Assembly: GCA_017499595.2 (NCBI GenBank) | Contig: CM038999.1 | Coordinates: 3,906,001 to 3,970,000, forward strand | Direction: 5' to 3' | Source of the DNA: Psilocybe cubensis | Lineage: Eukaryota | Length of the DNA stretch: 64,000 nucleotides | Shown: in pieces, positions 1 to 64,000 of the stretch | Position numbering within the stretch: the stretch's first letter is position 1 | How the letters are laid out: the number at the start of each line of letters is the position of its first letter | The notes under the pieces: generated by a model | What the model was told of the DNA's origin: nothing | Databases searched by the model: none | What the model saw: only the letters and a program-made list of their open reading frames with translations | Position numbers and translations under genes: made by a program

Positions 1-1119
1 GGACAGCAGGGCGCTCTCTGGGAGATCTTCCCGGGGTTCAGCCTCGCAGCTCCAAATATGAAAATATTGTCTGCTCATACAAGCTGCGTCGGTCTGAGAA
101 AACTTCTATCTCCGTGGCCAACTGCTCTTACTCACATATCAATCGACTCAGCAATATCTACGAAACAAGCGGCGTTTGTTCTTCAGAGATCTCCTCAGCT
201 TGTACACGTCAAAATGTGTATAAATCCGCTAGAACATTACTCGGAAGGGATGTTGGAAACCATCCTGACCCAGGAAACATATCTTCCTGAACTTCGTACA
301 TTCCTCATCAAGGACTTTTTATCCACCTCCCCATGCACTGAAGACTTTTACGACAAAATTATTGCTCCCAATCTTTCATATATTTCATTTTGGGCGCCAC
401 GGCCGGCCCTTTATGTTGACACCCATGGTGGCGACCATAGTCGTCCGCTTACACCACTTCGGGGGCTCCTCCTGAAGTCCATTCACCTCAAAACACTGGT
501 GCTCAGCGTGGACCGGTACACATGTGCAGAAATTTCCGAACTTCTGCGAAGCGCCACTACAGTCACGCACCTCGTTTATAGAGCTCCGAAGCTCATGTAT
601 GATTCGGAATGGGGATGTCCGTCCAACTCGGCGCACGAAGCTTATTCATATCCTAAGTGGAAATTTACATCCGTATTTCTCTCTGACAGTGACAAGGAAT
701 TGCTTCTGCTTCCAAACCTGGAGAAGATTGAGATTGACTCAGACGACAAAGTCCCTTATGTAACGGATCAAGAAATAATCCAGTTTGTAATCAACAGATT
801 GGACCCCTCGCCTTCTAGTAATTTCTCAATACTCAAGGATGTAAAGATGAAATACTCCCAAAGAACAACCATGGATGTTATAAAACAGATTTCGGAGCAC
901 GCGAGGGAGGTTGGTGTTCCCATGAACGATATAAAACTCGATTTAAAGGCCTATAGAACGAGGCGTGAAAACGCACCAGCGCCTACGAGCACAAACTTCG
1001 GACTGAAGGAACAATCCAAAGCATGGGATCAACGTTGCGTCGAAGAACAAGTCAGTAGTCAGTATTCTGAACATCTTCCTATGCTTCAGAGCTCCTGTCT
1101 CGCCCAAAGACTGATATAA
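1..1119 (+). CDS. C-terminal part of a probable F-box/LRR-like protein (5' end outside the window)
   Basis: Long ORF with degenerate LRR-like segments (LPELRTFLI, APNLSYISF, LKTLVL, LLPNLEKIEI) typical of agaricomycete F-box/LRR expansions; no F-box itself is visible. Confidence 0.5.
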   Translation, partial: GQQGALWEIFPGFSLAAPNMKILSAHTSCVGLRKLLSPWPTALTHISIDSAISTKQAAFVLQRSPQLVHVKMCINPLEHYSEGMLETILTQETYLPELRTFLIKDFLSTSPCTEDFYDKIIAPNLSYISFWAPRPALYVDTHGGDHSRPLTPLRGLLLKSIHLKTLVLSVDRYTCAEISELLRSATTVTHLVYRAPKLMYDSEWGCPSNSAHEAYSYPKWKFTSVFLSDSDKELLLLPNLEKIEIDSDDKVPYVTDQEIIQFVINRLDPSPSSNFSILKDVKMKYSQRTTMDVIKQISEHAREVGVPMNDIKLDLKAYRTRRENAPAPTSTNFGLKEQSKAWDQRCVEEQVSSQYSEHLPMLQSSCLAQRLI

Positions 1120-2083
1120 TATATACAGGAGACGAAAGACCGTTTGCAAAGCCATACAATGATTTATGATCGCTCAAGTACTGATATTATATATATAGGA
1201 GACAAGGGACCATTGATGAAGACATACGAAGATCTATGAGTGGCAAGTGCAATCGTTGGCAATAAAATAGCGTCTTCCTTTGATAATCATTCTAGTTTAT
1301 TGAAGATATCTCTTTAGCGTTACTCGTATTCTCCAATTGCCGTGTAGTGCTACAGAAACCGGTGTACATATCAAGGGTGATCTCATATCGCTAGGATGAT
1401 TCTTTCCATTTTCAGCAGTTGCAATGGATTGTCGAGAAACGGACGACCACGAATGTCATTGTCCATGCATCCCAATAAAACCGGGCAACAGAAATATGTC
1501 AAACTTAAAGATCAAACTTTTCACGTATGCGCACTGTCCATTAGATATTGGTAGAGAGTAGTGCGAGCGACAATTAGAACGATCTGACGTATTATGGCAA
1601 GCGAAGCGCTCACATGAAAAACATGTTCTATAACATCATTAAGTCGCAATGCAATGTCGGGCAGGGGTGTCCGCTATGAGAGTTTTTCTGACGGTCAACC
1701 GTCGCGTTGATACCCTTTACGCGAGCTCAATGAATAGAATGAAGCGAGGATGCTGGGGTGTATTGGACTTGAGTCCCGAAGTACTGCCAGGCTTACGTTG
1801 AGTCCTGTCGCACTTTAGCAGCTTTTGGGAGTAGTGGGAAAAGATGTCATGTGCGTATATACCAGCCTCTACCTCTCTGTATATCTCGGAAATTTGGTGT
1901 TGAGTCTCTCAAGTTTCTCGGAATATTACTATCATCAGTCATCAACTGACAATTGGTCAATTAAACAAAGCGGAGTTGAAAGACCCAAGCTGGTGATATG
2001 GCTCAGATTGCACATGATTCCAGGATTGGTGAGGAGATATAAAGCGAGGTGGATTTAGGAGGTCAGGATAGCAAAATCCCGTT

Positions 2084-2612
2084 ATGCGTCTTACTTCGTC
2101 CATGTACGTCGATTCCCAAGTATTTGTACATACTAATTATAACCTTGCCAACTAACAAAAATTTCTTAGAATCTTGCTTACCCTGTCCGCGCTCGCCAGT
2201 GCTGCGAACCTTCAACCACCCGTAAATCGTACCGCGGGTGCGCATACTCAGGTGCATTGGGATGTGTCGCCTAACGACCGCGAGGAGTCATGGACACTGT
2301 TCCTCATGGACCCAGCCTATGCATTTGGGCTATATGCCATCCTCGGCACAGAGATTCAAAACAGCTTGGGTGTAGTAGACGTTGTGCTACCTGTTGGACT
2401 GGATCCCAGGTAAAACTGCATTCTTTTGCTGCCGCGGTATCCTCTGACTCTTTGTGTTTGTGAATACAGCAAAGATTACATCTTGAAATCTGTGAAAAAT
2501 GAGTGAGTGGCAATAACACTCAAAATATGCTCTGAGCTCACATAAACGTTTAAATAGCTGGGTCGACTATGTTCTTCAGGAAAGCCCTATCTTTCATATT
2601 ACAGCAGCATAA
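2084..2612 (+). CDS. Small secreted protein (4 exons)
   Basis: Splicing three GT-AG introns gives MRLTSSIILLTLSALASAANLQPP...WVDYVLQESPIFHITAA*, with a hydrophobic signal-peptide-like N-terminus. Confidence 0.6.
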
Positions 2613-3597
2613 ATTGAGGACAAAATTGGAATAAGTAATCTTGTCCCAAAGAATTGTAAAGCCTGGAAGAATGTAGACAGATGTACACTGCGTTTACTAC
2701 CACTAGTCTACATGATACGTATAATACAATGAACAGAAGCTATCGCTATGTATGCAGCTAGGACCCTTGGCATTTAGCCCAAAGGACGTTCCGTCGGACG
2801 GACAAAAATTTTGAAAATCGACCCCTTAGGACGTTCCAAAACCGGACAAAAATGACTGATTTTGAGCAAAATGTCGTTCCAGAATTCCGGACAGAAAAGT
2901 TGCAGGACCGCCGAGGTCGATCCAAAAACCGGACATATATCGTGATCAACGACCCTCAAAATATAAAGTCATCGGTTAGCGCTGAGCGCTGAGCGTGTAG
3001 TCGCTCCCCGCCCTTTGTATTGTGATACTACGTCGTTGTTTCTAATCTCAATATCGCCTTTTTAGTATTTTGCCCTTAGTAAACCCATAGTTCAAGAGAA
3101 TAAAAAAGGCGATGAAAATGTTTGCAAAGCGAAATTTAAATATTATTACATAGATTTTCTGCATCACTCATTCAATTGTAGTTATGTATTCCTACCATCA
3201 GCTTTTATTCGATTACAGGCATCCACAAAATGGTTCAGAAGTGTCCTAATTGCTGCTGCGCCCGTGAATTTTGTGCCTGTCCGGACACGAATTGGGCCTC
3301 TGGAGGGTCGTTCCCAATTTCCGGACAAACTTCCGAAAAAATTGATAGGTCGTTCTACGGTTGGGGACACGCGAAGACATCAATTTTTATATCTTCTGAA
3401 CGCGAATTTTCTGGAGAAAAGTTCTAGAGAAAACTGATGACAGATTTGAACTCAGACCATTGAAAGGGGAGACCGAATGGATTACTGTGTCCGCGCGTCC
3501 GCCGGACATCCGCCGGACAGACTCACGTGACTACCTCGTCACGTCGCGTCTCAATGTACATTGCCCGCGCTCTCGCCCGCTTTGTATATATACTCAA

Positions 3598-3725
3598 CAA
3601 CCCTAAAAACTAATCCCTAACCCCTAATCCCTAACCCATAATCCCTAACCCCTACACCCAACCCTAAACTACCTAATCCCAACCCTAAACTACCTAATCT
3701 AATTAATTAATTAATCCAACCCTAA
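3598..3725 (+). repeat. Interstitial degenerate telomere-like (CCCTAA)n tract
   Basis: Multiple CCCTAA/CCCTAAT/CCCCTAA variants read directly from the sequence. Confidence 0.8.
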
Positions 3726-3754
3726 GAAATAAAACAAACTGCTAAAATATGTCA

Positions 3755-4203
3755 AGCACTGGAGTGGTGAGATTGAAACTAATAATTCCACCACTGCAGT
3801 GGTATAAGTTATGTAGACAATTTCACCACTTCAGTGGTACAAATCATGTGCACTGTTCTAGCACTTGAGTGATATAAGATACATTCTAAATGTTACCACT
3901 CCAGTGGTGTAGAAATTATAAAAGTAGCAATAATTACTATTCTTAGCATTGTATTTATTCTATCTGACACACAACTATGACCACTGCAGTGGTGGAATAC
4001 AACAAGTCAATTTCAGCACTGAAGTGGCAAACTCCAACATATTAATTTCACCACTTCAGTGCTGATATTAACTTGCTACATTCCACCACTGAAGTGGTCA
4101 TACTTACATGCTGTACTTGATCACTGGAGTGATCAAATTTACATGTCGGATTTGACCACTTCAGTGGTGAAAACTAACATGTCAATTTCACCACCGCGGT
4201 GGT
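3755..4203. repeat. Array of 12 palindromic CACTnnAGTG motifs with an exact 35-bp period
   Basis: Cores start at 3757, 3792, 3827, 3862, 3897, then 3982, 4017, 4052, 4087, 4122, 4157, 4192 (the last is the variant CACCGCGGTG). Confidence 0.9.
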
Positions 4204-4403
4204 CACGTGGATCACGTGCTGTCTGCCGGACGGAGTGTCCGGCGGAAATTATGATTATATTAATCCATTCTATCTGTTGAAAGGAGTTCAAAAATGGTGT
4301 TTTCGTGAAGTTCCCACGAGCGGAAAAAATGGCGAAATTTTTGGCCCAAATTTTTGACATTTATGGCTATGTATTGGAGTTATCTAATCATCGATAAGAG
4401 CAT

Positions 4404-6236
4404 TCACGTGTTGAGAACCGCGTCAATTGACATCATTGCCCGCTGGGATACCTGGCGATGTTGTTTCTGCTTTTTCACAGCCCATATGGCTGCCTGTCCG
4501 GTCAGTCCCAGGCGGTATGCACTCATAAATCTCCATGATCTGTTGATGAACCGTCGAATAACATCAGTTGGACAAGATGCCAAATAGGTTTTCACAGCAT
4601 CTTTTGCCTCCTGGAAGTTTTTCTTTTCTATTTCACGGTAACGATATTTGCACCACCCCCAGTACTAGAAGAGTCAATACAAAACTTTGAATGATATAAA
4701 AATTTGGTACACACTATTTCAATAGGATTAAGTTCACAATGAAATTTAGGAAGGAAGATGCATTCGTGCCCCCGCTCCTTGATAAATGTCTCTAGCCGTG
4801 AAGGTTGATTTTTGAAGTCATCCTGTTGACTGAGAAGCCGTGCCATGTAGCAATTTGTGCTATCAATTGAACACACTGGAGAGCATTTGGCACGTAGATT
4901 AGCAACTTCAAATCCCCGCTCCTCCAATACTTGCTGAAGCCCTTTTGGTTGCCCATTAGATAATGTCATTTTTTGTAATTTTCCACGAAGATTGACCACA
5001 GGATTGGTGTCCGGAATAATTGTGTCCCGCTGAACACGTTGTTTACCACCGTTTGTCTTGTTCATTTCAAACGCTTTGAGTGCGTCATCGGGTAGGGATG
5101 CATGTGCAGAAGATTGATCAAAAATGAAAAGCGCCTGTTTGCCTGGATGTGCAGCTTCAAAAACGTTAACAGCATCTTTCATCTGCATTAGCAGTTGATT
5201 GCAGTCCCACCATGCATCGCCGCCTGTGCCAGGATAAATAATTTTAGTAGAATCACGTACAACATTACCATCCAAATCAAAAAGAATTAGGCGCCCAGTC
5301 TCGGGATTGATAAAAGCAGAGACATGAATCAAGCGGCCACGTCCTTTTTTTCGCAGTGGCTGCTCTCCCGAACAAAGCCATGCACTGTTTGCCATATCAT
5401 TTCCATGGAAAGTGCTCTCGTCGTGAAAATTAGGAATGATTTCCTTTTCTCCGGGGAGAAGTGTAGGTGGCACTCGTATCAAGCCTGAACCATCAGAACT
5501 AGGTTCATATTTTGCCATTCGTTTTTCATATTGAGCCATTAGTGGAAGGAAAACGTTTTGCCTATAATTGACAACATCCGGACGCTCGTGACCATCCATA
5601 TATACCCCTTTTTTAATCTGGGTGTGACGCCAACCAAGTTTGATTAACCATCGACGAATTGTTCGAATGCTGATAGGTTTTTTTTGGTTTGATATCAAGC
5701 TCGGGAAGGATTTGGGTATTGACGGCAACCTGCAGCTTCTTTGGTGTTACTTCTCCGGTCTTTATTGAGTGAAGATAATCCAGTATCCTTTTTTTGACAA
5801 TCTCATCCTTTAGCAATGTGTGTGCATTTCCGTATCCACCCCGCCGCTCAATAGGAAGCTGTTCAAATAATTGGTAGTGGTGCACAAGCTTCCGTACTTT
5901 CCTAGCAAACCAAACACCATCTCCAGAGTGCCATTGTAATGCCAGCATTTTGCTTGCTTCAATACGACGATAGCCTTTGATTCGAAGTGTGGCAAAGTTG
6001 CAAATAATGAGGAGTTTGTTGATTTGAGATAATGAAAGACGTTTTGAGTCTGTACCCTTCTTGATGTCCTCCTGAATCTGGGCTCAAAGAACCTTCCAAT
6101 CCCTAATCTTGACAGGTTGAATAGTCTTGGCCAGTTCCTCTTCCCAATCCTCTATTTGATCATCAGAATCTGGCGGCGGATTATAGTTTTCTGAGTCTGA
6201 TTCTGGATCCGAAATCCGATTAGATATTTCTGTTTC
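4404..6236 (-). pseudogene. 3' part of the outer element's DDE transposase (IS630/Tc1/mariner-like, long D-E spacer)
   Basis: Motifs KKGVYMDGHERPDVV, HDESTF, LRKKGRGR, FDQSSAH, PKFHCELNPIE, then a last exon YWGWCKYRYRE. In-frame TGA at 6084-6086, +1 frameshift in the T8 run at 5678-5685, and interruption by the insertion at 6237. Confidence 0.85.
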
Positions 6237-6632
6237 CACATAAGACAGTTTATTTATAACGTACATTACCTAAGATTTAATAATAAGGATATTACGTGAG
6301 ACACGGTGGATTTACTTCCGCTACCTAATTAGGAGATTAGCGTGATGTACGTGTGATTTAGCCTGGCAAATCATAGCGTACATGACGTGCCATTTAGCGC
6401 TAAATGGAGCCGCCGGGTGGCCTGCGGGATCCGCGCGTCTACCTACACGGAAGAAACACGGGCCGGAAATGAGCCGGACGGGTCCATTTGCATCCCGTGT
6501 ATTGCAAGCAGACGGATCCGCTTGACCCGTGTTGTGCTGTCAGACGGACCCATTTGACCCGTATCTTCCCAGAGAGGGAGGGATATTTGAGAGGTATTGC
6601 GAATCAATGAGCACAAGGGCTCCAAAAATAAT

Positions 6633-8137
6633 TTATTCATCTCTACCGGTATACAAATGCTTTTCCAAACTCGATTCAATCCCTGCCAGCCCAGCGTCAA
6701 TTTCCTCCAGCGCATTATAAGTCAGAATTTCTGACTGCAGCTGATGCAGGCGGAGGTTCTTAAACGTTGTGACCTTGCTGTCATAACTATTGTCGCCGAC
6801 GGAACTGTCGATTATTTGGTCGTATGTTGCCCGTAGCTGCTGCTCGGTATAATTCTAAAATAGTTGTCAGTATCTAGTGCTTGGTAATATCTGAGTGCAT
6901 ACATATAGAAAAGGAGGGTTAAAATATGCCGTCTGATCTGTCACATCCTCGAACTCAATGTCAGACTGGGTGGGAGGCGAACCGGGGTAGCCGCCCATGG
7001 GATCAAACCTGCCGTAGGTTCGAAAATAAGGGTTTTGAAGGAGCAGGTGGCATGCTTCAGGGGGTGGAGAATAGCGACCTTGCTTCCTCTCAGAGGAAAT
7101 AGCTGGACGAGAGTCCATAATGATTTTGTCGACGACAGACGTGTATGAAACATGTGCTGCCATCAACGGCGGAGCCACATCATCCCGGATGACAGGCATA
7201 GGTGGAGGATCCAGGGTATCTGGAATAACAGGCATAGGGGGAGGAGCCAGGGTAGGTGGAATGACAGGCATAGGGGGAGGAGCTAGGTTATCTGGAATGA
7301 TTGGCATTGGCGGCGGAGCCGTGTCGTTCCGGATGACAGGCATTGGCGGCGGAGCCGTGTCGTTCCGGATGACAGGCATTGGCGGCGGAGCCGTGTCGTT
7401 CCGGATGACTGGCATTGGCGGCGGAGCCGTGTCGTTCCGGATGACTGGCATAGGGGGTGGAGCCAGGTTAGCTGGAATGACAGGCATAGGGGGTGGAGCC
7501 AGGTTAGCTGGAATTACTGGCATTGGCGGCGGAGCCAGGTTAGCTGGAATGACAGGCATAGGGGGTGGAGCCAGGTTAGCTGGAATTACTGGCATTGGCG
7601 GCGGAGCCAGGTTAGCTGGAATGACAGGCATAGGGGGTGGAGCCAGGTTAGCTGGAATTACTGGCATTGGCGGCGGAGCCAGGTCTTTCCGGATGACTGG
7701 CATAGGGGGCGGAGCCAGGTTAGATGAAATGACTGGCATAGGGGGAGGAGCCAGGTTATCTGGAATAACAGGCATAGGGGGTGGAGCCAGGTTATCTGGA
7801 ATGACTGGCATTGGCGGCGGAGCCAGGTCATCCGTCCTTGCTGTGCGTTTGCTTTCCTTAGAGTTGCTAATATTTGAAGACATTGCTGATGCTCAGAAAT
7901 CAATTAAAATTTACTTGAATTAATGCCATTAGTCTTACATTTTATAGGTTTTACGGGAGGAGGTTCCTTCAGTTTTTCAAGAAGCCTGGTAAGATTGTTG
8001 AGACTGGTGTAGTCAATGGGGGAATTTTTGCTAGAGGTGGGAATAAAGTTGTAGGAGGACATACAGTCCAGAAAGTGCAACTGGGTGGGCTTGTTTATAT
8101 ATCTCACGGAATACAATACTATCCGAGGATTCTCCAT
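6633..8137 (-). CDS. KDZ cargo protein with ~19 tandem 12-aa proline-rich repeats (xxLAPPPMPVIP)
   Basis: ORFs 7904-8137 and 6867-7883 plus a final exon ending at 6633 join in frame across GT-AG introns. Confidence 0.65.
7160..7830. repeat. Coding 36-bp minisatellite, ~19 units
   Basis: Repeated GGAATGACAGGCATAGGGGGTGGAGCCAGGTTAGCT-like unit, with blocks of subtypes (ANL x6, NDT x4). Confidence 0.95.
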
Positions 8138-8366
8138 GACACGGAAATAGATTCACCCGTGTATCGAACTTAGCAACTTTTGCACAAACTGGATCTGGTG
8201 AAGAAATCACATGACTCAGATTGTACATGTTTGTGTATGGTTTTGTTTTGCGGGACCGCTTTTTTTTAGACTTTTTTTAGACTAACTCCAACCACGATCA
8301 CCACCCCACGTTCTACCGTGCCTCACCCATTAACGCGTCTTCCCCCCCAAAAAAAACGCTTTCCCA

Positions 8367-10938
8367 ATGGCCTCTTCATCTTCCACCACCGCCACCTTCG
8401 CCCAACGCCTTGCTGACTGGGAAAAAACCTTTACAGAGTGCTACCGCAATGGCGAAAGCGCGTTCAACGCTCAGTTGGAGCAGCTCTACAGGGACTTGGT
8501 GAGTAATCGATATCCCTTGAGCATAAGACTTACTGAACAAAAAAAATTCATCCAAATAGGTTCCACTGTGTCAAGAACACGTCAGGGACGCGGCCAACTT
8601 CCGCCTCGTGGATTATGTCGCAAGCCCTGTCGTGTATTCATACAAGACCAGCCAGGGCAAGGACGGCAAGCAGGTAGCAAGGTTCGAGGTCGACTGGGCA
8701 AATTTGCATCATCAAGTCGCAAATTTCAAGGCATACCAGCAAGGCCAGGAGGCACAGAGGAAGAGGAGGGAGGAGGAAGAGCAAGAGAAGAGGAGGGAGA
8801 AGGAGGAGCAAGAGGAGGAGGAGAGGCAGAGGGTGGAGGAGAGGAGGAAGAGGGAGGTGAGGAGGAAGAGGGAGGAGAAGAAGAAGAGGGAGGAGGAAGA
8901 GGAGAGGCAGAGGGAGGAGGAGGAGGAGAGGCAGAGGGAGGAGGAGAGGAGGAAGAGGGAGGAAGAGAAGCAGAAGGTGGAGGAGAGGAGAAAGGATGAG
9001 AGGAGGAAGAGGGAGCAGGAGAGGAGGACCAGGGAGCAGGAGAGGCAGAAGGCGGAGGAGAGGAGGAAGAGGGAGCAGGAGCAGGAGCAGGAGCAGGAGA
9101 CAGACGAGGAGAGGAACAAGGAGGAGACGGAGAAGAGACGGGCCGAGAAGGGCAAGGGCAAGGCAGTCGAACCCCCGGTGGAAGACGGACCCGTGACAGA
9201 CGCCCACAAAGACAAGGGCAAACGGAAAGCGGCGGACCCCGTGGAGTCCATTCAGTTGGCTCCAGCGGATTACAGGGGCCCACGGACAAAGAAGGGGGAA
9301 ATTATTCCCCACATTACCGCCTCCAACATGCCCGGTCACCCAGCGTACAGGGAGAAGCTGGAAAGATTGGCGAAGTCCAAGCAGGGGAAATTCAGGAGCA
9401 AGGCGATCATAGGAAGCCACACGGACGAAGACGCGGACGCGGACGTCGACGAGGACGACGAAGGCGATAACAAAGGGGCACCGCCTACCACCCCCACTGC
9501 CACCCCCACCCGGAAGATGCGCACGCGTTCCGTAAAGAAGGACACCGAGGACGATGTCCCCCCCATCAGGAAGGCGCGGTCGAGATCCCAGAAAGTGCGC
9601 CAGGTGCCAGAGGGGATGGTGGACATGGTGGAAAGGTGCACGGCATGCATCAAATTCAAGGTGCCATGCTATGTCAAGGGGGAGACAGGCACTGAGCCTC
9701 TCGTCCCCGTGAAGCACCAATCTTGCGAGTCTTGCAAGTCTCGCAAGATCCACTGCAGCTTCTACCCGGGGCGCAACACCTTCGTGGGTCAATTTTTGAC
9801 GACGCCACTGGGAAGCTATGGGGAGGCGTTGAAGTTGGAGGAGGGAGAAGATGTTCCGGCGAAGGGGAAGGCCGGGGAAGGGTCGTTCCCCGAGGATGTG
9901 GGAGAACTGCTTGTGCAGCTCTTTGAGCGCCAAGGCAGAATCATGGAACGGCTGGACGGGTTATCCGCGTCCATGACGGCGATTAATGCACGGATTGCGA
10001 CGTTTGCCGAGACGAACTTGGCGGTGGAGAACAGGATGAAGAGCATCGAGGACGGCATCCAAGAGGTGAAGGCCGAATGGACCATGGCCAAAGAACAAGT
10101 GGCAGGAAGCACCTCGCTTTCCGTCACGATGTTCAACGACATCACCAAGAGGATCAACCACGTCCGAGATGTGGTCGACGATTTGCTGGAGCAGGATGAA
10201 CAAAGGAATCCCGCCCCCAAACAGGCAGCAGGACCCTCCAAGACGGAGGTCGAACAAGAATCGGGTCCGTCGCGGACCCGTGAACCCACCTCTGTGCCAC
10301 AATCCCCAAGCGCACCACCACCGCCAGCACCCCTCCCTTCCCCACCTCCACCTCCAGCAGCACCCACTCTCCCTTCCCCTCCTCCACCACCGCCAGCACC
10401 TGTCCTCCCTTCCCCTCCCCCACCTCCACCCGCACCCGTCCTCCCTGCCGTGTCTGCGCCACCAACAGCGCTATTCTTGCCCGGTTCGACTCCGGAAGCG
10501 CCTTCGCCCCCCCCAGCTGGCCGACCCTCGCTCCCACCGGTACCGCCCATCCTTTCCCTGTCTCCACCACCCCCTCTCCCAGCTCCACGTCCTCGAAGTT
10601 CGACGTCAAAGGCCGCACCGTTGTCAAAGGGTGCACCATCGTCAAAGGCCGCGCCATCGTCAAAGGCCGGCCCATCCTCAAAGGCTAAGCCATTGTCAAA
10701 GGCTAAGCCATCCTCCAAGGCTGGGCCATCCGGGAATGGACACTCATCGGAGTTGTCTGAGCCCTCGGACAGCGACGAGGTTGAAATTGTGGAGGAGGAG
10801 GATGTTGAGATCGTGGCGTCCACGCTGCCCGCGTCGAACATAGCCACAAAGACAAGGGCTGGACGAAAGCGAAAGGCGGAAACGACTCTGGCTGAAGCAT
10901 CGCGCTCGCCCAAAAAATCCAAGGCCCAAAAAAAGTAG
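8367..10938 (+). CDS. KDZ cargo protein: E/R/K-rich coiled coil, Zn(II)2Cys6-like cluster, proline-rich tail, basic NLS-like end
   Basis: Exon 1 8367-~8498, intron GTGAGT..TAG, then a long exon; CTACIKFKVPC-x18-CESCKSRKIHC matches CxxCx6C...CxxCx6C; C-terminal RKRK...PKKSK. Confidence 0.75.
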
Positions 10939-11216
10939 TGTATTTCAATTCTTTGTAACTTTTTTTTGGTCTCCTTTTTTGCCTGTCATATATTACATTG
11001 CTCACATCCCTATACAATTTTTTCATCATTTGGACTGTATATAGTTTTTACTCTCATGTGCTCATCTGTTTTATACCTCTCCCAAAAAGTAGCACTTGAT
11101 GATTTTTAATGAACCCCGCTTTCTGTTTTGATTTTGTGTGAAAACATGTTTGAGAAACATCAAGATAAGAATAAAAAGCATCACATTCAATAGGTATCAT
11201 GAATCTACTTCAACAG

Positions 11217-13527
11217 CTAGGCTTTCAAAGTTTTTTTTCTTTGTCTTTTACCTGCTACAGCAAGCAGACTTGCTTCCTGAAGTGCTAAGGCATCCGAAGT
11301 CACATTCCTGCGGGCCCGTGTTTCATCCGTATCTGGACTTGTTACTGTCTCCACAAAGGCATCACAAGTCACGTCCCTGCCGGCCCGTGTATTATCCGTG
11401 TCTTGGGTTGTTCCTGTTTGGACTCCATCTTCTTCCACTGTGTCAAGTAGATCTGAGTAGGGCTTTGTTCTTTTCCTAGGTTGAATCCTTCTAGTTGGTT
11501 TTGGCTTAACTGGGGGGGGTACAGAACTCTCTTCATCGGGTCCGTCCATTTCCGCCGTTCCGACATATGGCTTTGTTCTTTTTCTTGGCATAATCTTTCT
11601 AGCTGGCTTGGGAGGCGCCTCCTCAACCTCTGGAGTTGGGCTGGATGATGGATTGACAATTGTTGGGCTGGATCTACTTGGTAGAGAGGGTGGCTCGCTA
11701 GATCTTGAAGGTGCGTCGGTAGGAGTCTCATCCGTCTCTGGCGTGACTTCAAATCTGGCAGTAGTGCGTGGCATCGCGGATGCCGGACTGCCCCGTCCAT
11801 TATCAAACTCTGACAGATTGGATGATTCAGAGTCGCTTGAAGATTGGGTTTGAAGTCGTATAGCTTTTTGCCTCAGCCGACGTTTGGTTATGGCTGCAGG
11901 AGGTGGAGGTATCGGGTGGGCTTCTAGGCCGTCAAACAAGTTGGACGGATAGAGAGGTTCCATAATGTCATAGCCATTTCCAAAAACCTTTGAGAATTTA
12001 AAGGGGATGTCTCCTTGCGCTTGACGGTCCCTCCATAGCTTGAGAATTGCAGAAGTTGACTCCAGGCGGAGCCGGCTCGGATCCGTCACGGGGATTGAAC
12101 TTGGCCAATACTCTGGATCAATCATTTCTGCAGAACGCCTTTCAAGAGCATCCCAAGGAACACTTGAACCAGGCCTATCCTTGGCTAAAGCTGTATACAT
12201 AGTTAGCAAGTTTGTTGAGGACATAGACAAATTACACACCATAAACCTTGTTCATGTAAATTCTAATAATTGACTTTTGCGCATAAGCGACTTCTCTCCC
12301 AGTTGAGCCATAGATAGGACTAGGTACTATTGGAAATCCATTGCTGCTAAACTTGAGGGATTTTTCATGAAACGATGCATCTGGCAGTGCTGGATTGGCC
12401 ACACCCTTCTCTATTTCTGAAATGTGGACGAGGTATTGAACAAACGCTCTGCGAAAAGCGGCCAACTCGGATGGAAAGAGTTGCCCAAAGGAAGGAATTC
12501 TGACATCGTCGAGTGCTAGATCGCTTGTCTGGGTCCTTCAATGCCCATCAGTCAACATTAATACGGGCCAAATTATTCCGCCGTGAATGCTTACGGCGGA
12601 AACTTTATCCGCCGTAAACACCCTACGGCGGATAAAGTTTCCGCCGTAAGCATTCACGGCGGAACTTGTTCATGCCGTGTTTAACACTTACATTGAGTAT
12701 TCGATTTTACCCTCAATATCATAATGCCCCTCAAAGGTAATGGACCTCATACCCATTCTCTGCCACTTAAGTTTCTCCATTTGTCGAAGTATTTTTCTGC
12801 CTTGCCTGGCAGCAGTCCTGCAGATGTCAGATTGACGGCGGAAACAAGTTCCACCGACTCACTTTGCCTTCATTGATTTTGAAACACCTTTCTTATTCCA
12901 TTCCTCGAGGATCTCCATGAACCTGTCCCGCTCCTCCTGAGTCAATCTGGCCTCAACCTGCTTACGTCCTTGTTGATAAAACTTCATCCAATCTTTACTT
13001 CCACGAGCAGCATTCCCTGATAGAAGCGCAACCTCGGAGTCAATCTCTGCCGACTTCTCCTCACGGAATACCGTCTGAAAGGTTATACGGGAGTTCAATC
13101 CTTCCAATTTTACACCAATTCGATTTGACGCATGGTTTCTAAACCAATTAAAAATTCGCTATTGTGATGGTTTATGTGTGTAACAAAATTTTCAAAGAAA
13201 CAACGAGCTCACATGCTTCTTCACCTTCCATTCTTTGTGTAGTTGCTTATCTTCCTTCCTAGCACGTCTAGAGTATCTGTGATCCCATGTAGCTTGCAGC
13301 TCAGGTATGACAGTGTTCTGTATGTAGTCTGCTTTGGATGACTTTGATGTATCTTTGTAGGGCTGTACATGCTTTTTCAACACGCGCATTTCCTTTGTGG
13401 TCCATATATTTGATTCTTCCGGCGGAAAGTCACCCTCCGCCGTCTGTCCGCTTCTGGGTCCGTTGTGGGTTGTGGCATTTGCGGTGGAAGGAAGCGGATC
13501 CGCGTCGGGGGATGCATTGGTGGGCAT
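11217..13527 (-). CDS. KDZ cargo protein with divergent HMG-like / helix-turn-helix (WFxN) segments, multi-exon
   Basis: Exons correspond to ORFs 13192-13527, 12859-13107, 12232-12465 and 11217-12242; RIFNWFRNH and FYQQGRKQVEARLTQEERDRFMEILEEWNK resemble the divergent HMG genes known beside fungal TET/JBP-KDZ loci. Confidence 0.6.
12576..12664. repeat. Perfect intronic palindrome, 41-bp arms with a 7-nt loop
   Basis: TTCCGCCGTGAATGCTTACGGCGGAAACTTTATCCGCCGTA-aacaccc-exact reverse complement. Confidence 0.95.
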
Positions 13528-14406
13528 AATTGCAGCGATGTAACAAGTAGCTTATCGATGAGTATCTGTGTGATCTAGTCAAATCTCACGTCATACGGAG
13601 ATAAAATAAGCTTCCGATCATACTAAATGAATGATGTGATGTCATATTTTTCCCAATCAGGTAATCCCGCTTCATCGTCGGCCACGATGATCAAAGCATG
13701 CTGGTCGCTGTCACATACATTGACCTCATGATTTTGCAATAGTTCCCTCTGCACTCAATCAATAAACATGAAATTTTGTAAACATTTAGCGCTTTATATA
13801 AAGATAATCTTACAAGGTTTTAAATTCTTGTTAGATGGCTGTAAAGATACAGAAACACAAAATTCAAATTCACGTCTTCTCACCCAAAACTTGTGAAACC
13901 CAAAACGGCAGTCATCTCAGAGACCATGAGAGGTATTCAAATGCATAATTTTTTTCAAAAAATATAATGATCCCAGTGAGCTCATTTTGACACATTTTCT
14001 AGTATATTGAGAATATCTCCTTAAATACGAGGATTCACATTCTACAAAAAATGTCATTCGGTAGCTATTAAAAATATCTTTCATATGATATACGCCGGAG
14101 GAATGAGGGGCCAGCCAGTGAAAAGATATTTCAAAAACACTCCAAAGTGTGGTTCTGAAAGGGTCGTTCTGCATCATATTGTACATTTATGATGGGATCA
14201 CGTCCATTTTGTGCATCTCTGGATTAAGTTTTGTTCATAACATTTCACTCACTCATCCAAATATGCTGCAAGATAGATCATATGAAAGCTATTTTTCTCC
14301 TCTTTAAAACGGCATAATTGAGGGAAATTTATCTACAGAAATAAACATGTTATACTACATTTAGATCTGCGCTCACAGGCTGTCAGACTCTTTGTTTCCA
14401 ACATCC

Positions 14407-17400
14407 ATGGGCTTCAAGAAAGTACCTGATAGGGGATCGGATGAGGAGTTTCCCAATGTTCGGGAGGCCTCCTGGTCTAGTGGGGCCAAGAAACGAAAGA
14501 GAGGGCGGCCGAGGATCCACAAACTTCCTGCAGAATCATCATCAACAAACCTCCCTCAAACAACGACTTACTCTTTCCAAAACCATGAACACAACATTCT
14601 GGAAGAAGAAATACCTCATTATCCGGGAGATCTAACTGATCAGCAGGTACTTGATAACCTGAGACAGCTAGATGACGACAGAACGGGAGGAAAGGTATGT
14701 TTTAACATGTTTTCAGTAGAATGATCAGGATGACTTTACCTATCCAGTCTCAAAATGATTACCTGAGGGAATGGCTCCCGAAACGAGAGGTGTATCTTGG
14801 AACAATGATTGGAGGAGAAGCCCCGGATCCGGATCTGAATGGACGGTGTCAGCAATGTCAAGGAATGTCTGGAGTGTGGAGATGTTGCCAATGCTTTGGC
14901 TCTAGAATTTTGTGTTCTGAATGCCTGCGAAGAAACCATCAATTTACACCTTTCCACCGCGTTGAGAAGTGGACGGGTCTATATTTCCGTCCGGGAGCTC
15001 TGTGGGAAGTGGGTGTCAAGTTGTATTTGGGTCATAATGGGAAGCGGTGTCCTTATCCCACGGATCCGAGCCATCTAGGATGCGACGGCGGAAACAATTC
15101 ATCCGGGAGTCATGGGCACGGCGGAAACAATTCGCCCATCTTTGAGGATGAACACGGATTGGACCTGGATCCGCTTCCTGCGAGCAATGACCAAGAATCC
15201 TTTACGGCTCAGCTTCTGGCGGACCCGGAGGTACCCCATTTGGTTGAGCTGGACGATGGAGACGATGAAGACGATGATCTATTCGAGGAAGTCGATACAA
15301 CCTATCTGGACCAACCTCGTCCAAAGGCAGCAGACAACAATGGAATTCCTTTCAAGGCAATTGTGCACACCTCCGGAGTCCATTATCTGCCCGTGCGAAC
15401 ATGCACATGCCGGTCCGTCCGCCTTCCGTCTATCGATTTACAGTATCTGGAGATGGGATTATTTGCAGCCAGCTTTGAAAACGTTCAAACTGTGTTCACA
15501 GTTGAGGTCCTTGAGGACTTTCGGATGGACAACCTCGAGTGCAAAACGTCGGCTTATCAGTATTACCAAAAGTTGCGAAGACTGACTTCGCCAGCGTTTC
15601 CAAAAAAGGTGCTGAACCGCTATCGTGAATTGAGAAGGCTTAGTAGAGAATACAGGGACCTTGTCCTGAGACGACAATACGGAGAAGGGCATACAAGAGA
15701 AGCGGTGGTCCCTTACTATCATCATTGCCATGATTCATCACCAGAGAGGATGGGTATTAATGTATCTGATCCAATTGACGGCGGATCTGATAGTCCGTCT
15801 CAAGAAGTCGGAACGTCAACGGACCCGTCTCTGGGACACGGCGGATTAGATGGTCCGCCTGCACCACAAATGACGCGGACCGAGGATCATCCCAAAGTTG
15901 AAGATAGGAGAGGGAAGTTGGCCTTATTCTGCCCCGCCTGTCCACAGCCTGGAATAAACCTACCTGATACCTGGATTGATGATGCTGACAGGCAAGTTTT
16001 AGTTATTCTTCAAGGGTGACTGCAATTAACAGCAAATAGCAATCTGTACATACGTAGTTATGTTGCAGATGGTAATTTCAAAGCAGATCACCTCAATCAG
16101 AAAAACGAGGGAGACGATGTTTGGTTGAGCGTTGGAGAAGGATACATGACTGCTCCGGGCCCATACAAGGAGCACATCAAGGAAGCAATTTCTCTTGCTC
16201 CACGTTATAAACGGGTGCGTTATCTACCATGATTTATCTTTCACGGCGGATGCTTACGTTCCGTGTCACAATCTTCCACGGCGGATGCTTCCCTTCCGTG
16301 TCAAAAAAATCTTCCACGGCGGATGGCTTATCCTCCGTGTAAAAAAATATCAGGAACAAACATGTCATAACTACCACGCCCAGAAAGCTGAAAACAGAGT
16401 CAGCCCGGGTAAGAGAGTACGTGGAATTGGGGCACACACTTGCGCTAGGCACGGATGCTTCTGTCCATCCAGCGTTGTCGATTTTGACAAAGGCGAAAAG
16501 CAGATGCACATGGATTGGTCTTTGACTCAGGCCAGGGAAACTACCAACACACAGGGAATCACAAAACATTTGGAAATCTACGATATAAACTGTCAATATT
16601 GCGTTAACTTGGCAAGGCGTCTCTCAGAGTCCACAAAAATGCATTGGCCACCTTCTGTTAAAATGATTTTTGCAATTGGTTTATTTCACGTCCACGGGCA
16701 CAAGACGGAATGTCTTTACAACTACGCATCCACCTATGTCCCGGGTGTGGGAATCATTGACGGAGAAATCCTGGAGCCGTTGTGGTCCGTGTTAAATGAC
16801 ACATCCCGGAGTACACGTTCCGCTACCACTGCCCATCGAGCAGAGGTTTTGGACGACCACATGGGGGATTCCAACTGGAAGAAGACCATTAATATGGCTG
16901 CAACAATTGCTGCAAAGTTCAAACGGGCACGGGAACAGTCCGGAATCACAGACCGATTTTATAGGGGTATCACGGATCAACAAGATTCCGGGCTCATCAA
17001 CACTTGGGAAGATGAAATTTCAAAAGCAGAAGCGGACCGAGAACAAGGTGTGGCCGACGCTGTTGGCAAGGTAATGGCAAGCAAAGTGAAAACGGCCGCT
17101 GGACGCCAAGAAATTGAATTGCATCTTTCAAATATGGAACTTACATCTAATGGTGCTACTGGAAAGGCAGCATGGATATCATCCGGCTTAAAACTGGAGC
17201 AAGCGCAGTACGATTATTTCAATTGCATCCTACAGAATTTAACATGCTTTTAGATTGGAGCTCAGGGACCATGTCAGAAAGCTCGGAAAGCATCCTTCCA
17301 CCGCGCAGAAACTTGACTTGGTCAATAAACGTCGCTCCATGCGGACCCGCGTTGAAGCCTTCTGTCGATCCGCTATGACCTTCATGGGCGAAGATGTCTT

Positions 17401-18329
17401 GGAGGATATTCAAGGGGACATCGCTCCCATACTTGACTATGAAGTCAGTGACAACGACGATCCTGATCTTGGAAATGTCAACATTACCCGCGCGGATCCG
17501 GAACGACAGCCGCTTCCGTTTCCCTCCGCCGTCAAACAAGATTTCTTTGACGGCCTTGACGCGGGAACAAACCTCATTTTAAAAGGGCTTCGCAAACTTG
17601 AACTTCAAATAAGACATGGCCACGCAGAGGACTGTCTGGAAGCGGTCCGGTCAGCCTTGATCCAGCTTTCTTGGCAGTATAAATATCAGGTTCGGACCGC
17701 CGACTCCGTCTATATGGGGACTCGTGCTTGGGATGGCGTCAAGCTTTTGAATGCTTCCTGGAAATTGCACCGGCGACTCTACAACACAAACCGTCAGAAG
17801 ATGATCTATTTATCTGCTGGCGTGCGAGACGAGGATAATATTCGGAAACAATATCCCATTCTGCAAGTCCATGATTGCAAGCATAGTAATGCCGTGTCGG
17901 ATCCGAACATTCGCGGAGGAAGCTCGGACCGTCTAAGTTGGATTTGGAGATCCCGTCAGGGCCTGGACAATGATAATCAATTATACGTTAATGAGTGTGA
18001 GTACTGCTATTTGTATTTCTAATTTTTTTCTCAAGGGCTTCTTAGTCTTTAGGCTAAACTGGCTCCGCGCGCGAGCTCAGAGGAATAGATGGCAAGAGGA
18101 GCTGGCCTTGACAAAAAAGGAAATGGAATGGACTGTCAGATTTTATGTGTATATGGCAAAGACATGGCGTGCACGGCATGATTTTGTTCCTGACAGGTTA
18201 GTTGGTCACAGGGCAAATGCTCAAAAGCAGATTGCCATGTGGAATGATCTGGGGCGGGCCGCGGATAAGGTCTTCCGTCAAATTAACCCGGAGTATCCGT
18301 CCGTGTGGAGATTTATAATTACAGATTAA
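14407..18329 (+). CDS. KDZ transposase with a CxC2-like cysteine cluster (multi-exon)
   Basis: CxxC...CxxC..H..PFHRVEKW, VHTSGVH..C.C, LFCPACPQPGINLP, DGNFKADH, CARHG, DFDKGE, YDINCQY, FHVHGH...C, DGEILEPLWS, and C-terminal WLRARAQRNRWQEE; exons appear to join in frame. Confidence 0.92.
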
Positions 18330-18373
18330 CCAGTTCTTTGAACATTCTTGTTGTATCCCATCTCGTTGAATTC

Positions 18374-19998
18374 ATGCACTTACCGCGGCTTTTTAAACCT
18401 CCTGTCGAGGACGAACATCATCTCCTTACCTATGATGAGCGACGTGCTCTGGCCAAAGTTCATGTCCATATTTGTGGTGCACGGATCCGTGCCGGATACC
18501 GTTTGTTCATTGCAAACGGAGACTCTGTTTCCTCCGTGCGTCGCCAAAAATGGATGTATTTGCTCGACCTGGAGGTGGTAAGACAGTAATTTTGAACGAT
18601 TATATCTTGTATTGAGAACTGGTCGTCAGGCTATACTGCTGAGAGTACTCGGATACTGCTATGTCAATGGATTCCAAGTCGATATTCCATTTTTTATATC
18701 AGAAATTCTCAATCAGAGCGTACATGCCGTTTTGAACCGAACTCCCCACCATCGAGCTGTTCTATTTGAATCTCTAAATCAAAGCTGGTCAGCATGGGAA
18801 GATGATGAAATTTTAAATCAGACCAAGAGCTGGGGATATTGGTGGAGGGACGGATTTGCTGAAGGCGATGAGTGGCAAGTTGCCTTTGTTACCGTTGAAT
18901 CGCAAGCAAGAGAATTTTGGAACAAGGTATGTTTTTTTATTGCTGTGGATTATATCTGATTTGCGTCCTTCCCACCAGGTGGTTCTGCCTGAATACCAAC
19001 AAGAGGTACTCCGGCTAAATAATCAGAGGAAAGAAGCTAAGGAGGGCGCAAGTTCATCTACCTCTGGGCCTCCAAGAAATCAGGAAAACAATCCCAAGGG
19101 CAAGGGAAAGGCGGCTGAACGGACATCCGTCCCCACCTCGGGGAAGCACGGATCCGCGTTGACGGGAAAGCACGGCTCCGTGTTTTCACCGCCCACGGGG
19201 AAACCCAATCCGCCGACCCGTGTTGCAAACACGCGGGATGAAACATCCCCAATTGCAATTTCTGACCACAGACCGCCCTACTGTCCCCGCTGCGGTCAGC
19301 CTATCCTAACGGGCGTAATGAGGGAGTTGGCTCACCTGCGCCGGAATGTGGCGGACAAAATGAAAAATGCCCATAAAGCAGTGACTACTTCTTCGGCCGC
19401 CTTGGGCAGATATTCTGTATTGGAGAAGATGTGGATTGACTCTAAGGAGCACCCGTTCTCTAACGGCAAGGGGCTTTCAGCCAAATACAAATTTCAGCAT
19501 CCCGTTCACCCTTCTCCTGACAGTTGGGGCGCTATAACGGCTCAAGCCCGGTCCTTCGAGGTCTCAAAGCTCAAAGTCGCTTCATTTTACATCAACGACA
19601 TTTTTTATTCTTTTATTGCCGTCAAGGAACTACCTTTTCATCCACTCTGGTATCATTCGCCACCCTCCAACACTGCAAATATTCATCTCCCAACAGATAC
19701 TCTGCCTACTCCCGGTTCCGTCAGCCCTCCGTCAAATGCACACACCAGCAATGCCTTCCTTTTTAACGCAAGGTCAAGACCTGTTTTCCCGGGAGAAGAG
19801 GATGATATTGATAGTACGTCCGATACCACTGAATCCTCTACACCAGCTACGTTTTTAGAGCATCTCGCACAGGACTTTGAAGAGGAGGCGGATGTGGAGT
19901 CTTCCGCCGGTGATACGACGGAGGAGTCAGATGCTTCCGGTAACTCGGAAGAGCTTAGCGAGGACGTGTCGGAAACACCCTGGGATGAGGAATCTTAG
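18374..19998 (+). CDS. KDZ cargo protein of unknown function with an acidic C-terminus
   Basis: ORFs 18305-18589, 18612-18959 and 18856-19998 can be linked by short introns; contains a CPRCG motif and a D/E-rich tail. Confidence 0.55.
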
Positions 19999-20225
19999 TT
20001 GCCCACCTCTCGCACAGGACATCGAAGAGGAGGCGGATGATGCCTTTTCCGCCGGTAATACGACGGCGGAGTCCGATGATTCCGGTAACCTTGGAAGAGC
20101 TCAGCGCGGGCGCGTCGGAAACACCCTGGGACAGAGAATTCTGGTTGTTCTGTAGCTTTCGTACCGTTTTGTTTTGGAAATATAAAAAAATCTTCCCCAA
20201 ACCCAACTTCCAAGTCAAAAACTGA

Positions 20226-21505
20226 TCATATTTCAAAATCAAAAGTGTTGGTGGCCGGTAAATTTGCAAAAAGATCGTACGTAGTAGACCATCCCGCCTC
20301 TTGGACTCCCAGCTCTTTAAATACATTCCTACGCATGTAATAGACTATGACTGCCCTATCTCCCTCGCACACCGCGCCGTGTTGAAGCAACCTGCCGGTA
20401 ATTGCAACAAGGGTCATGGGATCATACTTGTACCGAAGTCCAAGGCCAGGAAGCTCAAGCCGTCCGTGTTCACCCTTCCCAAGTGGCATCAAAAAATCGT
20501 ACCATGAGTAGCATGACCCATTATCCCGATGGTACGGTGTATCTCGGTTGCTGATGGCGGTCATGACTCCAAAGGGCGAACTCCATATTGTGAGAATTTG
20601 CTTCAATATTTCGGCCTTATGGACGAACTCCGGTTCCGCAGCAAGCCGTTGAAGAAATTTTATTCCCGCCCGGTACTGCTCGGGGTGTATAATGCTCAAG
20701 ATGGCTCCCAGCAAAGCCGAAGATGTCATCATGTCTCGTATAAACTCCTGTCCAATAGGATTACACAAGTCCAAGGAGACCTCAAGCGGGTTGGACGTCT
20801 GAGGAAAATATGAGGCAGTATAATACTTAGCAAACAAGTTTCTCACCTCATGGCCTTGCTGAAACCATGCCGGGGAAAAGTTAAGATTTCCAGGTTGAAG
20901 CCAACCTGGCTCATGTCGAAAGTAACTGTCATTGACCCTCCAGCTTGTGGCCAAAGGTGCCGCCTTGTGAATCATTGTTTCAATATCCCGTAATGAATTC
21001 CACACACTCTCCTGTTACTCTTTAGAACGCATAATATAGGAATTAATCGGTCCGTTTCTAAAACTCACCACCCTTGTCTCTGACAAAATACCTGGCAGGT
21101 ACCACACCAATATGTTGCCTGCACTATCGATTACAGTTCCGGGCAGGGTTTGGTACTGTAACGTGGAATGCACCGGAGGAAACTGGTCTTTCAGGCGAGC
21201 CTCAACGGCAGAATTCTGACCCGTGCAACGTGCGCTGAGATGGGTCAAATATTCTTCTGCATCCCACGTCGTATATTCTGCCATTCACACATTATTTAAT
21301 CTCAATTTTCAAAGCTTATTGATTGCATACCTTGATTTTCAAATGCCTGCAAAATCACCTCCACAGCTAGATTGCACTCAAACATGGTCTCAGCACTGAA
21401 GTTTTCCCGGATTTGATTAGGCAGTTCTGCATGCCAAAGACGACTAGCTATCTTTGCCTTCATGTAGTTTGAGAGGGATTGGGTTAGCTCAAAGGCATAA
21501 TCCAT
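20226..21505 (-). CDS. TET/JBP-family 2-oxoglutarate/Fe(II) DNA dioxygenase
   Basis: Four exons join in frame; TPYHRDNG (HxD), LLQHG (distal His) and DRAVIVYYMR (2OG-binding Arg), plus ILVWYLPGIL and FSPAWFQQGH; sits inside a KDZ element, the known context of fungal TET/JBP genes. Confidence 0.88.
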
Positions 21506-21948
21506 ACTATCAGGGTATGTGGAAAGAAATTTGCTGCCAGTATAATCTATACACCTTATTACATATATTAACGGTCATCCAATGTACGATTCAAGGCGGA
21601 TATTTGTCGGAATACAGAAGCGGATGGATGAATGGGTCCGTCTGACAGCACAACACGGGTCAAGCGGATCCGTCTGCTTGCAATACACGGGATGCAAATG
21701 GACCCGTCCGGCTCATTTCCGGCCCGTGTTTCTTCCGTGTAGGTAGACGCGCGGATCCCGCAGGCCACCCGGCGGCTCCATTTAGCGCTAAATGGCACGT
21801 CATGTACGCTATGATTTGCCAGGCTAAATCACACGTACATCACGCTAATCTCCTAATTAGGTAGCGGAAGTAAATCCACCGTGTCTCACGTAATATCCTT
21901 ATTATTAAATCTTAGGTAATGTACGTTATAAATAAACTGTCTTATGTG

Positions 21949-22772
21949 CTGTTTCTATTTGTTGATCAAATATACTATTGTTGTTTTTGTCATTGACTGT
22001 TTCTTCATAGATTTCGGACTCCGGTACAGGTGTATCTTCTTGCAACGGCAACCCAGATGTTTCCAAAATCTCAATTGACGAGTTGGACCTTAAATCAGGC
22101 TCGATTGTTTCATGAGATGAAGTACTGCGCTTGGATGCCTTTCGCATTTGGGGTACAATTGGCGTGCTGGGACCAGGTGAGTGAATTGGCATATTGAGAT
22201 ATCGATCAAGATTTGACTGATTCCGTATTAATTCTTTATGGTCTCTCTGAGTACGAGCAGGCTTGCTCATAATATTGGGCCCCTTTTGGTAAACCTTCGG
22301 TCGACCTATTGAATATTGACCATTGTTAAATTAATATGTTATAGCGATTGTAACCTTTCCACACACCTTTTTTCACTGCTTGTTTTCCTTGAACCATAAC
22401 ACGAAGTTTGTATGGTAGCCACTCCATATCATTCTCCTTTTCTTTGATGTCCCAATATTGCTTGGCCAATCGCTTTTTGAACTCGGCATTCATGAACCCC
22501 TTCCAGTCTGTATCAATTCCATCATTTTCATCATCCAATTCGAGATCGGATTCAGATTCCGAGTCAGACAGGCCCTTCTCACTACTAGCTTCCTCTTTGA
22601 GCTTGTATAGGGGTTTCTTTTTGTTGATGGTTGTCCGATCCCATTGATAAGACTGTGATGTAGATGATGTACTTGGAGGATTGCTATCTGTAGGCTTTGA
22701 TTCACTGGATCCTTGATTCCGTAGACCTGATATATTTCTTTTCTTCTTTGCTGGCCTTCCTTTAGGTGGCAT
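21949..22772 (-). pseudogene. 5' part of the outer element's transposase gene
   Basis: MPPKGRPAKKKRNISGLRNQ..., intron, GRPKVYQKGPNIMSKPARTQR...IFDQQIET; joins in frame to ETEISNRISD at ~6236 when the inner element and one TSD copy are removed. Confidence 0.85.
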
Positions 22773-23994
22773 TTTGTCGAATTTTTTTTGAGGAAACGGC
22801 TCGATAAAAGTTTTTGAAAATTTAGAATCAGATGTAGCTCTTTGAGAACTATCCAAAAATGATATTTCCGAGATTTTAGCGAATTGTTTTGGATTTGGCA
22901 AAATTTTTGGGCCTATCTAAACTTAGAACCAGATTTCCGAGGGAAGTTTTTATGCAAACAAAAAACTAATTGCATATTCTGATTTGCATTCTCATTCTGC
23001 ACGTTTCTATCTATAATACATGGTAGCAGAAAAAAGTTGATGTCTTCGCGTGTCCCCAACTATATATCCGGACAAAAATTTTCAAAATCGCTGAAAATCG
23101 GGTCGGACAAAAATCCCAGAAATCGACTTTTTTTGGGAACGTCCTTTGGGCTAAATGCCAAGGGTCCTATGCAGCTTAGGCCTTTGGCGGCCCAACTCAT
23201 TCCAATCAAGTTCTCTTCCGACGCGTCCTCTTCGCGTTCGACTCCAGCGTCGATCACGTGATCTCTCGATTTCGAGTCACTTTTCGACCCGCCGCCAAAG
23301 CCCTACGCAAACCACAAAGATTCGTGTCACCACGGATTCATCCACTCAGATATCCATCATTTCTCTCAACATATAATATTTCTGACTTTCTCCTATCTCA
23401 CAGAATTTCATTCGAGCGTTATTAGCTTATCCTGGTCCAGGACTGGGTTTGCTGAGGACAACTCATTGCCACATTTTGCGACCGATTTGCATCGTGCATC
23501 TTGACTCAAGATTCATTACATCCTAACGTCGCCAACCAGCCTTTCAAGGACGAAGCGTAGAAGCTTCTCTTTAAAGACCAAAATAGCATGCATTGTACCT
23601 AGATTTCTGAATCTTTTGCTTCACTACCCAAGTACGCTTGATTTACTTGTCTACACCCGTCTCACAAAAGTCTCACAAAGAACAAAGCAGACGGAACCTG
23701 CAGTGAGCACACAGAGGAAGCCTGAGGGAAAATCAAATCGACATGTTTCACAGGAACAACATAACAAGAGTTGGCGGTTGGTTCGAATTGGACCTGTTTT
23801 GAACGACGGCATTAATTTCCCCTCAGGACATCTAAGTAAGTTTCAAGCCATTCAACTAGGTCAAGTATTCCATTAACGTCAACTTAAAGCTTTCCGCGTA
23901 CAACGTGAAAAACGTCAATTGATTGTGCTTCTGCACAAGTATACCAACGCGTCCTCGGGAACCCCCCTCTATCTCCTACCTCCGAAGGACCTCC

Positions 23995-26900
23995 ATGACG
24001 ATCACCTCCAAAGCTGCATCGGTGCTGGGCTATCGAGTGCTTCCAACATCGATAGTTGCTTTACTCTCATATGCAGCGGTTTTTTTCGCTCTTTTATTTA
24101 CGAATTCGCTTTCGAGTGTGCCAACTCCAGTCAAGCAACGAGGCTTGGATTTAGAGCAAGCGTACAAGGACTTGCACCACGTAGGAAATTTTCTCGAGTA
24201 GTTGTCCTGCATGCTTATTTCCCCGTATCCACAGATCGCAGCCAACCCACATCCCTACATTTCCCATGCGAACGACAACGTCCGTGAATATATATTGTCT
24301 CGCGTTCTTTCTCTCGCGGAAAAATACCCACATATACACGTCGACAACGACCTCTCCAGCAACGCCTCATGGTCTGCCTCGCCCAAGTTTGGAGTATATT
24401 TTGAGGGCATGAACGTGTTGGTCAAGGTAGATGGCACGGCAGGGTCGTCGGAGGGTGCTGTTTTGTTCTCGGCTCACTTTGACTCAGTTTCAACTGCCAC
24501 GGGGGCGACGGATGATGGAGCAGGAGTCGTCACGCTCCTGCAGCTTGTTGAATACTTTGCGAAGCACCGTGCCAAAAGGACTGCCATTTTCAACATCAAC
24601 AATGGAGAGGAGGACGGCTTGCATGGAGCACATGCGTTTCTGGAGCATCCATGGTCAAAGGAGACTGATACGTTCCTCAACTTGGAAGGTGCAGCTGCTG
24701 GAGGGTAAGTTTTTCGGAAAACATTTGCACGTCAAGCAACTAATTTCCTTGCAGCCGTCCAATTCTCTTCCGGGCAACATCTATGACTCCAGTTCGCGCG
24801 TTCCGCAACATGAAACTCATCCCCCACCCACATGCCAACGTGCTTTCCTCAGACGCATTCGCGCGAGGCATCATCCGCTCTTGGACCGACTTTTCAATCT
24901 ACTCCGGCCCGGGACCCACCGCAGGCATGAAGGGCCTTGATTTGGCGTTCTACAAAGGCAGGAGCAGGTACCATAGCAAGTACGATTCGGTACAGCACAC
25001 GGTGGGTGGGATCAAGAGTTTGTGGAGTATGCTGGAGGTTGCTAGAGGTGTTGCGGTTGGCTTGCTGAATGTGCCGTTCGACGATAAGCTTAAGGCAGAG
25101 GCTGCGAACATTGATGACGACCCCGTGTATTTCGACTGTAAGCATTGTGTTTTCTTCGTCATTTCGGCTGCTCAAATCAGTATTTTCTCAGTATTCAAGA
25201 GGGTTATTGTTGTATTCCACCTTACGAGCCTTTTGACGTTCAATATCGCAATTCTCATCGCCGGTCCCCTTGTGTTGGTTTTGCTCCTGTTTTTCGAAAA
25301 ATTCTTCCTCAGCGGCCAAGCGAAGCCTGTCTCCCGTCGCTCAGCAGATACCACCGCAGAACCAGCGCCAAACACTAATGGAGACCGCACATCAAGAATT
25401 GGCAATTCACGTTTGAGGTTCTTAGCTGCACGAGCCGCTGCTTCACGCCCTTTGGTTCAGAATGACGATGATCAGTCTGATGTGGGCGATGTTCGGTCGC
25501 CTGTGCAACTGAGACCTAAGAGCGGGGGTGTAATCCATACGATTTGGAGCCATGTCAAATTTTGGTTCGCGTTCGTTCTGGCTGCTGGGCTGTTGGTTCT
25601 GCTTACGTGGGGGTACACCGTTGTTAACCCATTTGTATGTTGCATTTTTTGCTTTTTCTTGAAAACCTGTACCATTGCTAACGACAACTCGCAAATATCT
25701 GTAGGCAATCTACTCCTCGCCATACCTTGTCCTTTTCGCGTTCATGACCCTCACATACCTCGTTTTAATCTTCGTTCTCACATTTCCGTCTTCTCTGCTC
25801 TTCTACCATCCGAAGCCATACCCAAACCCCTCTCATTTCTTGCTCAAACCAGCACAACAACAGAAACACACCATCTTTATCCACCTGTACACGTTTACAT
25901 GGATCCTACTCGTCCTTGGCACCCTAGGAATCACAAAGCTCAACCCAGGTCTAGGAGGAGGATATCTCCTGACGGCATGGAACTTCTGTGTGGGAAGTGG
26001 AGTTGTGATGGGAGTTGTGGAAGGGTTGGTCACGTCTGCGGCATGGAAAGGACACGAGGAAGTGGAGCAGCTTCCAGGCGAGGAAAGGGATACCAGCACG
26101 CGTGCAGGTGACGCGGATGATGATGAGTCGACACCTCTTCTTTGGAGAGGGCAAGAAGGTGAAGATGAAAACGAGGGCACTATGGGCAGGAGCAACAATG
26201 CGGCGTCTCAGCGCCAGCGGGTCAGGAAGAGGGCGAGTAAGCGGGAAGAGGAGGGTGGGGCGGGTACATTGGCGAGTTGGTGGTGGATACCCCAATTTTT
26301 GGTATCGGTGCCGCTCCCTGTTATACTTTGGGGCCATGTAACAATGTTGCTGCTGGATGCCGTTCCGCAGACGATGACGGACGGTGCTTCGCCCTGGAGT
26401 GGTTAGTTACCTCTTATCATCGTTCTGTATCTGTTGTCTGAGCTGATTGTTTTTACAGTGTATGCATTGGTTCTGATGCTGGCGCTCATTTTGGTACTCC
26501 CTCTTGCGCCATTCGCATACAAGCTCCGGCCTAGTCGCCTTCTTACCTATCTCGTGCTCACCATCTTCATTTCCTCGACACTCTACACGATGCTCGCCTT
26601 CCCTTTTTCTGTTGACGCTCCTTTGAAGGTATTCTTCCAGCAACGCGTCGAATTTCCGTCACGCGCCCTGTACGACACTTTGAACCCTGAGCTCAGGCCA
26701 AGAGTCGTCACAGCCATATCGGGTCCGCCGAAGTATATAGTCAAGTCCATCATCGCAAGCTTACCTTCTGCTCAAGGAAAGGATGTATTTTGTAGGGGAG
26801 AGGAAAGTAAATTAGGGCTTTTGTCATGTGAGTGGGAGGTCGAACCGAGGATGTGGCCTTCACCTGGAACGTACATACCCCCTGTATCGTCAACCGCCAG

Positions 26901-27558
26901 TGAAAAGGAGAACGTAGTCGATGTGGATCTGGATACCGCAAAATGGGATGTAGGCCAGCTGTTCAAGGCTTCGGTGAAGAGAAATGGACCATCTACGGCT
27001 TTGGTCAGTGTAACAGGACGCAATACCCGCTCGTGCAGGGTATACTTTGACAGCGGGCCTGCATTTGAGTATAATGTTTGGCCTGCATCGAGCGCGCCTC
27101 GTGCTACTGTTGGTGCCGATCAAAACACCAAGCAGCAGAAACGTACGGATCAGGCAGCATTTACAGCACCTCCGAAGACACATTTGCAAGAGGGATATCA
27201 GATTGGCCCCGCCGGGATCAAGGAGCTTCGTCTTTGGAGCAGGACGTGGGAGAGGCAATTTAAAGTCGAAGTGGACTGGAAGAACGAGACGGATATTGGC
27301 ACACCCGGTATGCATGGCCGCATTGCATGCGTGTGGTCTCAATATGAGAGCGGGATGGTGGATAACGGGGCTCTGTATGACCCTGCTACGGATAATCTTG
27401 GAATTGGGACCCTTGCGGCGAGGGCAAGGCTCATGAGAGAGGAGGATAGGCCAAAGATCCCGGCGTTCGAGGAAGTTTTGGCGTTCCTCCCTGAGTGGGC
27501 TACTGTGTCCAAGCTGACGGATGGGTTGGTGGAGGCTACTGTTCCCTTTTCCGTATGA
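23995..27558 (+). CDS. PFF1: M28-family multi-pass membrane metallopeptidase (Pff1/ERMP1-like)
   Basis: Zinc-binding motifs SAHFDSV, GATDDG, NNGEEDGLHGA, FLNLEGAAAGG, TDFSIY and YHSKYD, followed by several hydrophobic TM segments and a C-terminal domain. Confidence 0.88.
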
Positions 27559-27948
27559 TTTGTGAATGGATCGGTGCGGATATTCATATCGAACTTTGTC
27601 TCTTTTTGAACATACCTTTACTTCTGTTTGATGTAACGTTGCTGAGCCCTCATTTTTTTGATCTGCCGTTGTTTCAACTATCCTGAATTCTGGTGTAAAT
27701 ACTTTACTGTGTAGCATTTATTACAATAAAAGGCATCGGAGAGAATGTCTTGTTTTCAATGCCTTGCGTCTAGTCGACGTGTTCGTCATTTTCAAATGTT
27801 CCAAAGAGTTTCAGGGCTTGCAACCACATTTTGTTGGCTCGTGCAACTGAATATTTTCCCACGTTTCCTCATCCTCCAACGACAACTATCTACTTGTTAC
27901 CCCCTTGTTTTTTTCTTTGAATTGTAAGCTTTGACTGACTTAGGTGTG

Positions 27949-28897
27949 ATGGCGGACGATCCGTGTCTTTATATGAGCATCAGCTCTGTGGTATCGGGGC
28001 CCAACAGCAAATCATTTGAGGTGCGCCCTTGTGTCGTTCAGTGTTTCAGCTATATATCTATCTTAATCATTTCGGTTTTTCTGTTTTTGCTGGTTGTATG
28101 AACAGGAAGTACGAATAGAGGATTATATAAAAGCTTATCAGACTACAGGACGTCCGCCACTTCCAGTCCCACAGGAGCCGGTGGATGAGTTTCAGAGAAA
28201 GACGTTGAATTTACCCCCGTTATTCAAACCATACAGTCCCTCGGGTCCTTCCAATCCATTTCTAAAGCAGGCAACGATTACGAATCCACAGGATATTCCT
28301 CCAGGACAAGAATTCCGTGCGCTAAAAAAGACCGAGTTGAGCGAGACGATGATTTTCCAGTCAATGTCGTGTATGAATGAGTATTGCCATTTCAGCCCTG
28401 AGGTGCGTTGTATTTAGTTTCTCTGTTGAAAGGTTTCTGCTGATATGCAGGCATATATTATATAGGAGCTGAGATATTATGCATATCTGCGTGGTTATAT
28501 CAAACCACCTGTTCCGGTTGCAATGGATCCCTTCGTGCAGCCGCATGTTGCGCCTTCAGGCGGATTTACGGCTCAAGAACCAACCACCGAAAAGCTCCAA
28601 AACATCTGCACAGAACTTGCGTACAGCAAACACAGTCCAGAGGTGCGAACTCTGAGCGCATGTGGAGCATTCTGCGCGGTGAGCTGATACTCCATGCAGG
28701 AACTCCGTGTGGCATACATGTTGCATGGGAGGCAGTTGACATCTGCAGAGCTTTTACAAACGCCATCCGCTCCGGGTGCTTTGTTCTCGCAGCCTGCGCT
28801 GGGCATGTCCAGTATACCCTCGAACGTCACACAACCCATATTCTCCGCTCCTCCTGCTGCTCCATCAGCACCCAAGTTTACCTTTGGGTTGCGGTAG
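27949..28897 (+). CDS. Small protein with three GLEBS-like (Nup98/Nup116 Gle2-binding) motifs
   Basis: Spliced product has MSISS...KSFEEVRIEDY, FQSMSCMNEYCHFSPEELRYYAY and LQNICTELAYSKHSPEELRVAY; ends KFTFGLR. Confidence 0.6.
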
Positions 28898-29230
28898 CTT
28901 CTATCTCAGGGCGCTTTTGCGAAGTTTTCTGGACATGATGCGGTTGATTTTTTGTAGTATATCCTGTAACATAATAAAAAGCACATTACTCGGAAAAATC
29001 TAATGACCATGTGTAGTACTAATAATTCTTGTAAACTGCATTGCACAGAAACTGAATCAAGTTTTGTATAAGTGTTGCCCCTGCGTGGCCTTGTGTGCGT
29101 CGTGTGGTATGCGACATGCTTGTTTTGGCCGCGTGTTTGGTTCAAGGGATATCGGAGTTTGAATCAAACACTGCTCCATCATGGAAGCCGGTGCACCGTG
29201 CTCTGATGTTGGAACTCGTCCGCGACGACG

Positions 29231-32200
29231 ATGAATGTAAGTTAACGAATCCATCCTAGAACCTTGCTAACATTGCTCTAGAACTTACTACGGACGCTCA
29301 CCGAGAGCCAGGTGAAGCCAGCAACAGACCTCAGGCTCCTATTGACCACAGTAAAGGAGGGTCGGGTATGTGCTGTGTAATCTAAGCTTGGAAGCTAAAG
29401 GCTAACCCAACATAGCGTCAGAACTACGACTCGAAGCTCTCAGATCCTTTCTACGACTCCTTGGAGGGATTGCTACTTGATTTGAAAACCATCACTATCG
29501 TGAGTGGCATAATGAAAGTTCCAACGACGCGTCTGAGGGGTTATTTCAAATATAGGACAACCATGATGCCGAGGCCTTTCTTAAACCCGTATCCAAGACT
29601 GAAGTACCAGATTACTATGAAGGTGAGCAGGAAATCTTTACCTGATGAGATAGTATCTGATGTGTTGGATGCCACAGTCATTCAACACCCGATGGATTTC
29701 CAGACAATGCTCAAAAAGGTCAAACAAAAGCAATACAAATCTAAACGGGAATTCCAGGATGACTTGGACCTCATCTGGTCCAACTGCTTAACATACAATG
29801 CTACCGAGGTGTGTTGAGTTATACGTGCCACTCTGTGGACCATTGTTCAATTCCTCTTTTAGAACCACCCTCTTCGGCCTTGTGTAAAACGGCTGAAGGC
29901 CAAAGCAGAGAAACTCTTAAAGCATATCACCGATCGCAAGGAGCGGACGGACCCTCCTATACCTTCCGACCTTCCTCGAGCCAACGGTCGATCAGCGTCG
30001 CATACGCGCTCACCTTCAATCAACATGTCGAGGTCTTCTATCATCATTCCTGCGCGACCCCGACGAGGCGTCGCGTTCGCTGAATCTCCTGCAATCATTC
30101 GTACCCCCGAGGGAATGTCACTTTTTCGAGATTTGGATCGTCAACTCGACTCAGCAAGGCCACCGAGCAACCTCGCGCAGACACTTAAGGAGCTGGCTCC
30201 CAGCACTGAATACGAAAGTGACACTGAGCCGGCGGAGTCAAGTTCAACGGGAGATAAACGCAAGATGAACGGTGCACCGGCGCGTCCACGGAAGAGGGCA
30301 AGATTTGACGACAACGATGTATCACAGATGTGGTGGGACGCTGTGCAGTCTGATAGTCTCATCGGCAATGGTCTCCCCGCAATTCCCTTCGGTCCATCCT
30401 CGAGTACACGAACTAAGCCGAAGAAGAAGAAACAGAAACAGAAACAACCGCCGCCACCCGTCAACCCCAAATCTTTGTTGTCGTTGATGAACACGAATAT
30501 CAAGACGATGCGGCGGCTGCGGCATACCCACGCGAAGTTTACAGCGTTGAATGCGATGACTGCGCCACAGGAAGACGAAGAGCAGCAGATAGGTATGGAA
30601 ATGTATCCAGTGGCATCAGGAAGCAAGGGCCCTGGGTTAGCGGCTGCTGCGAGCTATGGCATTGGTGCCGACGACGATGTGATCGATGAGAAAATTGATG
30701 AAGCACCGTGGGTGATTGGCAGAGGGAAGGCGAAAACTCCATCCAAGTTGGCTGGCATTGAGATGGGGGAAGCGAACGCTTCGGATTGTTTGCATTGGGC
30801 AACGGACAAGATTTTGGAACATGTTGGATTCCAAGGTAGGTCGTTTTTGTTTTTTCATGATGGCTTACCTTTATTTATATGTATCAAAGGCACTTCAACC
30901 GTTGCCCGTAACGTTCTGGCTGATGTTACCGCGGAATATCTGCAAAATGTTGGCCGAACAATACGGTTCCTATCTGATAAGTTCGGGAAGGTCATGACTC
31001 CAGAGGTATGTGTTCATGGAAACAATGGGGTGTTTTTTTGCCTTATCTTTTGTTGGTAGGAAATCATTCTTCATACATTGTTCGAGAGTGGTTCATCAAA
31101 GGTGCAAGATCTGGAAAGATACATCTCTGATGATATTGAAAGATACGGTTCTCGGTTGGGCGAACTGGAGAAGAAGATGGTCAGCGCATACAGAGAAACT
31201 GTGAGTAACAATTTTTTGCAACGATACACTTGGTGCTGATATTTTGCTCAGGCTGCTGGTGAAGTTTTGGAAGATGAGGGATTGTTTGAGGAGGAAGATG
31301 ATGAAGAAACCGGGGCATTGGCTATGTGCGTACTTCTTTCATTTACATGTAGGATGCCGCTGACTGGATGGGTATACATAGGGGTGACTTTGCGGATCTA
31401 TTAGGAGAAGATTATTTGGGGTTCCGGGAACTGGGTATCGCTGCGGAGTTGGGACTTTCAAATCTCTCAATTCCCAAGAAGTTGCTCAAGAGCAAGAAAG
31501 GCCAAAACAAACCTACTGCGTGCGTAAACTTTTCGCTATCTCCTCATTTGCTTGGAATGTTAATATCTTATCTTCAGTGCCAAACCAACCGAGCCACCTC
31601 CTCCTTACCCTCCGCCACCGCCATTTATCCCGCTCACAGCTGGAAAAGTGGAGGACCAAATTGGGTTGCTCAAGCCTTATTACCAGAACCGGTTTACGCA
31701 ACTTGCCGCCTCTCTGGCGCCGCCCCCGGCTCCTGCTGGTCCGTCATTACCAGGGCCTGCCATGGGCTTGCCGGGTCCTCCCTCACTTCCTGGGCCTTCA
31801 ATGCTACCACCACCACCTCCTGTACCGAACGTGGCTGGAAATGTACCTCCGCCATCGAACCCTCCTCCTGCTCCGACACCCACGATCAGCCCCGATCTTG
31901 CGCTTCCAGACGAATTGCCCAACTCTTCGCAGATGAAGATTGGGCCTATTGGACAGATTGTCAAGGCTGGTTTGGCAACCGCTGCGAAGAAGAAAGCGAG
32001 ATTGGAGAATGCTGGACCGCCTCCTGCACCGGGTACGCCTGGTGGAAGTGTTCCCGTTCCCCCTGTTCTCGATGCAAATGGACAGCCAATAGCTGCTCCT
32101 CCTGGTGCAGCAGGTGCAGGTGCATCGCCCAAGAAAAAGAAGAACTTGGGCGTAGGGTCTGGAAATGGACGTAAGAAGAAGCCTGATGGTACAGCGCCTG

Positions 32201-32289
32201 TCAATGGTGGCGGATCTGGTGGGTATGGCGGTGGGCAGGGCCCACAGGGAGGACCTACTCTCCCACCTGTTGTAACCGCCAGTGCGTGA
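29231..32289 (+). CDS. SPT7: SAGA subunit Spt7 (bromodomain + histone fold)
   Basis: Bromodomain AEAFLKPVSKTEVPDYYE..IQHPMDF..DDLDLIWSNCLTYN; histone fold ILEHVGFQG...EYLQNVGRTIR...EEIILHTLFE; GDFADLLGEDYLGFRELGI motif. Confidence 0.88.
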
Positions 32290-32760
32290 AGCACAACATC
32301 ACCCACTTGCCACGGCGAGTGTCCGTAGCTGACGCATAATTCGCGTTCAAATGAGTCACATAGACTGCAGATAAGCTGTTGCGCAGCCAAGGATATTCTT
32401 TTTTTTTTTGCGTTCTTGGGCAAAGCCTTGAGCTTGCCACGGTTGGTTTTCTTTCTCGCTTTGAACTCCCATGACATGCTATTATACTTATTGATTTTTT
32501 TTCGCCCATTGTACTGGAATTTAGTGTAACACAATCATCACTGTTATTTTATCAAACAAACTGAGCGAGATAATGTAAGATGAGCCAACTGTCACGGCGC
32601 TTTCAATCTACCTTGAGGCGGTGTAAATAGAAACGCGCGAGCGTACCCCTGAAAAGGAAATTCGAGATAATCACAGGATCGGCTAAGCCCGCGACAAGGG
32701 AGTGATATAAACTGCCTGGACCACCGCCAGAGTCAACTTTCATTCCAACTTTCATCAATA

Positions 32761-33937
32761 ATGTCTTACGGTGTACGTTCGGTGGTTTCTTGCATTAGAA
32801 CTTATTTTGTTCAACGGCGTTTTGACTACAGAACTACGGACCCCCACCTGGCGGATATGGAGGACCTCCACCACCACCTGGTGGCTACGGTGCACCACCC
32901 CCAGGAGGCTATGGTGCACCTCCACCACCTGGAGGATATGGCGCTCCTGTAAGCTTTTAGGTGGAAATTGCTCTGGAAGATTTGCTGAATATTTGCAGTC
33001 ATATGGTGGAGGATTTGCAGCCCCTGGCCCGCGCGGCGCGCCCCCTGGAGCTGATCCCCAGTGAGCATCTACAAGACTGTCGTTTAAGCAATGGAAATAT
33101 TGATTCTGGAAATGGCGAGCGCAGGCTCTGGAACTGGTTCTCCACCGTCGATACCGACCGATCCGGTGCGATTACCGCTACTGAGCTCGGTGAGTGCATT
33201 AGATCCATCGCGTGATGCGAATTGGCTGGACGGCGCGATTACTAAAGATCGCCGGTGCAGAGCGGGCTCTTATCAACGGAGATTGGACTCGTGAGTGGTT
33301 TTCTTGTATGTTTTGAAAACAGCGCTCATGTACCGTAGCGTTTGACCTTGACACCGTCAAACTTTTGATGTCAATTTTCGTGCGTGGACAAATCTTGTCT
33401 TATGACGCTTACTGTCTGATCACATTGACAGGACACCGACCGCAGTGGAACAATCGGATTCAATGAGTTCTCAGGTCTTTGGAAATATGTCAAGGACTGG
33501 CAGAATGTGTTCAAGCACTTCGATCGTGACCGCTCGGGCACCATCGATGGTGGAGAGCTGCGTGAGGCTCTTGGCCAGTTTGGGTCAGCCCTTGTTATCA
33601 ATCGCAAAAGTTGTATCTTATCAAACTGTCCCTTTATCCAGATACAACCTAAACCCCCAACTTCTTGACCTCGTTCAGAAGAAATATGGTGATCGCATTA
33701 TCTCTTTTTTCTGCTTCCTTATACTTACGAAGGCTACCCTTTGGGGTAGATGTTAAAGCCAATCAAGCCACTGGACGTGGAGTCCCTGCCCCTGGCATTT
33801 CGTTTGATCGCTTTGTCCGCGCCTGTGTCGTCGTCAAGCAGCTCAGCGAGGCATTCCAGAAGCTCGATACCGACCGCGATGGCTGGATTCAGATCAACTA
33901 TGATCAATTCATGCACACCGTTCTCAGCCTTCCTTGA
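32761..33937 (+). CDS. PEF1: Penta-EF-hand calcium-binding protein (peflin/ALG-2-like)
   Basis: G/P/Y-rich N-terminus; EF loops DTDRSGAITATEL, DTDRSGTIGFNEF, DRDRSGTIDGGEL and DTDRDGWIQINY. Confidence 0.9.
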
Positions 33938-34293
33938 ACACAGTCCAGAGCTCAGTCCAAGCCCAAGTCTGCTAAGAATTTGTATTTGTCCTCTGAAGAT
34001 ACGGACATCCATGTAGCTGAATTATGTTTCTTTGTTAAATTTTATATATAACATACTTCTCGTGGCCTCTTTCTTTTCGTCTTGCGACTGGCAAGAAACG
34101 TGAAGATCGAATGCAATGGCAGTGGACGCGATGCGCTCCTATTTTCTGTGACGTAAACCACCTGATTGCGACGCGTTTTGAGTCACACTTTGATGATGAG
34201 CGCTTTTTGTTCCGACAACAGGTTGACTCATCTGCTCATGTTTTCTTTGTTCTGTAAACTCTGAATCTATATCATTTACCCCAACTATCTACA

Positions 34294-35693
34294 ATGCGTC
34301 TTGAGAATACAGAAAGAACACTAGAGAACAATATACCGGTTGCGCTATTCACCTACAACGAAACAAGCAAATTCGTACGCGTTTGGGAAGACTATGAAGT
34401 GTGTAGTGGTTTGACGACGGCGCGATTTCTGAGATTTGACTGATGAGTGTGAACGTCTTCAAGGATACCATTGACAATGTTTGCGCAGCATTTGGAATCT
34501 CTCGGCTTGACGGGGCTATATCCCTCCTAACGTCCTCTCTGGACATCTGCAAAGGACGGGACGTCGCGATCGACAAAAGCGCGTTCCCTTTGATGTGGAA
34601 GTTCCTTGATGAGCTGAATGTATGCGTTGATACACAGCAGAGAGGAGAAGGTGAGCGCACTTGGCTCTTGTGGATAGGAGAACAGTGGGCTTAAACTGTA
34701 TGTTTGCCTTCAGCTGCAGCGGCAACAGCGGGTTCCCCGATGAGAGCGGACAATGATCCTGAATGGGTTACACGGACGGCCCCACAAGATACTCTCGTAC
34801 CCCATGAAGACGCCATTCCCATTGCTTCTTCAATCCCGCAAGATGATATTGAACCCACGGAAGTCGAAGAGCAGGCGCCGCCTGAAAGGCGGTGGGAAGA
34901 TCGAATATGGGAAGAGGAGATCAACGAGGAAGAACATGCTTTGGCTGTAGAAGAGAACCCCCATCGCGAATCACCCCCAAGGGACCTTGAACCAGAACCC
35001 GAACCCGAACCAGAGCCGGAGCCAGAGCCGGAGCCGGAAATACCTTCTCAAAGGAATAAAAAGTTCAAAGCCGCTGCTACTATCAGTCGCTCGTCTTCAA
35101 CGACGCATAATAATGGTATATCTATCTATCTGATGCGCGTCGTCACGCAAAATTTTCTCTGATCCCACACCCCAGATGCATTCCCCCGTGTAAAACAGGA
35201 AAAAGTATCTCATTCATCACACGAAGGTGGGTTACTATCAACACTATTTTTTACTTCCCTTGATTGACGTAAATTCTATGTAGAGGCACCGAGACGAGAA
35301 CGAAGTCCTAGGAAGGATAATCAAATGGCTGGCCCGTCTGACGATCCCCGCTTTGAAATCACTATCATCGGACCAGGGGGCGCTTATGCACAGTTCAAAA
35401 CCCGTGGTAAGCATCAAGTAAGGAAAGTGTTAGCGGCTGCATGCAAAACATTTGACATGGACGAGGCACAGTGAGTTTTTTTTTGCTTTGCCTTTGGTGC
35501 TCTATCGTATCTGATATCATGGGTAACATGTAGCTCGGAATTGGTTCTCAGTTTGTCTGTGGAAGATGACGATGGAAATTTTGATGACCATAGCTTTGTG
35601 TGTGTGCCTGAGGAGACTATCCAAGAAAGCGGGGTAAATGCTGGATCTAAGTTATACGTTAGGGAACGAGCACAGAGTGTGGGGTTGGATTAG
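34294..35693 (+). CDS. Hypothetical protein with a probable C-terminal ubiquitin/SUMO-like domain and an acidic EP-repeat linker
   Basis: Multi-exon; C-terminal FEITIIGP..AQFKTRGKHQVRKVLAAACKTF...EETIQESGVNAGSKLYV fits a beta-grasp pattern; (EP)n tract at ~34988-35040. Confidence 0.5.
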
Positions 35694-35848
35694 AGTTCGT
35701 TCGAATTTCAGTCTCGCACATACTATATCATATTATGAACGATTGTTGTAGATCTAGCGGTTGTCTCGGCATTCCACATTACCTCCTCCGTTAATTTTAT
35801 TCTTGACTGGTTTCTAACTGTGGCGTATAGACAAATATTTCCAGTGAT

Positions 35849-38800
35849 TCAGTAGCCAAAATGTACGTATGGAACCCATTTCAGTAGTCCAAGCTCACTA
35901 TTTCCAAGATTCTGTCGAACCACTGATGTAGCATGGTCGAGGGCATAGGCAGCAAGATTACCGTCCAATCCGTTTGATCCCATCCTGCCTAACAAATACC
36001 TATAGAACTCCTCTGCAAACAATGGGCCGTGCTTGTCTGAGATATTCCACATCGTACCCACCACTCCATGATACCCAGTTGCAAGCATTCCAGCGGCAAT
36101 ATGGACTACCTCCTCCGATAACTTGCTGTCACCCGTTCCAGTTTGGCATGCAGCCAAGAATGCTACGCGTTTATTTTGGGTGTGCTTTTGCATTGTTTCG
36201 AGTAATTCCAGGCGACCATCATGCAAGCAAAGGCCACTCGACAGAGCGTTGTTGGGATCTTGAATCCCATGGCATGCAAAGTGTACCCAACCGTGTGCGT
36301 CTAATTCATTTTTGACCCTGTCACGAGTTGCATCAGCGTTTTCTAATAATAGTGTGTTTATCCCTGATTTCTCCAAAAGGGATTTGATTGCTTGGGTCTC
36401 TGTCTTTGTGGATGGTATAGATGGGAGACCTGGCGTCCATTGTTGGCTGACCAGAAGAACACTGGTCTTTGCACATCTCCCAGAAGATGATTTTTCGAAC
36501 TTCTCGGTTAGGGAACGCACCGTCGGTGTATAGGATGAGATTACAAAGTCAGCGACGCTGATTTGTTCCTTCGGCCCATACACACCAGCTGCATGCAGTG
36601 GAAGGAATGAAAGTGGTCCCGATGGGCACCACCATAATCGGGGTCGATCTGATCGTTTTGGGGGTATCTGTATTGGTATTTAAAATGTTAACAATTATAA
36701 TGGAGGGTAGCAAGGGATCCCTACAGTGTATGCGAGCACGTCGAATATTGGTTTCACTACATTGAACCAAAGAACCTCTAGTATGAGGCGAATAGAGCTA
36801 TCGAGTGACACCGCTGCACCACGATTTTCTGACCCAGTAGACCGATTCTTCAGAGCATCGACCTGAAGTGTTTCGTAAAGTGCTTTTGCTTTGTCTTGAC
36901 TGAAGTCTTTCAGTGGAATATGAATTGGGGCATTTACTCCATGCAAAAGTGCCATCGCATCGCAGCGATCACCATTGATATTGAATAAAATCACTGGGCC
37001 GTCCCGAGGTAGGGTAGAGAGGAGCTTCGCTATTTTGCAGGGCTGGAGAAAATCTTCAAAACCTGCCATCTGTCGAATTACTTCAAGTACCGCGTTATAC
37101 TCTGCCGCTGTACGGCTATGGAGAAGTGTGGTGTCGTGCGATCGGGCTCCATCCTCGAGTGTCTCGTGAAGAGATGGACCTATGCTAGACCGGACACCAA
37201 GATGCTCCAACAAATGCGCACTTTTTGTGAACCTGTCAGCCAAAGACGGATTCGTCTCGCGAAGACGGTCGACTGATGTTCGAAGCTCGTCGATCTGATT
37301 CCACACCAAGCAGCGGCCGTGCTCCAACCATTCTACAGCTGTATCAAAGCGGCTGACATTCAACGCGGCAGCCACCCCGCATTGTAAGAGATTCGAATAC
37401 TTATGAAGATTGACATGACGGTGATGAATTGTTTGTTCAATCCCAGCTACTTCCGAAAGCAAGCGGACTAGAAGCTCATAATGCGGAATGGAAGAAGATG
37501 GATCGAACACCTGCGATATCAACGCTGCACCTTTGGCACAGTCAAGGCGCGTGGCAGGTAGCCCCATTGCTCGAGCACCGCGGCTATAGTGAGCTATTGC
37601 GGAACGAATATCCGCTAAGCTTCTTGTCTTCTTGAAGCGGTGTACGTTGAAGTCTCCAAAATTCTTGAGATATTCAGGAAGGTTGACATGATCAGCTGGC
37701 GTTGATCCTACCACATTCTCCTGGTACGATATAGCATGTCCGATGTCGCTGAGATCATTCGTAAAAGAGAAGCGACACGAATACGAAGACGCGATGTTGG
37801 CTAGAAAAACAGGCCGGTCCATGTGGCCTGCTGGAGTGGCTTCGAGTGCACGCCTATGGTACAATATTGCAGACGAAATGTCAGTTGGATCACCACTTTG
37901 TTGATATGCATATAGATATGAATTTCCTAAATTACTGAGGCGTCCCGGAAGATCTGCGTGTCCGGTTGGGGTAGCCTCCAATGCTTTTAGATGGTGGGTT
38001 ATTGCCGACTCAATATCGGTTCTTTGACCGGTTTTCTGAAAGCGACGTAATGCAGAATTACCAAGGCCAACTAAAGAATCAGCTTTACAAAAATGACTCG
38101 CAGGGGCTATTTTCAGGGCCATTTCGTGGTGGGAAATTCCGTGGTTGATATCAGCCATGTCTCCAGACCTTTCGAAACGACGTGCGTAAGAATTCCCAAG
38201 GCTTAGGTGGAATAAAGCCAGTGAAGCAGGATCGTCAGGGTTAGAATTCAGTGCCCTCTGGTGGTAATGCAGTGCAAAATCTACGTCGGTTAGGTTTCCC
38301 GTCCTTTCAAAGCAGCGCAAATACGAAGTTCCAAGGTTCTTCAGCAAGGTGGGATAGTCAGGGCAGCTTGAAGGAGTCAGGTATACAGCTTTCTGATGGT
38401 AAAAGATTGCTGATTTTATGTCGGAAATATGTGCACCATGTGCAAATCTGTACGAGTATGCGTTGGCCAAGTCGTCAAGCATACCAGCATATTTTGAAGG
38501 AACGGGAACAAGGTTCATGTTTAGAACGCTCTTCGAGAAAGAGTCAACAGCAGTGTTGAGCGGAGTAAGGTCATCTCCAGAGAAGACAGTAGGGTATACA
38601 GCTTGTCTCAAATACGATATGGCTGTTTCATTGTCGAGGATATTCCCTCCTCGAATATATCGGTTTAGGTATAATTTCCCCAAAGTTCCTAAATGACTGA
38701 AGAGATCGACGTGGCCGGAGGGGGTGCACTGCAAGGCCTGGTTGAGATAGTAGATTGCGGAGTTCTCGTGATGTATATCACCAGTCTGATTGAAACGTAG

Positions 38801-39605
38801 AGTCGCTACTTCTGCGAGCTTCCTGAACCATAACCAGCGATCAATTAGGGGAAAGGTTCCAAATTCTGCCGCAACTTTCAACACCAGTGTAGCCCATTCA
38901 ATGTCTTGCAAGTTCCCTGATTGCTGACAACGTTCCGTTAGTGCACGTCCAAGGCTCTTCAGTCGTTCCACCTATAAGGTCGTTAATTATCAAACCGGTA
39001 CATAACAAATTCCCAGAACACACCGATGTCAAACACCTGAGACGTCCGGAATCTACATCGGGCGGTTGGTCTTGCCAAGCCCACCGAACGATATCAGGTT
39101 TTACGTATTCCAACAAGTCTTTCGATAGCTGGGGCCAGTAGTGTGTAGTGGTGCCTCCTTTGAAAATAATAAATGTAATAGATTGTCTTGTCTTTAGTTC
39201 AACGCTGATTCCCTTTTACACGATTTAACGAATTGTTGTCAATGGAGTGAGCAAACTCTTACATTTGGGGCGACTTCACCGTGAAATTGAATTTGAAAGC
39301 CGTATCTAGATAGATCATTGCTCCTGAAGAGAGTTGAAAGGTCATATCGCAGGAGAATGGTAGAGACCTACTTCATAGCGTCAACTGTCAAGAACATCGA
39401 AGTTTTTGTGACCTTGTAATCGAGCGTAGAATGAATTATTCCCGGAAGATCAACTGTTAGATATATAAAACCCTGTAATCGATGGTTTAGGCCAAAAGAA
39501 TAAGCATGCAACTTGTGGTAATTTGTAGAGTCGACACACATTTCCACTGGCAGTAGAATGGCCACCCTGTGCCCATAAAACTGAGGGGACTCTGACACCG
39601 GCCAT
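35849..39605 (-). CDS. p23-like (CS) domain + TPR-like repeats + CHAT protease, copy 1 (apparently intact)
   Basis: Start MAGVRVPSVLWAQG; IYLTVDLPGI; YWPQL..KPDIVRW; repeated LxNLGxSY..RF..GD..DI..AI; CHAT motifs WWCPSGPLSFLPLHAAG, HFACHG, LAACQTG, WVPYVHFG. Confidence 0.85.
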
Positions 39606-40442
39606 CTGCTTTGACGATGTTCAGAGTTTGACGAAAATGTTAAGATGCGCAGCAGTGAAGACAAAGGCCGCGTACATGGTTGTTGAGTCGTCATTTTATC
39701 GTTATACGTGCCACCGCGGACATCGACTATTTCACAAGGATATTCCTAGCACAGGCCACGCAGAAGCAGCATTGTTCCATCATACTATAAGGATATGTGG
39801 AAAGAGAAGACGTTCACCGGCACCCTCATTACTTCACAGCCTCAAACGATCCGATTATGTGACACAAGGATGTCTGTGATAGATTGGGACATGGCTGTAA
39901 TGTTGGAATAACGGGATATAGCCGCAAGCAGAGTGAAAGGGAAGTATAGAAAATCTCAGACAACGTGGTAAGCGGGCAGCTGCGCTGTATAGTAGTAGTC
40001 GCTGAAAGAATGTTAGACGTCACACATGAACGCCTGCCAGGAATCTGCATAGCCGTGGCTTTTAGGGCGCAGTCAGATGGGTATGGGGCGCTTATTTGAC
40101 ATACGGCGCCAGCTTGCTGAGAGTGTTGGAAGTTTGGAACAAGTTTGGAAGCGAGGTTGATATGATGTGAGCGAAACACGAACGCGTCACTCTCTGGTCA
40201 CAGATTCCACCATAAGCTGCATTTTCGGAGCTTTCCGCCTATCGTCAGTTTCGAACCAAGATCGAACTACTCCTCTTCGGACCTGGACACCATGACCTGA
40301 ACACCAGCAACTCTGTGCAAGGCTGTCTACCCAATATTTTTCCAGCTTTCTGCGCAACGCAGTTAAATAAAAGCACGGCAACTTTACACGATATTCTGGG
40401 GCGTATAGGCAGGTATAGGCGATTATTTCCAGTGATTTAAAT

Positions 40443-43400
40443 TTAGTATCCGAAATGTACGTATGGAACCCATTTCAGTAGTCCATGCTCACTTTTTCCA
40501 AGATTCTGTCGAACCACCGACGTGGCATGGTCGAGGGCGTAGGCTGCAAGACTACCGTCCAATCCGTTTGGTCCCATCCTGCCTAACAAATACCTATAAA
40601 ACTCCTCTGCAAACAATGGACCGTGCTCGTCCGAGATACTCCACATCGTCCCAACCACCCCGCGATATCCAGCGGCAAGCATCCCAGCGGCCAGGTGAAC
40701 CACCTCTTCGGACAGCGCAAAATCTCCTGTCGAAGTTTGACAAGCAGACAAAAACGCTAACTGGGGTTCCTGAACCCGCTCCTTCATAATTTCAAGCAGA
40801 TCCATACGGCCATCATGGAGGCAAAGGCCGCTCTCGAGGGGTTCTTTTGCATCCTGGACCCCATGACATGCGAAATGTACCCAACTGTATGAGTTCAATG
40901 CTTCTTTGACTTTCTCGCGAGTGGCCTCGTCATGTTCTAACAGCAGTGTTCGCACGCCGTGTTTATCCATCATTGCCTTGAGTGATTTTGTTTCGCGTAT
41001 GGTGGATGGTATAGCCGGAAGACCCGGTGTGTTTGGCTGGCTGATAAGGAGGAGGCCGGATTTACTTCTCGAAGGTGAAGGAGACTTGGAAGCTTGGAAT
41101 TTCTCGATGAGAGATCTGACAGTTGGTGTATATGACGACACGACATAGTCAGACACACATGTCGGGTTTTGTGAGCTGTATAGGCCAGCCGCGTGAAGCG
41201 GGAGAAACGAGAGCGGGCCTGAAGGACACCACCAAATACGTGGACGATCGGCTCGGTTGAGAGGAATCTGGATTGCAAAGCGGATGTCATAAAAAATCAG
41301 CATTGTTTTGGGAATGATATCTTACGGTATATTTGAGCGCGTCAAGGATAGGCTTGACTATTTTGTACCAAATTACTTCCAGCGTGAGCACGATGGAGCT
41401 ATCAACATGGTCTATAGCACCCCGATTGAGATCCCTTGCCGTTCGATGATTATGGATATCATCCTGAAGGGTGCCTTGAAGGCTCCTTGCCAGTTCGTCG
41501 TCAAAGTTGTCAAGTGGGATGTAAAGTGGCTGATCCAATCCACCCGTTAGCGCCAGTGCATTGCAGCGGTCGGTTCCTATACTGAATAATATCACTGCGC
41601 TATCAGGAGGTAACGATGCAAGTAGGCTGGTAGCTTTAGCTGGCTGAAGGAAATCCTCAAGCCCAGGAAGGTCGCGAACTTCTCTAAGAACCTCCTTATA
41701 ATTCTCAGCAGTACGGGTATGGAGTAGAATTTGATCTTGCCAACGTATGTCGTCTTCTATAGAAGAAGCCATGTTGTTCGTCTCGGAGCGCGGTCCAAGA
41801 GTGTCCAGCGTCTTCGCGACGAGCATGAATCTGTCGGCCAGGACAGGATCTTTATTCCGCAATTGGTCGAGTGGGGCACGAAGCTTGTCGATCTGGTTCC
41901 AAACTAGGCACCGACCTTGTTCAAGCCATTCAACAGCAAGGTCAGGCCTCCCGTTGTCGATTGCAGCAGTAACACCTAGAGGGACAAAACCAGCGCTGTC
42001 TTCAAGTTGAAGATTTGCATGACGCCGTTGAATGGTCTGTTCTAACCCCGCAACTTCTGAGAGCAAACTGATGGCAAGACCGAAAAGATATATCGAAGGA
42101 TTGGGGACAATGTTAGAGCTCTGTGATAGTATTGCTGCAGTGCTGGCACAAGAAAAACGTGATGAGGGTGGACCAGATGCTTCGGCACCTTGACAAAGGT
42201 GAGATAACGCGGAGTTGATATCAGTGTTGTCAAAGGTCTTCTGGAAACGTTTTTGACGGGATAATGCAAGGTCGTGGAAGCTTTCCGGAAGAGAAGCATG
42301 CCCATGAGGGGTGACGTCTAGTGCTTGTTGAAACAGAGATATTGCTACGTCAATATCTGCAATATTGCTACTGTGGTTAAAGCGAGATTGGTAAGACCTG
42401 CCTAGATTTTTAAGTCGTCTAGGAAGGCCTGAATCGGTAGCAGACTTTGTGAGGTCAACCGCTTGTTTGTGATAGGATATCGCGTGTTCGACATCAGCTA
42501 CATCTCTAAATAAATGGAATCTCTGCATATACGAATTCCCAAGGTTTGTAAGAAAGCGTGGAAGTTGAGCATGACCTGCCGCTGTCAAGCTCACCGCTTT
42601 GTGGAGGTGAAAAATAGAGGAATCAGCATCTTTGCGATCGCCCAAAGCAACCAAACGATATCTGTACGAATTTCCAAGGTTGGAATGACGGCCACCAAGA
42701 TTAGGATGTCCAGCAGGCGTCAGCTCCACTGCCTTTGTATAATGATTAATAGCAGAATTGACGTCAGCGAGAATATTGGTTCGTTCAAAGCGACATAGTA
42801 GAGAGACACCGAGGTTGATAAAATGGCCAGGAAGATTGGGGTCATCAGCTGCAGTGAGTTGGATTGATCGCTGAAGGTGCAATATTGCAGTATCGATATC
42901 CGCAAGGTCTCCTCTCATTTGGAATCGACATGTGTACGAAGTGCCAAGGTTATGTAAACAAATAGCCTGGTTGGATTGCTGTAGCATACCCGCCTCGACT
43001 GATTTGGTTAGGTGGTGTATGGCTAAATTGATGTCATCGAAATTTCCTTGTCGTTCAGCACGAAATAGAAGAGACGTGCCCAGGCTATGGTGACAACCGC
43101 TAAAATCCTGGTGGCCTTCATGAATCAGTTCAACAGCGAGTTGGTGTTGGTAAATTGAAGAATCAACGTCAGCAAGATCTCCGAGTCTTTCAAAGCGACG
43201 AAAAAGGGAAGTTCCAAGATTATTCAGTCTATTAGGGAGCTCAGAGTCATTAGCAGAGGTGTGGTCCACGACATGGCGGAGGAGAGATATAGAACGATCA
43301 ATATCTATCGGATCCCCTCTTCTCTCGAAAAGAAGCTAAAAATAGTAACCTAAGTTGTTGAGCAATGTCAAATGCAACGGTTGACTGGAAGGGACACTTT

Positions 43401-44359
43401 CCAACGCATCTTCCGTTATCTCTATGGCTGCGGCAAGGTCTTCCATGTTACCCCAATTCTCAAAGCGACCTGCAAAGGCGCATGCTAGCATATGTTGACG
43501 TCTCGGTTTCTCCAGTTGCCAGTCGGAAGTCAGGTTAACCGCCTTGTTGAGTTTGGAAATTGCCATGTTCAAATCGTCGCGATTCTGAAGACTAATAAAT
43601 CGGTTTACAAAAAAGATCCCGAGCTGCTCGCATTCTTCCACCTGTTGTTGTTTTCTGAGTATGTAAATCATATTTGATACCCAGAAGAAACTTGCCTCCT
43701 CAGACGTTGAACCATTATATCCCATCTCCGTCCTTTCAGGATCTGATACATCGTCGGGATCATCGGCTTCCCAGGTCCTCCGAGTACCACAATTCTCGTC
43801 GATGTCATCGGCATCTGATTCGTCCCCTTCCCAGGTCCATCGACTGAAGTCCATTTTGACATTCTCCAGTGCAAGGTTAGACAACCGCGGCCAATATCGA
43901 AGTGTTAGATCGCGTTTCAAGATGGCAAATGTTATCGAGTTTTCTGTTCTCTGCTTGATCAATGCCTTTACTGGGAGATTAGAACGACAACATGAGAGCC
44001 ATAGAGTGCTATGATTCACCTGTGTTTCAACATTCGCATAAAAGTCAAAAGCAACCTGATATTCGTTGACCTCTTCGTCTTGGCTATGAACCGGAGATCA
44101 GACACTCGAACAGGATATTGGGATATTCACTACTCTTTTGCGTAGGCTTTCAAGGAAAAGGAGGTCTCTGTAACATTGTATTCCACGGTTGAATGTATTA
44201 TCCCTGGAATATTTATTGTCAGGTAGATAACGTTCTGCATAATGGATGTTGTAAGCGCAATCAGGCCATCTGGAGTGGCTAATGACTGATCACCTTTTGT
44301 TTGATGATGGAAGAGCTTCGCTGTGCCCATAGAATAGTAGCCATTTTCACGGCAGTCAT
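40443..44359 (-). pseudogene. p23-like + TPR-like + CHAT protease, copy 2 (premature stop)
   Basis: Start MTAVKMATILWAQRSS; YWPRLS..KMDFSRW; CHAT HFACHG/LSACQT; TAG at 43336-43338 where copy 3 has GAG within a continuous exon. Confidence 0.8.
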
Positions 44360-45117
44360 GACATGTGGAGGTTCAACGTGGAGGTCCTGAAGTATTCTCT
44401 TTGCGAAGGAATGAATGCAATGCTGGCAAAACTAGGTGATGAACATGGCCTTGTTTATCGATCTCCAGGATGGAAAGCAAGAGAACAGAATGAAAACGAG
44501 AAGCACGTCGCTTACTTAGTAGGTTGAGGCCGGCTTGGTTAACTGATGCTCGATAGATCCGCAAGTAGGCTCGTTGCGCTTGTTGAGTTTCTGACTAATT
44601 TTTATTTTTTCGAAGTCCGCTGGGTCTGAGACCGAACTTGGAGGTCCGAATAAAGCTCGCGTGATGTTTTCCGGCCAAGCAACAACTTGCCAACAAACAA
44701 CCAACAACGCTATTTACGTGGAATCAACATGGAATCCTTGACGTCTATCATGATTAAACCTTGGACCCAAAGCAAGGGGTCTATATGAAAAATGTTTGAA
44801 GATTGGGAGCATCATCAAGTATTATCTGATTATTTACTTCGAAGTACCCGGCGAACTGGTATGAGAGACTGCTTTGGTGAGCTAGCTGAATGCTTTCAAA
44901 ACTACAATATAAGTGTAAGCTCACGCTCCATATTATGTCTCCATTGGCAGACAGATAGTATCCGAAGCTACCTTCCGCGGTAAGTGGTCCAAAAATGATA
45001 TAACAACAACTGATAACGACAGTAGACAACGTAAAGATTTAAACACGGCAAAAATTGATTAAAGACAGGAGAGTCAACAGCAGTTTGTTCAAAGAATTGT
45101 CTTAAATTGGGGTGTAC

Positions 45118-46269
45118 CTAAGCAAGAGACGCCGGCTCAGAGTTTGGGAGGGGCGCAAACTGCTTTGTTCCTTGGTCTCTAACAAGCGTCAGACCCTTCA
45201 ACTCGACAGCCCCAACGCTGAAGTTCAAAGCTTGGTAAAAGAGAACGATCCGGTCTTGGGTAGGAAGTACGGCAGCGATTGTGCTTCTTGGTGTAGGCGT
45301 CCCCAAAACGACAGGGGCAGATGCCTTGTAGTCCTTGATGGTGATCATCTTGATGTGGTTGTTCTGAGACGACGTATAGAAGCAATAGAGCAGGGCTCCA
45401 TCGTCGACAATGGCGAGACTAGTGTGGGGTGCGAATTTGAGGTCTAAAGTCCGAATTGTCTCAACCACTTGATGGAAATCGTCAATAACCTTGTCTGAGA
45501 ATGGTAAGTTGTATGCTTACTAGCTTCTTGAGAATGTGCAAGCGCAAGTGTGTCCCATTGCAGGTATACGACAGGCATCTTGCTATTGGGAATTACCGAA
45601 ATTCCAGGTCTCACTTTAACTGCACATAGTGATGTGCCGTAGAGTGGAGGGTCAACGACACGCGGGGGAGGAGGGGGAGGGGGAGGAGGGATGGGTGTCA
45701 TATCCGGTATGCCTTTGACCCACTGGTTCGTCTTGGTTGTGAAGCTGACCATCTCAATACCGGCATCACGTCGGGGAGATTGATAATAGAGGCAAATGGC
45801 CTGGAAGCCATTTTCCGCAATGGTTGTCGCGGTGAGTTGGGAATACGCAGCTACACGTATGGCTAATGTAGCAAGCCCGGCTTCTTGTGCCCAGTTGGGA
45901 GATTTAACGCCACGAAGGGTATTGGTGTCGTCAACATAAAAGACGTACTAGTAAGCAGCATTGTCAGCTCGCCGAATTTAAAAACCTTTGACTTCTGCTC
46001 TTAAATACCTTGGTAGAAGAGATGACGGACGCTGCCAAAGGGGTGTACAACTTGGGCGCGTTAGGCCTCTCAACGCTGCCTTGATAACGAGAGACGACAT
46101 GATTCTGGTGGTCATACATGTAGATGTCGACGTTCTGGGTGCCAATTGGGACTTCAAGAGCACCTTGGCACTCGATGATAGCCCCTTGGGTAGTCTGCGC
46201 ATATGTGAAAACGTCTTTGTTGAGAGAAACAGTTGCAAGAGCGGTATCGGGGAGGTAAACACCAGCCAT
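45118..46269 (-). CDS. Fucose-specific-lectin-like beta-propeller protein (3 exons)
   Basis: Repeated blade-like motifs TALATV/TPLAAS/SQLTAT/TSLCAV/TSLAIV/STIAAV each followed by I/V-x-L/F-Y-x-Q-like strands; polyproline linker; no signal peptide seen. Confidence 0.55.
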
Positions 46270-48571
46270 ATCTGCCTATGGAAACACCACTGAGCTTGTC
46301 CTTCAATCAACAAGTATTGCACTTTATATATAATTTTTGTGAGGTTGAGAAGAACCGTTGGACAAGCTGTTAACAACTATTTGTCTCCGGAGTTTGTTCT
46401 CCCCGTACCTTGCTTGACAATTTGATCTATTCTAGTATCAGCGTAGTAGAATCATTGGCTGTTTATATCATTAACTGTACCGTCCTTATCAGCTGGACCA
46501 ATACCTGTCAAAACGCGACTTTTCCAGCGTTGTTTAGCGTACAGGATTTAGCATACAACTGGTTGAGAGAAGCGACCGGCATGGCAGGTTCTATAGATTG
46601 ACCTCTCATGTATTCAACAGAGTGTCAAATAATAACACTGTGCCCCTCGCAGTGTGTGTAATCGAGAGGCTAACTGGCTTCGAAACTCCTTCAACCAAAG
46701 TCCTCTATTCAGTAATCAGTCCATGGACTCGGACATCAATGGTTTCCCCTACTTTCTCAAACAGCCTTATTTGAACATTATAGTTTCTCAGACCTATAGC
46801 AAAGGTAAATGGTATGTTCAAGGGCTGTATGTTCGTTAAGAAGACAGCTGGTTTATCGGATGTTAAAGTTAAAAATACCTTCAAATATCTAAAGTTGGAA
46901 GATGGTTTTCAGTAGTATCTTGGTGGGAAACAGTGGAACTAGAGCAATTCCTGAGTCAAAGATGACATTCATTAAGAACCGGCGTTTGGCTTATTTCAAC
47001 AGCGCATGTTCAACCTGAACGGTGACAACATAAATGATACCAATCCACTGTATTCAACATCATATTTTTAACCTTTGACAATTTCAATAAGCATCGAGAA
47101 CTTTTGAATTGTACGGCGAGTTACTGATGTACTGTGGCATACGTGGGATAGTCGTTGTGTCGGTCAAAGAAATGCAGAATCAAACAGTATTTTGTTAATC
47201 TATTCCACATCCATTAATTCCATTATCTGTTTTGTGGAGTTAGAATTTATTCCAGTGTATAGCAGTCACCTTTCTTTGAGGGTAAATTTAAGCATCCTCT
47301 CTACCTGCTTATGTTTTAGAAAGTTCTTCATCGAGGCTCTGATGGGGACCTCGAGAGTATTTTTATTGAACTTCGTACTGTATCAATTGAATTATTTTGA
47401 AGCAAGGCAGCATACCCATACATGGGCTTGTACTTCTCTCCGGCGAAAAAAAAGTTCCGTAGAACAACAGTGTCCTTCAAATTCTAAACATAGCCATGTT
47501 CAATGTCCATTCAATCTCCTCGCAGAGAAACTCCGATAAATACAGCGTCATGTAATCTTCACACAAGTTAGGAGTAACAGGATATTGTACAACAGCAGAT
47601 TCAGATTGATAATCTCAGCAAAAACATTGATTTATATTGATATATTGACTACGTATCCATGAGGCTAGAAAACCAACAGTTCAAACAAAAAAAAATTTGA
47701 AAGAGAATAGAAAGAGACCAGTAAAATGGATAACTAAGTCTGCCTGCTCACATCCTCAAAATCAGCATTGACGCCCCAAAACTTTCGTTCCTCCATTGGG
47801 TACTATGTTGGTACTCTCTGCAATGAGATGTAGCACTAACGTACATTTGAGAATCTGTCCCTTCCTATTCAAAATCTATTTTGAGTACTCGATTAGTGCC
47901 AGCTGAAATAGGGAGACATATAGTCAAAATGAACGAGGTAGGTTCAGAGCAAAGACGGTAGCAGAATCCGAAGAGGCAGGCCCCGGGAAGCTCCCCTAAG
48001 GACTTGTCCGGAATTTTGCTGATTTTGGCCCTCAAATCCGCGAAACCGGACAGACCTCCTCAGGGGTACTTCCAAACTTGGGCGTATTTGATGGATTTTG
48101 TATCTTCTTCTCTCCATTTAAACTGAATTTAGAACGTAAAATATTTTTTGACCCTGGAAAACGTCCCAATAATGCGTGATTGGCCTCAAATCCGCCAAGA
48201 GGCTCGTGCTGCGGCATTTGTCAGTTAAAACGGCCATGTTATTTCCCGGGAGTTTCCCGGCAGAATTCGAGATTTCACCTTCAAGCTCAGTCCTGAGTGA
48301 AGTCACTGTCATCAGATAGAAGATAAAACTGTTAATTGCATATGTCCCAGCGATCCTTCCGAGAAGAACCAGGGAAGAGCGTTTTCCAGTTCCCCAAATT
48401 AGAGAAATACAGCGCCGGTGCCGCCCAGAGCTCCGTCATCGCCGGCCTTTGATGTGTCGATTACTTGCAGATCAATCGTCCCCGGTGGTTGGTATGTTGC
48501 GGCACTCGACGTCTAGTTTTCGCGTTTCAATGCTTGGCTTCCAAATCTCAACTACGTCCTAACCTCTTACG

Positions 48572-51500
48572 ATGGAAAAGAGGCAGAAGCCTGCACGAAA
48601 AGGGACCTTGCAGTCCGGAACCAAGTCAAAGAACTTGAAGAAAGCAGAGGGAAAAGTGGAGGTACGTGGATCAGATGCTTTGAACAAACTGCTCATTTCA
48701 TTTCATTCCTCAGCGTCGCCGCGATATATTCCTCAAACCCTTCTCTCTCATCTTTCGACCTAGCGGCTCTGAGAGTGACGTTGCCACATCAGGGGGAGTC
48801 CATGCTGGGTTGATAGCTCAGGTAATTTCTATTGCTGTGCTTTTGAATTCCCAATTGAAAGAGTTGAATGACCAGGCAGCATGGGTAATTACTTCGGTCG
48901 TATATCTGAATCGTATAGACGTCTTTACGTGACTTGACTAGGCTGCGCAAGACATCGCCAGCAAAGTAGGAAAGGGATATGGCGGTAATCTGACTGAAGT
49001 GGGCTTGTTTACTCTTTGTATTGGGAATGTTCTTCAGTACTTACGATCAATCCAGGAGTTCGAAAACGTCGAGATAAACAGCGTGATTCCAAAGTCCATT
49101 GAATTTGTAAGTCTTGTTCAATCACTTCAATGTCACGGCAAATTCAATCAATGTATCTAGCACGACGCAGTCTCCGAACCAATCCCAACCGATTTCAGCA
49201 ATGCCGTTCAGGAGGCACAGATCAGTGTTTTGGCCATGCAAAGTCATTCTTCCATGCCGCAAGAGTCTTTCAAAACCACTTTCGAGCTTGTTTTACGCAA
49301 ACTCGACTCGTTCAGCTCAATTGTCGAAGACCTCGCCGAAGTGAGTTTTGACTGACCTGTCTTGTCGGCAAATATCAACATAAACGCCCCTTTAGATCCA
49401 TCCCTTCGCCAAAATGGCATATAAAATTCTATTCTTCGCATCCAACGTACGCTATGAGCCTTTCCATATCATAGTCTATTAATCGCTCATTTCATGCCAG
49501 GCCATCGTGGAGCAGATGGACCTCGATAATGACATCCGCGACCTCGTGGGACTTGTAAATAAAACCTATATATTCGTGGATCAAGCGCATCAAGTCCAAG
49601 ATATGCTTCCCCAACTCGAGATTCTCAAGGCACTGACGCTCAAGACAGTTGAGGTGGCCCATTTTATCGTTGATTATTCAAAGAAGAAAAACTTTTGTAC
49701 GCACCTGTCCTGAAACCGCTATATCGATGCTTATATGTACTCCTTTAGGGGTTCGTACATGCCAGAATCTGGTGTCGAGTGCGAAGGAACGCATAACTGC
49801 CTTCACAACCGAGTTCGACGAACTGATGAACGACTTTCGTACTCATAGCGCGTTGCATACGCAAGTCAATACATATCATTTACTTGGAAAGCTAGACCGC
49901 CTGAGTGAGAGTCACAATCCTTACTCCGTTGTTGTGGTTTTCTAACGTCTCTGGAGGTTCTGATTTCGATCTCAACTCTGTAGAGTATGCCAAGGGAGCG
50001 ACCGGATACAGTTCAGTAAAACAGTGCCTGGCTACTACCCGCGTTGAGATCTTAGACGAGATAACCAACTGGGTGAATGACACCTCGAGCGAATCCAACG
50101 TCATGTGGGTGTCTGGAGGCGCCGGTACTGGTAAATCTACTATCGCGCACACCATTGCACGCCGCTTCGCTGAACTTGGGAGCCTTGGATCGTGTTTCTC
50201 TTTCGATAAGAACGCCGCCGGTGATCGCCGACATGAGAAGATATTTAGCACCATTGCTCGAGATCTCGCGGACATCGACCCTGCCGTCAAATCTGCATTG
50301 TCCCAAGTGTTGCATGATGCGCCGGCTTCTGTCAAGTCCACCACCGATTTATTTCAGCAATGGGAGACGTTCATCTTGGGGACCTTCAAAACGATTTACG
50401 ATCGAGAAGAGTCCTCTGCTAGTATCATTGGACCTGTCTTGATCGTTATAGATGCCTTGGACGAAAGTGGTGACGACATCAAAACCCGCAGCGCTTTGCT
50501 CTCCATTCTAGGGGGTGAGAAGGGGTTCATTCAAAATCTGCCTCGCAACTTTCGTATTGTCATAACATCTCGACCTTCGGTTGATATCTACAATGTTCTC
50601 AAAGACCGTTCCCATGTCGTGATCAAATCAATGGATGACATACCGCTATCCAAAGCCTTAGCCGATATTTCTGCCTACATCTCAAGTCGACTGCTCCCCC
50701 AGCTTGAAGACTTTCTCGATGCAGATCATCTACAGATCCTAGTCGGGCATTCAGATGGTCTGTTTCAGTGGGCGTACCTTGCGTGTGAATACATGCTTGG
50801 AAACTCTTTTGGCGGGCTCACAGTCGAAGAGAAATTCGACGATCTCTGCTCCAATTCTGCAGAGGTAACTGGCGATGTCCTTCTCCAAGACACCTACTAC
50901 CTCATTTTGAGCAAGCTATTCGATATCAAGAGACCGACTGTACTTGCGCGATTCCAGTCTGTCATGGGTCAAATTCTGGCTACGATGGAACCGCTGCCTC
51001 AGGCATCCTTGAACACGATACGCAGCAGGTTTATTGGTGTCTCAAAAACTAATAGCGATATCAGCGTAATCGTCAACCATATGGGATCACTTCTTGTTGG
51101 AGTTACCAATAAGACCGTACCAATTCGTCCTGTGCACACGTCTTTTTACGACTTTTTGAAGGATAAAGATGCCAGCAAAGAGTTTTACGTGGATACATCC
51201 ATTGCTCAGTCAACACTTGCACACTCCTGCCTGGACATTATGATTGATAAAACTGGCTTGAAGTTCAATGTCTTGAATATTTCTAGCTCGTTTACGCAAA
51301 ATCAAGATATTCCTTCGAGTGCTCTTGAAACTATACCTGCGCATCTTGTATACGCATGCAAATTCTGGGCCAACCATCTTGAGAAGACGGAGCCAGATGA
51401 CCACCTACTGTCGGCCATCCATTCTCTCCTCTTCGAAAAGTTTCTTTTCTGGCTGGAGGTCATCGCTTTGACAAAGTCCATGAATAAGTGTGTCGAAGCA

Positions 51501-53882
51501 TTGTCGATTTTGACCCTTTGGATACCTGACCCTACTTCCGAGACAAAACTGTTTGCCGAGGATGCTCAAAAGTTTATACGAGTGTTTGGCGGAGTTCTGG
51601 ATGAAAGTGTCCCCCATTTGTATCTGAGTGCAATCCCTTTCGCTCCCCGCCAATCTGTAATATACCGGACGTATAACCAATTCTTTCATCACACATTAAA
51701 GGTTGCAGAAGGCCATTTAAATAATTGGCCTACCTTACAGCTGACTATCACCAGTCATTATGACGCTGTCAATTCGGCTGCCTTTTCTCCTGATGGCACT
51801 CTTATTGCTTCTGGTTCGGATGACGAATCAGTGATCGTGTATGATGCTGTTACGGCAGAGGAAATATACACTTTTGAAGAACACGCCGAATCCGTCCTTT
51901 GTCTTGCATTTTCACCGAAAGGAGAGCTACTGGCATCGTGTTCTGACGACGGAAATGTAATTCTTTGGAACCCGAGAACAGGAGCGGTCGCCCACAGATG
52001 GGAGCACGATGGGGATTCCGCACAGCACGTAGCCTTCTCTGCTGATGGTACCAAGCTTGCTGTTGTTCTGGAGAAATTGTCCGTATGTGTATATGCCGTG
52101 AGCTCGGGAAAAAGGCTCAAAACATTTGGGAAGAAACTTGACGACCCCTCGCTTTGCGCAGCCTTCTCACCAGATAATCTATGTATTGCCTCTTCTACGG
52201 AGAGCGGAAAAATCTACATCTGGGACGTAAAATCTGGGAATGAGCTTCAAATTCTTGGTGCTGACGATGAAGACCCATGGACAGTTTCGTCTATTGCCTT
52301 TTCGCCGGTCGATAGTAACATCCTCGCTACTGTATTGCATGACGACTCCGTCTGTATTTGGGATATCGCTAAATCCGCCAAGATTCATGTTCTGGAGGGA
52401 CATACCGATTCAGTTACCAGTGTAGCATTTTCCTCGGATGGAACCAAAGTTGTCTCGGGTTCAGCTGACACCGACATCATCATTTGGAATGCAATAACAG
52501 GCGAAGAGATAAACACTCTCGAGGGTCATTCTGACTGGGTACAATCTGTTTATTTTTCACCTGACGATTCCCAGGTCGTCTCGGCATCCATCGATAATAC
52601 GGTTTGTGTTTGGGACGCAGTGGCAGGGCACTCAACTGAATATGTTTTGGAGGGCCATTCTGCCTGGATAGCGGCAGTTTGCTTATCGTCTAATGGCGAT
52701 TTCATCGTGTCTGCCTCTCATGACTGTACCATAGGAATTTGGGATTCAAACACCGGGACCCTTATAAAATATCTTGAAGACGGGCATGAAGATCCCATAA
52801 AATGGGTCACCGTATCATCGGATAACCTTTGGGTCGCTTCTGCATCCGACGACGAAATGGCAATTATCTGGGACATCGAATCGGGGAAAGTAATCAAAAC
52901 CTTCAAAGGTCACACTGACAGCATCAGTTGCGTGGCTTTCAAGTATGATAACTCCAAGATTATCACCGCCTGCGACGACTACCTCGTTCACATCTGGGAT
53001 GTAGAAACTACCAAAATCGATCTGGTGTTTAACAAGCACACCGATGTCGTATTTGCAGCCCAATTCTCACCAGACGGAGAAATTGCCGCTTCGTGTGGAT
53101 CCGACAAGTTGACCTACGTTTGGAATTCTTCCACAGGGGAAATTTTGCATACCTTGAAAGAACACGAAGACGATATTTACAATCTTGCATTTTCTCCCAA
53201 CGGAGAACATCTTGTAACAGGATCTCATGACTGTTTGCTTTGCATATGGGACATCAAGAGCGGTCAATTGCTGAAGAAACTCGAGCAGGTTGATACCGCC
53301 CTCAGTGTTGCATATTCCCATGACGGAACAAAGATCGTTTCCGGCTCCGACGATCATATGGTTTATGTATGGGATGTTGAATCGGGACAGGTAGTTACTC
53401 AGCTTGAAGGGCACTCAGGATCTGTTCAAGCAGCGGTATTTTCCAATGACGGTTCAAAAATTGTATCCTGTGGGGCGGATAGAATGATCCGTGTCTGGGT
53501 TCTCGAAAAACAGCCAGGTATGTTCTCGACGTGGACTTGTCCTGTATTCAAATTTTACTCATGACATTGTATATCGATAGGCGACGACCACAACATCCAA
53601 TTCTCCAATGTGCCAGAGCACGCTTTGAAGATTACTGAAGATTTTTTGAACTTCACTCCATTGAACGAGGACGATGATAAACCTGTAACCAAGGTATGGG
53701 ACCAAGCGTGTGGATGGGCGGTGGGACCGAAAGGTCAGAAGTTATTCTGGGTCCCACCTCAGTTTCACGGGGGCCTCATTACTCCCAGCACCTCGTTGTT
53801 AATCGGGCCTCAAAGGACTACTCTTGATTTGAGTGACCTTGTTTATGGTTCCGAGTGGCCAAAGTGTTTTCTTCAGAATTAG
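48572..53882 (+). CDS. NLR-like STAND protein: helical N-terminal domain, NACHT NTPase, ~14 WD40 repeats (HET-E-like architecture)
   Basis: Walker A VSGGAGTGKST, Walker B LIVIDALDES, HTSFYDFL, YACKFWANHL and FLFWLEV, then 14 GH..WD-type repeats; start codon and 5' exons uncertain. Confidence 0.9.
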
Positions 53883-54272
53883 TTTCCTTTCACTTTTCAA
53901 CCTGTGAAATAAATTACCCCTAAATATCTGTCCTCGAAAGAAAGGCCATGCCGAAAGTTCATTTGAATACGTGCGCCCAACTCTCACAGGACCCAGTGGA
54001 TGAAAAATGCAGGATGCAGCGTCATCTTGAGATTGGGATAAAAGTTTCAGCGGATCAAAGCGTGTAATTTGAAAATTTGCTTGGTGAAAAATTGGCGGAG
54101 GTTCGAAAAACAGAATTTTGTTAGGAAAGGAGAAAGATCCCACGGGAACTTGGTAATATCGAAATCAAACGACGGACAAAAGATAGATTGCTTACACATA
54201 TTTGTACATGACCATTTCAGTACTACTTCGTTCTTCCTTTGATTTCATCCAATCTCCCTCTGGTATATCGAA

Positions 54273-55058
54273 TCATGCGCGAACCCCGACGCGTTTGAGG
54301 TATTCAATACGATGGGGGTTGGTGTCGGTTGCTTCGCTGCGGTTGTATGGAATCCATTTGGGCTCATCCTAAAAGTAAAATCAATGGCATTAGTACTCCG
54401 CACGACGGAAGACTTGGCTACGGATATTTACTTGGAAGAGACGCATAGCCTGGATTTGGTTAGCTTCATCAAGAGTGAAGCGGTGGTAGATTCCTGCAGG
54501 AATGACAATGAGATCGCCTGGTTCAACAGCAAGGCGTATCCATTCATCTGTGGGTGTTTCTGCAGACATTTCAGCATAACCAAGCCATTTATCACGCTGC
54601 ATGTTTTCGTACCTCTGACATCGAAAAACCCACTGCCCGATAGAATGTATCGAATCTCCTCGTCCTCGTGCATATGCCTAGATTGGAGTGGTGTCAAACC
54701 AGGATCCTAATAACAGAGGGATAGGCATACTCTTCGAAGAAAGTCTTTATCTTTTCTTCGTAGATCTGGAAAAGATTACAATGTAATCGGTTAGCGTAAT
54801 TATGACGAAGTTAAACGCAGTATCCTGATGAGAGCGCACCTCACCCATTCCCTCCTTCGACACGTTGATCAAATCCCTATTTTTGTACCCTCTTTCCTCA
54901 GCAATGGCATTGATCTTGGGCAAGTGGCCATCCACCGGGACAACCCAGTGCTCCACTTGCAAGGCTTTCAGAGTCTCTTCAGACACGGGGCGCGATGGCG
55001 AGTAATCGTGGGGTAAGCGCTGGTCACCGGGAACATTGTCGTAGTAGTAAGCCCGCAT
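54273..55058 (-). CDS. ADI1: Acireductone dioxygenase (methionine salvage)
   Basis: [40 protein letters not shown] and [17 protein letters not shown] cupin motifs. Confidence 0.95.
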
Positions 55059-55569
55059 GATGACACAATTCGTCCAAAGATGGTGGTAGTTGGAGGTCAA
55101 GAGTGCTTTTTGTTTTTAGAATTTGCTTCCGTCCAATCCCGTGTGCGATATGATGCAATCTGGTGCAATCGGCATCCTCCATTTCTTCAGTCTCGAAGGC
55201 GTTTGGGTCAAGTTATAGTACTAATAGGTTTCAGATTCGCGAACATCCATGATAACGAAAGATTTTGAACCTAAAGGCTTTGACGTCTGTGGTGTACGAG
55301 TAGTCAACACAGACGTGAACGTTCGCAGCACGTGACAGCCTGCGCGTCTGGGACCCAGATATGGTAGGACGCGCTTAGGCTTGAAAATTGTGTTTGTGAC
55401 CATCGACACGAAATAAAGAATGCATAAGTTTATATTTCCAGTATTTTACTTGACACAAAACTCGGTTTCTTTTTGAAATACCTGAAAAGTCTTCTTGCAG
55501 CCACTGGTTTGCCACAGGTAGCTATGGTGGCTGTTTTATTTTTCAAAGTCCGAAAGGTTCATCACTGAC

Positions 55570-56165
55570 TAGTGTTGCCGCCAGAGTGCAGTGCAGTGAC
55601 AGTGAAGCCATTTTTGGGCGACTGTGACACGCTTCACAGTGATCACAGTCCCTGTGAAGTGCTGTGAAGTGTTTGTGACGTCATTCACCGTCTCGACCTC
55701 ATAAAATGGTCGACGAAAGGTTGACGCTTTGCAAGTCATTTTGTCTATATGTATTTGCTCATTCAGTGTCCTAATAGTCCAAGACACTTCAATGTAGCAA
55801 TTTTTTTGACTTTTCTCAACAAATCCGGCGAAAACCAAGCAGAAATGTGCGTCGACGACAAGATCAAAGGGATCTGGACCACGTGCACTGTTGAATACTT
55901 TATTGCAATCTTATCTAGATAGATAAAGGTCATGTGCAATAAATATCCTCCATATATAGTAGGTATCCCGGACATTCTCATGTATTCGACAAAAATGCAT
56001 GTAATACTTCCATATTTAGTCTAGATTATCTGACACTGCAATTTACGGCACACTTTGCAGAGCACTTCACTGCGACTTTGTTGCGCTGTGAAGTGTGTCG
56101 GAGAATGAAAAAACAGAGTGCAGTCACAGTCACTGCAGAGTGACTGCGCTCTGGCGGCAACACTA
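55570..56165. mobile_element. MITE-like element (~600 bp)
   Basis: ~23-bp TIRs TAGTGTTGCCGCCAGAG(T/C)GCAGT with one mismatch; CAGTG/CACTG-rich subterminal repeats; no convincing ORF; no TSD seen unless the terminal TA is the TSD. Confidence 0.75.
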
Positions 56166-56468
56166 ACAGTACTGATGATTCATCAGTACTTTAAATTTTG
56201 ATGTCCGCTGGTGTTCCGCGTGTTCCGGATTATGTATATTTCAAATTTGCTCTTACGGTCACGGGCACACAATGTCACAAGTGTGTCAGCGTCACCCTAG
56301 TAGCTGTTCGTTTTTCTTTTTTTTCATTGAAGATCGGGCTGCAAGGCCTTGCTCACCACCTAATTTACCCTGGTCCATCAATAATTTAGCTTTAAAGCTT
56401 CTGAAAGGCTGTAATCTCATGGAAGGCTCGGAGGCCTTTGCCTTGTATGCATTAAACCTCTGCATGAC

Positions 56469-59400
56469 ATGTCCGCCGTAAAAAGGCCTACTCTTCTATG
56501 GGCTCAACGAAGCTCGTCCAGTATCAAACAAAAGGTGAACAATTGTTTGACACTCTAGAATGACTAATTGTACTAAGGACACCTGTCATATAGAATTATA
56601 TCTACCTCACCGTAGATCTTCCTGGGATAGTGCACTCAACCGTGGTGTACGACATTACAAATACCTCCTTTTCCTTGAAAGCCAACGCAAAAGAGTAGTG
56701 CCCGTCAACAATATCTTGTTTGAGTAACTGATCCCCTGCTATTAGTGAAGGCGAAGATGACCTTGAATATACCGTTGCCTTTGACTTTCATGCGAAAGTT
56801 GAACCGCCGGTGAGGAATAACACTCTATAATCACTCTCGCGTCCTCGTTCTGATCTTCCAGTAAAGGCATTGGTGAAACAGAGGACAGACCATTCAGTGA
56901 CATTTGTCATCTTCAAACACGATCTGACCATTCGATATTGGCCGCGACTGTCTAGTAATCCTGAGCTAACCAATGTGAAGACGGATTTCAGCCGCTGGAC
57001 CTGGGAAGGGGACGAATCAGATGCCCCTGAAGACGAAAATCAGCGTGTTGATGTCATCGATAAGAATTGTGGTGTTCGGAGTGTAGACCCTACAGATACA
57101 GCCCGTCCCTTCCCAGATTCACGTTGGGTTGCGGCTCCAAAGGGCATGTTTGGGGATCTCTTCTGGCCTGAGAAGTTAAAGACACACAACAAAGGCCCAT
57201 CATCCAGCATGCCCTCAGCAACTCCTCATCTGAAATGGGCCCAGAGAAGTTCTGCGACGGACAAGATAAAGGTCGGAACCTGACACTTGGTAATTTCATT
57301 CATTGATTTCTCAAATATCACAATGCAGAACATCATTTGGCTCACAATCATGATCCCTCACATCCTGGAATCTACTTTGACCTGCAAAGTCACTGATACA
57401 AGCATCTCATTCAATGCATGTGGCAGGGAGTAAGTTTCTGACCATTCATTGTTATGCAGCTGGTTACTGAATCAATGTTGGGTGATAGAGGATACGATGA
57501 ACGTCGGTTTGTTCTTGAACTCGAATTGTACAGTGACGTCGAGGTATATAGGCAATAGGGACCTTCAGAGTTGAAATACGACCCGACTAGTCGGTCGTAT
57601 TTGGCCCTGTCCAATTACGCTTAGTAAGTCAAAGTTCAAGGTCCGCTTTGTGACTGATGTGACGGAATTGCGGCCCTCTTATCACTGGCTTCCACCATCT
57701 TCAATCCTCTCCCCATCACCATTCCTATGGAGGCTTTCATTTCATGCCTGTATATATTAGACTATTAAGATTTTGCTCTCCATGAAGTACTGACCATCTT
57801 TCTGGTCTTGTTTGCATGATCAAGGACTGATGATATGAAATATTTCACTCATCAGTGCCTGTAATTTAGATACTGCTGTAACAGCACCTCCAGAGGACAT
57901 TTTCGCAACACATAGAAACACATTTTGTTTGTTTAATCATTGTTTAATTCTCTAACCACACAGGAGATGCACCAAACACGTCAATACTGAAATGAGAGTA
58001 TAAGAAGCAAGCATTGATTCGGTCTCATCAACCCCCATCTCTGTTTCCCCTTGCCATTTTTTCTTAGTATCGCTCAATGCCTATTCAACAATCTACGTAG
58101 ATTAAATATTATCTACGCTGTCTACGTCATTGGGAGTGACATAGAAGTGACAGTCCAAGACAAGGCCAAGCACAGTCGGACTTCGAATCATCAAATCGGT
58201 GGCGTCGAAATACGACCGACTAGTCGGGTCGTATTTCAATTCTGAAGGTCCCTAATTACTTTTATTTATCAGCTAAAACTTACATTTGTTTCAGGAGGTT
58301 TCACGAGAACTTTCAGAACAATTTTTTATGATAATCCTTCACAAGAGAGTGATGACTGCGCGTTTTTGGCCTCGTCTACAGAAGGACGTCAGAATTTCCC
58401 CTTATATAGGAGCTGATTTTAGGCGATGGACGTGGGAAGGTGACGATTCTGAAGATGTAGCAGTTGATGAAAAGACAGCGATAGGATATAACGGATCTAT
58501 TTCCGAGAAGGTGCGTTTCTTTTGGGAATTACATATGGTCTACATGCTCAGACAATAGTAACAGGCTGAAGAATGTGAACAATTAGGGATATTTTTTATA
58601 AAGCGGTTTGTTCGTCTTCAGCATCACGACGATTTGAACATGGCAGTTTCCAAATTCAAAGAGGCGGTTAATTTGACTTCCGACTGGCAACTGGAGAAGC
58701 CGGAACGTCGAAATATGCTAGCATGTACCTTTGCAGGTCGTTTTGAGCACTGGGGTAACGTGGAGGACCTTACCGCCGCCATAGAGATACTGGAAGATAC
58801 ATTGGAAAGTGTCCCATCCAGTCAACCGTTGCACTTGACGTTGCTGAACCACCTAGGCCATTGTTTTGAGCTTCTTTTTGAGCGAAGAGGGGATCACACG
58901 TATATTGATCGCTCCATATCTCTCCTCCGCCGTGTTGTGGACCACACATCCGCTGATGACTCTGAGCTCTCTACCAGATTGAATACTCTCGGACTTTCAC
59001 TGCTTCGTCGCTTTGAAAGATTTGGGGATTTTGCTGACATTGATTCTTCAATTTACCATCACCAACTCGCTGTTGAACTGGTTCATGAAGGCCACCAAAA
59101 TTTTAGTGGTTGTCACCATAGCCTCGGCATATCTTTGTTATGCCGTGCAAAGAAAAATGGCAATTTGGATGATATTGATCTAGCAATACACCACCTAACC
59201 AAAGCCTTTGAATCGTGTATACAACTACATAGGGCAGTTTCTTTGCATAGCCTTGGCACTTCTTATATGTGTCGATTCGAAATGAAAGGTGATCTCGCCG
59301 ATATTGATACCGCCATACTTCACCTTCAGCAATCAATCTTCCTCAGTAAAATCGACGACCCCCTTTTACCTGGCCATTTCATCAACCTCGGCGCATCTCT

Positions 59401-61746
59401 ACTGTGTCGGTTTGAACGAACACATGTTCTTGCTGACGTCGATGCTGCTATTAATCATTATACAAAGGCAGTAGAGTTGACGCCTCTTGGACATCCTAAT
59501 CTTGCTGGACGTTATTCCAACCTTGGAAATTCGTACAGATTTCGTTTGGGAGCTTTAGGCCACCGGGAAGATGCTGATTCTTCCATCCTTAACCATCAGA
59601 AAGCGGTGGAATTAACGCCGGCTGGTCATGCTCAACTTCCAACATTTCTTACAAACCTTGGGAGCTCGTATATCCAGCGATTTGAATTGTTTAAGGATGG
59701 AGCTGATGCTGATCAGGCGATACTCTACCACAGACAGGCCGCCGACCTAACCTCTTCTCCTGCACAACTTCCTGGGCGCCTTAACAATCTAGGAGGCTCC
59801 TATCTGTCTCGTTTTAACTTCGGTGATAACATCGTAGACGTTGATGCAGCAATATCTCTGTTTCAACAAGCGCTAGACGTAACCCCACATGGCCATGTTT
59901 CTCTTTCCGAAAGGTTTTACAGCCTTGCACTATGTCACCAAGGACGCTTCCAGAAGACCTTCGACACTACTGATATCACCTGCGCGTTATCATGCCTTTG
60001 TCAAGGCGCTGAAGCACCTGGTCCACCTTCTTCACGTTTTTCTTGTGCCAGCACGGCAGCAACATTGTCGCAGGATATTGACCCTATTCCCAACCCGTCG
60101 ATGTATCTTTTCGGTCTTGCCATCAGCTTGCTCTCAGAAATTGCTGGGATAGAACAGACCATACATCGTCGTTACGCTAACCTTCAAGGTAGCGCTGGTT
60201 TTGTCCCTCGGGGTGTTGCCGCGGCACTAGACCACGGAAGGCCTGACCTTGCTATTGAATGGCTTGAGCTAGGTCGGTGTTTGGTCTGGAACCAGATCGA
60301 CAGGCTTCGTACCCCAATCGACCAATTGCGGGACAAGAATCCCTTGCTTGCCGACAAGTTCACGCGTATTGCAAAGATGCTGGACACTCTTGGAGCGCGA
60401 TCCGAAACCAACAACCCGTCTTCTTCTATGGAAGACGACATTCGTATCCAAGATCAGACTCTACTCCATACACGTACTGCTGAGAGTTATAAGGAAGTGC
60501 TGCAAGAAATTCGCAGCCTTTCTGGTTTTGAGGATTTCCTTCAGCCGGCTAAAGCCACCAGCCTACTTGCATCTTTACCTCCTAATGGCGCGGTGATATT
60601 ATTCAGCATAGGAACGGACCGCTGCAACGCACTTGCGCTAGCGGGTGGGTTAGACCAGCCACTTTACGTCCTTCTTGACAACTTTAACTACGAGCTGGCA
60701 AGGAGTCTTCAAGGTACCCTTCAGGATGATATCCATAATCATCGTATGGCAAGGGATCTCAATCGGGGTGCTATAGACCATGTTGATAGTTCCATCGTGC
60801 TCACACTGGAAGTACTATGGCACAAGGTAGCCAAGCCTATCCTTGACGCTCTCAGATATACTGTAAGATATCATTCCCCTAGACATTGTCGATTTTTTAT
60901 AAATACCCGCTTTACAATGCAGATTCCTCTCAACCGAGCCGATCGTCCACGTATTTGGTGGTGTCCTTCAGGCCCGCTCTCGTTTCTCCCGCTTCACGCG
61001 GCTGGCCTATACAGCTCACAAAACCCGACATGTGTGTCTGACTATGTCGTGTCGTCATATACACCAACTGTCAGATCTCTCATCGAGAAATTCCAAGCTT
61101 CCAAGTCTCCTTCGTCTTCGAGAAGTAAAGCCGGCCTCCTCCTTATCAGCCAGCCAAACACACCGGGTCTTCCGGCTATACCATCCACCATACGCGAAAC
61201 AAAATCACTCAAGGCAACGATGGATAGACAGGGTGTACGAACACTGTTGTTAGAACATGACGAGGCCACTCGCGAGAAAGTCAAGGAAGAATTGAACTCA
61301 TACAGTTGGGTACATTTCGCATGTCATGGGGTCCAGGATGCAAAAAAACCCCTCGAGAGCGGCCTTTGCCTCCATGATGGCCGTTTGGATTTGCTTGAAA
61401 TTATGAAGGAGCGGGTTCAGGAACCCCAGTTAGCGTTTTTGTCTGCTTGTCAAACTTCGACAGGAGATTTTGCGCTGTCTGAAGAGGTGGTTCACCTGGC
61501 CGCTGGGATGCTTGCCGCGGGATATCGCGGGGTGGTTGGGACGATGTGGAGCATCTCGGACGAGCACGGTCCATTGTTTGCAGAGGAGTTTTATAGGTAT
61601 TTGTTAGGCAGGATGGGACCGAACGGATTGGACGGTAGTCTTGCAGCCTACGCCCTCGACCACGCCACGTCGGTGGTTCGACAGAAACTTGGAAATAGTG
61701 AGCATGGACTACTGAAATAGGTTCCATACGTACATTTCGGATACTA
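56469..61746 (+). pseudogene. Tandem 2x p23-like + TPR-like + CHAT protease, copy 3 (nonsense codon near the C-terminus)
   Basis: MSAVKRPTLLWAQRSS...YWPRLS..KTDFSRW, then a second domain PHLKWAQRSS...FWPRLQ..ADFRRW; CHAT HFACHG/LSACQT; TGG>TAG at 61718-61720 cuts off WVPYVHFGY. Confidence 0.8.
57556..58254. mobile_element. MITE (~700 bp) inside an intron of CHAT copy 3
   Basis: 47-bp TIRs TAGGGACCTTCAGAGTTGAAATACGACCCGACTAGTCGGTCGTATTT (57556-57602 / 58208-58254, one mismatch); removal leaves a normal short GT..CAG intron. Confidence 0.85.
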
Positions 61747-62238
61747 AATTTAAATCACTGTCACTTCCAAATTTCCAACACTCGCAGCAAACTGGCGCCG
61801 TATGTCAAATAAGCGCCCCATGCCTGTCTGAGTGCTCCCTAAAAGCGACGGCTATGCAAATTCCTGGCAGGCATTCATGTGTGTCGTCTAACATTCTTTC
61901 AGCGACTACTACTACAAAGTGCGGCAACGCGCTTACCACGTTGGGTGTGACACAAGTTCATGGACAATTGACATTAAGATGAAAGGTCGAAAACTGAAGT
62001 CGCTTCTGTTGCTTTTCTTCAGAGCACAAGTCAACTCAAAAAAATTGAACCTTAACAAAGATCTTGGAGATGAAATGCCGATACAAACATTGCATTGGGT
62101 TTAGATATGCGAGTATTTCTCGGTTACATTATTAAATTTGGAAAGTCAGGATAGTGATGTGCAAAAGAGCGTAATACTTGGAAGTAAATTGGAATAAAAA
62201 TTAACAGAAATGCACCCAGCTGCGCACCGATAGCCTTA

Positions 62239-63450
62239 TCATACGTTCGAGGAAGAAGATCCCTTCTCGGAGATGTCCTTGGCGGGTTCATCTGCAGGCC
62301 GACTATTTTCATGGAACGCAGTTTCGCTCCTGTCCCTATCGAACTGTACCATGGATGGCTTGAAGGCTATCGAAGATGTCGTGATTTTATCTTCAGTATT
62401 TGATGACCAGGCGCGACCCATTGCGACACGTAGAATAATGAGCTGAGGAGAGAGTGCCTTGTTCCCAAATAAATTTAATTCTGTGAATTCAAACAAGAAT
62501 GACGGTTTGAAGACTTACAAAGAAAGTTCCCCAAATGAAGCCAAGAGCTACCTGAGGAGCCTGACCCTTAGACGTATATACTGCGAATATAATTCCCAAT
62601 ATACTGAAGGGTAGGGCAGACTCGACGAGAATAGAGGCAGCCCCGGTGTAAACTTTGTGTGCCTCATCTGGAAGAGTACCTCGTGCACGACGACTGAATG
62701 CCAGAATTCGATAGACGATCAGTCCAGTAACAATAAAGTTGAGTCCGCTGGTAAGCGAAATCCATGGAATAAAGAAGTTGGTAGAGTTGGCAAGAATGTG
62801 ATTGTTCGGTAGAGCGCTTTGCATTGTTGTCAACAGGGAGAACGCTAAATTACAGAATTAATACCATTGGAAAGGGGATAGAAATAAATCCACTGACCCA
62901 CTGAAGCCATATACAGCAAAAGAAGAGGAATTAGAACCCATATAGAGCGTCTCCATATGACATAGCACCGATACACCTAAGTATTTATGATTTAATATCG
63001 AACATGGTAAAGAGGTGAGATTGTTACCAATAGCGCATCCGCCATTATGTTGGCCACAACATCCATTGATGTACCGAGCGTCTCAAACCAGCTATTTGCT
63101 GATGCAGCATAGTAAGCAAGGGGGCCGCCTTCGTAATCCCGATGATTGATCCACATAAGCTGACCCATGACAGCGTTTGTGGCGAAGGCGAAAGTCATAA
63201 GAATGAGCAAAGTCATGGAGTACGCGATGTAAAAGTTATTCCTCCTTGCTTCTTGCCTTGTTTTCCTGTTGTATATCAACATATAGACTGACGAGAATGT
63301 GACACATAGAAGGATGCCTATGCAAACGATTTTTCAAAATTCGTACAATTATCGAGGGTTGATCAATGCCAGTGAAGGTGACTCACCATATAGGATAGTG
63401 GTAAAGCTTAATCCAATATAGATTGATAGCTCTATGGGCTGGGTAGACAT
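62239..63450 (-). CDS. Multi-pass (about 7-TM) integral membrane protein of a common agaricomycete family
   Basis: Multi-exon; TILYG, ADALLxYRC, NFIVTGLIVYRI, ILVESALP and PQLIILRVAMGRAW motifs with hydrophobic stretches. Confidence 0.75.
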
Positions 63451-64000
63451 CTTCTGGATGACCGTCAAGAGGATGGGGGTCCTTCGACTGGATGCACTGG
63501 CCTGAAACCAGAGTTTGTTGATATATGTCGATCTCAGAAGGGTCCTGCACATGTGGGTAAGAACCTTCTTTGTTGACAACTGTTACCTCATGAACTGGTT
63601 CGAATTTCTCCCCAAGGGGCCAGGGATAACCTGAATCTCTTTACGTACTAACTCAGTCACAAGGCACAATGCACGCCCATGATATCGGACCTGCAGAGTA
63701 CGCGTCGCGTATCAGCTCATGTGAGAAATCTATTTATAGTCTGACACTTCAGGACCTCGCCAAGGCTTGGTACAGAATACTAGTAACTAAGCAGCTCGAT
63801 TCATCTGGCCCCTGGGCGGGAAGATGTTCTTAGAGATGTATACCCAGGTTCCATTTTATATACTGTAGCAATCACGGAGTCGTTGGTTCAGATAGGACTT
63901 TATAACGCATTTAACATCCATTACGGGCAGTTGAGAGCGGATACCATTTTTCCCTTCTAACCATGCTCCCCAGCTTCTTTAACTCAGCAAAAAATACATT

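Follow-up and report, generated by a model that had tools for sequence, protein, structure and literature searches.

Spaced CGG pairs and a candidate zinc-cluster reader in a TET-carrying Kyakuja-type transposon of Psilocybe cubensis

The element, its genes and its insertion site

We analysed a 64,000-nucleotide window of the Psilocybe cubensis genome (assembly GCA_017499595.2, contig CM038999.1), in which a KDZ transposon interrupts another transposable element. Its features are listed below, with positions counted from the first nucleotide of the window.

2759–23169, minus strand: interrupted Tc1/IS630-like host element with a 34-bp terminal inverted repeat (TIR) and a DDE_3-like transposase; context, outside the unit
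6230–6236, no strand: left target-site duplication (TSD) CTGTTTC, present once at the empty site of the paralogue
6237–21948, no strand: whole KDZ element, 15,712 bp, almost certainly Kyakuja-type, six predicted genes
6237–6554, plus strand: left TIR, 318 bp, starting CACATAAG, rich in CGG pairs
6633–7883, minus strand: G1, 400 aa, two predicted exons; 12-residue Pro-rich tandem repeat and conserved C-terminal domain
8329–8709, no strand: patch of subfamily B (71 sites) in an otherwise A-type copy
8367–10938, plus strand: G2, 836 aa, two predicted exons; Glu/Arg-rich stretch, Zn2Cys6-like cluster, coiled coil, Pro-rich tail
9637–9756, plus strand: Zn2Cys6-like cluster of G2, C-x2-C-x6-C-x18-C-x2-C-x6-C
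11217–13527, minus strand: G3, 668 aa, five predicted exons; three weak DNA-binding-like folds, then a disordered tail
12576–12664, no strand: 41-bp perfect inverted repeat of ACGGCGGA units in G3 intron 3
14407–18329, plus strand: G4, KDZ transposase with CxC2 domain, 1195 aa, six predicted exons, one GC-AG intron
16215–16353, plus strand: G4 intron 3, three CGG-pair repeats containing ACGGCGGA
18374–19998, plus strand: G5, 506 aa, three predicted exons, beginning 44 nt past the G4 stop
20226–21505, minus strand: G6, AG-type TET/JBP dioxygenase, 373 aa, four predicted exons
21631–21948, minus strand: right TIR, 318 bp
21949–21955, no strand: right TSD CTGTTTC

A sequence-only reading of this DNA had described perfect 318-bp TIRs and a 7-bp TSD, and both descriptions were accurate: the TIRs are complementary at 318 of 318 positions, with the first mismatch at position 319, and CTGTTTC flanks the unit on either side. 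The termini are CACATAAG..CTTATGTG, i.e. 5'-CA..TG-3'. The insertion lies inside the transposase gene of the host element, whose match to DDE_3 (E 5.6e-6) falls under the cut-off. An empty site exists in a 98–99% identical paralogue of the interrupted element, which has one CTGTTTC and no insertion. Runs X1 and X2 yielded an empty junction with the alleles of this paralogous copy, and hence are not independent. Three of four other flanks in these runs were outside the collected loci, a lead only toward strain-specific insertions. The 7-bp TSDs show no target preference, and Rfam returned no matches over positions 2700–23200.

The six predicted spliced models translate without stops, with predicted GT/GC-AG introns of 45–156 nt, bearing out the claim of six intact genes that include a transposase and a TET/JBP enzyme. 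G4 matches the CxC2 (PF18803, E 1.4e-21) and KDZ (PF18758, E 1.2e-37) profiles, both over the cut-off, and D521, D646 and E707/E710 are its candidate catalytic residues. Public annotations differ here, with P0156 (1691 aa) fusing G4 and G5 and P0155 giving G5 separately; we favour six genes because families D and E retain both the stop of G4 and the start of G5. G6 matches Tet_JBP (E 3.1e-19) and the CcTet structure 7vpn (E 6.4e-23); it has H273, D275, H323 and R331, and where CcTET has G331 and D337 it carries S278 and D284. Neither G1 nor G5 matched a Pfam family; G1 is 59% identical to its family D counterpart over residues 245–391, and a word search for G5 homologues found them in the same species only.

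The predicted length of G3 equals that of a public protein model (668 aa). Its fold matches, all weak (Z 4.5–7.2), are homeodomain-like (residues ~39–122), HMG-box-like (~125–196) and GTF2I-repeat-like (~296–428). Several HMG structures align to residues ~125–196 at a weak Z of 4.5–5.4, and 6 of 64 G3 homologues contain HMG_box_2 (best E 2e-4). G3 itself matched nothing in Pfam, or in Foldseek at E 0.001, and an Atlas search with exon 2 gave unnamed clusters at 0.94–0.95, of low recognition value. The hairpin in intron 3 varies among copies, with its 7-nt loop inverted or the hairpin deleted.

Family relationships, copies and CpG decay

The TSD, the ends and the TET signature leave little doubt that this is a Kyakuja-type KDZ cut-and-paste DNA transposon. 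TET-carrying Kyakuja-type transposons of Agaricomycetes were reportedly described by Iyer et al. in 2014. Complete TET-carrying Kyakuja elements with a 7-bp TSD, and the anti-silencing idea, are already published in the main text of Kojima 2025 (PMC12730594). According to that text, the TET-carrying Kyakuja elements of Agaricomycetes, among them the Laccaria families Kyakuja-1_LB and Kyakuja-2_LB, have in common with our element a KDZ transposase, a 7-bp TSD, CA..TG ends, an agaric host, and an AG-type TET near CcTET with HxD..H, Ser/Gly at the 331 position and Asp at the 337 position. The two Laccaria families lack TIRs, a lack stated for them only, and the present element is outside both because it has 318-bp TIRs. 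Zisupton shares the KDZ transposase and TIRs and has an AG-type TET in Auriculariales, and Dileera shares the KDZ transposase, with TET-carrying members reported from rusts; the TSD of each is 8 bp, versus 7 bp here.

Collecting copies, as had been proposed, recovered 21 full-length close copies (families A and B) in the genome, 20 of them with a 7-bp TSD; by family, the 7-bp TSD is present in 13/14 A, 7/7 B and 4/4 D/E copies. All 21 align across the whole 15.7 kb and carry the TET, and sister family D, at ~68% nucleotide identity, has the identical six genes in identical order, which upholds the claim of a mobile unit with defined cargo. All six genes are under purifying selection (dN/dS 0.07–0.32), and all frames are open in 10 of the 21 copies. 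The element has recently multiplied. The present copy carries only 4 private substitutions per ~14 kb (range over copies 3–44), in keeping with its supposed youth; the perfect TIRs, however, date the copy poorly, since TIR variants pass from one end of a copy to the other. The copy is also a mosaic, patches being exchanged between copies.

The suggestion that the TET counters silencing was not borne out by the single test that was run, in which CpG transitions resembled those of TET-less transposons: the ratio of CpG to other transitions was 15.0 in Kyakuja pairs, 13.3 in TET-less Gypsy elements, 30.7 in one Tc1-like pair and 2.6–3.0 in host duplicates. Among 298 private mutations, 252 were C>T and 164 were at CpG. 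There was no local protection near the CGG motifs described below, where CpG mutation was 0.82–1.22 of the context-corrected expectation, nor did CpGs in paired motifs (46/349 mutated) fare better than those in lone ones (50/350). An apparent dip in CpG mutation near motifs vanished once the 5' base was corrected for. By the indirect proxy of CpG decay, we thus saw no lasting protection of copies by the TET; any effect must be transient or stage-limited, because copies keep accumulating CpG mutations.

An element-wide pattern of CGG pairs

The sequence-only account of the cargo, correct as to the unit and its six genes, missed both the zinc cluster of G2 and the following pattern.

6237–21948, no strand: inverted CGG pairs over the whole element, CGG-N(11–15)-CCG at 105 sites, plus CGG-N2-CCG

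The remaining 48 kb of the window contain 27 CGG-N(11–15)-CCG sites. Their density is 8–21 per 2 kb within the element and 0–3 beyond, and it tracks the element's limits. Per kb, it is 20.4 in the TIRs (13 sites with 11–15-bp spacers in the two together), 17.8 in introns and 4.9 in exons; the 51 exonic pairs are spread over the element, and the divergent promoter regions are nearly site-free (2 in 483 bp and 1 in 879 bp). With tandem repeats masked, the observed and expected numbers of pairs with 11–14-bp spacers were 51 and 11.8 in family A, 82 and 10.1 in D, and 36 and 4.3 in E, and enrichment was found in 0/7 other KDZ stretches and 0/7 control stretches. CGG ranks first among the 64 triplets in A and D. 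The excess extends into coding sequence (observed/expected for N2 21/3.2, N12 16/3.5, N13 16/3.2 and N14 12/3.3), and for each of these spacings it was reached by none of 500 synonymous-codon shuffles. The two spacings, N2 and N11–15, are about one helical turn apart. A hairpin reading of the pairs was rejected, as complementarity does not extend past the triplets.

Between A and D, synonymous sites are saturated in five of six genes, yet the CGG-pair pattern persists. Its flanks are family-specific: ACGGCGGA occurs 19 times in A and never in D, CGGCGGCA never in A and 11 times in D. Retention of half-sites was borderline, with 34/87 paired versus 35/132 lone half-sites kept (p 0.055) and, in the reverse direction, 43/90 versus 26/83 (p 0.03), tests that share data. 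Differences between A and B, likewise borderline, strike 3/65 paired and 16/110 lone half-sites (p 0.046).

The comparison with other KDZ elements covers 10 of ~80 loci and one partial stretch. GTCGG-type hexamers rank top in three other stretches with the Zn2Cys6 pattern (p 1e-9 to 1e-14), whereas neither these nor CGG motifs rank top in three stretches without it, which have CxC2 transposases; the partial zinc-positive stretch J has no CGG signal. The zinc-positive stretches represent about two clades rather than five independent cases, and the limits of two were guessed. No TET was detected in the three zinc-negative families (one of 12.4 kb) by tblastn or Pfam over 61 long frames, where short exons may hide one. 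In 16 pooled metagenome relatives, the best two of 1,280 triplet/spacer classes were CCG-N(0–1)-CGG (108 versus 18.2 expected) and CGG-N(3–4)-CCG (75 versus 18.2), spacings found post hoc in the pooled spectrum; CGG-N(11–15)-CCG was not enriched in 15 cluster representatives of metagenome relatives. Overall, the CGG pairs are very probably selected protein-binding sites. Our literature searches found no report of a CGG-pair motif in such elements, and the main text of Kojima 2025 (PMC12730594) makes no mention of Psilocybe, of CGG or binding sites, or of zinc clusters or HMG.

G2 is the candidate reader. The six Cys and two Lys of its cluster are invariant in five aligned rows (families A, B, D and E). 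It scores 17.3 and 18.8 bits against Pfam Zn_clus (E 0.005; cut-off 21), and the Foldseek matches ranked 1–14 are all Zn2Cys6 domains (E 0.27–2.7; model mean pLDDT 62.5). No domain match of G2 or G3 reaches its formal threshold. An Atlas search gave no cluster at 0.9. None of 29 metagenome contigs showed a zinc cluster; these contigs are short, and few of them cover the G2 region. With Gal4, Put3, Leu3, Ppr1, Hap1 and Pho7, G2 shares the six-Cys pattern, a Lys at the fourth position past the second Cys, a downstream coiled coil and CGG pairs as candidate target; it differs in having 18–24 residues between Cys3 and Cys4, a ~45-residue linker to the coiled coil, and a transposon as its carrier. 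The spacer range of Gal4 is tighter than 11–15 bp, and Gal4-type sites lie in promoters, whereas the pairs here cover the whole element. Zn2Cys6 dimers are described as reading CGG pairs (PMC6265462), and G2 is a rather likely reader of those described here.

Possible roles of the CGG pairs

The explanation that we find best overall, at a probability of roughly 0.5, is a self-recognition system built on the CGG pairs, similar to VANC/VANDAL, with the TET as its likely effector. Judging from their families, G4 would cut at the CAC..GTG ends and reinsert the unit, and G6 would oxidise 5mC, and probably 6mA, as CcTET does. G2 may dimerise by its coiled coil, across a long linker, and in that form bind the CGG pairs. 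Any expressed copy could then find members of its own family, in cis as well as in trans, and reopen them, probably through the TET together with the multi-domain, DNA-binding-like G3. That the CGG-pair/G2 system serves anti-silencing has about even odds; that it physically steers the TET is doubtful. A self-contained, addressed demethylation, in which the Gal4-type G2 of Kyakuja elements in this clade reads a family barcode laid out over exons, introns and ends and brings the element's own TET to cognate copies only, is likewise a tentative idea.

VANC of the Arabidopsis VANDAL elements provides the precedent of sequence-specific anti-silencing, for which binding and demethylation have been demonstrated (PMC5735166, PMC10398659). 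There too, a transposon-encoded protein is matched by short family-specific motifs that run through the element and are concentrated in its introns and ends. VANDAL belongs to another transposase superfamily and has another reader; here the motifs are spaced CGG pairs that fill exons too, the element encodes its own demethylating enzyme, and binding and demethylation are putative.

The concentration of sites in TIRs and introns relative to exons would also suit a G2 that binds the pairs merely as a transcription activator or as scaffold of a transposition complex, while the TET acts untargeted over repeats. The missing mutational protection at or near CGG sites points the same way, as does the main text of Kojima 2025, which cites oxidised 5mC over retrotransposons too and suggests untargeted TET action (PMC12730594). 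The same paper states that the role of fungal transposon-borne TETs is experimentally unvalidated. Near-empty promoters and 51 exonic sites are, however, unlike a UAS or a subterminal array, and we consider this account possible but on the unlikely side. The reader might instead be the transposase (its CxC2 region), G3 or an exploited host zinc-cluster factor; G3 has three DNA-binding-like folds, CGG pairs occur in metagenome contigs where G2 was not seen, and G2 binding is itself inferred. We judge another reader improbable: pair geometry shifts by lineage (N11–15 and N2 here; everted N0–1 and N3–4 in metagenome relatives; monomeric GTCGG in other families), which suits a reader evolving with the element, and the three KDZ families with CxC2 transposases and no zinc-cluster pattern also have no CGG motifs.

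Some sites do lie in local duplications (the G1 repeat and two introns), and TCG-biased decay relatively enriches other CpG contexts, both of which would fit a functionless by-product of amino-acid composition, tandem duplication, hairpins or biased mutation. Yet the signal remains when repeats are masked and stands out against shuffled codons, depends on spacer and orientation, and shows no stem pairing, and other spacings recur in unrelated contigs. The by-product account is very improbable, the codon shuffles having already refuted most of it.

As a class, the element is ordinary. If the CGG pairs serve transcription or end-joining only, they would still exemplify selected binding sites in coding sequence throughout an entire transposon. 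The 10 of 21 copies with open frames, in a cultivable mushroom, could serve in a first assay of KDZ transposition. The putative barcode and its candidate reader make a concrete proposal for how a transposon-borne TET could favour its own family; if true, this would bring reader, eraser and address together on a single transposon, as a fungal equivalent of VANC/VANDAL.

Ends, genes and target site of the element

The Kyakuja-type KDZ transposon studied here carries six predicted genes (G1 to G6) and is inserted in a Tc1/IS630-like element, whose transposase gene it interrupts. As the sequence-only reading had claimed, its terminal inverted repeats (TIRs) are free of mismatches (318/318 bases identical, divergence starting at base 319) and a 7-bp target-site duplication (TSD), CTGTTTC, stands at both borders. 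A paralogue of the interrupted host elsewhere in the genome, 98.9% alike on either side of the insertion, contains a single CTGTTTC, and this fixes the ends and the TSD. The six frames noted as intact were borne out by spliced models with predicted introns, all of which translate cleanly. A public model of equal length exists for G3, and public models with identical starts for G2 and G5; G4 and G5 are merged in one public model, yet families D and E, a sister family and its older relative, keep both the stop of G4 and the start of G5. The features of the window are as follows.

3468-4277: insertion of about 810 bp in the Tc1-like host, absent from a paralogue, with an 8-bp direct repeat at its borders, CCCTAA-like repeats and 35-bp palindromic repeats; at least part recurs as a 98% copy in another stretch of the genome (L083:9487-9901)
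6237-21948: KDZ element, 15,712 bp
6237-6554 and 21631-21948: its TIR arms
12576-12664: intron hairpin; among 23 sequences examined, 5 have the 7-nt loop one way round and 15 the other, and 3 have lost the hairpin by deletion
35800-44400 and 56400-61950: a group of three related genes, presumably TPR-plus-CHAT-like, two of them in a large inverted duplication (77-97%) around the gene at 49905-53564
49905-53564: gene that we take to be NACHT-WD40-like
57556-58254: element of 699 bp whose terminal inverted repeats (47 bp) begin TAGGGACC and resemble the Tc1-like host ends

G4 is a transposase of CxC2-KDZ type. No Pfam family was matched by G1 or G5. For G3, a threshold of E 0.001 gives 280 relatives; its predicted structure is confident across residues 44-430 and weakly resembles homeodomains of HNF1 type, HMG boxes and GTF2I repeats, and an HMG label is plausible. 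G2 has six invariant cysteines, a lysine four residues past the second and a long helix behind; its Pfam Zn_clus score falls under the cut-off, and Foldseek rows 1-14 are Zn2Cys6 domains throughout, with weak E-values. We take this lysine to occupy the place of Gal4 Lys18. Contact of that Gal4 residue with CGG is described in the accessible text of PMC6265462. G6, the TET/JBP dioxygenase, matches CcTet (E 6.4e-23), retains HxD, the distal His and the Arg, and has Ser and Asp at two positions tied to 6mA and 5mC activity in the main text of Kojima 2025 (PMC12730594).

Copies, relatives and age

Each TIR search of the genome scored 40 of 55 candidates, and copy counts are lower bounds. Among the candidates scored were at least 14 TIR pairs at 99-100% (subfamily A, window copy included), at least seven at about 95% (subfamily B), as well as a solitary B end and an older copy. 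A 7-bp TSD, different every time, surrounds 13/14 A and 7/7 B copies among the matches listed. The proposal that the mobile unit includes the whole cargo held, since all 21 listed A/B copies align end to end with the TET in each; no cargo-less copy between these TIRs was seen among these matches (at least 21). All six frames are open, with no nested insertion, in 10/21 copies, and the TET frame in 20/21; some G2 frameshifts, located in low-complexity stretches, may be errors.

The claim of a young copy stood in part. Recent spread is supported by only 4 private substitutions in the window copy and 5 differences in 5,900 core bases from the closest copy among the matches listed. The perfect TIRs are in part due to homogenisation, because a three-base variant occurs at both ends of 4 copies and at one end only of 2. 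Copies are mosaics, the window copy having 71 B-type sites at 8329-8709. Overall, the element is real, intact and recently spread.

Sister family D stands at about 68% nucleotide identity and is represented by 3 nearly identical copies, with TIRs of about 255 bp and a 7-bp TSD; both D and E retain all six genes in the order found in A. When a single A copy is compared with a single B copy, dN/dS is 0.07-0.32 across the six genes, a sign of purifying selection; in the comparison with D, five of the six A genes have reached saturation at synonymous positions. Among metagenome relatives (15 clusters), the TET was reached in 3 contigs and a G5 homologue lies downstream of the transposase in 4.

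Several further observations concern genome structure. A full-length copy without a TSD (G000:C11:2926575-2942142) and a B copy that breaks off at about 6.4 kb and has only one TIR (G000:C5:2368556) suggest rearrangement between copies. LTR retrotransposons are inserted in three A copies (stretches L052/L053, L054/L055 and L058/L059): two are about 11.4 kb long and their 1.63-kb LTRs are 99.4-99.9% alike, and the third, of about 6.2 kb, has 450-bp LTRs that are identical and 1 CpG in about 6.4 kb. The genome has 96 KDZ profile matches, some being two exons of one gene, and several families occur in identical multiple copies.

CpG decay in TET-carrying copies

Leaving out changes shared with the old C copy, we counted 298 private substitutions, of which 252 were C>T and 164 at CpG. 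The pairwise CpG/other transition ratio was 15.0 in seven Kyakuja pairs versus 13.3 in six TET-less Gypsy pairs; it was 30.7 in one Tc1-like pair and 2.6-3.0 in host duplicates. TET-carrying copies thus bear a methylation mark as other repeats do and show no lasting protection, by a proxy that is blind to a short demethylation window. An anti-silencing role of the TET is not supported by this mutation proxy, and no mutational protection was found for CpGs at or near CGG sites.

Decay favours the TCG context in every repeat class tested. The comparison covered A/B copies and the stretches L097-L108, L085 and L077/L080. In A/B copies, CpG C>T changes are about three times commoner after T (TCG half-sites 106/231, others 151/1,061, p 5e-24); odds ratios were 2.5 in Gypsy, 5.5 in the Tc1-like pair and 3.6 for D versus E, and the bias is absent from a host gene duplicate (0.83). 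The accessible text of Horns et al. 2012 (PMC3318451) describes TpCpG hypermutation in Pucciniomycotina, with three Agaricomycotina lacking a clear case, and TCG as top context in 4/11 Agaricomycotina alignments.

Inverted CGG pairs and their possible reader

K-mer counts gave 19 occurrences of ACGGCGGA within the element against two outside it, and 11 of CGGCGGCA in family D against none in A. More generally, the pattern consists of CGG triplets in inverted pairs, separated by 2 or 11-15 bases. Long-spacer pairs number 105 in the 15.7-kb element versus 27 in the remaining 48.3 kb of the window, and the zone stops sharply at the element's ends. Repeat-masked N11-14 sites (spacers of 11-14 bases) exceed expectation in A (51 vs 11.8), D (82 vs 10.1) and E (36 vs 4.3), an enrichment absent from 7 other KDZ stretches and 7 control stretches. 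This CGG-pair barcode, accompanied by a fitting zinc-cluster gene in the cargo, has strong statistical backing.

The unit is most likely mobilised by its transposase through a cut-and-paste reaction. We infer that G2 dimers would coat every copy of their own family via the CGG pairs and that coated copies would be reopened with G2's help, with the TET as the probable eraser and G3 perhaps as an additional DNA-binding helper. The short and long spacers lie about one turn of the helix apart in length, as would fit a dimer bound to double-stranded DNA, and the bases flanking the paired triplets show no complementarity.

Alternatively, G2 may be a plain activator or scaffold beside an untargeted TET, a possible but doubtful reading. 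That the pairs are read by some protein other than G2 is unlikely. Other KDZ families of this genome with the zinc-cluster pattern carry monomeric GTCGG motifs, and those without it have none, the independent cases being few; one partial zinc-positive stretch gave no CGG signal. The N11-15 signal was not found in metagenome relatives, where everted N0-1 and inverted N3-4 pairs take the two highest ranks among 1,280 classes, spacings found post hoc on the 16/29 contigs kept once near-duplicates were removed. A zinc-cluster-negative 12.4-kb KDZ family (L122/L123, G000:C4) is enriched for hexamers of TGGATA type (24 vs 7.8, p 1e-5.6), which may be another motif.

We consider a pattern devoid of function very improbable. 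Exonic pairs at N2, N12, N13 and N14 exceed all 500 synonymous shuffles. Where A and D can be aligned (7.3 kb), 15/30 A sites are common to D, which indicates retention as well as turnover, and paired half-sites are retained somewhat more than lone ones (p 0.03-0.07).

The element class is already known: complete Kyakuja elements that carry a TET, end in CA..TG and have 7-bp TSDs are described in the main text of Kojima 2025 (PMC12730594), where an escape from methylation is proposed. Our element very probably belongs to them and works like them; its long TIRs set it apart from the two Laccaria Kyakuja families in that text, which have none. The CGG pattern is described neither there nor in the literature searched, which did not extend to Iyer et al. 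2014. VANC/VANDAL, described in PMC5735166 and PMC10398659, offers the closest working analogy to the CGG-pair system. With a barcode and a zinc-cluster cargo in one element, the question of how a transposon-borne TET might benefit copies of its own family in particular becomes directly testable.

What the first reader, a model, noticed from the sequence alone, without database searches (positions are those of the whole stretch)
35849..61746. Family of caspase-like CHAT proteases headed by a p23/Sba1-like Hsp90 co-chaperone domain
Seen: each of the three TPR-CHAT genes has small 5' exons that the ORF track misses. They encode P-x-[VL]-x-W-A-Q-(R-S-S), IYLTV[DN]LP, [YF]WP[RQ]L and DF[SR]RW-like motifs plus an acidic tail. 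Known: these are hallmarks of the CS-domain co-chaperone p23 (Sba1/Wos2); CHAT is a His-Cys caspase-fold protease; the NLR chaperone SGT1 also pairs CS and TPR domains. Inference: a captured p23 domain may act as an integrated decoy or sensor, or as an Hsp90-docking module that gates a death protease. I do not recall this architecture being described, but could not search for it.
Basis: partly seen in the sequence, partly recalled or inferred. Interest (0 to 1): 0.88.

Follow-up and report, generated by a model that had tools for sequence, protein, structure and literature searches.

The report
Caspase-like proteases with p23 heads
Three neighbouring mushroom (Psilocybe cubensis) genes encode large caspase-like proteases that begin with a copy of the small Hsp90 helper protein p23, a rare and so far undiscussed fusion that may link a cell-death enzyme directly to the Hsp90 chaperone.

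Summary
The window matches a Psilocybe cubensis assembly. Three paralogous TPR-CHAT genes lie at 35849-39605 (-), 40443-44359 (-) and 56469-61720 (+). Each starts with small exons that encode a p23/Sba1-type CS domain, and gene C has two in tandem. The head matches the solved yeast Sba1 chain at E 8.6e-13. A profile of the heads matches a profile of stand-alone p23 at E 6.8e-40. Pfam's own CS model misses the heads. Contigs of two RNA-like runs skip the predicted introns, and one contig joins gene B's p23 exons to its TPR exons. The heads form one lineage (SH-aLRT 90). I found them only on TPR-CHAT proteins of three Agaricomycete species (six proteins). Genes B and C keep all 11 of the most conserved p23 positions, including the Phe/Trp pair that Sba1 needs to bind Hsp90. 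Hsp90 docking is therefore my preferred mechanism, but it is inferred, not shown. Gene B has an in-frame TAG and gene C stops 9 codons early, so only gene A is intact here. Automatic annotation already flags the domain ('Protein wos2', 'CS domain-containing protein'). My two searches for the combination found no paper.

The parts
35849..39605 (-). Gene A (P0022, JR316_0002774, 1160 aa): p23-like head + TPR + CHAT. This is the only copy with an uninterrupted reading frame.
   Evidence: Exon map. The spliced CDS is 3483 nt with no internal stop. CHAT E 4.4e-36. AF2 model mean pLDDT 85.9, pTM 0.77.
39023..39605 (-). Gene A p23-like head, four small exons (39605-39540, 39472-39372, 39323-39263, 39212-~39023; boundaries +/-2 nt).
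   Evidence: Contigs of X1 and X2 skip 39211>39262 and 39322>39371 with GT..AG ends on the - strand. Contigs of the DNA runs X3 and X4 do not. The model shows seven beta strands at residues 8-94 with pLDDT about 85-96. It keeps 8 of the 11 most conserved p23 columns (R13G, R104Q, F117I).
35852..36667 (-). Gene A CHAT protease domain with CHG (His) and ACQT (Cys) motifs.
   Evidence: PF12770 E 3.9e-37. It aligns with Csx29 TPR-CHAT 7zoq_A at E 7.7e-5 across both motifs. The fold matches separase and Craspase Csx29.
40443..44359 (-). Gene B (P0002, 'Protein wos2', 1207 aa model): p23-like head + acidic linker + TPR + CHAT, with one in-frame stop.
   Evidence: stop at codon 269 of the RNA-supported CDS. 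X1 contig record 2 (2885 nt) runs from 44545 to 41444 through all the head exons into the TPR region.
43795..44359 (-). Gene B p23-like head (exons 44359-44294, 44234-44134, 44083-44020, 43965 onward).
   Evidence: Sba1 match E 8.6e-13. 11 of 11 conserved p23 columns kept. Joints 44234>44294, 44083>44134 and 43964>44019 appear in X1 and/or X2 only.
43642..43695 (-). 54-nt GC-AG intron of gene B, which the public model translates as 18 residues.
   Evidence: Joint 43640>43695 in X1 and X2 contigs, movable by up to 3 nt. The ends are GCAAGT..AACAG. It is homologous to gene C's GT-AG intron 58511-58564.
43336..43338 (-). In-frame TAG in gene B's TPR region. The public model hides it inside a 60-nt 'intron' (43336-43395).
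   Evidence: Gene C has GAG at the same place. X1 contig record 2 is continuous over 41444-43640 with no gap, so it does not splice this stretch out.
40446..41267 (-). Gene B CHAT domain, nearly identical to gene C's.
   Evidence: PF12770 E 6.5e-41. pS between B and C is 0.07-0.09 here against 0.30-0.50 in the first nine 100-codon windows.
56469..61720 (+). Gene C (P0001, 'Protein wos2' / 'CS domain-containing protein', 1367 aa): two tandem p23-like heads + TPR + CHAT, ending 9 codons early.
56469..57040 (+). Gene C head 1 (CS1).
   Evidence: 70% identical to gene B's head, and the two form a clade at 97*. 11 of 11 conserved columns kept.
57221..58492 (+). Gene C head 2 (CS2), interrupted by a 751-nt intron.
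   Evidence: phmmer E 9e-24 to gene B's head. Its nearest relative is head 2 of the Piloderma protein P0121 (50% identity). 11 of 11 conserved columns kept. Exon 56867-57271 joins CS1 to the first strand of CS2 in one frame.
57556..58254 (.). 699-bp MITE-like insertion with 47-nt terminal inverted repeats inside the CS2 intron.
   Evidence: arms 98% complementary. Contigs of the DNA runs X3 and X4 join 57553>58254 and so lack it. Without it the intron would be about 51 nt.
61718..61720 (+). TAG in gene C where genes A and B have TGG. It removes the conserved last strand (W-V-P-Y-V-H-F-G-Y).
   Evidence: Gene C's CHAT match stops at profile position 252 of 289, against 288 of 289 in genes A and B.

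Best explanation
These are three paralogues of the Agaricomycete TPR-CHAT family. The family consists of large sensor-plus-protease proteins, NLR-like in layout but here without an NTPase. One characterised fungal member (Podospora Q2L-6) cleaves a gasdermin to kill the cell. What is special in this window is the N-terminus. It is a domain derived once, long ago, from the Hsp90 co-chaperone p23/Sba1/Wos2, and it is duplicated in gene C.

Shown: the fusion is real in the DNA. For genes A and B it is also real in contigs of RNA-like runs. The head is a true p23 homologue. It has been under purifying selection. Genes B and C keep every one of the most conserved p23 positions, including the Phe/Trp pair with which Sba1 grips the Hsp90 middle domain.

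Inferred: the head docks the protease onto the closed, ATP-bound Hsp90 dimer. Hsp90 would then hold the protease in a poised, inactive state, much as HSP90 with the CS-domain protein SGT1 does for plant and animal NLRs. Ligand capture by the TPR array, or loss of the closed Hsp90 state, would free the CHAT His-Cys site to cut a downstream death effector. The tandem heads of gene C could occupy both p23 sites of one Hsp90 dimer.

In this assembly only gene A is intact. Genes B and C each carry one recent nonsense change.

The confidence given (0.45) is for the Hsp90-docking mechanism. That the architecture itself is real I hold at above 0.9.
For: Homology of the head. It matches Sba1 chain 2cg9_X at E 8.6e-13 over the full domain. 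Stand-alone Agaricomycete p23 proteins are the best short hits at E 1e-20. Profile against profile gives E 6.8e-40. The AF2 model of gene A shows seven strands at residues 8-94.

The fusion is real. In gene B one open frame spans half of the head plus the first TPRs. X1 contig record 2 links 44545 to 41444 across four skipped introns. Intron joints are seen in X1/X2 but not in the DNA runs X3/X4, for genes A and B.

Retained p23 function residues. There are 11 columns that are >=90% conserved in 128 stand-alone p23 domains. Gene B, C-head 1 and C-head 2 keep 11 of 11, P0230 keeps 9, gene A 8 and P0047 7. Columns F117 and W120 align with Sba1 F121 and W124. F121 is essential for Hsp90 binding and W124 for ATPase inhibition (PMC7864943, passages). 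WPRL is the p23 signature (PMC10098053, passage).

Selection. dN/dS over the head is 0.37 (B against C), 0.18 (A against B) and 0.28 (A against C).

Lineage. The 8 heads borne on TPR-CHAT proteins group together (SH-aLRT 90), apart from 128 stand-alone p23 domains. The head-1 types of Psilocybe and Piloderma group at 95*.

Protease. CHAT scores E 1e-36 to 1e-41. The CHG and ACQT motifs align with the Csx29 catalytic region. The fold matches separase and Csx29.

Precedent. A fungal TPR-CHAT protein processes a clustered gasdermin (PMC8851545, passages). HSP90 with SGT1 and RAR1 serves NLRs in plants and animals (PMC4986451, passage).
Against: No binding to Hsp90 was tested or could be modelled here, because no fungal Hsp90 sequence was available to the tools. 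Gene A, the only intact copy, has lost 3 of the 11 conserved positions, including the Phe equivalent (F117I) and the Arg of WAQR and of WPRL. The Rickenella protein lacks the whole D-F-x-x-W segment. So Hsp90 binding is not obviously kept across the lineage. Pfam's CS model does not reach its threshold on any of the three proteins. The heads carry their own conserved W-T-W-E-G-D tail in place of the canonical acidic D-E-D-E, which could mean a changed partner. Genes B and C each have a premature stop. The only gene C contig shown for an RNA-like run (X1 record 5, 56592-57271) is continuous across two predicted introns of head 1. No gasdermin-like gene was recognised in the window, so the substrate is unknown. 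Only long ORFs were scanned, and only with Pfam.
Confidence: 0.45

Rival explanations
1. Integrated decoy or bait. The p23 copy does not work with Hsp90. It mimics the cell's real p23, so that a toxin or effector of a competitor, mycoparasite or mycovirus that attacks p23 is caught by the sensor-protease and triggers it.
For: The N-terminal head is the variable part of an otherwise conserved chassis. Among 122 TPR-CHAT relatives the heads fall into unrelated families of 14, 7, 6 (p23-like), 4, 4 (NACHT) and 3 members. On the tree of the protein bodies the p23 label needs 3 changes. Conserving the surface residues of the real p23 is also what a decoy needs. p23 expression responds to a hypovirus in Cryphonectria (PMC10098053, abstract).
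Against: The heads are an old, separate lineage only about 37-40% identical to present-day Agaricomycete p23, so they would be a poor mimic of the current target. No p23-targeting effector is known to me (recalled). Gene A and P0047 have drifted at signature positions.
Confidence: 0.15
2. Hsp90-independent module. The beta-sandwich has been re-used as a generic interaction, oligomerisation, self-chaperoning (holdase) or autoinhibitory head of the protease. The p23 motifs persist for folding reasons only.
For: CS/HSP20-like sandwiches serve many partners (general knowledge, recalled). The lineage has its own conserved W-T-W-E-G-D tail and lacks the long p23 tail. Gene A and P0047 have lost Hsp90-contact equivalents yet keep the domain under purifying selection.
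Against: Genes B, C1, C2 and Piloderma head 2 keep 11 of 11 of the most conserved p23 columns. These include the solvent-exposed Phe/Trp pair, whose known role is Hsp90 contact rather than folding.
Confidence: 0.2
3. A decaying cluster. The architecture once worked, but in this strain the copies are pseudogenes or truncated leftovers and the fusion has no present function.
For: Gene B has an in-frame TAG after about 268 codons, and the X1 contig does not splice it out. Gene C loses its conserved last strand to a TAG and has a 699-bp MITE in an intron of head 2. One gene C contig retains two introns. The region is rich in mobile elements.
Against: Gene A is intact, and contigs of RNA-like runs are spliced at two of its introns. 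dN/dS between B and C is 0.12-0.39 in every 100-codon window, so each has only one very recent lesion. A fourth intact paralogue lies on another contig (P0230). Orthologous architectures persist in Piloderma and Rickenella.
Confidence: 0.15

Closest known systems
p23 / Sba1 / Wos2 (Hsp90 co-chaperone, CS domain, p23 subfamily)
   Same: The whole CS domain is homologous. The WAQR strand, the WPRL signature and the D-F-x-x-W pair (Sba1 F121/W124) are kept in genes B and C, followed by acidic residues. The model of gene A shows a seven-strand sandwich.
   Different: It is not a small stand-alone protein. Of the 150 best hits of the head, 147 are 70-307 aa and only 3 are long, all from P. cubensis. 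The heads form their own lineage. They lack the long Gly/Met-rich client-binding tail, carry a lineage-specific W-T-W-E-G-D motif, and fall below Pfam's CS threshold. NCBI's name 'Protein wos2' is therefore misleading.
Fungal HET-Q2-like TPR-CHAT proteases (Podospora Q2L-6), activators of gasdermin HET-Q1 homologues
   Same: [quoted passage not shown] They belong to a large, variable Agaricomycete family: 361 hits at E<=0.001 among the 8000 candidates scored.
   Different: Q2L-6 is described with TPRs and CHAT only (PMC8851545, passages). Here a p23 head precedes the TPRs. No gasdermin gene was recognised beside these genes. The neighbours are a NACHT-WD40 gene, an ARD dioxygenase and an unknown gene.
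SGT1 (with RAR1 and HSP90), the chaperone adaptor of plant and animal NLRs
   Same: It combines TPR and CS domains and links immune receptors to Hsp90 (PMC4986451 passage; domain details recalled).
   Different: SGT1 is a separate adaptor with the order TPR-CS-SGS. Its CS domain is not p23-type and contacts Hsp90 differently (recalled). Here the CS is p23-type, comes first, and is fused to the effector protease itself.
Csx29 (TPR-CHAT) of type III-E CRISPR 'Craspase', and separase
   Same: Sequence match of the catalytic region (E 7.7e-5 to 4e-4). These are the best fold matches of the whole model (separase 9hma E 3.1e-12, Csx29 8eey_B E 4.0e-12).
   Different: These are bacterial RNA-guided or cell-cycle proteases. 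About 12% identity, no p23 head, different activators.

Membership tests
p23/Sba1/Wos2 subfamily of CS domains | Significant full-length sequence similarity to a solved p23 | tested here: met
   2cg9_X (Sba1) E 8.6e-13, query 8-129 against chain 8-130. Human p23 is only at E 0.085-0.16. Tested for gene B's head. The other heads are linked to it at E 1e-15 to 1e-57.
p23/Sba1/Wos2 subfamily of CS domains | Profile-level match to stand-alone p23 proteins | tested here: met
   hhalign of 8 heads against 128 stand-alone domains: probability 100%, E 6.8e-40, 121 columns.
p23/Sba1/Wos2 subfamily of CS domains | Pfam CS (PF04969) at or above its gathering score | tested here: not met
   No hit at E<=1 on P0001, P0002 or P0022, nor on the exons. 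Genuine Agaricomycete p23 proteins pass only narrowly (29 bits against a cut-off of 21.3).
p23/Sba1/Wos2 subfamily of CS domains | WPRL signature and the Phe/Trp pair (Sba1 F121/W124) used to bind Hsp90 | tested here: met
   Met in gene B, C-head 1 and C-head 2. Gene A has WPQL and Ile in place of Phe. P0230 has Pro in place of Phe. P0047 lacks the segment.
p23/Sba1/Wos2 subfamily of CS domains | Seven-stranded beta-sandwich fold | tested here: met
   The AF2 model of gene A has strands 8-14, 24-30, 34-43, 47-56, 59-68, 73-84 and 87-94 at pLDDT about 85-96. No separate fold search of the head alone was possible. The whole-model search returns only TPR/CHAT hits.
p23/Sba1/Wos2 subfamily of CS domains | Nucleotide-dependent binding to closed Hsp90 and inhibition of its ATPase | not testable with these tools
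   No fungal Hsp90 sequence could be supplied to the complex predictor. A bench assay is needed.
CHAT caspase-like proteases (PF12770, clan CD) | CHAT domain above threshold with His and Cys catalytic motifs | tested here: met
   E 4.4e-36 (A), 6.5e-41 (B), 2.4e-41 (C). CHG and ACQT align with Csx29. Gene C lacks the last 9 residues.
HET-Q2-like gasdermin-activating proteases | Genomic clustering with a gasdermin (het-Q1-like) gene | tested here: inconclusive
   No gasdermin family was hit among the ORFs scanned. Only long ORFs were scanned, and Pfam may not recognise fungal gasdermins. The rest of the genome was not available.
NLR / STAND receptors | Central NACHT or NB-ARC NTPase domain | tested here: not met
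   No NTPase family was found in P0001, P0002 or P0022. Some relatives have one (P0061 NPHP3_N E 2.1e-20).
SGT1 | TPR-CS-SGS domain order with an SGS domain | tested here: not met
   The order here is CS-TPR-CHAT, and there is no SGS hit.

The most novel reading that the evidence does not exclude
The p23 head makes the protease a built-in reporter of the state of Hsp90. p23 binds only the closed, ATP-bound chaperone and is displaced by the microbial Hsp90 poisons geldanamycin and radicicol (PMC11053944, passages). A p23-TPR-CHAT protein parked on Hsp90 would therefore be set free exactly when a competitor's toxin, or severe proteotoxic stress, shuts Hsp90 down. That would turn chaperone sabotage into activation of a caspase-like death or defence protease. 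This would be a fungal 'guard' of Hsp90, with tandem heads giving two-site grip on one Hsp90 dimer. A separate p23+HET fusion (P0271) hints that death domains have recruited p23 more than once.
Probability: 0.12. Interest if true: 0.9.

Novelty: new variant of a known kind. Interest (0 to 1): 0.6.

Why it matters
Plant and animal immune receptors depend on Hsp90 through separate CS-domain adaptors. How the many fungal NLR-like death proteases are kept silent and then switched on is unknown. A direct, ancient and selectively maintained fusion of a p23-type Hsp90-binding domain to a caspase-like protease gives a concrete, testable handle on that question: does the head bind Hsp90, and do Hsp90 inhibitors release the protease? 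It also corrects database names, since 1200-1370-residue proteases are labelled as the co-chaperone Wos2. Finally, it adds a new head type to the modular repertoire of fungal TPR-CHAT proteins.

Tried and rejected
Pfam on single exons and on the full proteins gave no CS hit. Homology was established by other routes.

The genome search 'own' answered that no genome is held for this window. I therefore could not locate the species' housekeeping p23, its Hsp90 or its gasdermin genes, nor count paralogues genome-wide.

I stopped that step, so no alignment-based database search for further fusions was made. The third protein search used P0001 residues 1-335 instead.

The look-up of sequencing runs listed no RNA holder. 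X1 and X2 are only guessed to be RNA. Parts of the laid stretch have no X1/X2 cover: 44803-48137, 55475-56141 and 57476-58799, the last of which includes gene C's head 2 to TPR junction. These gaps say nothing either way.

The read laying tables were cut (243 differences and 12 joints not shown). I therefore could not see whether other strains or the X1 contig carry TAG at 43336-43338. I also could not see the head-to-TPR joint of gene A. The end of gene C lay outside the laid stretch.

Complex prediction of gene A's head (residues 1-100) with its CHAT region (780-1160) returned 'no answer' (score 0.01). This is no evidence for or against an intramolecular contact.

The Foldseek search of the whole 1160-residue model returned only TPR/CHAT-type hits, so it gives no independent fold match for the head.

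Searching solved structures and Pfam with the unknown gene at 45.1-46.4 kb gave only low-complexity noise.

Dataset S1 of PMC8851545 and the supplementary files of PMC4986451 list architectures and could already contain p23-headed CHAT proteins.

Full report
WHAT IS THERE

The window is eukaryotic. Its protein models are those of a Psilocybe cubensis assembly. Three public proteins map letter for letter onto it:
- Gene A is P0022 (hypothetical JR316_0002774, 1160 aa), on the - strand at 39605..35852.
- Gene B is P0002 ('Protein wos2', 1207 aa), on the - strand at 44359..40446.
- Gene C is P0001 ('Protein wos2' at NCBI, 'CS domain-containing protein' at UniRef, 1367 aa), on the + strand at 56469..61717.

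Each has a long TPR-rich open frame and a C-terminal CHAT domain (PF12770, E 4e-36 to 2e-41). The conserved CHG and ACQT motifs align with the catalytic region of solved Csx29 TPR-CHAT proteases (E 7.7e-5 to 4e-4). An AlphaFold2 model of gene A (mean pLDDT 85.9, pTM 0.77) finds separase and Craspase Csx29 as its best fold matches (E 3e-12 to 4e-12).

Other genes lie between the three. There is an unknown gene at 45.1-46.4 kb, a NACHT-WD40 gene (49905-53564) and an ARD dioxygenase at 54.0-55.1 kb.

THE HEAD IS A p23 HOMOLOGUE

Pfam's CS model does not hit them, either exon by exon or in the full proteins at E<=1. Three better tests, however, are positive:
- The first 136 residues of gene B's protein match the solved yeast Sba1 chain 2cg9_X at E 8.6e-13 over the whole domain.
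- A full HMMER scan of 1.84 billion representatives gives 182 hits at E<=0.001. The best short hits (E 1e-20) are Agaricomycete proteins named 'Protein wos2' or 'HSP20-like chaperone'. These proteins themselves pass Pfam CS only narrowly, at 29 bits against a cut-off of 21.3.
- A profile of the eight heads against a profile of 128 stand-alone p23 domains gives probability 100%, E 6.8e-40.

In the model of gene A, residues 8-94 form seven strands at high confidence, followed by a disordered linker and then helices.

Gene C has two heads in tandem. One exon (56867-57271) runs in frame from the second half of head 1, through an acidic linker, into the first strand of head 2.

THE FUSION IS REAL

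In gene B the second half of the head, the acidic linker and the first TPR helices lie in one open frame (43336..44097).

Two runs guessed to be RNA (X1, X2; not on record as RNA) hold contigs that skip the predicted introns with GT-AG ends:
- In gene A: 39211>39262 and 39322>39371.
- In gene B: 44234>44294, 44083>44134, 43964>44019 and 43640>43695.
Contigs of two DNA runs (X3, X4) show none of these joints.

One X1 contig of 2885 nt runs from 44545, through all the head exons of gene B, to 41444 deep in the TPR region.

For gene C the evidence is weaker. The one contig shown (X1, 56592-57271) is continuous across two predicted introns of head 1. Nothing was shown for the junction of head 2 with the TPRs.

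STATE OF THE THREE COPIES

The spliced CDS of gene A is open throughout.

Gene B has a TAG at 43336-43338 where gene C has GAG. The public model hides it in a 60-nt 'intron'. The X1 contig does not remove that stretch. I could not see which letter that contig has at the site, because the table was cut. The public model of gene B also translates a 54-nt GC-AG intron that both RNA-like runs splice out, and it uses a different donor for intron 2.

Gene C has TAG where genes A and B have TGG, which removes the conserved last nine residues. The intron inside its head 2 is 751 nt long because it holds a 699-bp element with 47-nt terminal inverted repeats. X3 and X4 lack this element.

Despite these lesions, dN/dS between B and C is 0.12-0.39 in every 100-codon window (0.37 over the head). 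pS is 0.30-0.50 in the first nine windows, up to about codon 906, and only 0.07-0.09 over the last roughly 300 codons. Both genes therefore evolved under constraint until very recently. Their CHAT ends have been homogenised, most simply by gene conversion between the inverted copies.

Gene B's linker keeps a remnant of the tail of a second head. This suggests it descends from a two-headed ancestor by deletion.

DISTRIBUTION AND ORIGIN

Of the 120 best TPR-CHAT relatives of gene C (361 at E<=0.001 among 8000 candidates scored), 4 carry the head: P0001, P0002, P0022 and Rickenella mellea P0047.

Word-based searches with the head region among long proteins add two more:
- Piloderma croceum P0121, which has two tandem heads plus TPR plus CHAT.
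- P0271, a 920-aa protein from an unnamed assembly, with a canonical-looking p23 domain and a HET domain (PF06985, E 2.3e-23).

The full HMMER scan adds a fourth P. cubensis paralogue on another contig (P0230, 1504 aa). Of the 150 best hits of the head in that scan, 147 are 70-307 aa and 3 are long.

On a tree of 138 domains, the eight heads borne on TPR-CHAT proteins form one group (SH-aLRT 90, below the 95 star level), apart from the stand-alone p23 domains. The Agaricomycete housekeeping clade is starred (96). Head 1 of Piloderma groups with gene A, gene B and head 1 of gene C (95*). The p23 of the HET fusion nests inside a canonical clade (98*), so it is an independent event.

On a FastTree of the last 520 residues of 122 TPR-CHAT proteins, genes A, B and C form a clade (99*). 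That clade sits inside a 30-protein Agaricales clade whose other members have a different head or none. P0047 and P0121 pair elsewhere (95*). The p23 label needs three changes.

Together this points to one old capture of p23, followed by loss or exchange of heads on a conserved chassis. N-terminal heads in this family fall into unrelated groups of 14, 7, 6, 4, 4 (NACHT) and 3 members.

MECHANISM

Eleven alignment columns are >=90% conserved in the 128 stand-alone p23 domains: the WAQR strand, a Lys, WPRL and D-F. Gene B and both heads of gene C keep all 11. P0230 keeps 9, gene A 8 and P0047 7.

The D-F-x-x-W segment aligns with Sba1 F121-D-K-W124. In Sba1, F121 is essential for Hsp90 binding and W124 for ATPase inhibition (PMC7864943, passages). 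WPRL is the recognised p23 signature (PMC10098053, passage).

I therefore favour Hsp90 docking. On this view the head parks the protease on closed, ATP-bound Hsp90, which keeps it poised and silent. TPR ligand capture or loss of the closed state releases the CHAT site. This is inference; no binding was tested.

Three points count against it:
- The one intact gene in the window (A) has lost the Phe and two Arg positions.
- The lineage has its own W-T-W-E-G-D tail.
- No substrate gene was recognised nearby.

The rivals are an integrated decoy of p23, an Hsp90-independent re-use of the sandwich, and simple decay of the cluster.

The boldest reading not excluded is a guard of Hsp90. Sba1/p23 binding needs ATP-bound closed Hsp90 and is disrupted by geldanamycin and radicicol (PMC11053944, passages). 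Such poisons would therefore release a p23-tethered protease.

COMPARISON WITH WHAT IS KNOWN, AND NOVELTY

Fungal TPR-CHAT proteases are known. One of them, Podospora Q2L-6, processes a clustered gasdermin (PMC8851545, passages; review PMC12881547, passages). p23 is a textbook co-chaperone. HSP90 with SGT1 and RAR1 serves NLRs, and fungal genomes hold SGT1 (PMC4986451, passage).

I found no text that combines the two. There were 0 papers with 'CS domain' and 'CHAT domain' and 0 with 'TPR-CHAT' and 'p23'. The passages read from those three fungal papers do not mention a p23 or CS head. Their supplementary lists of architectures were not seen.

Automatic annotation has noticed the domain but mislabels two of the proteins as the co-chaperone Wos2.

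I rate this a new variant of a known kind. The architecture is real, old, rare (six proteins in three species in my searches) and constrained. Its function is open and directly testable.

Noticed in passing
window 57556-58254: 699-bp MITE-like element with 47-nt terminal inverted repeats (98% complementary), sitting in the intron inside gene C's second p23 head. Contigs of two DNA runs join 57553>58254 and so lack it, which makes it an insertion polymorphism.
   Followed up: partly
window 55570-56165: Second short element with 23-nt inverted ends, just upstream of gene C. DNA runs X3/X4 join 55557>56179 (621 bp absent), and summed contig depth there is 5-8 times that of the neighbouring bins, so it is probably multi-copy. 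The bin 47471-48137 also shows raised depth.
   Followed up: partly
window 49905-53564 (+), with upstream exons from about 48.8 kb: A NACHT-WD40 NLR-type gene (13 WD40 stretches, E 1.7e-109) lies between the TPR-CHAT genes. Contigs of the RNA-like runs cover it and skip an intron at 53515>53579. Its N-terminal domain was not identified.
   Followed up: partly
window 40446-41267 against 60923-61717: The CHAT ends of genes B and C (inverted copies about 17 kb apart) are far more alike (pS 0.07-0.09) than the first nine 100-codon windows of the genes (pS 0.30-0.50). This suggests recent gene conversion.
   Followed up: partly
window 41444-43640: The X1 contig differs from the window at 50 of 2197 positions in gene B's TPR region. 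It differs at only 1 of 270 and 0 of 353 positions in the head and 5' exons. The DNA runs share only some of these differences. This could be TPR hypervariability between strains or a paralogue-chimeric contig; it is unresolved.
   Followed up: no
window 40443-44359 (public model P0002): Problems in the public gene model. A 60-nt 'intron' masks an in-frame TAG. A real 54-nt GC-AG intron is translated. The donor of intron 2 is displaced by 3 nt. A 15-nt gap (40578-40592) removes five residues that the open frame encodes.
   Followed up: yes
protein P0271 (unnamed assembly, 3248-nt contig): A 920-aa protein with a canonical p23-like N-terminus (34% identical to gene C's head 2) and a HET cell-death domain at 497-652. 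On the tree it is an independent fusion. It could be a genuine second case of p23 joined to a death domain, or an assembly chimera.
   Followed up: partly
window 14706-21014: A mobile-element block: CxC2 domain (E 1.4e-21), KDZ transposase (E 1.2e-37) and a Tet/JBP 2OG-Fe dioxygenase (E 3.1e-19) side by side. There is also a weak DDE_3 hit (26.7 bits, below Pfam's 28.6 cut-off) at 4631-5746.
   Followed up: no
window 45118-46376 (-): A multi-exon open frame with a 13-residue proline run. It has no Pfam or PDB match beyond low-complexity noise. Function unknown.
   Followed up: partly
protein P0121 (Piloderma croceum): Its TPR array consists of many nearly identical 42-residue repeats. Fungal NLR repeats with high internal conservation are reported in PMC4986451 (passage). 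The Psilocybe copies have much more diverged repeats.
   Followed up: no
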